Positions 1 through 64,000 of a stretch of 64,000 nt of DNA are shown piece after piece. A model generated the notes under the pieces. The model ran no database searches. It was not told where the DNA came from and worked only from the letters and a program-made list of their open reading frames with translations. Position numbers and translations under genes: made by a program. Origin of the DNA: Klebsormidium nitens (lineage: Eukaryota > Plantae > Klebsormidiophyceae); assembly GCA_000708835.1 (NCBI GenBank), contig DF237233.1, forward strand, positions 1 to 64,000. Reading direction: 5' to 3'. Numbering within the stretch: position 1 is the first letter of the stretch; each line of letters starts with the position of its first letter.

Positions 1-1357
1 ACCCTAGCCACGCACCGCTCTCCAGCAGAGCCGGCAAAGCAGCGTACTCCGATCCGCAGAACTCTGATTCAAACCCCACCATTTTGTCCTTATGAGCGAT
101 CAAAACCGCCAAGGCGATATCGGCCTCGTCTGCCCGCTCGATAACACGTGGCGCGACCAGGTGCGATGCCCCCCAGTTCGGCGACTCCCCGTCTAGGTCG
201 CGCCACGCGCGCAACTTTTCCAAGCACAGAGTGTAGTCTTCTTTCCACAGCGCGGTTTCGAGGGCGTCGAGTGCCCGGGGTTCGAGCCCCGACTCCACCA
301 CTTCTGCTCGGATGACAGTCAAAAGCTGCTCCTTCCAGGCGGTGTTCTTCTCCCGCTTGGGAAGAATGGTGAGCAGGTTCCTCAAGAAAGACTCTGGCAC
401 GCCCGCTTTGCATCCTGAGAGGACTGCGTGAGCGAGATGTTTCATGCAGTCCCGGTCCGCAAATCGGCCGATACCGTCCCATAAGATCTTGTCCCCTATT
501 TCATAACGCGATAGCTGCTCCTCAAATTCCGACCCCACGTGCATGACTCCCCGCGTGAACTGCACGAAGCTTTGGAATGCTGACAGCATCTTGTCATCCG
601 ACTCATAGCTGAAACTTTCCTTGCTACTTGTGTCTTCAGCTCCGCAATCTTCATCAGAGTCGCTCCCTGTTTCAAACTCTGGTGCAGACTCGTTTGCCAT
701 GACGCTCTCCGTTTCTGCCTCGCTTAATTGCACTGAAGCTCTCTTCTGCGCCTCCACAGATTCAGCGGCAGCCAGAACTCTCATCGGCTCTTCCGCCGGG
801 GTCTCCATCCACCACTTTACAACAGACCTCATGTCATTCCACCATAGATCAGTTTCCTGGTAATTTGAAGTTCCTCCCCGTATCTTTCCTTCCCCAATCT
901 TCTGCTTGACCTGCTGCAGCATCTCGTTCCTATTGAGCACGAGCATATCCGCCACAAGGACCCCCCCCAACTTGAACGGGTCAGCCACCCCCCTGGAAAG
1001 CAAAATCTGAAACGTCTGCGGCAGCTCTAGCAAGACAGCCGCCCGCGCAACAGCAAAGCCTCCATGCCAGCTCGCCTGAGCATCCTTTAACCGCTTGGTT
1101 AAGATGCTAACAAGAAATTTATCTAGCTGGTCAGGCGGTAACGACGCATTCTGCAACCAGCGCCATCTGAACAAACGCAGAAGAGATGTCTTGCTCTGAT
1201 TGAAATGCCACCACTCTGCCTGCGTCTGAACGTCGTGAGCTGCAGCCAGCAGGGAGCGACACGTGGCAGTCAAAGATTGGGGGTTCTCCGCGCGGGCCAG
1301 GATTTGAGAGAGGACCTCTTCGGGCAAAGAGGTGAGGGAAACTCCCGGAGGCGCCAT
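1..1357 (-). CDS. F-box domain protein, intronless over the visible part, 3'-truncated by the window edge (>=452 aa)
   Basis: Manual translation from ATG at 1357 is open to the window edge: MAPPGVSLTSLPEEVLSQILARAENPQSLTATCRSLLAAAHDVQTQAEWW... The N-terminus matches the F-box consensus (L..LP.E.L..I...L......L...CR.L). It includes an acidic linker (GSDSDEDCGAED). The ORF track misses it because there is no stop in the window. Confidence 0.85.
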   Translation of the reverse strand, partial: MAPPGVSLTSLPEEVLSQILARAENPQSLTATCRSLLAAAHDVQTQAEWWHFNQSKTSLLRLFRWRWLQNASLPPDQLDKFLVSILTKRLKDAQASWHGGFAVARAAVLLELPQTFQILLSRGVADPFKLGGVLVADMLVLNRNEMLQQVKQKIGEGKIRGGTSNYQETDLWWNDMRSVVKWWMETPAEEPMRVLAAAESVEAQKRASVQLSEAETESVMANESAPEFETGSDSDEDCGAEDTSSKESFSYESDDKMLSAFQSFVQFTRGVMHVGSEFEEQLSRYEIGDKILWDGIGRFADRDCMKHLAHAVLSGCKAGVPESFLRNLLTILPKREKNTAWKEQLLTVIRAEVVESGLEPRALDALETALWKEDYTLCLEKLRAWRDLDGESPNWGASHLVAPRVIERADEADIALAVLIAHKDKMVGFESEFCGSEYAALPALLESGAWLG

Positions 1358-1584
1358 CTTAGAGGCTGAGGTATCTTCGACTCTTTGCCTGTTTTCATCA
1401 CAAATGCCTCGTGATCCTTCTCGTTGCAGGCGGCCGCGGGCGCACTGAGGGCGTATCGCCGCACGCGGCCGCAGATTATCGCTAGCAGGGTTTGGACTCC
1501 GGAAAGATTGAACCTCCATGGAGGTTTGGACGCCAATTCTTCAATGACTGAGCGGGGTCAAGGAGGTTTATTAATTAATTTGGG

Positions 1585-1744
1585 GACCGGGACCGGGAAC
1601 GCTGTTGGAAGGGCTGACGTGGCGAGGTTTAGGGTTTTGACCCGGGGCTTCCCGATCAATGATTGGTCGAATAAAGCCTAGCCCAGGGTTTCGCCCCGAA
1701 ACCCCGCCACGTCAGCCCTTCCAACAGCATCCCCGGCCTCGGTC
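1585..1744. promoter_or_regulatory. ~160-bp imperfect palindrome upstream of the F-box gene, with mirrored TGACGTGG sites and a telobox-like TTTAGGGTTT
   Basis: Perfect 24-bp inverted repeat GCTGTTGGAAGGGCTGACGTGGCG (1601-1624 vs 1705-1728), extended imperfectly to 1585/1744. Central near-palindrome CGATCAATGATTGGTCG at 1653-1669. It lies ~230 bp upstream of the ATG. Confidence 0.55.
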
Positions 1745-1901
1745 TCAAAGTTACTGATTCTCTTTGACCGCGCTCTGACCAAATTCGATCTTCGCCGGAC
1801 GACCGTGGCTGTATGAAGTAGCACAAGCTATTGGATGCAAAGGCAATTGACACACAGTTTGATATCTGTGACAATCAGAAACCCGCAGCATGCATGCTCA
1901 C

Positions 1902-2825
1902 CTGATTTCTCCAGCTTTTCGTAAGGCCTCTGCAGTGACTAAAATTCTGGTGTCTGGGGGTTAGCGTGTCATACCCTGAAGAGGAGGAGGCGAGAGATGA
2001 CGTCAGCCTTTTGCCTGCAGAAAATCTTCAGTTGCTTGGCCGGTTAGAGCGGGTTCAAGAAGTCGTCTCGAAGTTCCAGAACCAAACCAGAATCGAGAGC
2101 TTCTGGCCCAGCCCCGCTCAGTCTGCTTGATCACGTGCCGCTTCTAGTTGAAGCCCTAGATCGCCTGCGCTTTCTTGCTCTGCTTTCTACGTCCAGGAAG
2201 TCCGTCAACGTACGTTGTCAGCAAGAATCACCGCACCTTCCCTTGACCACGACGGCCAAGGGATGAACTGATCATCGCCTCTTTGTTGCGTGAAAGAGAC
2301 CAGATCGAAAGTGCTCGTTCCTCACCGAGCGAGTCTAGTCTCCCCGTACGAAATCAAAGATCCATGATCCCTCGCCGCGGACGTCACATTCTGCGCCTGC
2401 CACAAGACGACGTCGTCCAACAAGGATTTTTGGACACGCCACACCCGCAAGGGCACTCCGTCACGCAATCAAAGCTGACGTCAGAGCGTCCGACGTGACG
2501 TGCTATCGGCCGAGACGCCAGTACGCGGACGAATTCCGGGCGCGTCCAAAGTCGATTGAGACAGAATGCCCGCACCCAGACAAGTTCTTGTCGGGTGCAG
2601 AGAAGATTCATTGTCTAGGATCTGAAACGAGTACAGCGGCGCGAGACGCTGACCATTCGAGTCGCAGGCAAGATGTAGATGAGACGATCAGTACCGCGCC
2701 GCTTGATGTAAAGCGCGCGTTGGTTCTGATTTCGTGAATGATGAGCAAGGACAGAGCGACGACCAGTCACCGCAGTAAGAGCACCAACTTGGAAGACCCC
2801 ACGAAGTGTGATCCGAACGGAGGCT
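1902..2825 (-). pseudogene. Decayed reading frame with weak WD40/beta-propeller-like motifs
   Basis: One frame reads ...HLACDSNGQRLAPLYSFQILD...VPLRVWRVQKSLLDDVVLWQAQNVTSAARDHGSL... with five TGA stops. After a frameshift a second frame ends at a CAG|GTGAG donor near 1901. Confidence 0.3.
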
Positions 2826-5610
2826 TTATTCGTGACTCGCTGCTCAGTTTGAATCTTTCTGAAAAGAATAGGACGGGAGTAGATACATAGCAGAACGGAG
2901 CTTTCTTTCCTAAGAAATGGGTGGGCAGTCATGGTAGAGACCCTGTCCGGGGTGAGTTCTGGCTCTGGACAGCCAGAAGAAGAGTCTGTATTCCTTGCCC
3001 TCAGAACTCTACCGGTAACCATGGTCTGATACCGATCCTGCGATCCATATGTAGAACGTAGGGTCTTGTCGATGCAAAGACTCGATCACAGAGCAGTCGA
3101 ATACCATCCACGAGGATCTATGACTTTTTCCGCCAGGCCGAGATTCTTCCTTGCTCTTCGAATGGTACGAAATTCTCTTGCGAAGGCAACCCGGATTTGC
3201 AGCGCACCCTGATGGGTAGTGTCTTTGTTTACAAGTTATCTTAAGAAGGGCCAGCCTCCTCTTGGATTGCGTGGGTTGAAGAGGTTGAGTGTGTAGCAAT
3301 TTTCTCCCAAGAATCGTCAGAGAGGTGTATAAGGTATTCGTCGGTGAGCCTTACGAGGGGACTTATGTATACGCCGGTCAACAAAGGTAGAGCACTGATT
3401 GCACTGGGAGCTCGCTGGACGAATCAGGCTTTGAAAGCCGCTCCAATAAAGCTCGTAAGCGGCGGGCCACTTTCAGATGCCGCCACCGTATCTAGTGGGC
3501 TTACCCCCTCTGCCTTAGCAGGCGTAGGTGCACTGAACACTTCACGTGCAAATCACATCAAAAAGCGTAATCTGTTGGATTCCCCCAGAATGTATCGTCG
3601 GTGATTGAACGGTGACCAAGCATGTATTTCCTAGCTAAGTACTTCCACTTTGGCAAATACAGGCGCACTCTTTTCTTGCCCACCATTTTACATAACAAGC
3701 AGGATCACGGCAAGGTGCAGTAATAAAGTAAGAGGCACATATCCGTCTTGGGAAACCGTGTCGAAGCTCTAGCCTTAAGTCCGGCATACGTCTGCATTCA
3801 CTGCATCCTAAATCGTTTTACTTTCCCATCCAGCTTTAACGGCACTGGCGGCACTGCTATAGGACATTGCTTCTCTGCAAGTTATATACTATAAAGCGCG
3901 GAGAAACGGAAGGGTGACACCGCTTGAAGCTAGGCGCTTGGCGACGCTGTGATGCGCTCTACATAATCAAATTTTCGGACACCGTTAAGGAGCTCAACGA
4001 TGGAACCACGGCAAATTCAACCAGGCTGCACCATGTCCCATCGTTACCCGAACCCGAATCCGTGACGTTGAATGCGCCCTAGAGAGATGAAATGGAAAGT
4101 GGTAGAGGCGCGGCAGTCGGATTACACATCTTCCACTTCACGGGAAGCCCGGGTTCATCACCTTTCGGGCTTCCTCCTTGCCTCAATGGCCTCCTCCATC
4201 AAAGAGGCGTTTAGATTACCACGGTTCTCAAGCGCGTAATCACAGCAGGACCATTGACCAAGGCACGTAGATTCGAGAATTCTTGTACAACTGAACTCTG
4301 CTGAGATCCGGTTCAGGTCTGTGGGTCTGTACAGCCCGCTTTGCGAGGTTTTGAGGTGAGGAAAAGCAGGTGCAGGTGTCAACTGGAGACAAGTACTAGC
4401 ACTTTTCAAATAAAGCGTATTCAATCCCGAGAACAGGTGGTTTTCGTTTTGGGGTCCGTGACTCGCAGACGCCAGCAGAGTCGTATGAGAAAACCGACTG
4501 TACTAGTTGCTCGCGTGCAGTGGCCGTGCGCGCATGATTGAACGGCGATCATACATAAGCGAGGTCCCAAGTTCGAGTGCGTCCGATACAGCGGAAAGCC
4601 CAAATAAAATAATTGCTCTCAATCTGGACATTCGCCCGCAACTTACGCAACGGAAGTGCCGCTTCCGCAAAAAGCTTCAAACAGAAAATGGACTAGTGTG
4701 CTCGGCCAGGGACTCCGCTAAGAAAATCTGATCAGGCAGCGGTCGAGCACCTTTCGTAATGAAACAGCAACCGATCCGGTCGCCAAGTAAGGGAGTCCCT
4801 GTTTTCTACTCGGCAGTATTATGAAGGTACAAATTGAACCAGTTGCAATTGCAGCGCCGGTGACGTGCGTGTACCGCTAATTGACGTACGCTGACGTAAG
4901 AGCGATTTGCAGAATCCCCAAAAAAAGCTTCGGCCCGCGCATGCAACGCAAACTATGGGGCTTGTCAAGCGAAGCCTGTAGGATTGACCAACTTTGAAGC
5001 CGGCCAGAGCCGGGATTTCATCATAGCCCTTTTCAGCCCAATCGCACAAAAAGATGGAGGCAATCAATTCTCAAACCCAAGTATATATAGCGACGAGATC
5101 GCGCTGCCATTCGTGGTTGGGCTCGGAGTGCTGGCGGGCGTCCGATTGCATCCCAAGAAAATCAGAAGCTTGCAGTAGATTCAATCTGCAAATTGTCCCT
5201 GCCCAGAGCCCGTCAAAGTTGGGCATAACTTACCAGAAGGGCGAAGGATATATTTAGGGTAAGCAGTGGCAGACTCAATCCGGGCGCTGTGGGAAAGCGC
5301 ACGGTACGTAATAAACGACCATACGAATAGCGAAGGTTTTGCCTGCCATGCCAGGCGGATTGGCTCTCAAGGAGGCTCGCACTGTGGACGATACGTACAC
5401 TGGCCAAGTGCGCCATGCCAGCGGTTTCGAGTGCCTTCCTTGCCAAAGCAGACTAGTTGTTTAACTTTAATTTGGTGTCTTGCAGTTGGTTACAGACTGA
5501 CTAGAATTGGACCTGCTTTGAGCTCGATCTCTGAAAGCTTTTCAATTCAACATCTCATGATCTGCACAGCAGAACCTGGATCTTACAATCTGTCGCAAAA
5601 GAATAGGGGC

Positions 5611-6384
5611 CCGCTAATCTTGACCACAGGGGAGATTTTAAGTTCCGGTCGGCGAGCGCGGGGCGAGCGCGGGATCCGGTCCGGAGTCCGGAGCCAATTA
5701 AAGTCCGGAGCGAGCGGCAGACTGACCGACCGCCGGACTGTGACTTAGGTGGGGTTAGCAGGGCGGTTAGGGTGGGTGCGGGTGAGCTCTGGCGGGACGA
5801 CTTAGGGTTAGGGTGTGTCACTTACCCTTAGGTTTTTAGTTTGTCGTCACCTTACAGTAACTTTGGTGGGGAAAGTTTGGGGGTTAGGGTGGGTTTGGGT
5901 AGGTCCAGGCGGGACGACTTAGGGTTAGAGAGCATGGACCCTGTGGTTTACTGTTCACGGTCCGGCGGTCGGTCGGTCCAGCTGGTCCGGCCGGGGTAGG
6001 CCACCCGCCGAGACCCGCAGTGGCACGGTACGTACCGATACTGGCAAGTTGGATCTTGAAAAATCTGCCGGACCGACCGACCGGCGGACCGAGCCGTGAG
6101 GTCCGGCAGTCGGTCGGTCCGCCTGGTCCGACTGAGGTTGAATCTGCGAGTGCAGTCCGGCGGTCGGTCGGTCTGGCTGCCTGGTCCGGCCGGCCTGGGT
6201 TGCCAAAATGCAGTCCGGCGGTCGGTCGGTCCGCCTGGTCCGACCGGGGTGGGGCAGCAGTGCTACACTGGTCTGGCGTCCGGGAATCGGAAACACAATT
6301 GTACTGATTGTAGGAAAGCATGCGGAGCGGAACGCCGTGCCAGAACGGAAAACTTAAAATGTCCCCTATGGACAAGATTAGCGT
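5611..6384. mobile_element. Non-autonomous TIR DNA transposon (MITE-like, ~775 bp) with subterminal repeats
   Basis: 33-bp TIR CGCTAATCTTGACCACAGGGGAGATTTTAAGTT (5612-5644) vs the reverse complement of 6351-6383 (CGCTAATCTTGTCCATAGGGGACATTTTAAGTT; 3 mismatches). About six copies of GTCCGGCGGTCGGTCGGTC occur in both orientations. Possible 3-bp TSD GGC (5608-5610 / 6385-6387). No coding capacity. Confidence 0.8.
5745..5932 (+). repeat. Degenerate TTAGGG-containing, G-quadruplex-prone direct repeat inside the MITE
   Basis: Two related copies ending GGCGGGACGACTTAGGGTTAG. Four-G-run motifs occur at 5761-5782 and 5879-5899 (GGGGGTTAGGGTGGGTTTGGG). Confidence 0.65.
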
Positions 6385-6944
6385 GGCGGTACAAAAGAAG
6401 ATGCCGCTGACGAGACCTCTACCTCGACCGAAATGCTTGATGCAAGTCAGGCTCCAATCTCGTTGCTGCACGCACGATTGATTCGGGCGTCATGACGAAC
6501 CTTGAGGTCACTTGTGATCAGGCACTTCAGCCCGATCACCGACTCTGATGATTAGGCTTTGCCTTCGACTGATCGTGAACCGCTCCACCGAAAAGAAGGC
6601 CGCGAAGCTAGCTTTTACGTGACGGGCATTTATCTATCTGACTTAGTTTTGATACGCAGACATGCCTTTCCTTTGGTGAAAATGAAAAGAGGTGTTCTCT
6701 CCAGCTTGCAGGTACAGTGCTTCTGACTTAGGGCAGATTGCTATCCTGCAAGCTGGTCTCCATTCCTTTTAATGCTGCGTCCAATGGGCTTCAATTGTTC
6801 ATTAAAAGGCACTCAACTTCGGATGCATGACCACACTGGCCGTCGAGCGACGTTCTCACTGCCTTAAGAAGACTCGGATATTCAATGGGCAGTGCCCAAC
6901 GGCAAAAGTAAAACACGAGAGAAACCTTCAAAAGTGGCCCACAG

Positions 6945-7260
6945 GGCTAGGAGCGCGAGCGGAACTTGAACAGGAGCGGAACGGCGGCCGCGAGCGGAAA
7001 GGCGGCAGGACCGCCGATAAAATTGGCGGAAGGGGTCCGGTGGCATGTGGAACGGTGGAACGGAGGCTGACGAAAGAGTGCAGCTTTCGCAGCTTGCCCG
7101 CGGACTGGTGTCGTGCGTGAATAACGGTCGTAAGAAAAGTCTAGTCGCAAGCTACACCACTATGCGCGGGCGGCCTGGGGAACGAGCGGAATGACAGTCG
7201 GCGGCGGGACGCCAAGACGTTCGAGCGGCGTCGCAACGTCTTCGCTGTGGGCAGCCTGGA
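6945..7260 (+). repeat. GC-rich GGAACGG-motif island (copy 1 of a dispersed family)
   Basis: Repeated (C/T)GGAACGG. Shares CGGAACGGCGGCCGCG with the island near 11930. Confidence 0.4.
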
Positions 7261-10200
7261 CACAAATGCGGGCAGCATTCAGAAATAGACGATCAAAATT
7301 TAAAAGATAGTCGGTCACGAATTAGGGACTCGATGCCAGTCGCTCTAGAGCTTTCTGCAGCGGTCACTCGACGGTGGAAACAAAGTTTCTCTTTTGATGG
7401 AGAAGGTGGGGGTACAAAGATTCATGCAAATGACTATCAGATTCCTACAGCCATCAGATCATGGCGCTTGACGCCACTGCTCAATGGGCCATCTTTTCCA
7501 AAGTTCATCTTTAAGGTGCAACATATCGCTCTAGTCTCTGGAACCCCTGCCCACGGCATGTGTTTTGAGTAGGAATGCGCTAACTCGATGCGGAAGCTTT
7601 CATACGCTCTGGCAGAAAACAAACAACCATCGAACCTCACAACCTGGTCTTATACAGAATCTATCGATTGATCGATGCGAGCGAGTTGATATTGAATTAA
7701 TCTGGATCACACTTCTTCAATGTCTATGACCGATGTGGAACCTACTCATATGCAACTTCACATACTATGCTTCCAGTTGCGCAACAGCACTTGGGGTTTG
7801 AGGTAAACATATTCAGGTTTGATATGAATGTTGATCACGTATCCGCCGTTCTTCACAGCCGCTTGCAGCGGCAGAGAGGATGAATATGGTTTCGAGGGTT
7901 TTGTCGTGCAAGAAGAAAGACTACCCGATCTATTTCCAGATCCATTAGAAAAAATATCAATCTCCAATCAAGTGGTCATGTGGGCGCCCGACCGGTGAGC
8001 TGATGTCAAAGGCAAGCGTTTGTGGAAGGCGACTGGTTCCCGAAGTTCTGGATCCTTATTGCTTGTTGACTCGCTGTTAAGTTTAGAGCTGTAAAGCGAG
8101 AAATGAAACAGCGCAACTCGAGCGAAAGGATCGACGAAGTACCAACAGGCGTGGACTACATTTCGCCATGTAGACGGGAGACGGGAAGCGTTTGAGTACC
8201 AGCTTGCGAAGAAGCACGTCCCAGATCTAACAGAATAGGTTAACCGATCTGTAATATATTGAGGCAATCGGACCAGCAAGTGTCCACCGACTGGCGCTGT
8301 TGGCCGTCGAAAGTGTTAACTTCACTGCCACGTCGAAGCAAGGCTATATACGTTTACTATTTTAGTTCCACCTTACCACGCAGAAGCTCTTCTTGCGTGA
8401 TACAGTCCTGTCTTTCTCCCCAAAATATCGTGCCGTCTCGTGATTATTCTCACGAAAAGCAGTGTTTTTCTGGATCCGTCATCATCTGGAATATGACTAC
8501 CCGTTCAGCCACACCGATACGTTGCACCGTCAGAGAAGCAAGCTGCGCATACCGTCAAGGTACTGAATATGTAAGCGAGAACTTGAGTCGTCCTCCTTTC
8601 ATGAAGACATCCGTTTCGAAAAAGCCAACAATCATAGCGCAAAAAGAGCTGCTATGTCATGGTAATCAGCTGAAATATTTAATTTGTAAGCCTCATGCAT
8701 TGATTTTGCGGCCAGCGGGCTTAAAAATACAGACTTTGACCGCCGCGAAACTTTGTTATAGCACGTAAGAATCTTGGCGAACTGTAGAGAGTGGCTAAGA
8801 CGGGACCGACAACCAATGACCAGAACGGCCAAATCCAGAAATAATCATCGCCGTGCATCTGCATCGCCCTTCAGATCAGGAGCACTAGAAAGCGCTCCCC
8901 CAACCAAACCAGCTGATTGAGCTACTGCTGTGGTAGTCGATGTTTATGAGCACACGCATAACGTCACTGGGCAGTTCAATTCAAGGCCTTCTTGGGTAGA
9001 TTTCAACGGTAATACTTCTTCAAACGTCAATCCAAGTCGTGATTGTTCTTACTAGTCAAGACCAATCGTCGAGACGAAGACAGTTCAGCGGAGAGAGGAA
9101 GAAAACAGGTTCAAACAAGTTTCACTTGGTGACGAAGACTTCCCCAAGGGTTTCAGGCAGGGTACAAAAAGGCCACTACCATGACAATCTTTGCCAGAAA
9201 GGTCGCCATCCTCGCCCCACCATTGGGCTTATTGAAGACCCTTCGCACATCTAGACATTCAATCTCTGGCAATCAGGCAATTATTTTCAGGACCTAGCTC
9301 ATGCAGGCCGGCCAGTTTCATTACGGATTTCTGATACATGCGTTCACTGCGCTATACTTGAGAGGGAAATGGTACGTCCACTCGTGTCCACTGCCCAGAT
9401 ATATGCTTGAGAGGGAAATGGTACTACTCGAAGTCGCAGACGATGCACCTGTTCAGTCTAGGCTGTCTGAGCAGTGGCCCTATTGTGTAGGTGGGCGCTG
9501 ATTGGCTTGTTCAACCACAAGTTCGCCTCGTCATTGCCCAAGTTCAAGCACCCACATAATGACTGCACCTTTTCTGACGCTTGAGTCGAAATTCAGACCA
9601 GTGGGCTGAGAAGTAGTATCTGCTTCGAGTTCTCATAAACAGCTCAGCTTTACTTTGGTTTGACGCCAGTGTGATGATATAGAGACGGGCATTCAAGTCG
9701 AAAACGGGATTCCTGCTTTGTCCACAGTGGCCACGCAGGTAGATTAATTATTGCCCTGATCTAATGGAGCGCTCTAGCTAACAGCGAGCAAAGTCACTGG
9801 AGTCTGCAATCACGAAGCCGTTCAAGTCGCCGAAGGCGGTCAGTGACGAGACGGTGGTCGCCAGTGTATTACGAGCACTCGTTCAGCATGCGGAACGGTG
9901 GGGCAAGCAGGAGGTGACGCGGCTGTAAGTGAAATGACATGACTTGCTAAGAAAGGGCGCGTGAGCTGCTGACTGGCGACTGCAAACCGGACGGCTTCCT
10001 TACTGAACTCAAAGGTCGCAAAAGGAACCGCATCAACCCTAGTGGTGGAATTACATTTGATTTCGAAGCGGGGACAGAAGATGCAGCCCAATTAAAAAAG
10101 CCTCTCTCCCAGCAGAGTTCAATTCGCTACGACCGATTCGATGTAGTAGCGCATCTGCATTTCTGCACCATGCACAGTTCCTCCACCTTTTTAGGTAAGA

Positions 10201-11619
10201 TGTTTTTTAGGTAAGATCTCGTTGCAGGAGTCTTTGTCGATCTTCGTGTCACGGTGCCACCTGTAATGATTTGAAAGGGGTTTTTATCAATACGAAGGAA
10301 AGAAACTTCGATTTAACGGGTTGTGTCAGCACTGGCGCTAGCTTCTGAATCCGATATCAAGGCTTGGCCCTCTAGCTTATCTACCAAGAAAGGTGCACTT
10401 CGCCACTGCCAGGGGCCCATCAAAGGCTACGTACAGATGCTTGTACCACGAATTGAAAATCGAGTTCGGTAATGCTCAAGAATTTAGCGGTCTTTCTCAA
10501 AATGCAGCTTCGACTGTAGTATCAGATCCCGACAAGTCCGTCGACCTGCTACTGGCGGGTCAAAAAGGTTACTAATTACCGCTTGATTACGTACAATCTG
10601 ACAACCTGCCACCTGGCAATCAGGTCCGGCACGGTTCGGTGCTTCCCGGCACAAGGAGGCAGTTGGGGCCTCCGTGCCGGTACGCGCTCGGACGTACCTT
10701 TCGCTTGTGTTCTAGGTTCCACACCAGGCAACCATATGCAGCTATTGTCGACCGCAAAGTCAGCCGCTTTATTGGAAAGCCAACCTAAATCCTGGATTGG
10801 GCTTGGGCATGTTCCGGCATGCACTAAGTTGGCCCGCTCTGGGATGAGGTGGTAACTAGAAGCGACAGTTGCATTTATTGCTCACTGGGCAGCCATATGT
10901 ACGGCAGCCGATAGACACGTGTGAGGGCGTCTGGACCCTTGAAGCAAGCATGGCTAAGTTCACCAGAGCTGATGACGTCATCGCCCCTTCGACCGGCTGA
11001 CTACTCGATCGCGACGCAAAAGTGCGTTGAAGAATAAACACTCGCATCTTTCTTCTTTTGAACAGCGATCCCGGACAAGCCGACCTGGAGACACGCATCG
11101 ACATTGCCAGAGTCAGTACGATTGAAGCATACCGTTGCATGGGGCAAATCAGACTGATAATTAGCACAATGTGACAATCTCGCGAATAAACAATTGAGCA
11201 CTTTGTCAGTATCTCGGTCTGTTTCAAAGAGACTTCCCCGGTGCTACGAGTGAACGACGTGCTCTCAGTTGCCAGATTGGTTCTCTTTTGAAGATCTGGC
11301 GGAAATTTCACCAAGTAGCTTCGTGCATAGGTGCTTTTTCTATCAGCGTTATCCGGCGGTTATCAAGGCTAGCTGTCACGCCTTTCCCGCGCTGCGCTTC
11401 CGGAATCGTGGTTATGAAATGACTATCAGACTGGCGGTCCCGCCAAGAGCCTTTGCTTTCCTGGTAGAAAATATAACGTGCAGGATCGAAGGCAAGTAGC
11501 AGACCGACTAATGACCAAAGTACCGGCCAAAGCCGAGCTCTCGTCATGTCCCTCAAGAGCGCTATATGCGTCAGGACTGCAAGCACTCAAAAGCTCTGGG
11601 AATCGCGCGGGGCTGACTC

Positions 11620-12260
11620 TCAGGGACTGAACACGGCCGTGGCCTCACGTTGGAACGGAGCACAACGATGAATTTCAGTGACATTCGCCGGCAGAACTGT
11701 TAACAAGCGGAACGGACAGAGTATCATCGAAGGAACCAAGAGGGGCGGCTGAGCATGTTCCGGCAAGCCAGGGGGGGCAAACAACGAAACGGAACAAGCG
11801 AGACACGAAGGCGGTTGACAGACGTATGCTGGTGGCCTTCGCAAGCGGAACGGGCGTGGTGGGCCAGCGGAATGGTAGACCAAGTGAAGCAGTGGTCGCG
11901 ACCTGGGGTCAAGAGCACATTATAGGTCGCAACGGAACGGCGGCCGCGCGCGGCACAACGGAACCAACGGAACTGTACGCGGTTGATGCAATTGAGCGGT
12001 AAAAAGCGCGCACGTCCGCGCTCTCCAGTCACAGCTGGAGAGCGGGCGGCAGCAACCAGAAGTGCAATCCAGAAGCGGAATCGCGGTGACAAGCCGAGGA
12101 TCATGACCGTTCGCAAGCGGAGCGATAGCATCCCGCGGAAGGGGCCAGACACAAGCGGGAGGGGGTCTCGACTGAGTGGGACGGAAGTCTCAAGCGGAGT
12201 GGTAATCCAAATTAGGACTCAAACCGTGGGGGAAATTTTGCATGCGGCCTCGAGTTGCGC
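11620..12260 (+). repeat. GC-rich GGAACGG-motif island (copy 2), probably a decayed non-autonomous element
   Basis: Many CGGAAC(GG) motifs on the same strand. Shares GGTCGCAAC and CGGAACGGCGGC with the islands near 20400-20540 and 6975. Confidence 0.4.
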
Positions 12261-12369
12261 CACAGTTTCGCAACCCATATTGAAGCGAGTGGCAAGAGGA
12301 GGCAGAGCTCGCCGGGTTGAATTGCCCTCTGATTCAGTTAAGCAAAATTTGAAAGCATATCTCTACAAA

Positions 12370-14010
12370 TGACGGGCAACTTGCGGATGGTATCCAGCAG
12401 TGGGCTAGCAACGGCAGTCGGGCTTACGGTTTGAACGACTCTTGGCGATTGCGGCCAGGCGGCTCGAAGGGCGTCATTGCCATCTAAGCAAAAACCTTCA
12501 ACTTTCTAAAGCCTCGTGTGAACCCTTTACGCAATCAATGTAGGTGCCCAAAACTCCAAGCTAAAAGACCGTTGTGGTTTTGCGGAAGCAGCCGTTTTGC
12601 GTGACAGACAATGATTTTCACCCACGATGAGTTCCGGCAAAAAAGAGCACGTCAGACAACTCCTCTGTGCTTTCTCACCCTGATTGCATGCAAGGCGGTC
12701 AACGAGTTGACATCAAGTTTGGCTATCTTTTGGCCAAGCGCGTGCTTATCCCAGCCTTTCGAAGAAGCAAAGACGCTGAATCACTGTACCGAGAGAAGCA
12801 CTTGCTTGTCAATTCCGAGCAAGCGCTTTCACAATTTCAGTTGCTTGATCGATACGAGCAAGATTGCCTGGTCAGCTAGTGCCGATCAAGCAACCCGGTC
12901 CAAGGGACTGGCTTTCTGGACAGGCGTGGCTTGTAAACGTGAGGAAGGACGTAATCTGCGCCCGGCCATCCAAGTTGCATATGATCTGCCTGGCTAAAAC
13001 AGCCACGTGCAATAGCCGCACTTCGTCATTACCTGGCATCTGCGGGCGCGAACCTGATTCAGCAGATTACGGTGACAGAATTGATGTGAGCCATAACTAT
13101 CGCAACGTGATAACGCTAGCTTTGTTCTCAATTGTGCATAGTTCTGACCATACCAGTAACATCGGCCGGTCCTTTCCATTTGCTTTCAAAAGAACAAGGT
13201 TCGAGGACTGGCTGCCAATCCAAAAAGTAGATTGCGAACACACCCAAACTTACCGGAACGGCCCAGATTAACATTCCGCGGAAATCCTCCAAGGAAGCCT
13301 GCCGATAGTGACCGCCAACGCGCGATTGGTATCCAGCTGGGATGAGAACCGGCAGTCGAAAAGTTCAGCGCTCAAACGATTGTTGGCGATTGCGGCCAGC
13401 ACGTTAGGGGTCATTGCCGTTGTATGTAAAGCTGTTTCGTTTTGTAAAGCGTAAGCTCTGTGTGAATTCCAGCGCCATAAATGTATGCCCGCAAAACTTC
13501 CAGATGCAAGAGCGACCTTGGCAAAGCCAGCCGTGTTCCATGACCCCCCAAACCTCTCGATCACGATGGGTTCAGCAGGAAATACTTCGTCGCTCAGGCA
13601 GCTCTGCGCCTTTAACATTCGATCGAGAGGCCGTCAACTACTGTACATGTACATCACTGATGGCTCTGTTTTCGCAAATGCTTTGCTTATCTTAGCCTCT
13701 CGAAGAAGCATTGAAGACGCTGAAACACTGCATGGGGAGAGGCGACCTGCTTTTCCTTTCCGAGCAGTGCCTTCACAGTTTCAGTTGCTTGATGATGAAC
13801 ACGAGTATATTCGGCTGATTAGGGTAATCAATAAAACCGACCAAGAAGTCTGGATTTTTGGACAGGCTCGTAAAGGATTGCACGAAGCTGGGCGATCCTG
13901 TACATTAAAGTTGCGACTCTCTGGCTAACTTAGCCACTTGCAGCCGAACTTCGTCATTACCCGGCATCGGCAAGCTCGAAGCTGATCCAGAAAATCATTT
14001 TAACGGAACT
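12370..14010 (+). pseudogene. Two diverged ~0.94-kb tandem copies of a decayed coding repeat unit
   Basis: Paired anchors ~935 bp apart: TTGGCGATTGCGGCCAG (~12445/13385), CGAAGAAGCA..GACGCTGAA (~12760/13700), TTTCAGTTGCTTGAT (~12835/13780) and ACTTCGTCATTACC.GGCATC (~13020/13948). Plus-frame peptides align: AKRVLIPAFRRSKDAESL...SQFQLLD vs ANALLILASRRSIEDAETL...SQFQLLD. Confidence 0.65.
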
Positions 14011-16629
14011 GCTGAGAATCATAGCCTCCACCACGTTATGACGCCGTTCTCAACCGCGCATAATCTGACCGTTCAGTCGAGTACTATCAGCCGGCTCTTT
14101 CCGCCTGCGTTCAGAAGACCTGGCTTCCAAATAGCCGAAGTCATTGTTGCTCCTGCACGGAAGGCCTGAGTTGGTCATAGCCCGTATAGCCCGTTTTACT
14201 TTCAGATACGGGGCGGTCGAGCATCGAGGTAGATATGAAGAGGTCATCAAAAGTGGCGCACTTTGCCAGACCATTGTTTTCGTCCTTGCCCGTACCCAAA
14301 AAATAGGACATGCCAGTGCGGTCAGCAATTCGTCGTAGCCAAGACGTGAAAAACTTGAAATCCTCAAAATGATCACTTTCGGAAAAGGTATGCAGCCAGG
14401 TCGGTTTGTGCCGCCTTCCAACGCTGATGGGCTAGCTACTACAGTGAGCAGATCAAAACGCCAAAATGACGAGACAGCGGGCGAGCTTTGCCAACGATCG
14501 CCGCTGAAGAAGCTAGAAGCACAGCGCGGCGCTTAGAGGCTCAGTGGAACAACGTGAGAGATTCAGCGGGGTGGACAAGAGGGACTTTACAATAGAAGCA
14601 GCGTTCAGAAAGAAAGGCAGTCGGAAAGTGCACGAGATTCAACTTGAAACATTGGCTCAGGCGGCAGCAGCTAGGCGGGTTACCTCACTGCCCAAAGCGA
14701 CTCAGTACGGTGATTTTACCCCACCTTGCAAGAGTTGTGCATGTGAATCGTTCAGCACATACTTATCTCCTTGCAGTCTCATTCGAATCCCTCTATGTGA
14801 CTCTCGGAAAGGGGACTTTGGCTTGAGCTCGCCCGGCCTCATATCGACGAGCTTTCATATTGCACAGGTACCTTAAGAATTACTAAGCTTACATGAAGTG
14901 TTTTGATCAGGACTATAAAGTCGTAGCCTGATACCGCCTTGGAGCCAATGCCTATCATTCGTATTAGACACAAGTGCTCGATATTGAGACTAGATGCGGC
15001 CTTCAAACGGAAAGCGGAGCTTCGTACACAGGCATCATTAACAACGACAACCCCTACCTTAGGCTAAATCGATGATGACATGCATGGCTAGGTTATCGAC
15101 GAGTTGCCAGGTGACCGCAGTGGTCAGGCTCGAAGTCATCGTCATTGCCAATTCGAAAAACAACATGCAAACCCAAAAGGCGGCGCTGCACGTTACGCCC
15201 CGGCAGCCGCACCGAATAACAAAAACAGGCAATAGTGATTCAAGATAGTGTACCGCGATCTCTGGCAAAGAACGGAGGAAATGATCAGGTCGAGCAATGA
15301 AATCTCGTGCTCAGCAACAGACCAGTTTGTGTCAGGCGATCTCGAGAACGTCTGGTAAGGCAGACGTGGTCGAGGCCAGGAACGCCCCTTCGACAAAGTT
15401 CGAAGGAACACCGGAGTCCTGAAAACAGGTTGTGACCTTTTCCCACATGAAAACAGGCCACGCGAGTCTGAAGCTAGGCCGGCCATCAGGATCAAGAAAC
15501 GAGATCTGGCTTTCGAGCGCCAGATCTTCTAGGTAGCCATCCTTGCCAAAGTCTGAGTAAATCTCAAGATGTGCGTAAGGACGTTCTGATATCCGATATC
15601 AGTCGGTCAGAACCGCCATCTTTTCTTCTACTGGCAGGGTTTCAGGGACGAATGAAAGCATCTTGGCTTTCCAGGAAAAGCCCTTCTTTCAACCAGTAAA
15701 GTCTTCGAACTTCAGAAGTACGTACCAAATTGAAAGAAGCGGGCATTGAATCATCGACAGCTAGCACCGACTTGGATTCGGCGAGTCAGGTCGCGCAGCC
15801 ACTTCATTTCTTTATCGTTAGCGGGAACCTGTTGGGCTCCGCAAAGCGCTCGTTTAATCGAAGCATTGATTAACAGCGGAGTGTCTGATCAGTCAAGAAA
15901 GGCTTTGAGATGCACAGCCCAGTTCTGTGCGGAGCCGAGTTCGTGATTAGCAGCCGTTTCAAACACGGGTATGTTCAGGTGGACGCAACAAAAATGGCTT
16001 TGACCGCTGGGCGCTATTGTTATCTGGCCTGCCCATGCAGTCTCCGAGGGACCTTCACTGATATCATTGACCTCACGGATCATTGCTTTTTGGGTTTAGG
16101 GTCCTAGCTAACGTCGCTGGTTCCTCGTAGTCGGGGTGAGGACTTGATTTAAGTACCTGCCAAGCGCACAATTGGATAGCTCATCAGCTCTTCGCCGGCT
16201 GAAATAGAAACTATGACTAAAGTTTGCGCATGCTGATTTGGCGAATAGCTGGCTAAGCCCCTAAGGGTATTTTCAAATGTGGATTGAGCGGCACATCTGG
16301 GAGCACCGTGACTCCGACTAGAACGTACCGAATCAGCACCTACATAAGCGTTGTAAAGGCAATCAAAATAGTTTCGCTGTCGGTGCCATGCCGCTTTCAG
16401 TTGCGCTGTGCTTCTCGAACCTAAAAAACCCTCGCCGTCCTTCGGAACGCGGCGCCTGAAAATAAATAAAAACCTTGACGAGATCCAATCCAAGCCGGGC
16501 ACCGGCCAGGGGAGCCCTGTGACATGCAAGCTTCAACAGATTGCATAAGACCGTGACGGAGCATATGGAAGAAGACTGTCAGGGACTTAATCAAGAAGAG
16601 GGGGCCTCAAACATCTTGGGCGGATCCAT

Positions 16630-19600
16630 GTTGGCAAACCTTTGTCAAGCACCTCGGGTTATCATTGCCCCTTCCGTACTCTGACTCCCAGAAATGTGCG
16701 TGCTGACCTTTGCAAGATGTCCAAAGCGGCATACTTTTGCGCAAGCGGAACAGGGCACTTTCGGCGCGCAAAGGCTTTCCGATACACGTCGACGGATGGG
16801 CCAGAAAATGCTACTCAAAGCAACCCGATCGATTGTGGCAACCTCAGGGCAATCCGTTATCCAGCTTGATTGCGACGTCTATCATGGCTCCTTCACAGTG
16901 AGCCACGTCAGCTGTCAATCGCCATCGCCCATTGACGCTTACACTAGCTAGTGCCTGATGTGAGGTGCAAGACACTTGACGTTGTTTTGCCTAGCGTGCA
17001 AGGCGCCCTGCTCGTGCGTCTGCCGTACCGTTCCTTTCAACACGCAGGAGCATCTGGTCAGACACTTCTTACTGGACATGAAGATTGGATCAGCTTCAAA
17101 GAAGGGTGACAAGGTTTCGCCGAATGCAGACTTGGGCACCGCAAACTTGCGCTGGGAAATCCAGCGGGCCTTATGAAAGACTGGCTATTGGTTTTCCTAG
17201 TGTTGGAAACCTCCAAACAAGTGCTTCGGGAAGGGCGATCAGGCAACTCCAAGTGGCAGTATCAGCAGCCAAGCTTCTGCTCATCTTCGCCTGCTTCCCT
17301 GACGTGGACGCTGACATGGAACGTAAGGAAGATCCAGACGCGCATGCGGCGTGTGCGGTCAGCGAGGGCGAGCATGGCGAGCGATGTCGACATTCGTGTC
17401 GACTGTTAGCAACGAGAGCGGAGTGCAGTGTCAGAAGAAACCAGCAACAGAATCAACCAGGCTCCGACTCGGATGAACAATGAGGCACCAAAACGGAAGA
17501 GGTGGAATATGTGTCGCGGCGTATGCGCAGAACGTTTCAAAGGCAGATCCGCCCAACAAATTGGTTCGGTGGGCCAGACAACTCGACTCGACAGAACCCT
17601 TCATAGGAGCACTAAGGAAAAAGGTAAGAGGAAACAGCAGCAATGACTAAGCATGCTTCGCAGCCATTTTTACCAAAACGCATGGAACATAAGGAGGAGA
17701 GACCGGAAGATGCCGAAAGACTTGAGAAGATTCGAATTCAATGAAATCGCTCTTTTCTGACGTGGGCATTCAAGACTCGGTAAGTACGTGCTACTGCCTG
17801 ACCATGAGGTGGGTCAGACAAGGAGATATCCTCGCCCTTCACTCCAGCTTGGGAACAGCTTACAATAGAAATTGAGACGGACTTAATAGGGATCAAGAAC
17901 TCTGATAGCGACGTACCACGCCTGTGGCAGTTCTGGCAAAAATCTCGGCGTCCATGTGAGGGTGGCGATTGTAAGAAAAAGGCAAAGCCAGGAAATTGGA
18001 GACCTTTACACGCTCGATCGCCAGTCCGAATCGGAACGCATTTAGCACTTGAGATATAGTAGGACACTGAGAAAAAGGAGGAGCCTACTTACTTTGTGCT
18101 GTCCTCGGGGCAAGCCCACCACACGTCACGCTGAAATTCGATGTTTGAACAAGAACCTCGCTGTTGCTAGTTCCGCAAGGCCATCAGAAGCTTGCAGTGT
18201 AACACCCCCATATGCCTGGCGTACTCTGCCGAGTACGCTTGATCCGGAAACTCGACAGCATATGAGTTGAAAACATGGTGCAATCTTCACCGGTGAAGTA
18301 AGCAATCTCAGTCAGAAAAGACAAGCCGCGCCGAATATGGCAGCCAGAAGCTAGGGCTTTCCGAAACCTTACTCACGGTGACACTCCTTTGGCTCTTAAC
18401 GCCAAGTGGTTTATCGTCATGGCCCCATTTGAACAGCCACGGAGCCACCATCACAAACTCCCCCCCCCGACGGAGTGGCACCTGAAAGGCACCACCCATG
18501 CTTGTACCAAAGTTTTGTAATGTTATCCGCCCAACAATTGCCAAAGCGACACCATCATAACACCAAATTGGTCCTGAAGCATATTCGACAACCAAAAGGC
18601 ACGTGTCAAGTAGGCGTCACTTAGTCATCTGGGGCATAATCGGTACCTTCGTGGTGTCATACTGTTGTAATGTTCGCCGCCTATCTGGTGCGGACCAATC
18701 TGGCGTCTTTGAGGTGTCAATTAGTCGGGGGGGTGGTTTTCTGATGTGACTTTCTGAAGCCCGCTAAACTTGATGCTATCTGCCCGGCTCAAAATCAAGG
18801 TTATCTCTATTCTCGGGTGAGGAATGAACCAACCAAAACGGACTAGCAGAATGAGTCGCGCTTAAAAACCGTGGTTTTCCTGACTCTCACATCCTATCGA
18901 CAGGACAATTGAAAGGTTCTTCTCAGAAAGAGAAGCGTCACCGTGAGTGGAGAGTAAGGATATTGGTCGGCTGTCCCGGAACTGAAAGCGAGTTGAAACT
19001 TAGTTTTGGAGTATTTGAGAAGCAGACTGGGTCTTGCAAAAGGCTAGATCAGCGTGGATTTATCAGATCTCCGAACACTTTTGAAAGGCAGTCAGACAAT
19101 TGAAACCTTCGGTGACGGATGGTGACAGTGCCCGCCAAGCTTTTTGCTGATCCTCGCCTTTCATTTTCGGGGCGGCTGGACGCCGAAAAGCATAGAAGAT
19201 CCAAACAAGGCATCCCTTTGTAACCAGTACAGGCTTAACCAGTACAGGCTTACGGCGAGCGTGTTTGAATTTCAGGCTGCTTCAAGCAACTATTCCGTGG
19301 GCCTGAAACGACATCAGACCTACTTTTTAAAATTGCAAGGAGCGATAACGTCTCGGACAGTTGCCATACCATCTGAAGACGTAGGGGCAATCCGACTGCA
19401 AAGGGGCTTTGTAAATGGCTCGTTCAGCCAAAGCCGCACATCGCCATCGCCCTTAGTCACTCTCGGTGCCTGCTCCAAGGTGTCACAGTGTTCGCACTCC
19501 ATCCTAACGCACCCGTACCCGCACCACCGAAGGGCACGAGAGACGCTTATGGCGCCACCTTGCGATGTGCGAGCAAGCTGCAGATAAGGTGACTCCGGAC

Positions 19601-22600
19601 GTCTTTGGCGGGGACTCGGCCCACCACCGCCTTCGCTTGCATGGCAGAGATAAGCAGGAGATTACAGCTTTGGAAGGAAGTTCCGATTGCCACGCTGGCC
19701 GCCCACTATCGCTCAAAAGCGAACCTTCATTTCCTCAATCCGCCGAACTTTAAACCACAAGAAGACTTCACGGTGAAAACACCTCTGGTTTTGGAATCAG
19801 TGCTGGAACTTTTGCAGCTTAGGAACAAACCATTGTAATCACGACAGAGAAGGCAACTTGAGTGAATATAACCATCGGTCTGCCGTTCTGAGTTTGCAAC
19901 GCGGTTGGGAAAGGGCGCCAGAGCAATACATCTCGCATCCCCGATTCAGCTAGATTGGTAAAAAGTGTGGGTTGCTTTCTAAAACTCGTGCTTGGACACC
20001 CAGCCGGCAGCATACACGAAGAGGATCAACCTCAACCTCTCTGAACCGATCTCTAAGGACCACCGCAAACCCCTGTCGGAACCATCCAGGTTGCTGGTAA
20101 AACAGACCAACGAAAGCAATCAAACAAGTGGGCACAGAAAATGGCCGGGCTGCCAATAGGCCCGTTGCATCACGACCCTTGAAGGAACTTTATGCAAGCC
20201 GCGTATACATAATGGACGGTCACAAAAGGTCAGCCGACGGCCAGAGAAAAAAGATGGCAATCGAGAAGGACCTACATGGTGGCCGCAAGCAGCGCCGGAA
20301 CAAGAATTGCGGAACGGCGTTTGCCAGCGGAACACTGCGAGCGCCAGCGATGTACTTGACTGCAATCGGGAAGGGTCTGCGAACGCAAGCAAACTTGTAG
20401 GGTCGCAACTCAACCGATGCTGGTATCAAACGGAACGGTGGTCAAAAAAGCCGGAACGGTGCCAGCGAACTGGAGGACACAGAAAAGAGAAACAAGGACG
20501 TGAGCGGAGCGGGACGCACAACGGGCTGGAACTGCGGAACGGCGGCTCCATCTCGACTGCCTGCGATCGACGCCCTGTCGCCAGCAATGACAGTTCCGTT
20601 TTCGACCGCTAACCCCATTCCGGAGAAACGGAGCGGGAGTAGTCGAGGGAGTGATCGGAGCGGACACCGCAAGCACAACCGCGTACACTTCGAGTTGAGG
20701 CTGCTCCGGGGGACTGGATCGAATCGAACGGCCAGTATTGTGAGCACTGCAAGGAGCTTCGCCGTTCCAAATGAGCATATACGATGAATAGGCGGCAGGG
20801 CAATCCAATTCATGATGATTTGCAAGTGGCTCGTGGCCTGAACCACAACTACTATCACCCATCATTGCCCTTTGACAGTCACAGTGCCTGCTGAGGCGCA
20901 AACAGATCATTGCTTCTACTTTTTGTGCTTTGTCCCCGTGCTTGCGGTTCAACAACCGGCCCCGCAACACGCGGCGCATTCTAAGAGTAAGTCCGGACAA
21001 AATGGGCGGACATTAAAATTATGGTGATTCCTCCTTAGATGATGAGATGAGCTCTAGCAGAATTTGGCTTGAAACAACTTCGGTTCGCTGACACACTATT
21101 GCGAAAGCAAGCGATATCCGAGATTCACAAGAAACCAAACCGTTGAATCGTTTCCGCAGAGCGTAATCGAAGGAATACATATCAGCCACTTCTGAAGGGC
21201 ATGCAGAGAGTCCACTACGAATGGCAGTCTCCGCCAACCTCGTGCTTCTGCTCATCCTCGCCTTTCTTCTCTTGTAGGATGACCCTAACATGCGATCCTC
21301 AAATGCACATGCTTTAGCCAAAAACGGCGAACACCTCAAGCTGCTGCGTTGCCACTTCAGCTGCGTCAAGGAATTTAGTGGACCCCAAAAGGCAATCTAC
21401 TTTTACCAACCAGTGCATACTGCAACTACTGCTGTTTGTTCAGATTGTGCACACTAGCTAGATGGAACTGTGGGACAGTCCAATGAGACTTGCCAAAATC
21501 TTTACTGCACGAGTGGCTCGTTTAGCGGCAAGCTGCACATCGGCACATCGCCATCGCCCTTGCACAATCACGGTGCCTGCTCCGAGGCGTATGCTGATTT
21601 TCGCAAACACACTCTCAGCGAACTGAGAGCCCGCCACAAGCCGCCACAACCCAAGTCAACAGGCAAGTTGAAAAACCAACTGAGACTGTAAGTGGAAGTC
21701 CGACGAAGCAGACTGTCAAAGTTCCTCCGCTCCCCGCCCATCGAACAGAAGACCCTTCAACATTCCCAAGAACGCAAGGTCTCCCCCGTATCGCCTGGAA
21801 ATATCCTTCAGCGCGCATAATCCTCGAGATGACGTGGAGCTTCGGCCAAAAAAGAGGCGGACTGACGGATGCGAGGTTTTAAGGAGCTAGGCACTGAATG
21901 AGCTTTTGAAACCATACAACCAGAAAACCACAGCTCCACGAAAAGCAGTTGACAGCAACAGACTGTGAGCAGGTTAGCAGGATCAGATCCAGGTCAAGAT
22001 AAAACCAAGTTCCACACGAAAATCAGGGCGGTCGGTAACTGGGACGAGCCTCGCATGGCAAGTTGAGCCAAAGCTGCCGTTCGTCACTGCTCGTTAAACG
22101 CAAAGACTTGGTGCCTGAACCTTCTTCCAAGACCATTTCAGACCCGCACTTTCTTTCGAAGCACTTTCACGAGGCTGCCCTTGTCTACTACCGAAGAGCA
22201 AATCCATCTTCGTGTTCAGACGCGGAAACAATTTCTTTGCATCGACGAAGAACGCACCTGTTCTCCAGAAGGCATCGTACCTGACTAAAGGGATCCCACT
22301 GGCCGCGTTAGCAGCAGGTGAGCTCTTGCACACACTGAACACAATCACCCTCTATGAAACAAACTCTTCAGCGCTGTACGGAGTGGTTCTCAGAATGATG
22401 AAAAGTCTTGACTTGTGATGGGGCGGTCGCGTTTAGAATCACATATATCGCGATATACGTAGCAACATGACGTCGCCTCTTGATTCAGGATTCAGGTCCA
22501 GCCAACATGCGCGTAGTACAATAGCGGCTCACGCGTGGAACAACCAGGCTTGGAGGATTCGAGCTGAAGTTGCCCATGGGGAGGTAATCCGTCTCTTGGA

Positions 22601-23270
22601 TTAGACCCTCGTTTGTGTCAGAGTCGACCATCCAGAAAAACCAGAATATGAGAGATGATTCCGCCCTCTATGATTTCTTCTGTAGTGCTCGTGCTGCCAT
22701 CCTCAACTTTAATGGATTACTCGACGGATAATGGTTGGCAATGTTCTTCTCACAAACGGAAGGCCGTTTGTCGGATCAGATCGGACGCAGTGAAAACTTC
22801 TCACTCTGATCAGAATAAACACAGCAACGTTGAATTGTCAGGAGGTCTTGTATACAAGAGAGGAGAAGCTGGGTTCAACTCTGAAGGTCGTACTTACTTC
22901 TTCAAGGCAGTCGGGGAGCAGGATCGAAGCCACTTGCGCCAAGAGCGCGAAGCTCTTGCTCATCCTCGCCTTTTTAGTTTTCAAGGTTTCTGAAACATTA
23001 GATTTGAAATCAGGTAGCAGAAGTACTGTCAAAAAGAGGAGTGGGTGGTCCCTGCGACTAGACAGGTGATGTCTGGGGATGCCACAGAATGCGGTGTGTG
23101 CAATTTCGAACACCCAGTTTTAATTCTTGTCAGATCGGCACTCCGCACACACAAGAAGCTAGGATCGGGCAGTCCGGCCTAATGTCAGAATACAAGTGGC
23201 CTGGTAAACCACAGCAGCACAAAATCGCCATCGCCCATCAACAATCAAGGTGCCGGCGATCGAGGCGTAC
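16630..23270 (+). pseudogene. Old, highly diverged ~1.7-2.1 kb tandem units of the same repeat family
   Basis: Motif X (peptide [VM]AVSA..[AV]KLLLILA) at ~17253, 19125, 21221 and 22947. Motif Y (TCGCCATCGCCC) at 16919, 19441, 21548 and 23225, about 300 bp after X. Differences between copies are often at third codon positions. Confidence 0.55.
20280..20720 (+). repeat. GC-rich GGAACGG-motif island (copy 3)
   Basis: At least four CGGAACGG motifs plus GGTCGCAAC, similar to the 11.6-12.3 kb island. Confidence 0.4.
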
Positions 23271-26200
23271 GCCACGTTGCTACCGATCTCCAGCTTTTAA
23301 CTCAGGATTGTCCCGACGCGCATTGCCAAAGCAGAATTTTGACTGACGCGCGGGCAGACTCAGAGCTAGGAAGCACTCTTCTTTTTTGCACAGCCCATGC
23401 ACTTCTTGTCACCGTTGTGCCCCACTCTTTTTTCACTCTTTTTTCACTTCGTTAAGGGCGCGACCGCCCCCCAATTTTCTTCGAAAACGATTGCGCTTTG
23501 ACTCCCGGAGAGGGAGTGATATCATTCCGGAAACAATTTCATTCGTGGGCCCTCGCCGCGGCAAGTCAACTTTTCCGGAGCTCCGGCCACAGCAACACGG
23601 CGCGTCAACTTCGAACCATTTCGTCACGAAGAACCGAGGGGATCCCTCCTAATGGGGGAAGTTATGGTATTTGAACTGGCCCAGGACAATCAGTAGCAAG
23701 CCAGTCCTCTGCTCGAACCTCCATGCACGGTCACCTAGCTGACGTCTTAAGCGCCCTTATGCCGATAGTACTTGAGAAAACGTACAGATAAAGCGGAAGT
23801 CATAGTTGTCAGCTTCGAAGATCAAAGAAAAGCGTACGTCACAAGGGATTACGAGAGAAGACGGAACTGACCACAGGTATTTCAGCAGGTTACCGACCGT
23901 ATTAGATGACGGCATGCTTTTGTGGCACACAGCCGTATTGAAGCTTGCATAACAGAATGATGCCCCTTCCAAGTCCGTCGAACATTGATTGGTAAAGTCG
24001 CTGCAGAACACGTTGTATAAGGCCACTTCTAATTGTAAGCGGCCGTCACATATCTATTACAAGTAGCCTGGGAGCAGCAGTTTATCGCGAAAGGAGATCA
24101 CCGCGAGGGCAATAAGCGCACCAGCTTTTTGAAAGCTACTAGTAGTGGCCGGGCTGCCAGAGCCAAAGACGTCATATTGGCCCTTGCCAATCCTGAACTT
24201 GAAAGTGCTGATAACAGCTGCAAGAACACTTGCTGTAAGGCAAGTCTGATGAGCCAGGGTTGCCAGTGGATCCGTGGATGTGGGAACTACTAAGTAGCGG
24301 CGGCAAAATTCTGATTGAAAGACGAGTGGCTTCAAAGTTATTGCAAACATCGGCGATTTACACAAGGAAGAAGTCCACATTTGTAGTAAAGTGAGGCAAT
24401 CAGATCACCCAGACGTTTTCAAAGTGGCGCTGTCGACCGTCAAAAAGGGTGACTTCACTGCCCACGTCGTTGAAATAGCCTGAGGGAGTTCCCAGAAACA
24501 GGACATTCCCACGACGTTTTTAATTTGCCGTCCACCTCGCCATGCAAGCCTCTCATATCGTGTCGGCACACGATCCATCCCTCCAAGAACTGTGCCTTGG
24601 TTCTACGACAGGTTTTCAAATCTTTAAGACGCAGGCAAAGGATTTGGATATCTTCACGGTTTCAGCTTTGCTTCTCCATATCAGCAGATCATACCTTGAA
24701 ACAGGAGCAGGGGCAACCGCCGTCGACTAACAAAGACCTGGCGCCGCTTCGCGGATTCATGGTTTGTAAAGAGGTCGTCCAAGAAGACGTGACGGCACGA
24801 TGTCGGGCTTCGGATTGCCGGTTGTCAGTTGTCTCGACTAGACAATCTCAAAGCTGCAAAGGCCCACATGCTCAAAGAATCGTTATGCAACTTCATCTTT
24901 CAGGTAGTGAAGCAACGCAGATTCTTGAAAACACATCGGAAGACAGCTCGGCTCGAACCCAAGCTGCTGCTCTGAAAAAGGACGATGTGACATCAAGTTG
25001 CAACGAAGAACGCGCGCGCGAATATATCGAACACGAATGCAACGCGACTATCAACTAAATGGGGCGCTCCTTCCCAGGGCATCAGATAGGCTCACGGCCT
25101 CCTCTGGCAGTGTCTACCAAAGCCACGACGTCGGTTGTGTCCCCGCCCCGCGCACGGCAGAATCGATGAAAAAGTGAAGTTAGTCATCCCGACTTGCCTT
25201 ACGTAAGGCAATGCAAGTCCTGCTCCTTTTGACGGCTCGAGGTAACCCCACGACGGCCGTGCCGCATCAGCAGAACGAGGTCATGAGGCTACGCGTGCAT
25301 TGTTAGAGGGGGCACTGCGCTCTCAAACGGTCCTTGTGTCTACTTGGTATCAAAAGTTAGGGAATCCGGTATACCCGAACGATGTTTCCCATCACATGGT
25401 AAGCAAGAGTCCCAGAAGAATTGAGGACACCGTTCTAGACGAAGACAGAGGAGTACTAGTCCTCATGGGAAGGATTGAATTCCCCATCCGATCACTGGCA
25501 AACATCCTGATTTTATGGTTGGGGCATTCGAAGTCACACTGAACACCACTGGCTCCAGAAAAGGCCATGCGGAAGAATTTTTATCACTGCCCACCAATCA
25601 AGCGAGCACGTTTTCGAAATTTACCAGCCCGCTCGGACCCTGCAGAAAATCTCATGGGGCAAGCATTAGAGGCCAGACTCACCCAACAAAGGGTCAGGCG
25701 AGGCAGTATTAGTTTGCCATCTGGCAGGTCTCAGGATGCAAAAGTGTTCGGCTTGATACTCAAACCTCGGTTGGGCTTTCGGTACAGTAGCTTTACCTCG
25801 TTGACAGTTCCAGCGAGAAGCCTGTTCTACCGTTTCCATTTCAATGGAAACGAGCACTTACTTAGTTCGAGGAAGGAACACAAATCTCAAAGCGTATCCA
25901 AATAACGGCACTGCCAATAAGGCCCTCGACAGCACTTAGTAGAATAGACCGACGACATGAAATCAAACCGGACTCAACAATATTGATCGTACCCGCTGGT
26001 AGCCTCTCGGTAGTTGACTGAAGAAGAAACGGCTCAGATGGACTGTCCCCCCGAGTCAGCACAGAGCCCAGTGGCTGAAGCCGGAGCCAACAGCATCGCC
26101 AGGTATGGGAGCGCTCCCAACTCTTGCCAAATGGATGCAAGGAAGCCGATAGGACTGACGGCTTTCGCAAAGATACAACAAATGCATCTGACAACGAGAA

Positions 26201-29200
26201 GGCAGATGCAGTCGAACGAAGATTGACGGCGTCTACAACTCAGTGGCCCGAGAGCGGGTACAACGACCGTACGCAATCAGTGGCGCTCCCTGCATTCCAG
26301 CCACATATTTGGCTTTGACGTTTCAGATCAGAACACAACCTGAATCAAATTTCTTATTGGTAGGAAAGGGTTCAGGTAACGCGCGATCCATCCTTGGCTT
26401 CTAAGCCGGGAAACATGCCATCCTTTCCTTCTCCAAGGAAAACATTGGTGCCAGTGCCTCTAAATCTTCAATAAGCTGACAGTCCAACTTTGGCTCCCCG
26501 CCGTACAGATTCTGGCAAGAGCAACCAAAGAATAAATCCTTGAAAAAGAAAGCTCCATCTGGCTCGTTTCCGGGCCAGCTGAATACGAGCCAGAGGAATT
26601 GTGATAAGAGATACAGGAATTGAGAAAACGCTCTGCTTAAAAAGCGTATCATGGGCTCACACACCGTACCTTTGAAGACGTCTGAAGTGTGTCATTTCTG
26701 GTGACACACGCGCCGACAAGATTGAGGTACAACGGGTGCAGACATACATATGACGTCTCTGCGAGTTCGTTCTATGAAACTATCCGGAAGTTGACCGACT
26801 TTGGCCCAAGAAAGCCGTCAAAGTACACCACTACACCTCTCACTGGAAGCGACACAAAGTTCGGACCCAGTCACCAGAATTCAGCTGTACAGAGTCGCCA
26901 CTTATCCAAGGTAGCATTTCTGTTGACTGCTGGTTGCGTTTCGGAAGTTGACGCAATCCCCGTAGAAGGCAGTGATCAACACTATTCAACCAGACGCTTG
27001 ACGTTCATGGCAGTAGGGCAGTACAGAGACCTCGGTTCCGCCCACTTCCAAAGCAAAGCAGGACGCTTCAAGCGCGAGACAGGAGTCTAGAAGCAAGAAG
27101 AGGTTGGTGACCTGAAATACCCCCTCGACCTTCGTGGCAGCTTTGACGGATCCCTGATATGATGGGTTGCACACACGTTCGACCACATTGAACGTCAGTC
27201 CGTGTCAGGGTTGATAGGAATAGGTGTGCTTTGTCAAGGTATGCTAGCGCTCGTCTCATGTTGTTCTGAGTTCGAATTACGGTTTGAACACAGAGTCAGT
27301 CAGCCCCAAAGGGCGTCCGAAAGATGGACAGGAAGTCAAAATGACAATTGTCCGCCAAGGTCCCCTCCTCATCCTTGCCTCTCTTAAGTGGACCGTCAAC
27401 CAAGTCACATGAAGAGGAACCAAAACGCCGCGTCATGTGTACGCACAACAAAGGACACCGCGGCGAGCGGAAAAGCCTTCAGGTTCCGTCTGAAACGAAC
27501 TAGACACTCATCCGGTAATGCCAATCGAGCGCGGTACTCTCAATTCCTGGCTTTCAAGCCGCGGCTGCACATTTCGGTGGACTAAAAAGCAACACGGGCC
27601 TTCAACCCTTGATTCGCATGCCATTCTGGTGATTAACTCCCATTCTCATGAACAAAGGATCCTTTAAAGGCAATTAACAATAAGAGACGCGTGTGACGAC
27701 ACGCCTGACAAGCAGGGGCCCAACCGTCACAAAGAGCCCAGAAGGAAATGCTGACCTTCCACAAGTTGAGAAAGTGCAACAGAAAACGGTGCCCATTCTC
27801 ACAAGAATCATGGGCTGGCCTATGGACAACCGCAGCAATCGTGGCGTCTTTGAGTAGGCGGGGTTTTTCAGTCTTGGAACGGGCGGCCTCGAAACCTCAT
27901 CGAGCCAAAGACTAAATAAGTGAGCAAGGACATTATCGCAGGCATAATTTAAAAGCTTCTTCGTCACGAGCAGTTAGACGACTACTGACTTTCCGGAAGG
28001 TTTGAAGAGAAAGTGGATAAATCAAGGGACTGCACCGGCGGTCAACCTTGAAACCGGCGAGCGATCCTGCGATTCGCTATTTTCGAGTTGACAGGTGCAC
28101 CTTCTATCATTCCCTCCTTTTTCGCCGAGAAGAGAACGCATGCGAGTCGCTGTTTATCGAGGACGTCAATCTCTTGCAACGTACCCGACAAGGCTCCCAG
28201 ATCCTTTAAATGATTGTAACCGCTTGCGGACGAGGGCAGTCAGCAGCAAAGATACTATACATGGTTGGCATGTGGCCAGAGCCCATCTCTCGCTATCATT
28301 GCCCTCACCACTCGAACAGAAGCCCACAAGAGAGAAGGCAAATCAAACGAGGACTGCGCGCAATTCTGCGCACGACAGTTGCGACACCCCATCAGTAGGA
28401 TCCCGCGCCAAGTTCGAACTTGTGCACTTTGAGGTGGACTCGGATCTCTCAACGGCTGACGACCCAGAAGCTCCAGCTGTTTTGATTCTTGGTGTATCTC
28501 ATGAAGAATCAGACGTATTTCTGGAGACAGCACACTTCACACGAGATTCAAGCTCTACGGCTGCCACGGCGCCAACCCGGAATCCTCTCGGGTACGTTAA
28601 TATAGACGATGATTCAATCATATCACGGCATGCACCTGCCGATTTGTAGCAATGTTCACAAGCTTCTCCCAGATGAACACGCCAATTTCAAATGGAACCT
28701 TAATGGCCCCAGTCCTCCTCGAGGATTCAAAGAGCGTGGCTCGAAAGCCATTGCGAAGACACTCGTCAAGAACGAGGGACTTGCGAGGCAGGCCAGCTTA
28801 AAACCCAAGGTCTGCGTTAGCATGTGTACGCAAAGACCTTATAAAGGTGTGCCCAAGAGTTGGTTTCGCTTCGGGGCGTGGTTTGGCAGTCTCAGGACCC
28901 CATGCAACGCATGCAAAACTTTTGTAACGCTTGAAGTAGAGAAAGGCCATATGCGGTACTCGTTAAATCTACAAAAGACAAGGCGTTACCAGTTACGGAA
29001 GCATTTCCAAAATTCGGGGCAATCAGATTGAGCCTGAGCATGCACAAGCCCTAAGGTGGCTCCGGCTGCCAACAACAGAAGGTCGACACAAAAGAGGGCT
29101 TCTACAAGAACCATGCATGGAATGGAGCTGTAAGAATCTTCAGACACGAAAGTGGACTGCGTCGACCAAGCATGATATATTGTAATTAACTGCACAATTG

Positions 29201-32200
29201 GACTCATATGACTGAAAAAGCAGCAACTATTCTTCTTTTGTCATGAAATCCACGTGTATAAGCAAACGGCAAAGCAATCCGCTAATATATTTGCGAGGCA
29301 GTCAGTAAGAGACGAATCGGACTGACAATATAAAGTCAGCCAAAGCACATCTTAGCCGCAGGGATGTGACAAGTACGCAAGATATTTAACAAGCCGTCAA
29401 AACCAGACCCAACAGAGATTTGACTGGTTTCAAGGAGTTAAGTCTAGTCTGCAAACGAGCGGGCATCTTTGCCAACTCCTGCTCACTCTTGCCCTCCCTT
29501 TTCGAAGGAAGGTGACAACCTCGGAAAGCAAAACGCCACATACCTTTACAAGAGTCATCAAGGATCTGGGGCGCGTGATGTCAATATTCAGGTGGGGCCT
29601 TTCTAACGCCCTTGCCTATGGTAAACTCGATCGGGGCAGTCCGAGCGGGATGTGTGCACACTTGGCTCGTGATCACAAACCAAAGATCAACCGCACGCCG
29701 CCATTGCCCATAAGGAGTCGGTCCCTGATTCATATGCTACTCTATCTGCTATATGACATTCAACGGTCTTAATGGACGACTCGAAGGAATGAAACTTTAC
29801 GTGAAATTGCGATAATAGTTCAGAAATGGCTCTGACAAACATCAATATGGCTCAAATAGTTGTAGGACAATCTGGGCTGCTGGGGCTGCTCATCCGACGG
29901 AGCCCTCTTTGCAGGTGTCCGGTAAATCACGATTTTTGATCTGGGCCTCAATCAGACACAAAAGTAGCCCTCAAGAGGCGTCTGGTCCTGAACGTACGGT
30001 GTTTGACAGCGGTAGCCAAAGATACGTCTTTCATCATTGCCATTTTCGTAGAAGAACAGACCGTCTATCAAGGATCAAGAGATTTTCTGTGGTAAGCTCT
30101 GATATCAAAAATGTGGTGACAGTTGGAAACGAAAATGGCAGACGCGATAGCCAGTTCGAGGTCAGACGCAATAGCGACAGTGAAGTGCGTCAGTCTGGAA
30201 CACAAAAGCAACCGGATGTACCGTTTTGACTTGAAAGCGAACTTTCTCTTGAACACAGCGAGCCGGCAAAAAGATCGAAGCCAAACTTTCCGAGCATTAA
30301 AATACCAGTACATGTTGGCAAGGCAATCAGCTTCCTCCGAATGTACGTGGGCAGATAGTGCCCTGATCGCACATGGGCCATCCTTGCCAGAAGGAAACGA
30401 ACACGTAGCAAGCGGTGCCGACCGGACGAGCTTGAACTAGATCCTCCAATCTGGAAACTTTCGTACGGGACTGGGCACGGGAATGATTGCTATTCGCCAT
30501 CCAGAGTCAACTATCAGACACGAGTGACCGCCGAACGTCGACAAAGACCATCGTGCGGTTTTTCACCGGAAGACCCGAGATCCGGCAATCCGCTCGACCA
30601 GGATTGAAAGAGTCCAAGTTTGGCCACCTGCTCGCCAAGGTCCTATTCATCATCGCCGTTCGTACAAGCATGACGGATCCAAGCAAGGTGCCGCTAAGAA
30701 GGGTTTGCGTAATCAAACCTGAAAACGGCGGCGAGGAGGCAAAGCGAAGTTTCAATCTTGAGGTTTGAGAAGAGATTCTTGTTAATGCTGGATCGATTGG
30801 ACTGAACTATTCCGGCCGGAAAGCAGACAACACGGCCGATACAGTTGATCAGAGCGCGAGTTCAAGGCGCCAAGGACAGCCATGGCGGTCCCTGCACCAA
30901 AGAGTTGGCGCCGGACTGCGAAGCAGCGTATACGTAAAGTGGCCATTTTCTGGCGGCATGACATGATTGATCGACTAACAAACCATCACCACATCCCTTA
31001 ATTAGGCATGCATTTCTCTCAACCACGTAGCGCCTGTAAAGCATTAAGCAGGCTCGTCCATAGAGCAAATCGACATTCACTAAAACCTCATGATTAGTGA
31101 ATGTCGAATCTTCGCCGGCAGGAGACTCACGTATGTAGTCGAGCGACGGAGATGCAAATTCGATACCGTCAATATTGTTAGGTGCTGCGAAAGGCTCTCA
31201 GAACTCCCCGTCGTCAGAGGTCTGGCGATCTGCGCCAAACTTGTTCCATCTTTGCCCAAAAAACCTCCGATCGAAGCTCGAGATTCTCAGAGCAACAAAT
31301 AGCAAGTCGTCGGCTGCTTGCCAAGTAGAATTGACTTGCAAATCTCATCTTCCATGAGAAAACAGAAAGCCTGAGAGGCGAGAAAAGTCCGCGGGAACGT
31401 ACGGAGTTTGTCGGCTAGCAGGGAGGATTAAGAAGACGTGCGGCGAGTCTGCAAGTCTCTCAAAAACTGACAAGCGAATGCAAAATTATAAAGGGATTGC
31501 AGTCGGCTGATCTGACCACAACGAGGCTCTCAAGACGTAGATACCGAGGCATGGCGACATGCGCCAACCTCGTCATTTCATCCTTGCCAATTCGAGAAGG
31601 TTAAAATTCACTCCAGATATTGTTCCGAACCGAAAGTCGAAGCGTAGCCCAGTGGCAAGTTGTCGGCTGCTTCGAAAGGGAGCGTCAGATTGCATGGCTG
31701 CTTTTACGTCTAGTTCATTGCATCGACGAGCCTGAAAGTCGAGAAACAGGGGCAACATGGCATGAACGGAGGCTGTCCGCCGGTGAGAAGGACGGGGTTC
31801 GTGCAGCAATTGAAAGGCCACAGATACGAAGGAGCGAAGGAGGTGGGGCAAGAGAACCATCCTCTATGAATCCGGCGAAGCACTTCAAAAGAAAAAGACA
31901 ATATATTGGGTCGGCTACAGAGCGGCTGCAGACGTGCTTGCAGACGTGCTTGGCGGACACAAACACGCCAGTCCAAGTTTAGACGCGACCAACGACAGAG
32001 GAGTGCGTCGTTTAGTTGCACATATGCAGAGAGTGAAGGAAGACTGACTGGAATAGTTGAGCTCTTTTACACACGCTCGAAGCCGAACTATTCCAGTGTT
32101 CATCAAAGTAAGCGTGCATGCTGACGAGGCACTCAGGACCGTCAGAAAACATGTCCGGCCAGTAGCGCCATAACTGTTCGTGGGCCATCCTTGCCCGAAG

Positions 32201-35200
32201 GAAGTAGGGCACGTGGCAAGCGCGCTCCAAAAAGTTCCAAAAAGCTGCTCAAACGTAGAAGCCCTCTTCCTACATTTTAAAGAGAGGTGGCCTTTGTTAG
32301 CGATAAGGAGTAAAACCCTGGAACCAAATCGACATATCTGACTGCGGCGATCAAGGAACTCAAAGGAGTTGACCAGCGTTGGCAATCTCATTGCCAAACT
32401 TCTGATTATCATTGCCGTCGCTACTACAGATTTGATGGTCATGAACTATCTGCATTGGCAAAGGAGGCGAAGAAGCTTTGGGTGCGTGCAACCATTTCTT
32501 GCGGGTACAGAATTGGTTTAGTAAGGTCCGGAATAGACACAGGAGAGTCAAACCAGAGCTCGCCTCAAGAGCCAGGCCAACTATGCCCCAAAGATGGTTG
32601 AAGATTCCTGCACGTGGCCATTGGTCGTCAAAGTGCAGCGCAACGCAAAGTGGGCGCTGGCAGCCGGCACGATTCTCTGTGTCAGCACCGGGAGCCCACA
32701 GATGAGGATGAAGCGAAGGAGCTGGGCGGGCGAACCCATCTTTTCAATCCGGCGGAGCACTTTTGAGTATAGAAGCAGTCATTCTGAGGGCGGCTGAAGA
32801 CGTTCATGGCACACACAAACACGCCAGACAAAGGGTAGATGCAAGCAACGACAGAGAAGTGCGTCGGTCAGTTGCGCATATGCAGAGAGTGCAAGAAGAT
32901 TTCGACTTGAGTAGCTGAGCACTTCTGCACAAGCTTGAAGCAGAGCTATCCAAGCTCTTATCCAAGTGCATGCTGACGAGGCACTCAGAACCCTCGGTAA
33001 ATATGTTGGCTAGTAACGCCATACCTGCTCGTGGGCCATCCTTGCCAAAACAAAACGGGGCTCGTGGCGAGCTGGCTCAGTCCTTCCACAGAGTTCCTCA
33101 AAACCTAGATCGCCCTCTACCCGGCAAAATGGAAACGAAGTTGACCTTTGTTGGCCACAAGGAGTTAAGCCCTGGTACCAGATCGACCGACAACAGAATC
33201 GCTTCCTGCGGCAATCAAGAACTCGAGTTGAGGGCTGGCATTTCATTGCCGAAATCATGAGTATCATCGCCGTTCGTTGAAGAATAACGGTTCCAAGCAG
33301 CTGACGCTACTACGGACTTGATGGTCGGGGGATAGTCGGAGATCTGGAACCGACGAAGAAGGAAAAGAAGAGGAGATTCGACTTGACTAGCTGGGCTCTT
33401 CTACAAACTGTAACAGCGAATTGACGACCGGTTTAGAACCAAGGTTTCTAGGTAGCTGAAAAGGCTTCATGCTGAAAAGGCAATCAGGACCCTGCGCTGA
33501 CTACTTTGGCGCCGTGCTCGTGGGCCATCCTTGCCAGACAAGAAGTCATGATTGGGACACGTGGCACGCGGTTGGCATACTTTTTCGCCGACATTACTGA
33601 GCTCAGGACCCAACGAGATTGGGAATTGATTTGACGGGTAGTCACCATCTCGTATCAGTCTTTGAACAGGAACAACAAAATCCACAGACGGCAGAAAACT
33701 TCCCTGCGGCTTTCAGAGGATGTTGCTCATACTGACGAGCTGTTCGCCGAGCATTTAGACATCATTGCCGTCCTAGAGTAACGAACTTGACCAGCTGCCG
33801 CTACCACTAAGATGAGGATCCTAAAGTTGGATTCGAGAAGGAGTCTAGCGATCTTCGGAATTAAGTCGAGAATGCCGACGTGATGCCAGTGGCGAGAACA
33901 ACTCCTGCTGCGCGGGACGCATAAAAGTTCAAGGCGGTTGAAAGAGACGCACACTGGTTCCAATTCCAACTTCAGTGGAAGGGTGTTCCAACTGGCAACC
34001 TTGGGTGCTACGAGGCTCTCAGAACGCGAATCAACAAACACGTGGCAATCTGCGCCAGACTTGGTGTTCCAACCTTGCCGTTCCAAGGAGCAAGACCTGA
34101 AAGTCTGGTCCACGTTGTGTTACAAACGGAAAGCTGAAGCAGAGCCAGTCGTCGGTTGCTTCAAAAGATATGTTAGAGTTGCAAATTGCAGCGTCCTCGT
34201 GAAGACTGTCAGGCCTGAAAGTCTTCTCACAGTGAAGAATCTGCGAAACCCTCGTGGAGCAGCAACTGGGCTGCGCTTGCCTTCACACGGAAGCGAGAAG
34301 AGACGGTTGCAATACGAAAGCAGCTCACCATCAAATAGACTGACGACAAGAACAACCAGACGTGCATGAAACCTTGTTAATGTTGAAAGGAAACATTGGG
34401 TAAGCAAAAGAAGGTGGGGGAAAAGAACCATCCTTTTTGACCCGGCAGAGCATCTGGGAACAGACAACACTGTGTGGTGGCGGCTGCAGATGGAACGAAT
34501 GGCCGACGCGACAACGCCCGTCCAAGTTTAAACTTTAGACGCAAGCAACAATCAGAGAAGTGCGTCGGCCAGTTAAGCTAACGCAGAAGGGTTAAGAGAG
34601 ATTGGACGTGAATAGCTGGGCTCTTCTAAAGACTGCAATAGCGAGTCGACTACGAAATTGAGATCCTATTGGTAGACTTCTGCTGGCGCGGCCATCAGGA
34701 CTCGCCGGTTATCTATGGCAACCAGCGCCGTGCTCTTGGGCCATCCTTGCCAGACACAAAGTCATTAATTAGACACGTAGCGCGCTGTAGAACTTTTTTG
34801 CCAGCATTACTGAGCTCAGAAACCACTGAGATGGGGAATCAATTTAACGGCTAATCACCACCTCGTATCAACTTTTGAATGCGAATTACAATACCCAAAA
34901 ACGTAAAGACTGTTTCCTGCGGCTTTCAGTAACTTCTCTGCCACTGACGAGCTGTTCGCCAGGCTACTAGTAAGCATCTCTGCCGCTCGTCCAAGAATGA
35001 TGGATCAAAGCGGCTGTCGCTACCCCAAAAAGAAGATTCTGGCTTGACCAGCGAAGGAGCCAAACGACCCTAAGTCATGAGCATCACGCTCTTACGCACT
35101 CTCGCATAGTTGAACCTCACTCGTCTGCAAAAGGTTGCAACAAAGTCAGTAAGGTGGGGGCCAGAAACTCTCGCCTTGAAGACCACGAGAAACCAATGCC

Positions 35201-36744
35201 AACGATGCATACATACTTGAGACAGAGGGTTACATTCGGCTAGTCTAGGTGTTGCGAAAGGAACTCAGGACGCGGCACGAAGGCTGAATTTGGCACTGTG
35301 CGCCAACTTTATCCATCTTTGCCAATCCAAGGAGCAAGATTGAGAGCTTACTCCAACCACGACTTCGCAACGTCAAGCCAAAAGGGGTGGTCGTTGCTTT
35401 GAAATATAAGTCGTCTAAGGAATCTCAGTGTCTATTTGATTGACATCTAGTCCAAAAGTCGCAAAGCAACACAACATGGACGAAGCAAACTTGCTGGGGA
35501 GGAGGACAAAATCTGTCCAACAAAGCAAAAGCTATATACGAGAGTGTATGGCCGCGCTTCCCTTTCAGAACGAAAGCAAAACACAGTTGATAGCAGTGCA
35601 ATTCAAACCCAGAAAGACAAGAGGAGCAGACGTTCTGGCCAGGCAATTCATTTCAATTAATAACTTTGGAAGGGCAAGGAAAGAGTTCTGGTATAGCAGA
35701 GAAGTGACGATCTGAGACAAAACACCCTCATAGCAGGTTCTGCACAGCGCTTCTGAACGAAACTGGATTTCTTGAAACAAAGTAAGGGAGCATTTGACGG
35801 ACAAGAACATTCGTCTTGCACATTTTGGAACTGCGTCGTTATCGAGGGCGTTCGAATATGCTACGGCGAGAAGTTGTAACGTTCAGGGTTCCAAATCGGC
35901 CATTACAATCCAGAAACGATGGAGCAATCCGACACCGCACCCGTACCTGTGGCTTTTTCAACCACAACTGCGCATCGCTATCGCCCACATAGGATCACGT
36001 GCCTGCTTCGACGAGGCGCAAGTAAGGTGTTGCTTTTTACCTCTGGGCGGGCTAAAAGCCCGTCGACTCAGACCTCGGATCTAAAACATGTGGCATGGGT
36101 GACACTTGCAGAAGAGACGGGAAGTCGAGCACAGCTTCCCAATCCAGGGGTTCGACCTTTCAGTTCCGTTCTTATTGTCAAGAGATGAGAAATGACTGTT
36201 TGTCATCCTAAGCATCATTCTGCCAAACCATAAAGACATCAATGAAAATGCTATCACCAAGTGTTGCGGATCCGCAAGGGCATTCAGCATACGACATTTC
36301 ACACATGGCCACACTGGCCAGAGCCCATGTATATTACATCTTCGCCAACACTGAGTCGCACTCAGCGGGAACGGAATCAGAAAGCGAATGGTCGCAACCT
36401 GCTGCACCAAAGTTAATCACCATGTCGTCAAAATGGGTCGTTCAGTGCTCTTACAGCAAACGCACACGCGGCTCTCCCGCACCTTACTCAACTGTCACCG
36501 TCACAGGGCAAAGCATCTCGTAACTGTGTGAAATCAAGAGGCTTTACGAATTTTCAAGACCTACGCGCGAGGGTTCGGCTGGCTACTTCGGTTGTCTGCC
36601 TCAGCAATCACAAAACGCAGTTTCCCACATCAGCACCGGAATGGAGCATCTTTGCCAACTTGACAAGTCACAAAATGAACGCACAACAGCCTGTCGACGT
36701 CTCTGGAGGAACTTCTCGGAAAGGAAACTTGGACTTGATATAGA

Positions 36745-37005
36745 CAAGACTGGTGCGCGGCCCAATTTCGGACGATTTTGACTTCGGACGGGCAAACCCG
36801 AAATCTAATTTCGGACTATCTGAACCACTCTGCGGCTGCACACGCGCGTGTGTAACGCTGTCGCGCGCGGCTCGTCTCCTAATGGTACTCTGAAACGCGA
36901 CGTCGAGCGCACGAGCAGCCGCAGACTGGGTTAACTGAGTCCGAAATTAGGTTTCGGGTTTGCCCGTCCGAAATCAGAATCGTCCGAAATTGGGCGCACC
37001 AGCTT
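36745..37005. mobile_element. Foldback MITE (~260 bp) with ~90-bp TIRs
   Basis: The left arm CTGGTGCGCGGCCCAATTTCGGACGATTTTGACTTCGGACGGGCAAACCCGAAATCTAATTTCGGAC...CTGCGGCTGC (from 36750) matches the reverse complement of the right arm ending at 37002. Each arm has three TTCGGAC sub-repeats. Possible TAGA TSD (36741-44 / 37006-09). Confidence 0.85.
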
Positions 37006-39152
37006 TAGATAACCAGACGTTATGCTCGCTAGCCAGGCCGGTTGGTTCATTGCCAAGAGCAGCCGTCAGAGAGTGCAGAGCATCAACTAAATCTAGTTTC
37101 AGAGTTGGATTGAATTCAATATCTGATTTTCAATCAGTTTTTGATGCAGGACAGTTTGGTAGTTCGTGCATTGCCCCACTACCGATTTCTGTCCGCTGAA
37201 CAGCATGGCCGCTTGCCCGCTTCGGTGCTTCGTCCGTGCCTTAAAGGACAGTAAAGAACAGTCGCTGAGGGCATTTGGGTCTCAATTGCGCGTCCATCAT
37301 GCTTAAATGAAAACACTCGATAATGTTTGCAAAACTCGAGAGTTTGTTTCGGTGGCGCTGCCGTAGAGCACACGGCAGACGCAACACGCTAGTGCAAGTT
37401 CGAAACGATCAGCAAACAAAAAGTGCATCAGTCGACGGCGCCTATATATTGGCGAAGTGAGGGATATGGACTGAGTCAGACCGGTTTTGCATACACTTAT
37501 GCGAGCCAGCACACGGTTGAAGCGGCTTTCAAACAGCCCACCTGCTGTCAAGGCAATCGGCACCTTGCGTCGAACAGTTCTCGCAACTAGTGCCGTGCTC
37601 GTGGGCCATCGTTGCCTGAGACGGTGGGCCACGTGGCAAGCGCTACATGGACCTTTTAAACAGTATAACGAGCTGAAAAGCCCTCAGAAGTGGGTAAGGC
37701 GTGTACCTTGGGTTGCAGCTTGCAAAACTTGCATGTCTCAAATGTTCTAAGTGAAGCGATGCAGGCCCTTCCACGTCTAACGATTTTAGGCTTAGCCATC
37801 TGATCGAAGCGACGAGCCACACGAGATTAAGAGAGTCAGCGGAACGGAGAAACGGTTAGCTAGAAACCCGAAGGGAACGATGGGAGCGCTGCAGACCTGG
37901 TTGACCAGATGGACCTTTCTAGCAAAGATGCGAAGATGAGAGAAGCCCTCGTACGGTAAGAGAAGCCCTCGTATGGATTCCAATACGGACTCGATCTTCA
38001 TCGATCTTCATTCGCAATCCATATTCGAATGGCTTTCTGCGGCATTCAAGACGAGCAGAATAAGGCATTGGCATTCTACTTTCCAAGCTCCCATACATCC
38101 GAGTCATTACCGTTCGGCCAAGAACGAGGGATCCAGCAGCTGCCGCTACTATGGACTTGATCTTTATGGATTATCCGACTGGCCTTGAAAGTAGGCGAAG
38201 AACCTTTGGATGCGTACTACAAATTCTTGCGGATGGGAATCGATCAGCTGGGAAAGGTCCGAAAAACACCAAAAGCTCGAACTATAGCTCGCCTGAGAAG
38301 CCAGGCCAGCTATGCCCCAAAGATGTTTGAAGATTCCTGTACGTTGCCCGATTGGTCGTCACAGTGCAGCGCAATGCAAAGTGGCCACTGGCAGGCGGCA
38401 CGACCTCGAACCCCAAGGTGTTAATACCCTCCTGAAAACCCCGGCACGGAATGGAACAGAATGCAATAGATACAATCAGAAGAGCATGCCCTCTCGATTC
38501 GTGACTAGTGGGACCGATCCCCACTGCCGTGAATTGTGTGCAGTAGGATATAAGAGAGATACAGATCGTTGGTCATAAGAATGGGTTGCAGGGGGTCGCG
38601 CTGGGTGCTACGAGGCTCTCTCAGGACATCACCTGACACTATGCGCCAGACTTGTCGTTTCTTCCTTGCCGTTTCAGAAGAAATGGCAGATTTTCTGGAG
38701 GCTTTCTGCTCTCCAACTACTGTTACGAACTTTGAAATCGCATGCAGAGCAAGCGTCGGTTGCTTAAAAACAGAGCGTCAAGTACAGAATGCAGACGTTT
38801 CTATCTAAAACAGAATGCTCGACAATCAAGAGGAAAGCTGTGATAGGCAACGTGGCAGGGACGGCGAGCCGCAAAGAATCTGCAACTTTAATAAATGCAG
38901 AAAGGGGGTTGCGCTTGCCCATGAGTCGACGACAAAGAAGAAAACGCCTCGTCGTGTTTATCAGACAAACAGCAGAAAAAGAAACATCCGGATGACACGG
39001 CAGAACGGGGAGCCCAAAGATCAGGATCAAGCGGAGAAAGTGGGGCACCCTCCTTTTTGGCTCGGCGGAGCACTTCAAGGACAGAAGCAGTCAGTGTGAG
39101 GGCGGCTGCAGACGTTCATGGGGGACACAAACACGCCAGACCAAGGTTAGAT

Positions 39153-39590
39153 TGAAGCGGCGCTGAACAGAATCGACTCGGGGTGAGAGAGATACGGGCT
39201 GGAGAGACGATATACGAGGAGTTGAATACAAGCTGAAGATAGCTGTTGAGTGATAGCTCTCTAAGAGATTGGAGTTCGGGGAGNNNNNNNNNNNNNNNNN
39301 NNNNNNNNNNNNNNNNNNNNNNNNNNNNNNNNNNNNNNNNNNNNNNNNNNNNNNNNNNNNNNNNNNNNNNNNNNNNNNNNNNNNNNNNNNNNNNNNNNNG
39401 TCTAAAAGCTTATCGGACGGTTCCCAGGCGCGCGGTGCACGTGGGTCTTATCGGACGGTCACGCGGTGAAGCAGTAACCTGGACACGTGGCGTGTAGTGA
39501 TTCAATAAGTCGATAGCGTATAATAACGGACGATGCGCGGCCGCGAGTTCAGCGCGCAGCCGGGAGTCGGTGCGCAGTCGTGCCGTTACA
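39153..39590 (-). mobile_element. Probable solo LTR (or LTR element collapsed in the gap) inserted in an array unit
   Basis: Starts TGAAGCGGC and ends GCCGTTACA (TG...CA, 7/9 terminal inverted match). Flanked by the 5-bp direct repeat TAGAT (39148-52 / 39591-95). Removing it restores the array motif CACGCCAGACCAAGGTTAGATGCAA. It contains a 116-N gap, and the orientation is tentative. Confidence 0.75.
39284..39399. other. Assembly gap (116 N)
   Basis: Run of N. Confidence 0.99.
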
Positions 39591-39931
39591 TAGATGCAAT
39601 CAACGACGGAGAAGTGCGTCGGTCAGTTGCGCATATGCAAAGAGTGAAAGAAACGTTCGACTTGCATAGCTGAGCTCTTCTACACACGCTCGAAAGCCAA
39701 ACTATCGAAGCGCTTATCGAAGTAAGCGTGCATGCTGACGAGGCACTCAGGACCCTCGACAAGTATGTACGGCCAGTAGCGCCATAAGCAGTTGCTCGTG
39801 GGCCAGATCCTTGCCCAAACAAAACGGAACACGTGTCAAGCGCGCTCAGAACTCCCGAAAGTCTCAAGCGTTGGAGCCCTCTTCCCAAAATGGAAACGGG
39901 CTTGACCTTTGTTGGTTGTAAGGAATTGACA

Positions 39932-41011
39932 GGTGGCCGGATGTGGGGGGGAGGTATCAGACAAAATTACATGTCAGTCTCTTAGTGACATACAGTCGTT
40001 GCGTTCTTTAGAGAATCCGTTTTGCTTGCATTGCTACGATCGTACGAGGCTGCATGGCAGCGACGCCTAGCGGCACGACAGATNNNNNNNNNNNNNNNNN
40101 NNNNNNNNNNNNNNNNNNNNNNNNNNNNNNNNNNNNNNNNNNNNNNNNNNNNNNNNNNNNNNNNNNNNNNNNNNNNNNNNNNNNNNNNNNNNNNNNNNNN
40201 NNNNNNNNNNNNNNNNNNNNNNNNNNNNNNNNNNNNNNNNNNNNNNNNNNNNNNNNNNNNNNNNNNNNNNNNNNNNNNNNNNNNNNNNNNNNNNNNNNNN
40301 NNNNNNNNNNNNNNNNNNNNNNNNNNNNNNNNNNNNNNNNNNNNNNNNNNNNNNNNNNNNNNNNNNNNNNNNNNNNNNNNNNNNNNNNNNNNNNNNNNNN
40401 NNNNNNNNNNNNNNNNNNNNNNNNNNNNNNNNNNNNNNNNNNNNNNNNNNNNNNNNNNNNNNNNNNNNNNNNNNNNNNNNNNNNNNNNNNNNNNNNNNNN
40501 NNNNNNNNNNNNNNNNNNNNNNNNNNNNNNNNNNNNNNNNNNNNNNNNNNNNNNNNNNNNNNNNNNNNNNNNNNNNNNNNNNNNNNNNNNNNNNNNNNNN
40601 NNNNNNNNNNNNNNNNNNNNNNNNNNNNNNNNNNNNNNNNNNNNNNNNNNNNNNNNNNNNNNNNNNNNNNNNNNNNNNNNNNNNNNNNNNNNNNNNNNNN
40701 NNNNNNNNNNNNNNNNNNNNNNNNNNNNNNNNNNNNNNNNNNNNNNNNNNNNNNNNNNNNNNNNNNNNNNNNNNNNNNNNNNNNNNNNNNNNNNNNNNNN
40801 NNNNNNNNNNNNNNNNNNNNNNNNNNNNNNNNNNNNNNNNNNNNNNNNNNNNNNNNNNNNNNNNNNNNNNNNNNNNNNNNNNNNNNNNNNNNNNNNNNNN
40901 NNNNNNNNNNNNNNNNNNNNNNNNNNNNNNNNNNNNNNNNNNNNNNNTATCTAGGAATGCAACTAGCATGGGGAGAATCTCGAGCTTATGCAACAACGAT
41001 GTTCTATGCCA
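39932..41011. mobile_element. Unclassified insertion spanning the 865-N gap
   Basis: Array homology stops after AGGAATTGACA and resumes at TGACACGGAACCAAG. Candidate TSD TGACA (39927-31 / 41012-16). The interior is mostly unsequenced. Confidence 0.4.
40084..40948. other. Assembly gap (865 N)
   Basis: Run of N. Confidence 0.99.
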
Positions 41012-44000
41012 TGACACGGAACCAAGTCAACCGACGACAGAATTGTTTCCTGCGGCAATCAAGAAATTGCAAGCATCAAGTATATTCGGGAGTTGGCAAT
41101 CTTGTTGGCCAACTCCCGAATATCATTGCCGTTTGTTCAAAGAACGACGGACTACGTACCAGTTGGCGCTACTACGGACTCGATGGTGGTGGATCTAAGA
41201 GGAGGCTAACGACCTTTGAGTGCGTGCAACCAGTTCTTGCGAATGCTGTATCAGTCAAGGGAAGGTCGTAACACAGCCAGCCAGGAAAGACGAGCCGGCG
41301 GTTTGTTTAAGACATCCTCGGACGGCTTTTGCGGACATTTGTATCGATTTTGACAATGGTCTGGTCCTACTCGACTTGAAGGCACCACGTTACCGCCCCA
41401 GAGAAGTTGTACGTAAAATTGTCGTCCGAGTGCGGTGCAGCGCAATGCTGCGCAAAGTGGCCTCTTGCAGTCGGCACGACCTTAAGTCACCAATGTGACT
41501 AATCTCTCTTGAATCCACGCAGGTCAGCTAACTGAAGTGGGCTAATGAGGATTTGAAGTACAAAATGCCTCGACGTGATTTAAAACGACAGCGGCAAGAA
41601 CAACTCCCGCTGCACGGGACATACTGATATGTTATTGCGGATAAAACAGATGCAAACTGGTCACGGAAGGAGGGTTTTTTTTGGCAACCTTGGGTGCTTC
41701 GAGGCTCTCAGAATGTAGCTAACAAGCGTGGCTATCTGCGCCAGACTTGTTGTCTCATCCATGCCGATCGAAAGAGCAAAAACTGGAAGCATACTCAAAA
41801 CATTTAAGGAGTACTGAAAGCTGGAGCATTGCAAGGCGTCAGCTGCTCCAAATAACAGTTCCAATTGCAGAGTGTGGTTTCTACGAGGAACACAAATAAC
41901 AGAGATGACGATTGTAGAAGCAACATGGCACAGGTGCAGTCTGTCCGGTTCCGCCAGAAAGAAGGAAGTTGCGCAATCCAACCAAGATGTTGCAAGACCA
42001 TCGCAAGCCCTTTGGAGAGCAGAAGAAGCGCTGCGTGTGCCGTCTGAGACGGAGGCGAGGAGAGACCCAAGCAATCCGATCATAGAAAAGCTTTAAACGG
42101 TAGAACAAAATAGTGTATTTAACACGTAAGTATCAAGCGCGCCACATAAGGTAGAAGCGAAGCAGGTGGGGCGGAAGCACCATCCTTTTTGACCCGGCAG
42201 AGAACGAAACGGAAATAGAAGACGATTTGTGGAGGCGGAACGAATTGGCTGACGCGATCACGTCAGTCCAAGCTGAGATGCACCCAACGAGCAGAGAAGT
42301 GCGTCGGTTAGTGGCGCATACGAGGAGAGGGGGGGATCCGAATCTGGAAAGATATTGGGTTCTTCTATACACTGTGACGGCGACCACATCTGAAAGCCCG
42401 GATTTTCAAGTATACTTCTGCTGGCGGCAATCAGCACACATTGTCCATCAACCCTGGCAACGAGCGCCGTGCTCGGCGTGGGCCATCCTTGCCAGACACA
42501 AAATAATAATCAAGACACGTGGCCCGCTTTAGGATACATTTTCGCCAACCGTACTGAGCTGAAAACCCAATGAACCTGGGAACTGATCAGACGGCTAGTC
42601 ACCAAGTCGTGTCAAATTCAAAAAGGAACGACGGAATCCACAGACAGGCAGAAAACTTTTCTGCGGCTTTCATGGGATTGCTACTGTTGACGAGCTGTTC
42701 GCCGAGCTTTCCATCATCACTGCCGATCGTCCTTAAAAAACAAATTAAGCAGCTGTAAACATGAGTATCCTGGAGTTGACCACGCGAAGGAGTCAGACGA
42801 CCTTCGGGTTTAGGTTGAGAATGCCGACGGGAGTCAGATTGCCCTTGTGGCGAGAACAACTCCCGCTGCGTGAATGCATCCCTTGTTATGGCGGGTGAAG
42901 TGATGCACACGGATTCAGGGAGGGGTTTCCAAGGGCAACCTTGCGTGCTACGAGGCTCTCAGAATGCAGCAAACTTCTGGCATTATGCGCCGGACTTGCC
43001 ATTCCATCCTTGCCGTTCCAAGGAGCAAGACCTGGAAGCCACAGTCCACGTTGCTTACAAACGGAAAGGTGAAGGATAGTAAGTCGCCGGCTGCTCGAAC
43101 CGATAAGCTCAACTGCAGATAGCAGTTTTCACGTGGAACAGGAAGCCTGAGAGTCGAGAGAACGACCGTAAAAGCAACATGGTACGAACGGATCTTGTCC
43201 GGATCCGCCGGAACGTTAACGGAATCCGTACCGGTCAAGATCCCGCAGGCCAAATTTCAATCCTTCGTAAAGCAGAAGAAACGTTGCGGGTGCCTTCTGA
43301 GACGGAAGCTGAATGAGACAACAACAATATCAAGAAAGGGCTTGAAAGACAGAGAGCACAGCACTGTGTATAACATTGAAAGCCTATAGATAGGGATGAA
43401 GCGAAGGAGGTGAATAACTGAACCATTCTTTTTAACCCGGCACTGCACTTCAACAACAATAGAACGCCTTCTGAGGTGGCGGCTGCAAACGGAAGGAATG
43501 GCTGACGCGAAAACGCCAGTCCAAGCTTAGATGCAACCAACAATCAGAGGAGTACGTCGGCCAGTCAAGCATACGCAGAGTCTACTTCTCTGAGTAGACT
43601 TCTCTGGCTCGGCAATCAAAGCTAGCCGATTACCTCTTGCAACTATGCCGTGCTCGTTGCCATCCATGCCAGACACAAAGTCATGAATGGGACACGTGGC
43701 ACGCTTCAGCATTCTTTCCGCCCAGACCCAATGAGACTAGAACTGATCAGTCAATCACCATTTTCGTAACAACTTGAACTTCGGACGGATGAAATCCGAG
43801 CGACAAAATCAAAGACGGCAGATTTTTCCTGAGGCTTCCTTTGGATATTGCTCTAGTGGTGACGACCTGTTCGCCGAGCTTTTAATCATCATTGCCTGAA
43901 AATCAAACCAATTTAAGCAGCTGTAGCTACCACTAAGATGAGGAGCCTGGATTTGACCTCGCAACGGAGTCAAACGACCTTCGGGTTTGAGTCGAGAATG

Positions 44001-47000
44001 CCGACGTGATTCACATTGCCAGTGGCGAGAACAACTCCCGCTGCGCGGGACGTTTCAAACGTTGTGGCGGATGAAAGAGCTAGACGCACACTGGTTCCAA
44101 TTCCAACACCAAAGGAAGGGGGTTCCAACTGGCAACCGTGGGTGCTACGAGGCTCTCAGAACGCGAATCAACAAGCGTGGCGATCTGCGACGGACTTGAT
44201 GTTCCATCCTTTGCCGTTCCAAGGAGCAATCCCTGGCCAGTCCGCATTTTTTCACAAACGGAAAGCAAGTCGTCGGCTGCTCGACCCAATAGCATCAACG
44301 CAAACTGCAGCTTCCACGTGAAATGTCAGGCCTAAAAGTTAAAAAAACGTCCGTCGTAAGCAGAGTGGCACTGGCGGAGTATGTCCGCCGAGTAAGAGGA
44401 GCAGTCAGAACGGGCTTCTTGCAGTGAACAGTTTGCAAAACCACCGTGGAGCAGGCAATGCGCTGCGCTTGCCTTCTGAGAAAAGAGACGGTAGCAATCC
44501 GAAAGCAGCTTCGCTTACAAACAAAAAGACGACGTCAAAACCAGAAAACCAGACGTGCATGACACGTCAGACTTTGGGGGTCACAGGGGAAGAAGCTAAG
44601 GAGGTGGGGAACGGGAACCGCCCTTTTTGACCCGGCAGAGCAGCATGAATCTAAGAACAAAAGACATCTTATGGTGGCGGCTGCAGAGGGAATGAAATGG
44701 ATGTCGCGAACGCTCCAGTCCATCTTACATGCAAGCAGCGACAGCGAAGTGCTGGTCCATTCAGCATACGGAGAGGAGAGAAGGAGATGTGACTTGAATA
44801 GCTGGGCTCGTCTACATACAGTAACAGCGAGTCCACGACGTGCTTAATTGTCTAAAGTACACTGTTGCTGGTGTCAATCAGCACACTTCGCCGAGTTTCT
44901 TTGGCAGCGCCGTGCTCGTGGGCCATCCTTGCCAGACACAAAGTTGGAGTGGCCCGCGCTTTAGCATACCTTTTCGTCAACAGTGTTGAGCCCAGACCCA
45001 ACGTAGATGATTTGATGGCTGATTACCACCTCGTGCCAAACTCTGAATTCAAACGGAAAAGTTTAAAGACGGCAGAAAGATTTCCTGCGGCTTTCATGGA
45101 ACAAGGCCCTCGTTGACGAGCTGTTCGCCGAGCTACTACACATCACTGCCGATCGTCCTAGAATGACCGATCCAAGCAGCTGGCGCTACAACTGAGATGA
45201 GGAATCTGGATCTATCATGAGGAAAGCGAGGGAGTCACACGACCTTGGGTTTGAGTGACGGATTCTCAGGCACCGACCAAAGCTTCGCAAGTCAAGGGTT
45301 TGACCTTCTGCTGGATTCTCCGATATGCCCCGCCAGGCCATCTGTATCGACCGCGTATCACTCCGGGGACCACTTCACTTTTCGACGTTGTAAAAACGAC
45401 AGTGAGAGGATGTTACCAGCGGCAGAAAAGCAATCAGCATTCCTGAGGTGAGGCCTGCAGTACTGGCCATGCTGGCCAGAGCATCGGTCACATCAATGCC
45501 GTTCTTGAGAATGGGAACAAGAAAAGCGCCTGTAAAAAACAACCAATCTATTGCATGGTGGTCGCAAAGCCGCTTGGCCACGATCCGCTTCAACCTGTGC
45601 TTTTCAAACCTGACTTAAAAGCGTCCGACTCAAGCTGCTTGGTTCTGCCGCACCTTACTCAATCAATTAAGAGGCAAGGAATTCCAAAAGAATTGCGAGA
45701 GAAGCTTCACGAAAGCTTTCAAGGATGTTTCGGCGTGCGGAACTTTGGCCCGCTGTCTCGGCTGTATTCGTTTTGGCACTGTATGGCAGCTTGTCGATTG
45801 AAGCCACATTTGCATTACTACGTGGCAACTTTCAAGTCTATTCAAGTCATCAGAACGATCACGCACAACATGCACAGAGGAGAGCTTGTCGGAGGAAGAG
45901 ACGTGGGCGCAACACTAAGAAGAAAAGCAGACATAAGGCTCGTTCAGAACGCGACGTCGGCCGACAGATTTGGCTACAACAGTGCCCTGAATGCAAAGTT
46001 AAGTGGCCTAGAGCAAAGGCACGCAACGTGGTACCTCGTGCAGCAAGATCGCCGTTGCTTTATCTGCCGAGGGAGAATTGGTATCGGATAATTCCCTGCG
46101 TGCGACTATCCTGGAGCAGTATAATTTGTCAAGTGGCCTCAGTTGCATAAACTGTCCCGCTAAAAACGTCGAGATCCAACGCGGACAAGACCACGGTGGC
46201 CAATAGAGTTGCGTTCCTCGTCATTGCCTTTTTCGAAGCAAAACGAGAGTGAAAACTTTCTATGGTGGCAGCGAGAAAAGCAAATGGCAGACACCAGCTA
46301 AGTTTCAGTCGGATACACTTGGCATAGTAAGGATTGCGCGTATGCAGAAAGCAAGATAATCCATCAACTTGGATAGGCTGAGTTCTTCTACACAACGAGC
46401 CGGCAACACGTACTCTTGAAGCCGAACCTTCCAAGCGCTAATCAAGCGATCGTGCATGCTGACGAGGCACACGGGATCTTCGTGGACATGTACATCCAGT
46501 GGCGCGATAATTGCTCGTGGTCATCCTTGCCCGAAGACACGTGGCACGTGGCAAACGCTTAGAGACATTTCAATGTGATGCTTCATTCTAGAAGCCCTCT
46601 TCCTACAATGGAACCGGAGTTGACCCTGTTGGCCATCAGGAGTTGACCCCCAGAACCAAGTCCACTGACAACAAAAGTGATTCCTGCGGCAATCAAGAAC
46701 CCCAAGAACATAAGCGCTGGCAACCTCATTGCCAAACTCCTCGTTGCCATTGCCGTTCGTCCAAGTATAACGGGGTGAATCCAAACAGCTGGCGCTACCA
46801 CTTAATGGTCGTAAGACTGGACCTAACCAAGGAGGCAAAAAGAACTTTGGCTGCACGCAACCGATTCTTGCGGATGCGGTATCGATCAGGGAAAGGTCCG
46901 AAAGACACACAGGATAGTCAAACCAGAGCTCATCTTGGGAGCCAGGCCAGCTGTGGGCTAAAAGGTTTTCATAGATTTCTGTACGTGGCCACTGGTCGTC

Positions 47001-50000
47001 AAAGTGCAGCGCAGCGCGGATGGTCACTCGCTGTCGGCACGGCCTCAAACAACAAGACGGGCGTACCCCTTCTAATCCATGCAGCTCAGCCAATTGCAAG
47101 GCGCTAGTGAGGGTGTAAGTCAAGAATACCGACGCAATTTCAATCGCACGTGTCGGGAACAATTCCCGGTGCACGGGGCGTATATCAAGGGCGAGTGAGT
47201 GAAAAAGATGCACACTGGTTCGGAGAGAGAATCCCAATTGGCAACCTAGGGTGAACGAGGCTCTAGAATGTGAGAAGCGTGGCGATCTGCGCCGGGCTTG
47301 TTGTTCCATCCCTGCCGTTCCAAGGAGCAATCCTTGGAAGCCCAGTCCACATTGTGTTCCAAACGGAAAGCTGAAGGATAGCCAGTCGCTGGCTGCTAAA
47401 ATCCCATATTAAGCAACGTGGCAAAAACAGAACTACAACTAGAAAAGTGCAATTTACACGTGGAAACAGGAAGCCTGAGAGGCGAACGGACGACCGAAAA
47501 GCAACATGGCACAAACGGAGTCTTTCTGCTGGGGAGAGGACGCAAGTCGTGCACTCTTGAGTGTTTGCAAGCCCATTGCAAGCCCTTCGAAAAGCAGGAG
47601 AAGGGCTGCGGGTGCCTTCTGAGCCGGAGGCGGAAAGACAGACAAGCTTTGAAATTCAGCAAGCAAAACAGTGTGTATAATACGTCGAAATGGAGACCCG
47701 ACTGATAGGAAAGAAGGGAAAGCGGGTAAGATAACGATTTGTTATGAACCGGCAGAGCACTGAATCTGGGAATAGATCGAAGACACTTTATGGTGGGGGA
47801 ACAAAGTGGGTGACGCGATCACGCCAGTCCAAGCTTGTCCGCAAGCGACGATCAGAGAAGTGCGTCGGCCAGTTAAGCAAATTCAGAAGGCATAGGAAAA
47901 TTTGACTTCGACAGCTAAACTCTTCTAAACACGGTACAGCGAGTCGACGATTCGCTTACGGCGAAATATTTCAAGTAGCTATCTGCTGGCGAGGCAATCA
48001 GCACATCACGGCGATCAGCTTTGGCAACTTAGCGCCGTGCTCGTGGGCCATCCTTGCCAGACAAAAGATCGTAGGTGGGACACGTGGCACGCTTTAGCAT
48101 ACTTTTTCGCTAACATTAAGCTCAGATCTACCGAGATTGGGAACTGATCAGACGGCTAATCACCAACTCGTCGCAACCTTTCAAATTTGAGTTTGAATGG
48201 TTAGACTTACGACAGCAAGATTTTCGGCCTACGCACAGGTGGCTCCCAAGAACAGCTGCTTCTGACGAGCCATGTTCGTCAAACTTTCGAACATCATTCC
48301 CGATTGTCTTTGATGACGAAGTCAAGCGGCTGTCGCTACCAGTGAAATGAGGATTCTGGATTCGGCCTAGCGGAGGGGTCAGATGACCTTCGGGTTCGAG
48401 CAACAAGTCCTCACGCAGTCTTGCAAACTCGATATTGACTAGTCAGGGGGGCTTGCCACACGGCCAGTAAGGCGGGGTCCAGAAACTCTCCCCTTGAAGA
48501 CCACGAGCGACCGATACCAAAGATGCATTCATTACTCAAGAAAGAGGGCTACAACGGGCTGGTCCAGGTTGCGAAAGGCACTCAATACGCGGCACGAAGG
48601 CTGGCCCTGGCAATGTGCGCCATACTTGTTGCATCCCTGCCATTCCTAGGGGCGAACTTGAAGAATTGAAATCGGAAACGAGACCTGTGTTGGTTGCTTT
48701 ATAGGAGAAAGTCTGAAAGTGCGCCGTCTATGTCTGTTTGATTGCGCATCCAATCTGGCAGTTGAGAAAACAACCATAAAGGCAACCCAAACACGCCTGT
48801 ACGTCTGGGGTTAGACGCAACAAACGACAGAGGAGTGCGTCGGTAACCGAGCCGGCAACACGCTTGACGCCGAACTTTTTAAGCGCTTATCGATAAAAAT
48901 ATCGGGCCTGCCGACGAGGCAATCAGGACCGTCAGAGAACATGTACGGCTAGTTGCGCTATGACTGCTTATGGGCCATCATTGCCAAAACGAAATGGGGC
49001 ACGTGGCAAGCGCGTACAGAATTTTCAGGATGTTGCTTGAACTAAGGAGCCCTTTTAATGTAAGTAGGACGGAGTGGGCACATTAGAAATCCGACCTCAG
49101 GAACGAAGGGCCATGCAAATTGGCCGACGACAAAACTGCTTGTTACTGCAAACCAAGACGCTCGACTACGTGAGCACTGGCAATCTCGTTGCCAAACTCC
49201 TGAACATCATTGCCATTCGTCCGACGCCTAGAGTAGAGTTGCTGCTACCGTTCTCAGTACGGACTTGATGGTTGTATCTGGATTGGCAAAGTAGGCAAGG
49301 AGCCTTCAAGTTCGAGCAACAAATCCTCGTGAACGCGGGATTGATCAGGGGAAAGGTCATAACACAGCCAGGAAACTTTGAGCCAGCCACAAATCGAAGT
49401 GGTGCTGCTACAGCGATGCCCCAAAGATGCTGGAAATTCCGCTACGTGGCCATCGGTCGCCTGCGTGCGGCGCAGCGCAAAAGTGGCCACTCGCAGTCGG
49501 CACGGCCTTACTCAATCACCAGATGTGACCACCCCCTCTCGAGTCCACGCAGGTCAGCTGATTGAAAGGCGCTAGTGAGGATTGAAAAAAAAGAATGCTC
49601 CGACGTCCAGACTTCAGTGGCGAGAACAAGTCCCGCTGCCTGGGGCGTATCAACATATTATGGCGGATGAAAGAGATACACTTCACGACGGGAGTCCCAA
49701 TCGGCAACCGTGGGGCTACGAGGCTCTCAGAATACGTTCAACAAGCGTGGCGATCTGCGCCGGACTTGGTTTTCCATTTGCCGTTCCAAGGAACAATACC
49801 TGGAAGTCTGGTCCACTTTGTCTTACAAACAGAAAGCTGAAGCATAGCAAGTCGTCGGCTGCTCCAAAGGATAGCCTCCTCTGCCAGTTGCAGTTTTCAA
49901 CTGGAACAGGAAGCTTGAGATTCCAGACAACGACCGTCATAAGCAACATGGGAACATGGCAGAGACGGAGTCTGTCCGCCGGGGAGGAGGACGCGGCAGA

Positions 50001-53000
50001 GCACTAAATCCGAGAACAAAAAACATTTTCAATGTGGTGGCGGCTGCAGAAGGGACGGATGGCCGACGCGGACACGAGTCCAACTATAGATGCAAGCAAA
50101 GGTCAGAGAAAGTGCGTCGGCCAGTGAAGCAAACGCAGTAGGGATAGGTAGATCTGACTTGGATACTCTGCGGTTCTTCTACAAGCTGTACAGCGAGCCG
50201 ACCACACGCTTAAAGACAAGGTTTGTACGTGACTTTCTGCTAAGTACAATCAAAACTGGCCGATCACCTCTGGCAACTAGCGCCGTGCTCGTGGGCCATC
50301 CTTGCCAGACACAAAGTCATCGTTGGGACACGTGGCACGTTTTTGGCATACCTAGTCGAACCTAACGAGACTGAAAACTGATTTGACGGCTTGTCACCAC
50401 CTTGTGTCGATCTATGGATCCGAGCGACAAAAAACCAAAGCAGAAGGGCTGTTTTTTTGCGGCTTTCAAGGATCTAGCTGCGATTGACGAGCTGTTCGCC
50501 AAGCTACTGGACGATCAGCAGAATCAATATTGGGACACGTGGCACGTTTAGCATACCTTTTCGACAACATTACTGAGCCAGACCCAACAAGACTGGGTTT
50601 CGTTGTTAATCATCGCCTTGAGTCACCCTTTGGGCCTAAAACACTTAACCCGAAACTTTAGACTCTTTTCTGCAGCTTTCATTGATGTACCTGCCACTGA
50701 CGAGCTGTTCGCCGGCCATGCAAGTTACGAGACATCATCGCCGATCGTCATAGAGTGACGAATTCAAGGAGCTTCCGCAACCATTCAAATAGGACTTTTT
50801 GATGATCATGGACTCGCGGAGGAGTCAAACGACCTTCGGTTTGAGTGACGGGTTCTCACGCATACTTGCATTGTCAAACTTCACTCGTCGTCAGAGATCG
50901 TGCGCAACAAAGTCAGGAAGGTGGGGGGCAGACATTCTCGTCTTTTGAAGACCACGAGCAACCAATACCCAAAATGCATTCGTACTCAAGGACGAGGGCT
51001 ACAATGGATTAATCTAGGTGTTGCGAAAGGCGCTCAGGAGGCGGCGCGAAGGCTGGCCCTGGCAATCTGCGCCTACTTGTGCATCCTTGCCATTAGGAGC
51101 GAGATTGAAGAATCAAATCGAAAACAGGGTGTTTGTTGCTGTCTAAGAAGAAAAAGTCAAAAGCCCGTCTACATCTGTTTTGACTTTCGGCATCCGAACT
51201 GGGGGTTGAAAAACAAGTTTATGACAGGCAAAACGGTACGGATGAAGGCTGTCTGTCGGAGAGGGGGACGGAGTTTGTCTTTACTTGGTCGAATGAGGGC
51301 AATCAAACCTTGCAAAGTTCTACTCCGCTTAGAGTCAGCAGAAGGATGACATCATTGCCCAACAGATACGCAAGCATATTCAAGACCGATCAGCCCGCTT
51401 CGGCCCTGTAGGAACTTCATCGGAGAAGCAGGGCTCACCAATCACATGCTCAAGCGAAGCAGGAACCCGTGGATCGCCACGGTCTGCAGAATCTCCGAGC
51501 CGCTAGATTGTCCGTGATCTTCTTCAACGGTTCGGTCGGACATTCCGAAGACAGGCGTGCTCTGCTTACAGTATCAGCTAGAAGCGGCGATGGGATCCAC
51601 TTGCAATTTAAAAGCTCAAGACGATGGAAAAACGATAGCGGACTTGAACCGGGATCCTGCTGGCCCCTTGAAAAAAAGTCATTCAGTAATTCGAAACCGT
51701 CTCTCAGAGACAAAGCTAACATCCTCAGATACAGCGATCAACGTGTGAGCCCAGCCGGATCTTCGCAACTGACGGTCGGACCTTGCTTGTTCAGCTCTTT
51801 CCCATGGGTGACCTCAGCGCGTCATCCCCAACATCCTCTGGTTATAAAGTCCTTATAAAATCCTGAAAGAGCCGGTTTGATGCAAAGAACTGTCAATTGG
51901 CAAGGACAGTCAGCCGATGTCAAGCTCCAGAGGTCCCTCGTAATGCTGGCCGAAGGGCAACATAACAATGCCGTGCATTGGACGTGGGAGAGTGTGGCAG
52001 TCAACTTAAGTACCGCTGGTCGTGGAGCCATATACAGCGGTGACACGACCGCATCTTAAAATCCAAATCTTCTTCTCTTCTTTCACCCCTCACAGCAGAT
52101 GACCCAGATTCTTGCGCACAGATAATCCGTCAAATGGCAACCACTTGTGAACTCTTCGCAAGTTCGACAAGCTTTGGCCAAAGAACTTTGCGGCCTATGT
52201 GCGCAAGCATTTGTTGTGCTTTTATAGCAACCGCATCGGGAATTTGTTCAAAGAGATTGTTGCGTTGCTACGTGGCATCTTTACAAGCTAAACACGGCGC
52301 ACGATTCAAAGCACGGTAGCAGACTGAAAATACCTCGGCGGACAAAAAAGCTCTTCTAACAAAGACAGACAAGCTCAGTGGAACGTGAGGCAGCAGGCCG
52401 GGCAAGGGGATGGTCGAAGGGTTCAGCCAAAAAGGTGCTGTGCACGCAATTTATAGGGTGACCTTGAGCAAAGGCAGGAAAATTTCCGTACCTCATAAGA
52501 TCGCCATTGCTTGGTTTGCTTAGGTAGAAATGAACCGCACCCATTCAACGAGTAGAACAATTGCAGACAAAGCACAGTTCACCGGAAGGCATCAGGATAG
52601 CTTCGTACATCAATGACCGCTGTGGCCAAACGTGCATTGCTTATCACTGCCCTTCTTCGAGAAGGCTTGATATGCAAAGGTCATGAGTGAAAGGTTATTG
52701 ACGACTGTAGACGCAACGAGAGAAACGAACGTACACGCCAGCCTAAGATCGGACGCAGTCAGGAACAGGGAATCCGACGTTCACTGGCACGTATGCGAGT
52801 GTCCAAAACAACCTCTTAAGCTAGGTTTGTAAACAAGCAAGCCCGCCGAAACCCTGAAGCTGACCTTTATGTCATCTCCAGGCGAAACGGGTGCTCACGA
52901 GGCATTCAATCATATCAAGTCGCTTTGACAAGTAGCGCCATGCTCGCGGGCCATCCTTGCCAATTTGTAATGAGACATGTGGCAAGTGCTAATGAATCTT

Positions 53001-54415
53001 TGATGTTACTGAACCCGAAGCCAACTTTTTGCTTTTCGTAACTGAAAGGGAACTCAACCTTTCGTCAGTAGCCAGAGCCGACCTGGCTCCGAGGAGTTAC
53101 CAAATCGGCCAACAACAAAACGGACCCCTGCGGCTTTCAGGAAAATAACATCCTGGCATTGGCAATTGTGCGCCAAGCCTCGGCTAAACATCATTGCCGT
53201 TCAATCGCGAACGCAGGCCGCTGCCGCTAACACGGATTTCAAGGCTGTGGATATAGTTTCACAAATGTGGGAATAAAACCTCAGATTCCAGCAATAAGTC
53301 CTCGCAAAATGGAATCGATCAAACTCCACCAATCGGGGAAAGCTCGTAACATGGTTAACAGTAGCAAGAAGAACGCTGAAATCGACGACCACGAAAACTT
53401 CTCTTAAAAATTGCATCGAACTTTAGACAGCCTGGGGATATACAGTTGGTATTTATTGGTGGTGCGAAATGCACTCAGGAGGGAGTTAAATAATGGCGAT
53501 CTCCGCCAGATTGGTTCCATCCTTGCCCTTCCAGTGCGCAGGACGTAAGCAACTCGCTTGCCTCAATTGTTGAGGATTTAAGATTGAAACGCATTGAAGT
53601 ACCAAATGCTTAAGCTATGCGAGCTTCATGTTGCGTCCAGGCTGTCCGGCTTTGACACAGAGTCGGAATGGGGAAAGCAATCAAGAATGAACCCTGTCTA
53701 TAAGAAAGAGCGACTGGGTTTGCAGAAGCTTTGTAATGCAGTCCATGACTGCTCTTGCCTCTTCAAATTACATTGAGGGAAGAGTAAGAGGTTGGTGGAG
53801 CGAGTAACTGCCCTTCCTTCAGAAAGACAACAAGATGCACACAGTTGCAGCTTGGCTTCCACAATATCGAGTGGCCACGGAAAGGACATAGCAGACATGT
53901 GCGGTGTGATATCACAACAGCGAACTAGGGCGGAAAGTACTGAACAGGTGAGGAGAAAGAACCATCAATAACCTCGGCACTCCCCGCAACCTTCAGGTAT
54001 ACCACAGTAACTGCAACGGACGAGTCTTCCTTAATGGGGTTCGTCAACCAGCAATCGAACCGTTTGTTTACTCTGCAACTTTAGCACTTCAGAAGCAGGT
54101 TACCGCCAGGCTGCCCCTTTCCTCTGCGGCTTCGTTTTTCCTCCCCCTCTCACTCTTGCCGCTCCGGTTTGGTGCGCGGCGCCCCCGCCGCCACTCAATA
54201 GGTTCCTGCAGCGCACCGCACTCGGCATCAGTTCCACTTCTCGTTGCTTGCGAGCGACACGTCTGAACGCGGTGAGTTGGTCAGCGATGTGAGCGTCCGA
54301 TATTGGCGTGAGCTCATCAAAGTTCGTTTTCTACTTTATTTTCTTGCGGGCAAGCTTGAAATGATTGCCCCAGCCCCTGACGGCGCCCGGATCTCAAGAT
54401 TTTAGCACCGCTCTA

Positions 54416-54470
54416 CTACGACGGCGGTTTGGTGATCGTCTCTTCCCCAAATACACTGACGTCTTGTTTT
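54416..54470 (-). CDS. BRCT gene, tentative terminal exon
   Basis: TTTGACTTCACTTTCAG|A AAA CAA ... TCG TAG gives (R)KQDVSVFGEETITKPPS*. Other acceptors nearby are possible. Confidence 0.45.
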
Positions 54471-57400
54471 CTGAAAGTGAAGTCAAACAGGAAACCAGCT
54501 CAATGACCAGTAGCTTTTAGCGTTGCCTACAAAAAGTCCCCCGGTTGCTCGTCTTCCCAGTTGGTGGTGATTAGGAAGCTTAGTAAGCACTTGGTCGTGG
54601 AGATAGGGCGAAGAGAAAGAGTAACAAAGGACGAAAGACGAAAGACGAAGACAAGCGGAGTCTAGCAACGTGTCGGACTTACCGGCTCGTGTCCAGCTGC
54701 TGTTGGACTACTGCACTCATCAGAAACTCCGTCGTGTAGATTGGCGTCCCTGCAAAAGAAGCGAGGATCACTTACGGGTTCAGTTGAGTGCCCCACTTCA
54801 AGGGATCGCCAACTTCTGAAATAGACGTTGAAGCATACAAGAAGGTTCCCCTTCTCAAAGAGAAATTTCAGAAGCTTTGAGTAAAGCCTCTAGGTTTCCC
54901 TCCAACCATAAAGGGGAGCAACCGAGGTATAGCATAATCGAGCTTCGAATCGGGAAACGTGCTCATCAGAGCTTCGCTTGAATCAGGGTTGCTACATGAC
55001 AATCACTTTGCAGAAAGTCCTCGGTTCGCCACATAATACGGTGAGCGAATCAGCTCCGAGCGTGCTCGCAGGAGCGCTCTCTACTCGCAAAGCAGCCTGC
55101 TCAGATCGCTCGAGCTTTCAGTCCATTTTAGAAAGTGACGGACTTGCAGCATGATTACGGTCCTAGCCCAACAATCAGGATAGAAGTGGCACCTGCCACT
55201 GGGGATGCCAAGAAACGTGCAAATTATTATGGTCGGCATCAACTTTCTGACATTGCAAAGGGCCGTCCGCGAACGGACCAAAGGTGACCAATCAGAATGG
55301 GCCAGCTGTTCCCATCGTCCTTGCCCAGGTCTCGGAGAACCACAAACCGCTTTTGTTAGTGCAGCCAGTGTTCATTCGTAACCCACTCATGACTCGCAGA
55401 ACAGAGCAGATAATACCGAAGGCCCGCCTTCAGCGGCAACGACTCTTTGAGAACTTCACGCTGGCCAGCAACGGGAGGGAGGCATCTCCAGCCGTTCTTA
55501 TCGGCAGTGGCGTTAAATATCGCAACCAAGCAAGAGGCTGGCATCATGAGCAAAAGATGTAATGGAGCCTCTCTTAAAGGAGGCAATCAGTTTCAAAGAG
55601 AGTCAGTTCGTGGCCCCCAGGACGACCAACAAATTTTTGACTCATCGTGGCCCCTTCTGTACTGCTTGTGATTCAGAAAATCAGAAGTTGATCGCGGATG
55701 ATCATCCTGCTGCCAAGGCACGGGCAAACCAGAAGTCATTGCAACCTTATATCATGGTTACTTTGGGCAGAACACAGAACCACCATTAAACTTGATAGCG
55801 AAAGAGCTACTCGGCATCAAAGAGAACCATTCCAGGTGTTGCACTGCCATCGGAGCTTGCACTTCAGCATGCCAGCCGCCCCGTGCCTTTTCACTCAAAG
55901 GACAAAACGTGCTTCGATTTTCACAGGAGCTGGAAAGCTTACAGAGGCAATCAGACTAGCTAGACTAGAGCCAAGAAACCCCGCTCGGTATTGACCTCAT
56001 GCGGGAACCGCTTGAAGTATGCATGGAAAGTCCTGGACAACCACAGATTCTGGGAGGGCAGGCATCGTGCAGACCTCAATCCTGGCGGCTTCTCGCCATC
56101 ACGAGGTATCATCCTTGCCCTGAAACATTTTACGATGGGTAAGGTGCAACAATTCCCCCTAGGATGATAAATCCCCTTCGGACAACAAGTCATGACAATA
56201 TTATCCCGAAACATGGCAAAGCATCGGAGAAAGACTGTGAATGAAGTATCGGAAACTAGGGTTTTAGCCATTACCCATGACGAAAAGAAAGTCAGGACTA
56301 AGCACACAAAACCTCAGCTTCTGACGGGCAATCAACGAACTCCCAACCTGCGTCTGGCAATCGTCTGCAGCCAACGTCACCAGTGATCATTGCCCACGAG
56401 AATGCTATCAGAACCTCCGCTTCAAAAGTTTCTACTACGCTGCACAACCCATCTCCTCGCAACGTCTCGATGATTCCCTGGATCTCCAACATTCCCAGTA
56501 CTCAGCAGATTTTGCAGATTGAAACCAGTGCAAAACTTCAGCAGGTGGGTCTAGTAGGAGCTTTCTAAAAAGGCACCAACTCTTCCGGCACTGTGGACGA
56601 GCTTGTCAGAGCTTCAGAAAACGAGGGAGTCATGCGCAGGGAAATGCATCGTAACAAACTTGCAACTGGCCAGTGTCGTCATTATGTCCTTACAACAGAC
56701 CGATGGCACCAAAGATCAGATCGTAAAGATATGGCCAGACGCGATCTACCGACCTAAAACTTATGGCTCAGAGAAATCAGACCACAAAGACCAACCCTTG
56801 GCTGTATCGACCGTGGCAAATCTGCATCACTGCCCTTTCGTCTTAAACGCTCGATGCCTCAAAAACATAGAAGAGAGGTTTTCAAAATCGCTCCATTACG
56901 TTGCTGTATTCACGTAACGGATCTTCTTTCCAAGTATGTAATCTGGTTAAAAAGGACACAATATGGGGATTGACTGACCACTGGAAGCCGGCCCGATGCA
57001 GTATAAGGAACAACAAGAGAGAACTTCAAAATGCACTCAGCCTTCTCACAAGGTTTAGAGGTGAATCAGATAAATCAGGCTGGACCACAGCCTTAGGGAA
57101 TTGCATAATATGCAGCAGCCCGGCCTTTTTAGCCGTTCCCAATTGACGAGCCAGGCACCGAGAAAGGAGCAGCAGCGCACACATCACATTAGTTGCATGG
57201 AGCGTCACAGTTCAATGAGCCAGAGCCGTCCGTCCAGCTTATCCGAAAATCTACCGAACAACAGGCAAGCAACGACTCTTCAAAGCCAAAACGTCCCCTG
57301 AGCAGACTCTGACGAAAGGAACCCAACCTCACAAGCTGAACAATCAAATATCGAGCCTACCAGACCTGAAGTCCAAAGATGAAAGCCAAACAAGCAAACC

Positions 57401-60400
57401 TCACGAAACTTTTCTCATCAAATTCGACTTCGCCCAGATTCGACGGTAGACGCTCTCAAGGAACGGCGTATTGGAGCCTGCCTGCCGTAAAGACGCTTGT
57501 ATCAAGTAGAGGGTCACCTTTGGTTGCGAGCGGCTCCCACAGGTTTCGGTCTTTGTCAGAGGACACGACGAGGCAGGAGTCGGCCCCGGCCCCTGTGAAC
57601 CGCGTTATGAGCTGCGAGACAACGAGAGGCTGGTGCTGTAAGCGGAAGGAAGCACTGCTTCGGAGCTTGCGCTCTCTTTTGCGCACCTAGACGTTAGGTG
57701 AACGGTCGACGTGCGTTTGTGAGGCCAGCAGACACATACGTATAACTCGTGGAGCCAAAGACTGGCGAAGCGGGAAAGGGGAGTTGCAAAAAGCTGGCTG
57801 CATTGATTGGAACAGTGACCAAACACAGGAATAAGTCAGTGGACCGAGGCATGCATTGAAGCGCTCTGTGGTTGATACAAGATCTGGTTGGCGTGACGTT
57901 GAACTGATTTGCAGAGGACGTTGGCCACGTGGTGCTCCGGCACTGCTTTTGAGTTCGATGAGTTCAGAGTACTTCAATACAAGAAGCCCCAGGAGATAGT
58001 TTTCTCAAAGTACTTATGTATAAGAAGCCCCAGGAGTTACTTTCCTCAAAGGAGCCTTGCTGTGACATCCGAAATAACCCAGCTGCGTGCGACTCATTTA
58101 GAAAAGAACCTAAATCGAACCAAGACTGACGCCTTTTCACAATCTAACACAAGCAAGGAACAGGACGCACCTCGCCGCCACCCATCTCCAGGATGCCCTT
58201 GAAGAAATTTCGATCAGGAGTGGTGTTCGGGGTGATGTACACTTTGAGCCCCTGCAGAAGAAGGGACATGGTTCTCCCACGTTGCATGACGTTGCTAAAA
58301 GTCATTTTCTCAAAGCCTTACAGTCTGCCGCGAAAAGCAAACTCTCTGGGGAAGGGCCTAGATTTTCCCCGCTCTTTCACGGATCTATGGTGTTTTCCGT
58401 GAGAGCTCATGCTTACAACCTAATCCTACTCGCGGCCCAAACCAGAACTCTGCGATGGTCGGGGGCTGGCATAAGAGCGAGGTTCAAGGACAATCACAAT
58501 CAAACGGGTAGGGTCTGCAGCACTTTGCTTTATTNNNNNNNNNNNNNNNNNNNNNNNNNNNNNNNNNNNNNNNNNNNNNNNNNNNNNNNNNNNNNNNNNN
58601 NNNNNNNNNNNNNNNNNNNNNNNNNNNNNNNNNNNNNNNNNNNNNNNNNNNNNNNNNNNNNNNNNNNNNNNNNNNNNNNNNNNNNNNNNNNNNNNNNNNN
58701 NNNNNNNNNNNNNNNNNNNNNNNNNNNNNNNNNNNNNNNNNNNNNNNNNNNNNNNNNNNNNNNNNNNNNNNNNNNNNNNNNNNNNNNNNNNNNNNNNNNN
58801 NNNNNNNNNNNNNNNNNNNNNNNNNNNNNNNNNNNNNNNNNNNNNNNNNNNNNNNNNNNNNNNNNNNNNNNNNNNNNNNNNNNNNNNNNNNNNNNNNNNN
58901 NNNNNNNNNNNNNNNNNNNNNNNNNNNNNNNNNNNNNNNNNNNNNNNNNNNNNNNNNNNNNNNNNNNNNNNNNNNNNNNNNNNNNNNNNNNNNNNNNGGG
59001 TAGGGTCTGCAGCACTTTGCTTTATTCAAATCTAGTGAAGTCTGGCGACTCCTCAAGAGCAAGATTGCTGTAAGGACCGAATAAATTGCGCCGCTGGCCA
59101 AAGGCAGGACACGAAGAGGCTCTGAACGGCGGTTCTCAAGGTTCGGGCTCCGTGGCAAAGTTCCTTGGCCGTCTTGCCAATGATGGCTGTCATCCTTGCC
59201 CTGGCGAACTCGAGAATATACGCACGGGCGCTTGTTCAATCCGACTTAATAGAGCGGCTCAAAATACTGTAAACGAGATGCGATCGTAGGAACCGGGGCT
59301 TCCGTAGCAAAGTTTCGACACAGTTGCTCGAAGGAGCGAAGAAAGCGACAAGGTGGAAAGAGAGAGTCGGAAAGATGCCAGCACCCAGACATGCAACGAT
59401 TATCGAGGCAATCGGGCCCGCACGCTTTCGGAGAACGTGCGAGGCTTGCAGTTCAACTAGGACGAGGTCAAGAGCGCCGTCGAATCGCGGTCACAAAGAA
59501 CTCCTCAGTTGACACAAATGGCTTCTGGCTTTGCTTGTCCGGTAAGCTTTTGAGGTCGGAACCCATTTCAAAACCTGACAAGACGAGGCGAAATAGAGCG
59601 TCTTCAAGATTCCTACCTCAAAGATGCGCTTCTCCTTAGCGGCGGCCAGTGACGCTTTCAGCGAGAAGTTGAACTTCTTTTCCTGCTTCTCATCCTGCAC
59701 ATATAAGACGCCCTCTTGAGGAGAACTTTGGCGAGCTTTACGCAGTTCTCGACGGTGAAGTTGCAGCACGCCAGCACAAGGCAGGCGTCCGAAGCAGTCG
59801 ACCACTTTGTATTCGTAACAGCCCACACACCCTAGTGTCAGATCAGGCAAGGAATACTCAAGTATGCCGTTAACTGGCCCACTTGAATACGTAACATGCT
59901 GGTCTTCTCTTCTCGATTCCAAGAGTCGGCCGTCTTTTCTATTCACAACCGCAGACCTGAAAGCACCTTGGATTGTTGACGACGTGATCGGACCAATAGT
60001 GATTTTGTACAGCGCGACGACTTTTCTGAGCTTCCCTCTTGGATTAACTTCAACCTTTTAATGAGTCTGAACACCGCAGCCCTCGAGATGGTAACAGAAA
60101 CACCAGAACCGCTCGCGGTGATCAAGTAGGACGCCTTCGTTCAACCCACTCCTTGCCTCAACTTTCATCCGAAGCAGGGTCTAAATCATAACTGCATTTC
60201 GAAGAGAGTGACCGCAATCTCCTTGAACAGCTGCGGCTGAAAACCCATCATTATTCTCCATCAGATCGAGCGGCACTGAACGATCCTCAGCCTGTTCAAC
60301 GTCGCAAGCGAAAGGAAATCTAGCCCAGGAATGCTTCACCTGAAGGCATGCGGTTCTTCGTCCTCGAAGTAGCTCGCTTGCCCGCAGCTCTCCAGCCAGA

Positions 60401-63400
60401 CGGCCCTGCCAAAATTGTGGCCAATCACCGCACCACAAAAAAACCAAGCGTCAGATTCCGTACCTGAAGCATATGCGGCTCCTCGTCTTCAAAGTAGTTC
60501 GCCTGACCGCAGCTCTCCAGCCAGCTGGCCTTCACGATCTTCTTGGCGCCCACGATCGCCTCCAACATCGTCTGCGTCCGGCCAAACGTCTCCGCGACCA
60601 GGTGCGTGCACGACGGCACGTCTTGCGCCTCTTGAGCGCCCAGCCGTTTGAGAATCTGTGGAAGACGTTGGTTTATGTTTGTTCCTTTCTTGTCCGGCCA
60701 ATTAAAAGCTGCACCAGACGCATGCACGACGGCACATCTTGCGCCTCTTGGGCGCCCAGCCGTTTTGTCGAGAAAGAAGACTATTTTTCGAGAAAGAAGA
60801 ATATCTTTAATCTTTGTACGAATGTGTGCGGGAAATTGGGGCTTCGTTTGGTCCGCCTTCTCGTGTGTCTTGCTTTTTAAAGTTGCCGAAAACTTTCTGC
60901 GACCAGGTGCGTGCACGACGGCACGTCCTGTGCCTCTTGCGCGCCCAGCCGTTTCAGAATCTGTGCAGAAACAAGAGGGTTGTGTTGAATCTGCTTTTTC
61001 GGATTGAGTTCTGGCCGGCCAAACGACTTCGCGACCAAATGCGTGCACGACGGCACGTCTTAGACTTCTTACGCGCAATGTCAGAATCTTGAAAAAGAGA
61101 CTTCAGTTTGGGGTATTTACTCGGTATTTGGCGGCAACTGGTATGTGGCGGCAAATTATAAGTAGCGGGCTGAAAGAGTATGCGACCACGTGCGTGCACG
61201 ACGGCACGTTTCGCGACTTCCGGACACCCAATCTTTTCAGATTCTGTATAAGAGACGGATCAGTGTTTTGGGTCGCATTCTTTCGCGCCTCTTGCTAAGG
61301 GAATGTTCGACCGTCCGAACCTGGTCTGCAACCACGTGGCTTGCAGAAGTGCACGTCTTGCGCCTCCTAAACTCCCATCCGTTTCGACATCCGTGCCAAA
61401 CGCACCCCTTTTGTAAAAGAGGCAATCCAAGCAGCGAGCACGCCCCCCTTTTGTACAGAATGCTACTCTAGCAGCGAGTCTGATCCGAATCACAGTCACA
61501 GTTGGACACACCTTCTTCTGGGCGGCCTTCACGCGATCCGGCATCCTGGAGCTGACGAAGACCCGCAGCTCCCCCATCTCCCGCTTCTTCCGCAGCGTCG
61601 GGCTCACCAAACCCTCCAGGTCATCGCTAACCCTGCCGCTAACCCGCACGCTGAGCCTCCCCCGGCCGCCTTGCCCCCCCCCATCGTCCCCACTCGTTCG
61701 AGCCCCCCTCGTCAAAGTTCTCGCCGACCCGCCCGCCTCTTCCGCTTTCCGCCGCTCAGCATTCCCCTCTGCCGGTGCTTCGTCTTTGCTCGTCCCCTGT
61801 TCTTCCGCTTCGTTAGTGGACTTTTTCGCTCCTCTTGACGACACCCGTTCTGATGGTCCGGCCTTACCCCCTTCGTCTGACGCTTTCTTCTCCGCTCCTT
61901 CTGCAACCAACTGCCCCCGTCGCGTTCGCTTCGTCGGCCTCTGCTCTTCTCCGCCTATTACCGCACCCGCCACATCATCATCCACCTTCTCCACCTTCGC
62001 ATCTTCTTGTGGTGCTCCTCCTTGCTTCGCAGCAGCTCTGCCCCTCTTCCCAACACTTCGCTTCCCCTTTCTTTCGGCTGCCGCACCGATCTCAACGACT
62101 TCCTCTTCTTCCTCAGCACCACTTACATCCTCAAGCGCCCCCTGGTCTTTCACCGTTCCGCTTCCGGTTTCGTTTCCGCTTCCGGCCCTCAATTCCTTCT
62201 CTGCGCCCTCGCTCACATCAGTCCTGCCAGTCTTTGCCACCTCCACCTCTCCCTTCGGCTTTCTCCCCTTGCGTGCTGGCCTCGTCTCCACCGCTCTGGA
62301 TTGTCCTACCTCTTCTTTCGCGCTCTCCTTGCCAGCACCTTGTCTTGTCGTCCTCCCCCCAGATCCTTGATCTTTTTCTGCCGCCTTTTCTGTTGCCGCA
62401 TCCGTTCCTGCTGCAACAAACACGATCTCGCCGTCTTGATCTCCTTCAGCCGCATCCACTCCTCCCTCCCCTCCCTCGTCTCTTTCAGCCACTGCTTGCA
62501 ATTCGAGCCCGCTTTGTTCCTCCAAAGTCTCTGCCTTCCTCTTACTCCCACCCTTGCCTTTCGCCGTTACCATCGAACTCACTTCCTTGTCTCCGCTTCC
62601 AACACCAGCTTTACCTTTCCCAGGCCCCTTCTCTGCTCCTGGCTTCCGCTTCTCGACGACCTCTTTCTTCTCCCGCAAACTCGCTATCGGCACCTGGCTG
62701 AATGCAAGATCCAATCCTCCCGCCTCGTCCTCAGCTTGCTCCACCTCTCCTCTGCGATTCCTTGTCCTTATAAGACTCGCGATTGGCACCATACTGCTCC
62801 GCCTCCGAGCCCCCGGAGCCTCCTGGGGGGCCACTGACGCTGCCTTCTGGACCCCCCCATCCCGTGCTTTCGCGGCTTCTGTTTGTGGCTTCTCAGGTTC
62901 GCTGCTCTTCGCCTCCCGAGATGGCGTCTCCCGGAACCTGCTGCTGACGATTCTTCCCCCCGGCCCTCTCGCCCTCTTCGCGTCTCTTTCTTCCGCTTTC
63001 CCTCCAACAGCATCAGCCGCCTTCTCCGCTTCCTTTCCCCGTTTCCGACGTCCACGGGCTGCAGGTTCCGTTACATTCCCCGTTCCGGTCCCTTCTGCCT
63101 GTGCAGACGGATCCTCGCGGGTCATTGGCGCTACCAGCAAGGCCGTCGCCTCCTTAGCACCCCCCTCGACCTTCTTCCGCTTTGCTTCGCCCGTTCCTGC
63201 ACCCTCGGCGGACCGTTTCGCTCCCAATTGCCCCTTTCCCGCTGCCCCTTTGTCTTCGTGGGGGGCCGACTTCGGCACTCCTGTGGCGGACGGTTCGGTA
63301 GGCCTGGCCCGCTTCGTGTCTGACTGCTCTTTTCTGGTTGCTTTGTGGGCGCTTTTCGGGGCGTCGTTCACGTCGCTTTCGCCGATACTCGTCAACGCGC

Positions 63401-63458
63401 TTTTCAAGGCGCCCTTCTTGGCTCCCTTCAGCTTCTTCCACTTTGGCAGGATGGGCAC
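54416..63458 (-). CDS. Multi-exon protein with a long K/E/R/G-rich disordered region and C-terminal tandem BRCT domains (MDC1/PTIP-like; plant BCP3/BCP4-type); 5' exons not resolved
   Basis: GT-AG exon chain in consistent phase: 63458-61512, 60655-60464, 59694-59617, 58251-58171, 57611-57518, 54749-54683 and a tentative last exon 54470-54416. The joined C-terminus reads ...ELRVFVSSRMPDRVKAAQKK|ILKRLGAQEAQDVPSCTHLVAETFGRTQTMLEAIVGAKKIVKASWLESCGQANYFEDEEPHMLQ|DEKQEKKFNFSLKASLAAAKEKRIFE|GLKVYITPNTTPDRNFFKGILEMGGGE|LITRFTGAGADSCLVVSSDKDRNLWEPLATKG|TPIYTTEFLMSAVVQQQLDTSR. This has the tBRCT layout (THLV, RT..ML.AI, WL..C, linker FSL..SL, second BRCT VYITP). Confidence 0.9.
54683..54749 (-). CDS. 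BRCT gene exon, BRCT2 end
   Basis: CTTCTTTTGCAG|GG ... CG|GTAAGT, matching the phase-1 entry. Encodes (G)TPIYTTEFLMSAVVQQQLDTS(R). Confidence 0.85.
57518..57611 (-). CDS. BRCT gene exon, BRCT2 middle
   Basis: TCGCAG|CTC ... AAAG|GTGACC, 94 nt with a phase-1 exit. An alternative upstream in-frame acceptor exists at 57686. Confidence 0.75.
58171..58251 (-). CDS. BRCT gene exon, start of BRCT2 (27 codons)
   Basis: CTTCTGCAG|GGG ... GAG|GTGCGT. Encodes GLKVYITPNTTPDRNFFKGILEMGGGE. Confidence 0.85.
58535..58997. other. Assembly gap (463 N), probably spurious because the contig ends overlap
   Basis: The identical 29-mer GGGTAGGGTCTGCAGCACTTTGCTTTATT occurs on both sides (58506-58534 and 58998-59026). 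Confidence 0.9.
59617..59694 (-). CDS. BRCT gene exon, inter-BRCT linker (26 codons)
   Basis: GTGCAG|GAT ... GAG|GTAGGA. Encodes DEKQEKKFNFSLKASLAAAKEKRIFE. Confidence 0.85.
60340..61400 (-). repeat. Tandem intronic copies of fragments of the BRCT1 exon
   Basis: Five copies of the exon 5' end (core GTGCCGTCGTGCACGCA) at ~60722, 60910, 61042, 61195 and 61340, upstream of the true exon. One copy of the exon 3' end with its donor lies at 60340-60405. Confidence 0.9.
60464..60655 (-). CDS. BRCT gene exon, BRCT1 core (64 codons)
   Basis: CACAG|ATTCTC ... CTTCAG|GTACGG. Encodes ILKRLGAQ...THLVA...WLESCG...PHMLQ. Confidence 0.9.
61512..63458 (-). CDS. BRCT gene large exon (649 codons, low-complexity charged region plus start of BRCT1)
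   Basis: Acceptor ...CTGAC...TTTACTAG|GTG at 63458 and donor AAG|GTGTGT at 61511. GC-rich open frame. Confidence 0.9.
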
Positions 63459-64000
63459 CTAGTAAACGACGGTGCAATTGAGTCAGCCGCTGAAAAGAAG
63501 AGCTCGTACCTACGAACGTCCCGTTGCACTTTCTGAGTTGCACCAGGGTGACCAGTCCTCTTCACACAAACGACATCTAATTCAGATACAAAATGATCCA
63601 GCATTCACGGACCAATTCTGTGACTTCAATCAGCGACCATCTCATAGTATTGACAACAGGGCACACAAGGGGTCCGTGAATCATAGAAGGGTCAGAGCTG
63701 GAGTTACCTCAAGCTGCTCGAAGGTGCTGGAACATAGGGGATTAATTGACAAGGGCCAAGGCATGCAACCCAAAGAAACACATTTGCTCAAACCCCAACT
63801 TTTTCTTCTGCATTTTGCTCCATCAGTCCTACGTTTTCAGATGCTACTCAGACACTTCCTTCTGCTTGTCAAAGCAACAGAGGCAAACTTTGGATCAGCC
63901 AACCATAGTGCAAAGCAGCGTGACCAACAAGTTTGCATCTTATGTATCCCGCACATCGCCGCGCACCTTTGACTTTTCCGCAAATCTCGTTCTCCAAGAG

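Follow-up and report, generated by a model that had tools for sequence, protein, structure and literature searches.

What has built the nested repeat between positions 30030 and 53560 of the window, the 64,000-nucleotide stretch of Klebsormidium nitens contig DF237233.1 analysed here? The original prediction saw a cluster of dead repeat-protein genes turning into complex satellite DNA, or else an unrecognised tandemly amplifying element. We favour another reading, to which we give a probability of about 60%: the region would be the most recently duplicated part of a ~51-kb minus-strand array of small non-coding RNA genes of box C/D-like type.

The multi-level, fixed-order nesting proposed for the region is real. 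Self-blastn over the whole window yields 90 direct and 3 inverted matches, with 65-80% identity between diverged direct repeats. Repeat zones lie at 31742-35343, 37527-39930 (fragments), 41018-45272 and 46334-51216. They include a ~0.85-kb doublet (31939-32418 against 32795-33273, offset 856, 73% identity), three ~1.2-kb copies (41593-42322 pairing with 42849-43575, 42409-43169 with 43593-44354, and 42150-42755 with 44588-45182) and two ~2.5-kb copies (46396-47397 and 48848-49863, offset ~2.45 kb). The shared monomer motif is present as well: the plus strand has 41 copies of the 10-mer CAT[CT]N[ACT]TGCC and the minus strand none, and a 19-mer that includes it is found 11 times (0.00 in shuffles). 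The family exceeds the range first given, its units extending from 5357 to 56399.

The order of the blocks emerges when the whole window is mapped onto one reference hexamer, block U (46334-48847, minus strand), which carries units of classes a1 (starting at 46461), a2 (46683), b (47254), c1 (47988), a degenerate c2 (48236) and d (48572). A second minus-strand hexamer follows at 48848-51216 with a1 (48913), a2 (49152), b (49717), c1 (50240) and d (51024); its segments 48848-49863, 50092-50405 and 50722-51216 correspond to U63-1064, U1508-1838 and U1949-2440. The three ~1.2-kb minus-strand triplets, which repeat b, c1 and c2 over 41512-45272, map onto U in four segments (41512-42810 on U741-2063, 42902-43579 on U874-1554, 43983-44266 on U778-1038, 44625-45211 on U1409-2028). 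The minus strand of 31939-33335 holds two ~0.85-kb a-type doublets (a1+a2, a1+a2) that are 73% identical in self-blastn, and that of 33360-35343 two triplets (c1 c2 b/d, c1 c2 b/d). The closest matches of these last triplets are 10 kb off, at 43.6-45.2 kb: 33511-34222 is 72.7% identical to 43647-44339, and 34223-35023 pairs with 44415-45189. Block copies are 65-78% alike, and units of one class 72-75% alike against 61% across classes, in a nested and largely fixed order. Since multi-unit blocks are collinear between copies, spacers included, they point to segmental duplication rather than insertion. Growth was nested: a ~1.2-kb triplet consists of three unit types and a ~2.5-kb hexamer of two triplets, and blocks were then recopied, whole or in part, by unequal crossing-over. 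Self-alignment, the mapping onto U and the class order thus support the birth-and-death growth by tandem duplication that had been suggested.

Two assembly gaps interrupt the array, both within copy-specific extra sequence, and all unit counts refer to sequenced bases. Gap 1 (39284-39399) lies inside a 433-bp stretch (39158-39591) that is contiguous in the copy at 32.7-32.9 kb. Gap 2 (40084-40947) separates an a1 (39737-39820) from an a2 (41049-41135) of the same block; homology to U ends at 39930 (U314) and restarts at 41019 (U320), with 224 unique bases plus Ns in place of 6 bases in other copies. No coding frame reads across either gap.

The conserved core is a unit of 57-83 nt on the minus strand, better kept than the spacers. 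It reads, 5' to 3', GGC, a C-box-like GAUG, a UGGC/GCCA hairpin, a D-box-like YUGA, two bases and GCC. The outer arms pair as a short terminal stem N-GGC ... GCC-N'; the C-box-like element A-R-N-GAU-G/A adjoins the 5' arm, the internal UGGC/GCCA hairpin has 4-7 bp, and the D-box-like C/U-UGA stands two bases ahead of the 3' arm. The consensus across classes retains GGCA, GAUG, GGCG..GCCA, CUGA and GCC, and the length stays at 57-83 nt even in units with unrelated interiors (36274, 28230, 19082, 17229 and others). From these elements, the predicted layout of the unit is that of a box C/D (kink-turn) small nucleolar RNA. The strand is locked: covariance model R1, run over the window with filters off, gives 71 matches at E<=1 (70 minus, 1 plus) and 56 units at E<=0.02, every one on the minus strand, spread over 5.36-56.4 kb. 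A plain pattern of GGC, C-like box and YUGA-NN-GCC finds 28 minus-strand and 0 plus-strand copies against 0.015 per shuffle, and all 49 matches of an nhmmer core profile share one strand. Units are 200-1600 bp apart, and a G-box, GCCACGTG, is conserved 10-25 nt upstream of type-1 units. Folding z-scores of single units are weak, mostly -0.5 to -3.

The 56 box C/D-like units (E<=0.02; 5357-56399, all minus strand, R1 scores in bits) include 43 in the recently duplicated section at 30317-53532, delimited by self-blastn and class order and built of classes a1, a2, b/d, c1 and c2. Class c1 contains the top-scoring unit, 47988-48063 (67.4, E 1e-14), together with 34685-34756 (60.6), 42421-42498 (58.5; a weak Rfam SNORD103 match lies inside), 33474-33540 (53.1), 44868-44938 (52.8), 50240-50311 (50.9; decayed 3' stem), 52896-52966 (50.2), 43606-43675 (38.1) and an isolated fragment copy, 37547-37621 (37.9). 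Class c2 comprises 33703-33774 (42.9; AUGAUGU ... CUGA), 34916-34989 (42.0), 42660-42729 (42.0; perfect GUGAUGA C box), 43828-43901 (23.8; perfect AUGAUGA, decayed D box) and 45084-45155 (41.9), with a c2-like unit at 53127-53203 (56.3). The a1 units are 30317-30393 (42.4), 32123-32200 (53.5), 32975-33051 (54.9), 39737-39820 (33.0; between the gaps), 46461-46536 (22.0; decayed D box) and 48913-48990 (52.6). To a2 belong 32341-32421 (48.9; GAUA paired with UUGA), 33205-33276 (46.4), 46683-46759 (47.4), 49152-49219 (30.6; decayed 3' end) and, right of gap 2, 41049-41135 (34.9; fold z -6.2), which has a long internal hairpin (inverted repeat I2); 30579-30662 (26.9) is a2-like. The b/d class gathers 31188-31261 (50.8), the related 31520-31593 (51.9), 34009-34084 (49.6), 35255-35328 (28.2), the decayed 38609-38675 (22.0), 41698-41770 (50.2), 42949-43019 (52.9), 44146-44220 (48.3) and 53465-53532 (38.4), with b at 47254-47321 (46.8) and 49717-49787 (40.0), and d at 48572-48646 (50.2) and 51024-51096 (45.3). 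Two units with unrelated interiors have a UGGCCA hairpin (36274-36351, 37.5; 45424-45505, 23.1), 51293-51364 (22.7) and 52583-52656 (19.3) are singletons, and 56322-56399 (20.0) is the closest to the neighbouring BRCT-domain gene.

Units beyond the range first given lie at 28230-28308 (29.4), 21193-21267 (29.9), 20794-20874 (18.5), 19082-19163 (24.3), 17760-17841 (27.7), 17229-17296 (31.6; GGCG/CGCC stem), 16598-16674 (18.2; GGGGC/GCCCC stem), 15476-15552 (37.5) and 12689-12761 (24.3), followed by the weak units 7427-7504 (19.0) and 5357-5449 (18.7), the last of the array. Terminal stems reach 9 bp in this set: that of 28230 adds 6 pairs to the 3-bp GGC/GCC core, and that of 19082 adds 5 for an 8-bp stem, UGAAAGGC/GCCUUUCA.

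Compensatory changes are seen in both stems and in the predicted pair of C-box position 6 with D-box position 1. Directly outside GGC/GCC, 59% of units form a further pair, of six types in all, and the mean stem extension is 0.96 against 0.55 +/- 0.10 with partners shuffled, a value reached by 0 of 2000 shuffles. In the internal hairpin, the fourth pair is GU in 10 units, GC in 8, AU in 6, CG in 1 and UA in 1; the covariation score of the whole structure is 0.148 against 0.087 +/- 0.012 (0/500). A pair between positions C6 and D1 is expected in a C/D kink-turn, and here it is G-C 23 times, G-U 7 times and A-U 6 times, with 9 mismatches. GAUA is accompanied by UUGA in 6 of 8 units (Fisher p = 0.007, for paralogous units whose events are non-independent), one class supplying three of the six. 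Because the units are paralogues, covariation counts are inflated by shared descent; RNAalifold reports the invariant 3-bp GGC/GCC stem and no covariation. Conservation follows the units: across paralogous blocks, identity is 0.67 in unit columns and 0.54 in spacers (p = 4e-17), and in class b 0.83 and 0.55. Nearly all well-kept islands of modules b and c fall in or adjoin units, no island of module a passes the cut-off, and those of module d (3 copies) are scattered along the block. The would-be guide site ahead of the D box is the least conserved part of class c1 units.

A box C/D snoRNA is a stable RNA of 60-120 nt, bound by Snu13, Nop56, Nop58 and fibrillarin. It has a C box (RUGAUGA) near the 5' end and a D box (CUGA) near the 3' end, joined by a terminal stem of about 4-5 bp and by kink-turn contacts (tandem G.A pairs, U.U and a Watson-Crick pair of C-box position 6 with D-box position 1), as well as internal C' and D' boxes and, ahead of D or D', an antisense element of 10 nt or more that matches rRNA or snRNA. 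Measured against this, the fit is uneven. GAU of the C box is nearly invariant. UGAU[G/A] occurs in about 18 of the 56 units, two of them with a perfect C box (42660 and 43828), and the others read GGAUG, AGAUG or GAGGAU; about two thirds of all units carry G or A in place of the U. The D-box TGA is invariant in alignment A1, most units having CUGA, about a quarter UUGA and a few AUGA. The terminal arms GGC/GCC are invariant too, but the D-box GA is separated from the GCC arm by a fixed 2-nt spacer, a departure from the canonical kink-turn register. The GA and U positions of the kink-turn contact are invariant and positions 6 and 1 pair, among units that are paralogous. No recurrent UGAUGA or CUGA marks C'/D' boxes around the internal hairpin, apart from isolated single copies, e.g. 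in 47988. No Rfam family reaches its gathering score in the whole window, and the sole sub-threshold match, SNORD103 at 42453-42496 on the minus strand (19.9 bits, E 9.3), is at chance level.

These departures leave room for a reading in which the units resemble C/D RNAs without giving rise to snoRNP-type small RNAs, being recurrent protein- or RNA-binding modules within a long non-coding RNA, or cis elements acting as single-stranded DNA or at the DNA level. The non-canonical box geometry (2-nt spacer, variable C-box position 2, missing C'/D' boxes), the lack of an Rfam match and the conserved G-box are in its favour, as is the obligatory internal UGGC/GCCA hairpin, of a type that is not standard in snoRNAs. 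We nevertheless hold it to be rather unlikely: invariant GA...GA and U/U together with a covarying position 6/position 1 pair beside the terminal stem are C/D kink-turn contacts, and a narrow length range in spite of unrelated interiors is in keeping with processing into a small RNA.

Short conserved cores with variable flanks would also suit a mobile element, i.e. SINE, MITE or Helitron-like non-autonomous copies amplified head to tail, and one clear MITE-like hairpin is indeed inserted at 36753-37002. Against this stand the strand bias of 70 to 1, the collinearity of multi-unit blocks with their spacers, and the mere 2 inverted-repeat pairs in 25 kb, neither of which frames units as terminal repeats. 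Pfam detects no transposase or reverse-transcriptase ORF among the 10 longest, and the viral contigs searched give no match. Within the window the units thus show neither terminal repeats, nor both orientations, nor an element-encoded enzyme, and such an origin appears improbable.

The view that the monomers are exons left by a tandem cluster of a dead repeat-protein gene drew on plus-frame peptides. These are nothing more than translations of conserved bases, with no frame kept open. Of the 56 units, only 14-28 have an open anchored frame on the minus strand and 34-39 on the plus strand. Some copies stay open for ~33 codons, and minus-strand translations of several classes also fit a loosely defined pattern, G-[KN]-D-x(3-4)-L-[AG]-x-x-[IL]-[AV]. 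Most units nonetheless lack an open frame, their lengths are evenly distributed over the three classes modulo 3, indels within the best-kept block are not triplets, and mismatches have no 3-base periodicity. In class c2, 4 of 5 copies have stops at one spot beside the perfectly conserved 19-mer. Pfam finds nothing in the 10 longest ORFs, and protein word searches with the longest minus-strand ORF (269 aa) and the longest plus-strand ORF of the repeat blocks (154 aa) are empty. With no preferred frame, triplet indels, 3-periodic substitutions or protein relatives, and with 'exons' conserved above spacers as a dead gene would not conserve them, we regard a protein-coding origin, whether gene or pseudogene cluster, as very improbable.

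A complex or centromeric satellite with higher-order repeats, suggested by the nested levels in fixed order and the gene-poor surroundings (5 to 58 kb), is hardly credible either: Tandem Repeats Finder detects no periodic array in the window, a regular head-to-tail period and block homogeneity are lacking (spacing 200-1600 bp, blocks 65-78% alike, adjacent copies not the most similar), and the well-kept part is a short, strand-locked, RNA-like unit of some 70 nt rather than the whole monomer.

For an array of box C/D-like RNA genes, the neighbourhood offers a possible source of transcripts. The array lies downstream of a minus-strand BRCT-domain gene (59494-63458; Pfam RTT107_BRCT_5, 1.9e-8; first exon 61263-63458, BRCT exon 60428-61078) with relatives P0001 and P0002. 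From 4 to 58 kb the minus strand has more T than A, which is what transcription of a U-rich non-coding strand would lead one to expect. The minus strand may be transcribed into long precursors, with transcription either running on from the BRCT gene or starting at a promoter of the array itself. Nucleases would trim these precursors to the units, which could be protected by the kink-turn-binding snoRNP proteins Snu13, Nop56/58 and fibrillarin. The resulting small RNAs would count as 'orphan'.

A broader proposal is tentative, and we consider it possible rather than probable: the alga would have very large arrays, locked to one strand, of a kink-turn small RNA class not described before. These RNAs would resemble box C/D snoRNAs except for a fixed 2-nt offset at the D box and an internal UGGC/GCCA hairpin that is obligatory; they would arise from long transcripts that follow protein genes and would not guide rRNA methylation. 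If so, regulatory RNAs, lncRNA caps or sinks for snoRNP proteins might be their roles, and the locus would represent an independent, non-mammalian invention of the SNORD115/116 type.

Among known systems, higher-order repeats of the alpha-satellite type likewise place monomer types in a fixed order and repeat them as a larger block. Here, in contrast, the period is irregular, the blocks are not homogenised (65-78% alike), monomers do not follow one another head to tail, and spacer makes up most of each block. Plant polycistronic clusters consist of a few different snoRNAs, most of them guides for rRNA, with matches in curated families, whereas the present array comprises at least 56 units across 51 kb, lacks an Rfam match and has interiors seemingly free to drift. 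The two have in common several same-strand genes a few hundred bases apart, which in plants are presumed to be cut from one precursor (PMC5122169). The likeness to the SNORD115/SNORD116 (and SNORD113/114) arrays extends to dozens of same-strand C/D-type units, a conserved island within a longer, faster-diverging repeat unit, subfamilies within the array, a stem and C/D boxes that are best kept, and copy number shifting by birth-and-death and unequal recombination (PMC12429941, PMC4063771, PMC8789076). These mammalian snoRNA genes are orphans that lack an rRNA target (PMC12429941, PMC4063771, PMC8789076), and the units here would be 'orphan' in the same sense. The mammalian arrays are eutherian-specific and imprinted, have canonical boxes and proven expression from introns of a spliced non-coding host (PMC12429941, PMC4063771, PMC8789076), whereas the one described here belongs to a streptophyte alga and has non-canonical boxes. 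Its repeat block combines three to six unit types, where the mammalian block contains one.

A sequence motif is shared far above chance along the window and is strictly one-stranded: a 10-mer is present in 41 copies on the plus strand versus none on the minus strand, and all 49 matches to an nhmmer profile of the core fall on one strand. Read 5' to 3' on the minus strand, every core begins with a short arm N-GGC followed by A, R, N and GAU-G/A. The unit, 57-83 nt long, continues with 8-15 variable bases, a small hairpin UGGC...GCCA and a further 15-25 variable bases, and ends with C/U-UGA, exactly 2 bases and the arm GCC-N'. Judged from its sequence, the unit is arranged like a box C/D snoRNA, with a predicted terminal stem, a C box and a D box. 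A composite pattern requiring both ends has 28 occurrences on the minus strand and none on the plus strand, versus 0.015 per shuffle. The covariance model of the unit, R1, was built on an alignment of 35 units, its structure consisting of the terminal stem and the internal hairpin; run without filters, it gives 71 matches at E<=1, 70 of them on the minus strand, and 56 at E<=0.02, all on the minus strand and spanning 5357-56399. The resulting array is about 51 kb long and starts about 3 kb downstream of a BRCT-domain gene. The original prediction of a higher-order repeat array at 30030-53560 was right that repeats exist there but drew their range too small, as this region is the densest and youngest part of the array. 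Clustering of the 56 units yields classes a1, a2, b/d, c1 and c2, plus singletons, with 72-75% identity inside a class versus 61% across classes. Beyond the duplicated section, units such as those at 36274, 28230, 21193, 19082, 17760, 17229, 16598 and 12689, have the common frame with unrelated interiors. The exact core patterns do not occur in the metagenome or viral contigs searched.

Several results mark the frame of the unit as a structure under selection. Column identity in paralogous blocks is 0.67 in units versus 0.54 in spacers (Mann-Whitney p = 4e-17), the units themselves being paralogues, so that this and all other conservation and covariation counts make independent events look more numerous than they are. 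By class, identity of units and spacers is 0.83/0.55 for b, 0.71/0.51 for c1 and 0.70/0.47 for a1. When the repeats are divided into modules a, b, c and d of a reference block, the well-kept islands of modules b and c lie nearly all within units or adjoining them; no island of module a exceeds the cut-off, and module d, with only three copies, has them scattered through the block. Past the invariant GGC/GCC, the terminal stem extends by a mean of 0.96 pairs versus 0.55 +/- 0.10 with shuffled partners (reached in 0 of 2000 shuffles), and 59% of units have the first outer pair, six pair types being used. Unit 19082 has an 8-bp terminal stem, UGAAAGGC/GCCUUUCA, and in unit 28230 a stem that includes GAGGGC/GCCCUC reaches 9 bp. 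At the fourth position of the internal hairpin, 10 pairs are G-U, 8 are G-C, 6 are A-U, and C-G and U-A occur once each. The covariation score of both helices is 0.148 versus 0.087 +/- 0.012, a value that 0 of 500 shuffles reach; every slid register scores below the true one. Position 6 of the C box and position 1 of the D box form a Watson-Crick pair in the C/D kink-turn; the corresponding positions of the units are G-C (23), G-U (7), A-U (6) or mismatched (9). UUGA accompanies GAUA in 6 of 8 units and GAUG in 7 of 33 (Fisher p = 0.007).

Position 2 of the C box is G or A in two thirds of units, the canonical kink-turn register is displaced by the 2 bases that separate the GCC arm from the D-box GA, and no C'/D' boxes are recognisable in the units. 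Rfam gives zero matches at gathering thresholds over the whole window, the sole sub-threshold match, to SNORD103 and at chance level, lying inside the unit 42421-42498. The RNAalifold consensus of 35 units retains just the invariant 3-bp stem, further structure having then been tested explicitly, and single-unit folding z-scores are weak. The stretch directly upstream of the D box, the place expected for a guide, is the most variable part of class c1 units, and their 5' half is invariant. Because of these departures in boxes, register, C'/D', Rfam, folding and guide stretch, we call the units box C/D-like and regard them as no more than candidate members of the snoRNA family. The serious rival takes them for mimics of C/D boxes, serving either as binding modules within a long RNA or as elements acting at the DNA level.

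A conserved GCCACGTG, a G-box-like palindrome, stands 10-25 nt upstream (minus orientation) of the type-1 units a1 and c1, as at 48081-48089, 33558-33566, 32210-32218, 43693-43701, 50329-50337 and 49000-49008. With at most one mismatch, CACGTGGCA has 44 occurrences versus 14 +/- 3.7 in shuffles. GCCACGTG could be a promoter element, a processing element or a piece of a longer precursor structure. A plant snRNA-type promoter (USE/TATA) was rejected, the TCCCA strings upstream of c1 units being a loose resemblance at the wrong distance.

Self-blastn of the window yields 90 direct and 3 inverted matches. The repeat stretches, with 65-80% identity, are 31742-35343, 37527-39930 (fragments), 41018-45272 and 46334-51216, and the three predicted repeat sizes (856 bp, ~1.2 kb three times and ~2.45 kb) were recovered at the expected offsets. 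Mapping of the window onto the reference hexamer U (46334-48847) resolves a mosaic of modules a, b, c and d in largely fixed order, some copies being partial; two inserts of unique sequence (35.35-37.5 kb and 45.27-46.33 kb) interrupt it. Triplets recur along the DNA, composed of type 1 (a1 or c1, reading GGAUGG-CCCA...), type 2 (a2 or c2, reading UGAUG...) and type 3 (b or d) units. The 0.85-kb repeat is an a1-a2 doublet, a pair of c-type triplets occupies 33.4-35.3 kb, the three 1.2-kb copies at 41.5-45.3 kb are c-type triplets in runs, and the 2.5-kb hexamer, with two copies at 46.3-51.2 kb, joins an a-triplet to a c-triplet. The closest matches of 33.5-35.0 kb in self-blastn are 10 kb off, at 43.6-45.2 kb, and not in the adjacent copy; multi-block segments were therefore copied too. 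The history of the array is one of nested segmental duplication followed by long divergence, not of a homogenised satellite, and the locus is a clean record of growth from unit to triplet, hexamer and block copies. That the array is a mobile element is unlikely given a strand bias of 70 to 1, just two pairs of inverted repeats over 25 kb, neither of which frames units as terminal repeats, the lack of an enzyme ORF, and spacers that are collinear among copies. The satellite or centromere-like reading fails, as Tandem Repeats Finder reports no array and just two trivial microrepeats. A hammerhead or other ribozyme of a retrozyme-like repeat, suspected from CTGACGAG...GAAA strings, had no Rfam match at gathering or E-value thresholds, and a tRNA- or SINE-derived repeat was discarded with zero tRNAs in ARAGORN.

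Copy number and continuity of the array, as given here, apply to the assembled sequence, which two gaps of Ns interrupt; the gap edges have no match elsewhere in the window. Gap 1 (39284-39399) lies inside 433 bp missing from the paralogous copy at 32.7-32.9 kb in self-blastn. Gap 2 (40084-40947) separates units a1 and a2 within one block; homology to U ends at 39930 (U314) and restarts at 41019 (U320), and 224 unique bases plus Ns take the place of six bases in the other copies. Near the unit 12689-12761, in the left and older part of the array, 12720-13193 and 13661-14118 form a further diverged direct repeat pair with 68% identity. A near-perfect hairpin of 250 nt at 36753-37002 is inserted between two units, within unique sequence of the array; its 67-nt arms are 90% complementary and its RNA fold reaches -166 kcal/mol (z = -17). 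It resembles a MITE or a hairpin-RNA locus. The unique insert 45272-46334, between blocks, has overlapping plus-strand ORFs at 45555-46091 (178 aa, without a Pfam match) and 45725-46150 (141 aa).

The proposal that the array derives from a dead repeat-protein gene had to be abandoned, all coding tests of both strands (frames, periodicity, Pfam and word searches) being negative. Mismatches in pairwise alignments of block copies have no 3-base periodicity and gaps occur throughout; within module b, the block that is conserved best has indels of 2, 3, 5 and 8 bases among copies. On the minus strand, the motif-anchored frames are open in 21, 28 and 14 of the 56 units; for the T-poor plus strand the counts are 39, 34 and 35, and unit lengths modulo 3 spread evenly over the three classes. 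Class c2 has stops at one common place in 4 of 5 copies, directly next to 19 bases on which 4 of 5 copies agree fully, the fifth differing by one base; this pattern indicates constraint on nucleotides and not on protein. The plus-frame peptides originally quoted (AILARHK and others) arise simply from reading the conserved RNA-like boxes in reverse complement. The ten longest array ORFs have no Pfam match. Word searches with the longest minus-strand ORF (269 aa) and the longest plus-strand ORF in repeat blocks (154 aa) gave zero matches; they returned no predicted protein of this locus either, and the non-coding verdict is independent of the absence of protein relatives. Since nothing here is coding, being in frame across the gaps does not apply. 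The locus also sets right an inviting error, that of taking such an array for a protein gene in decay or for a centromere-like satellite.

The window has a G+C content of about 50% and no long ORFs over 5-58 kb, its only recognisable protein gene being the BRCT-domain gene on the minus strand at 59.4-63.5 kb (59494-63458). The BRCT exon matches Pfam RTT107_BRCT_5 (1.9e-8). The first exon encodes 732 low-complexity, Lys/Glu/Gly-rich residues without a Pfam match, and its relatives in the protein collection are P0001, with 61% identity at 91% coverage, and P0002, with 41% identity over 26%, the latter not located in the metagenome contigs. Pfam detects no further exons of this gene past the array (1-5 kb). 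Five direct-repeat copies of 64-77 nt, spaced 116-283 bp, lie at 60338-61402 in the gene region, adjoining the BRCT exon. Across the entire array (4000-58000), a sustained strand asymmetry puts A above T on the plus strand (AT skew +0.03 to +0.20); its sign reverses at 60-64 kb, within the BRCT gene. The minus strand is thus T-rich over 4-58 kb, a common trait of transcribed non-coding RNA in plants. The analysis establishes the units with their strand, selection, structure signals and duplication history; as to how they work, we infer that the minus strand would be transcribed, perhaps by read-through from the BRCT gene, with trimming halted at a protein-bound kink-turn and stem. Plant snoRNAs are normally products of polycistronic precursors that are cut and then trimmed (PMC5122169).

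In the literature, no paper was found that ties Klebsormidium to snoRNA arrays. To our knowledge, large tandem arrays of orphan box C/D snoRNAs are regarded as peculiar to placental mammals, at the Prader-Willi and DLK1-DIO3 loci. The role of the mammalian orphan arrays is a long-standing question. Among known systems, the eutherian SNORD115/116 arrays come closest; they consist of same-strand orphan C/D genes forming conserved islands within diverging repeats, and they follow birth-and-death evolution with the stem and boxes as the best-kept positions (PMC12429941, PMC4063771). If this alga has arrays of the same architecture, they would show that such architecture evolves more than once, and a simple, haploid-dominant, culturable organism would become available for asking what these arrays do.
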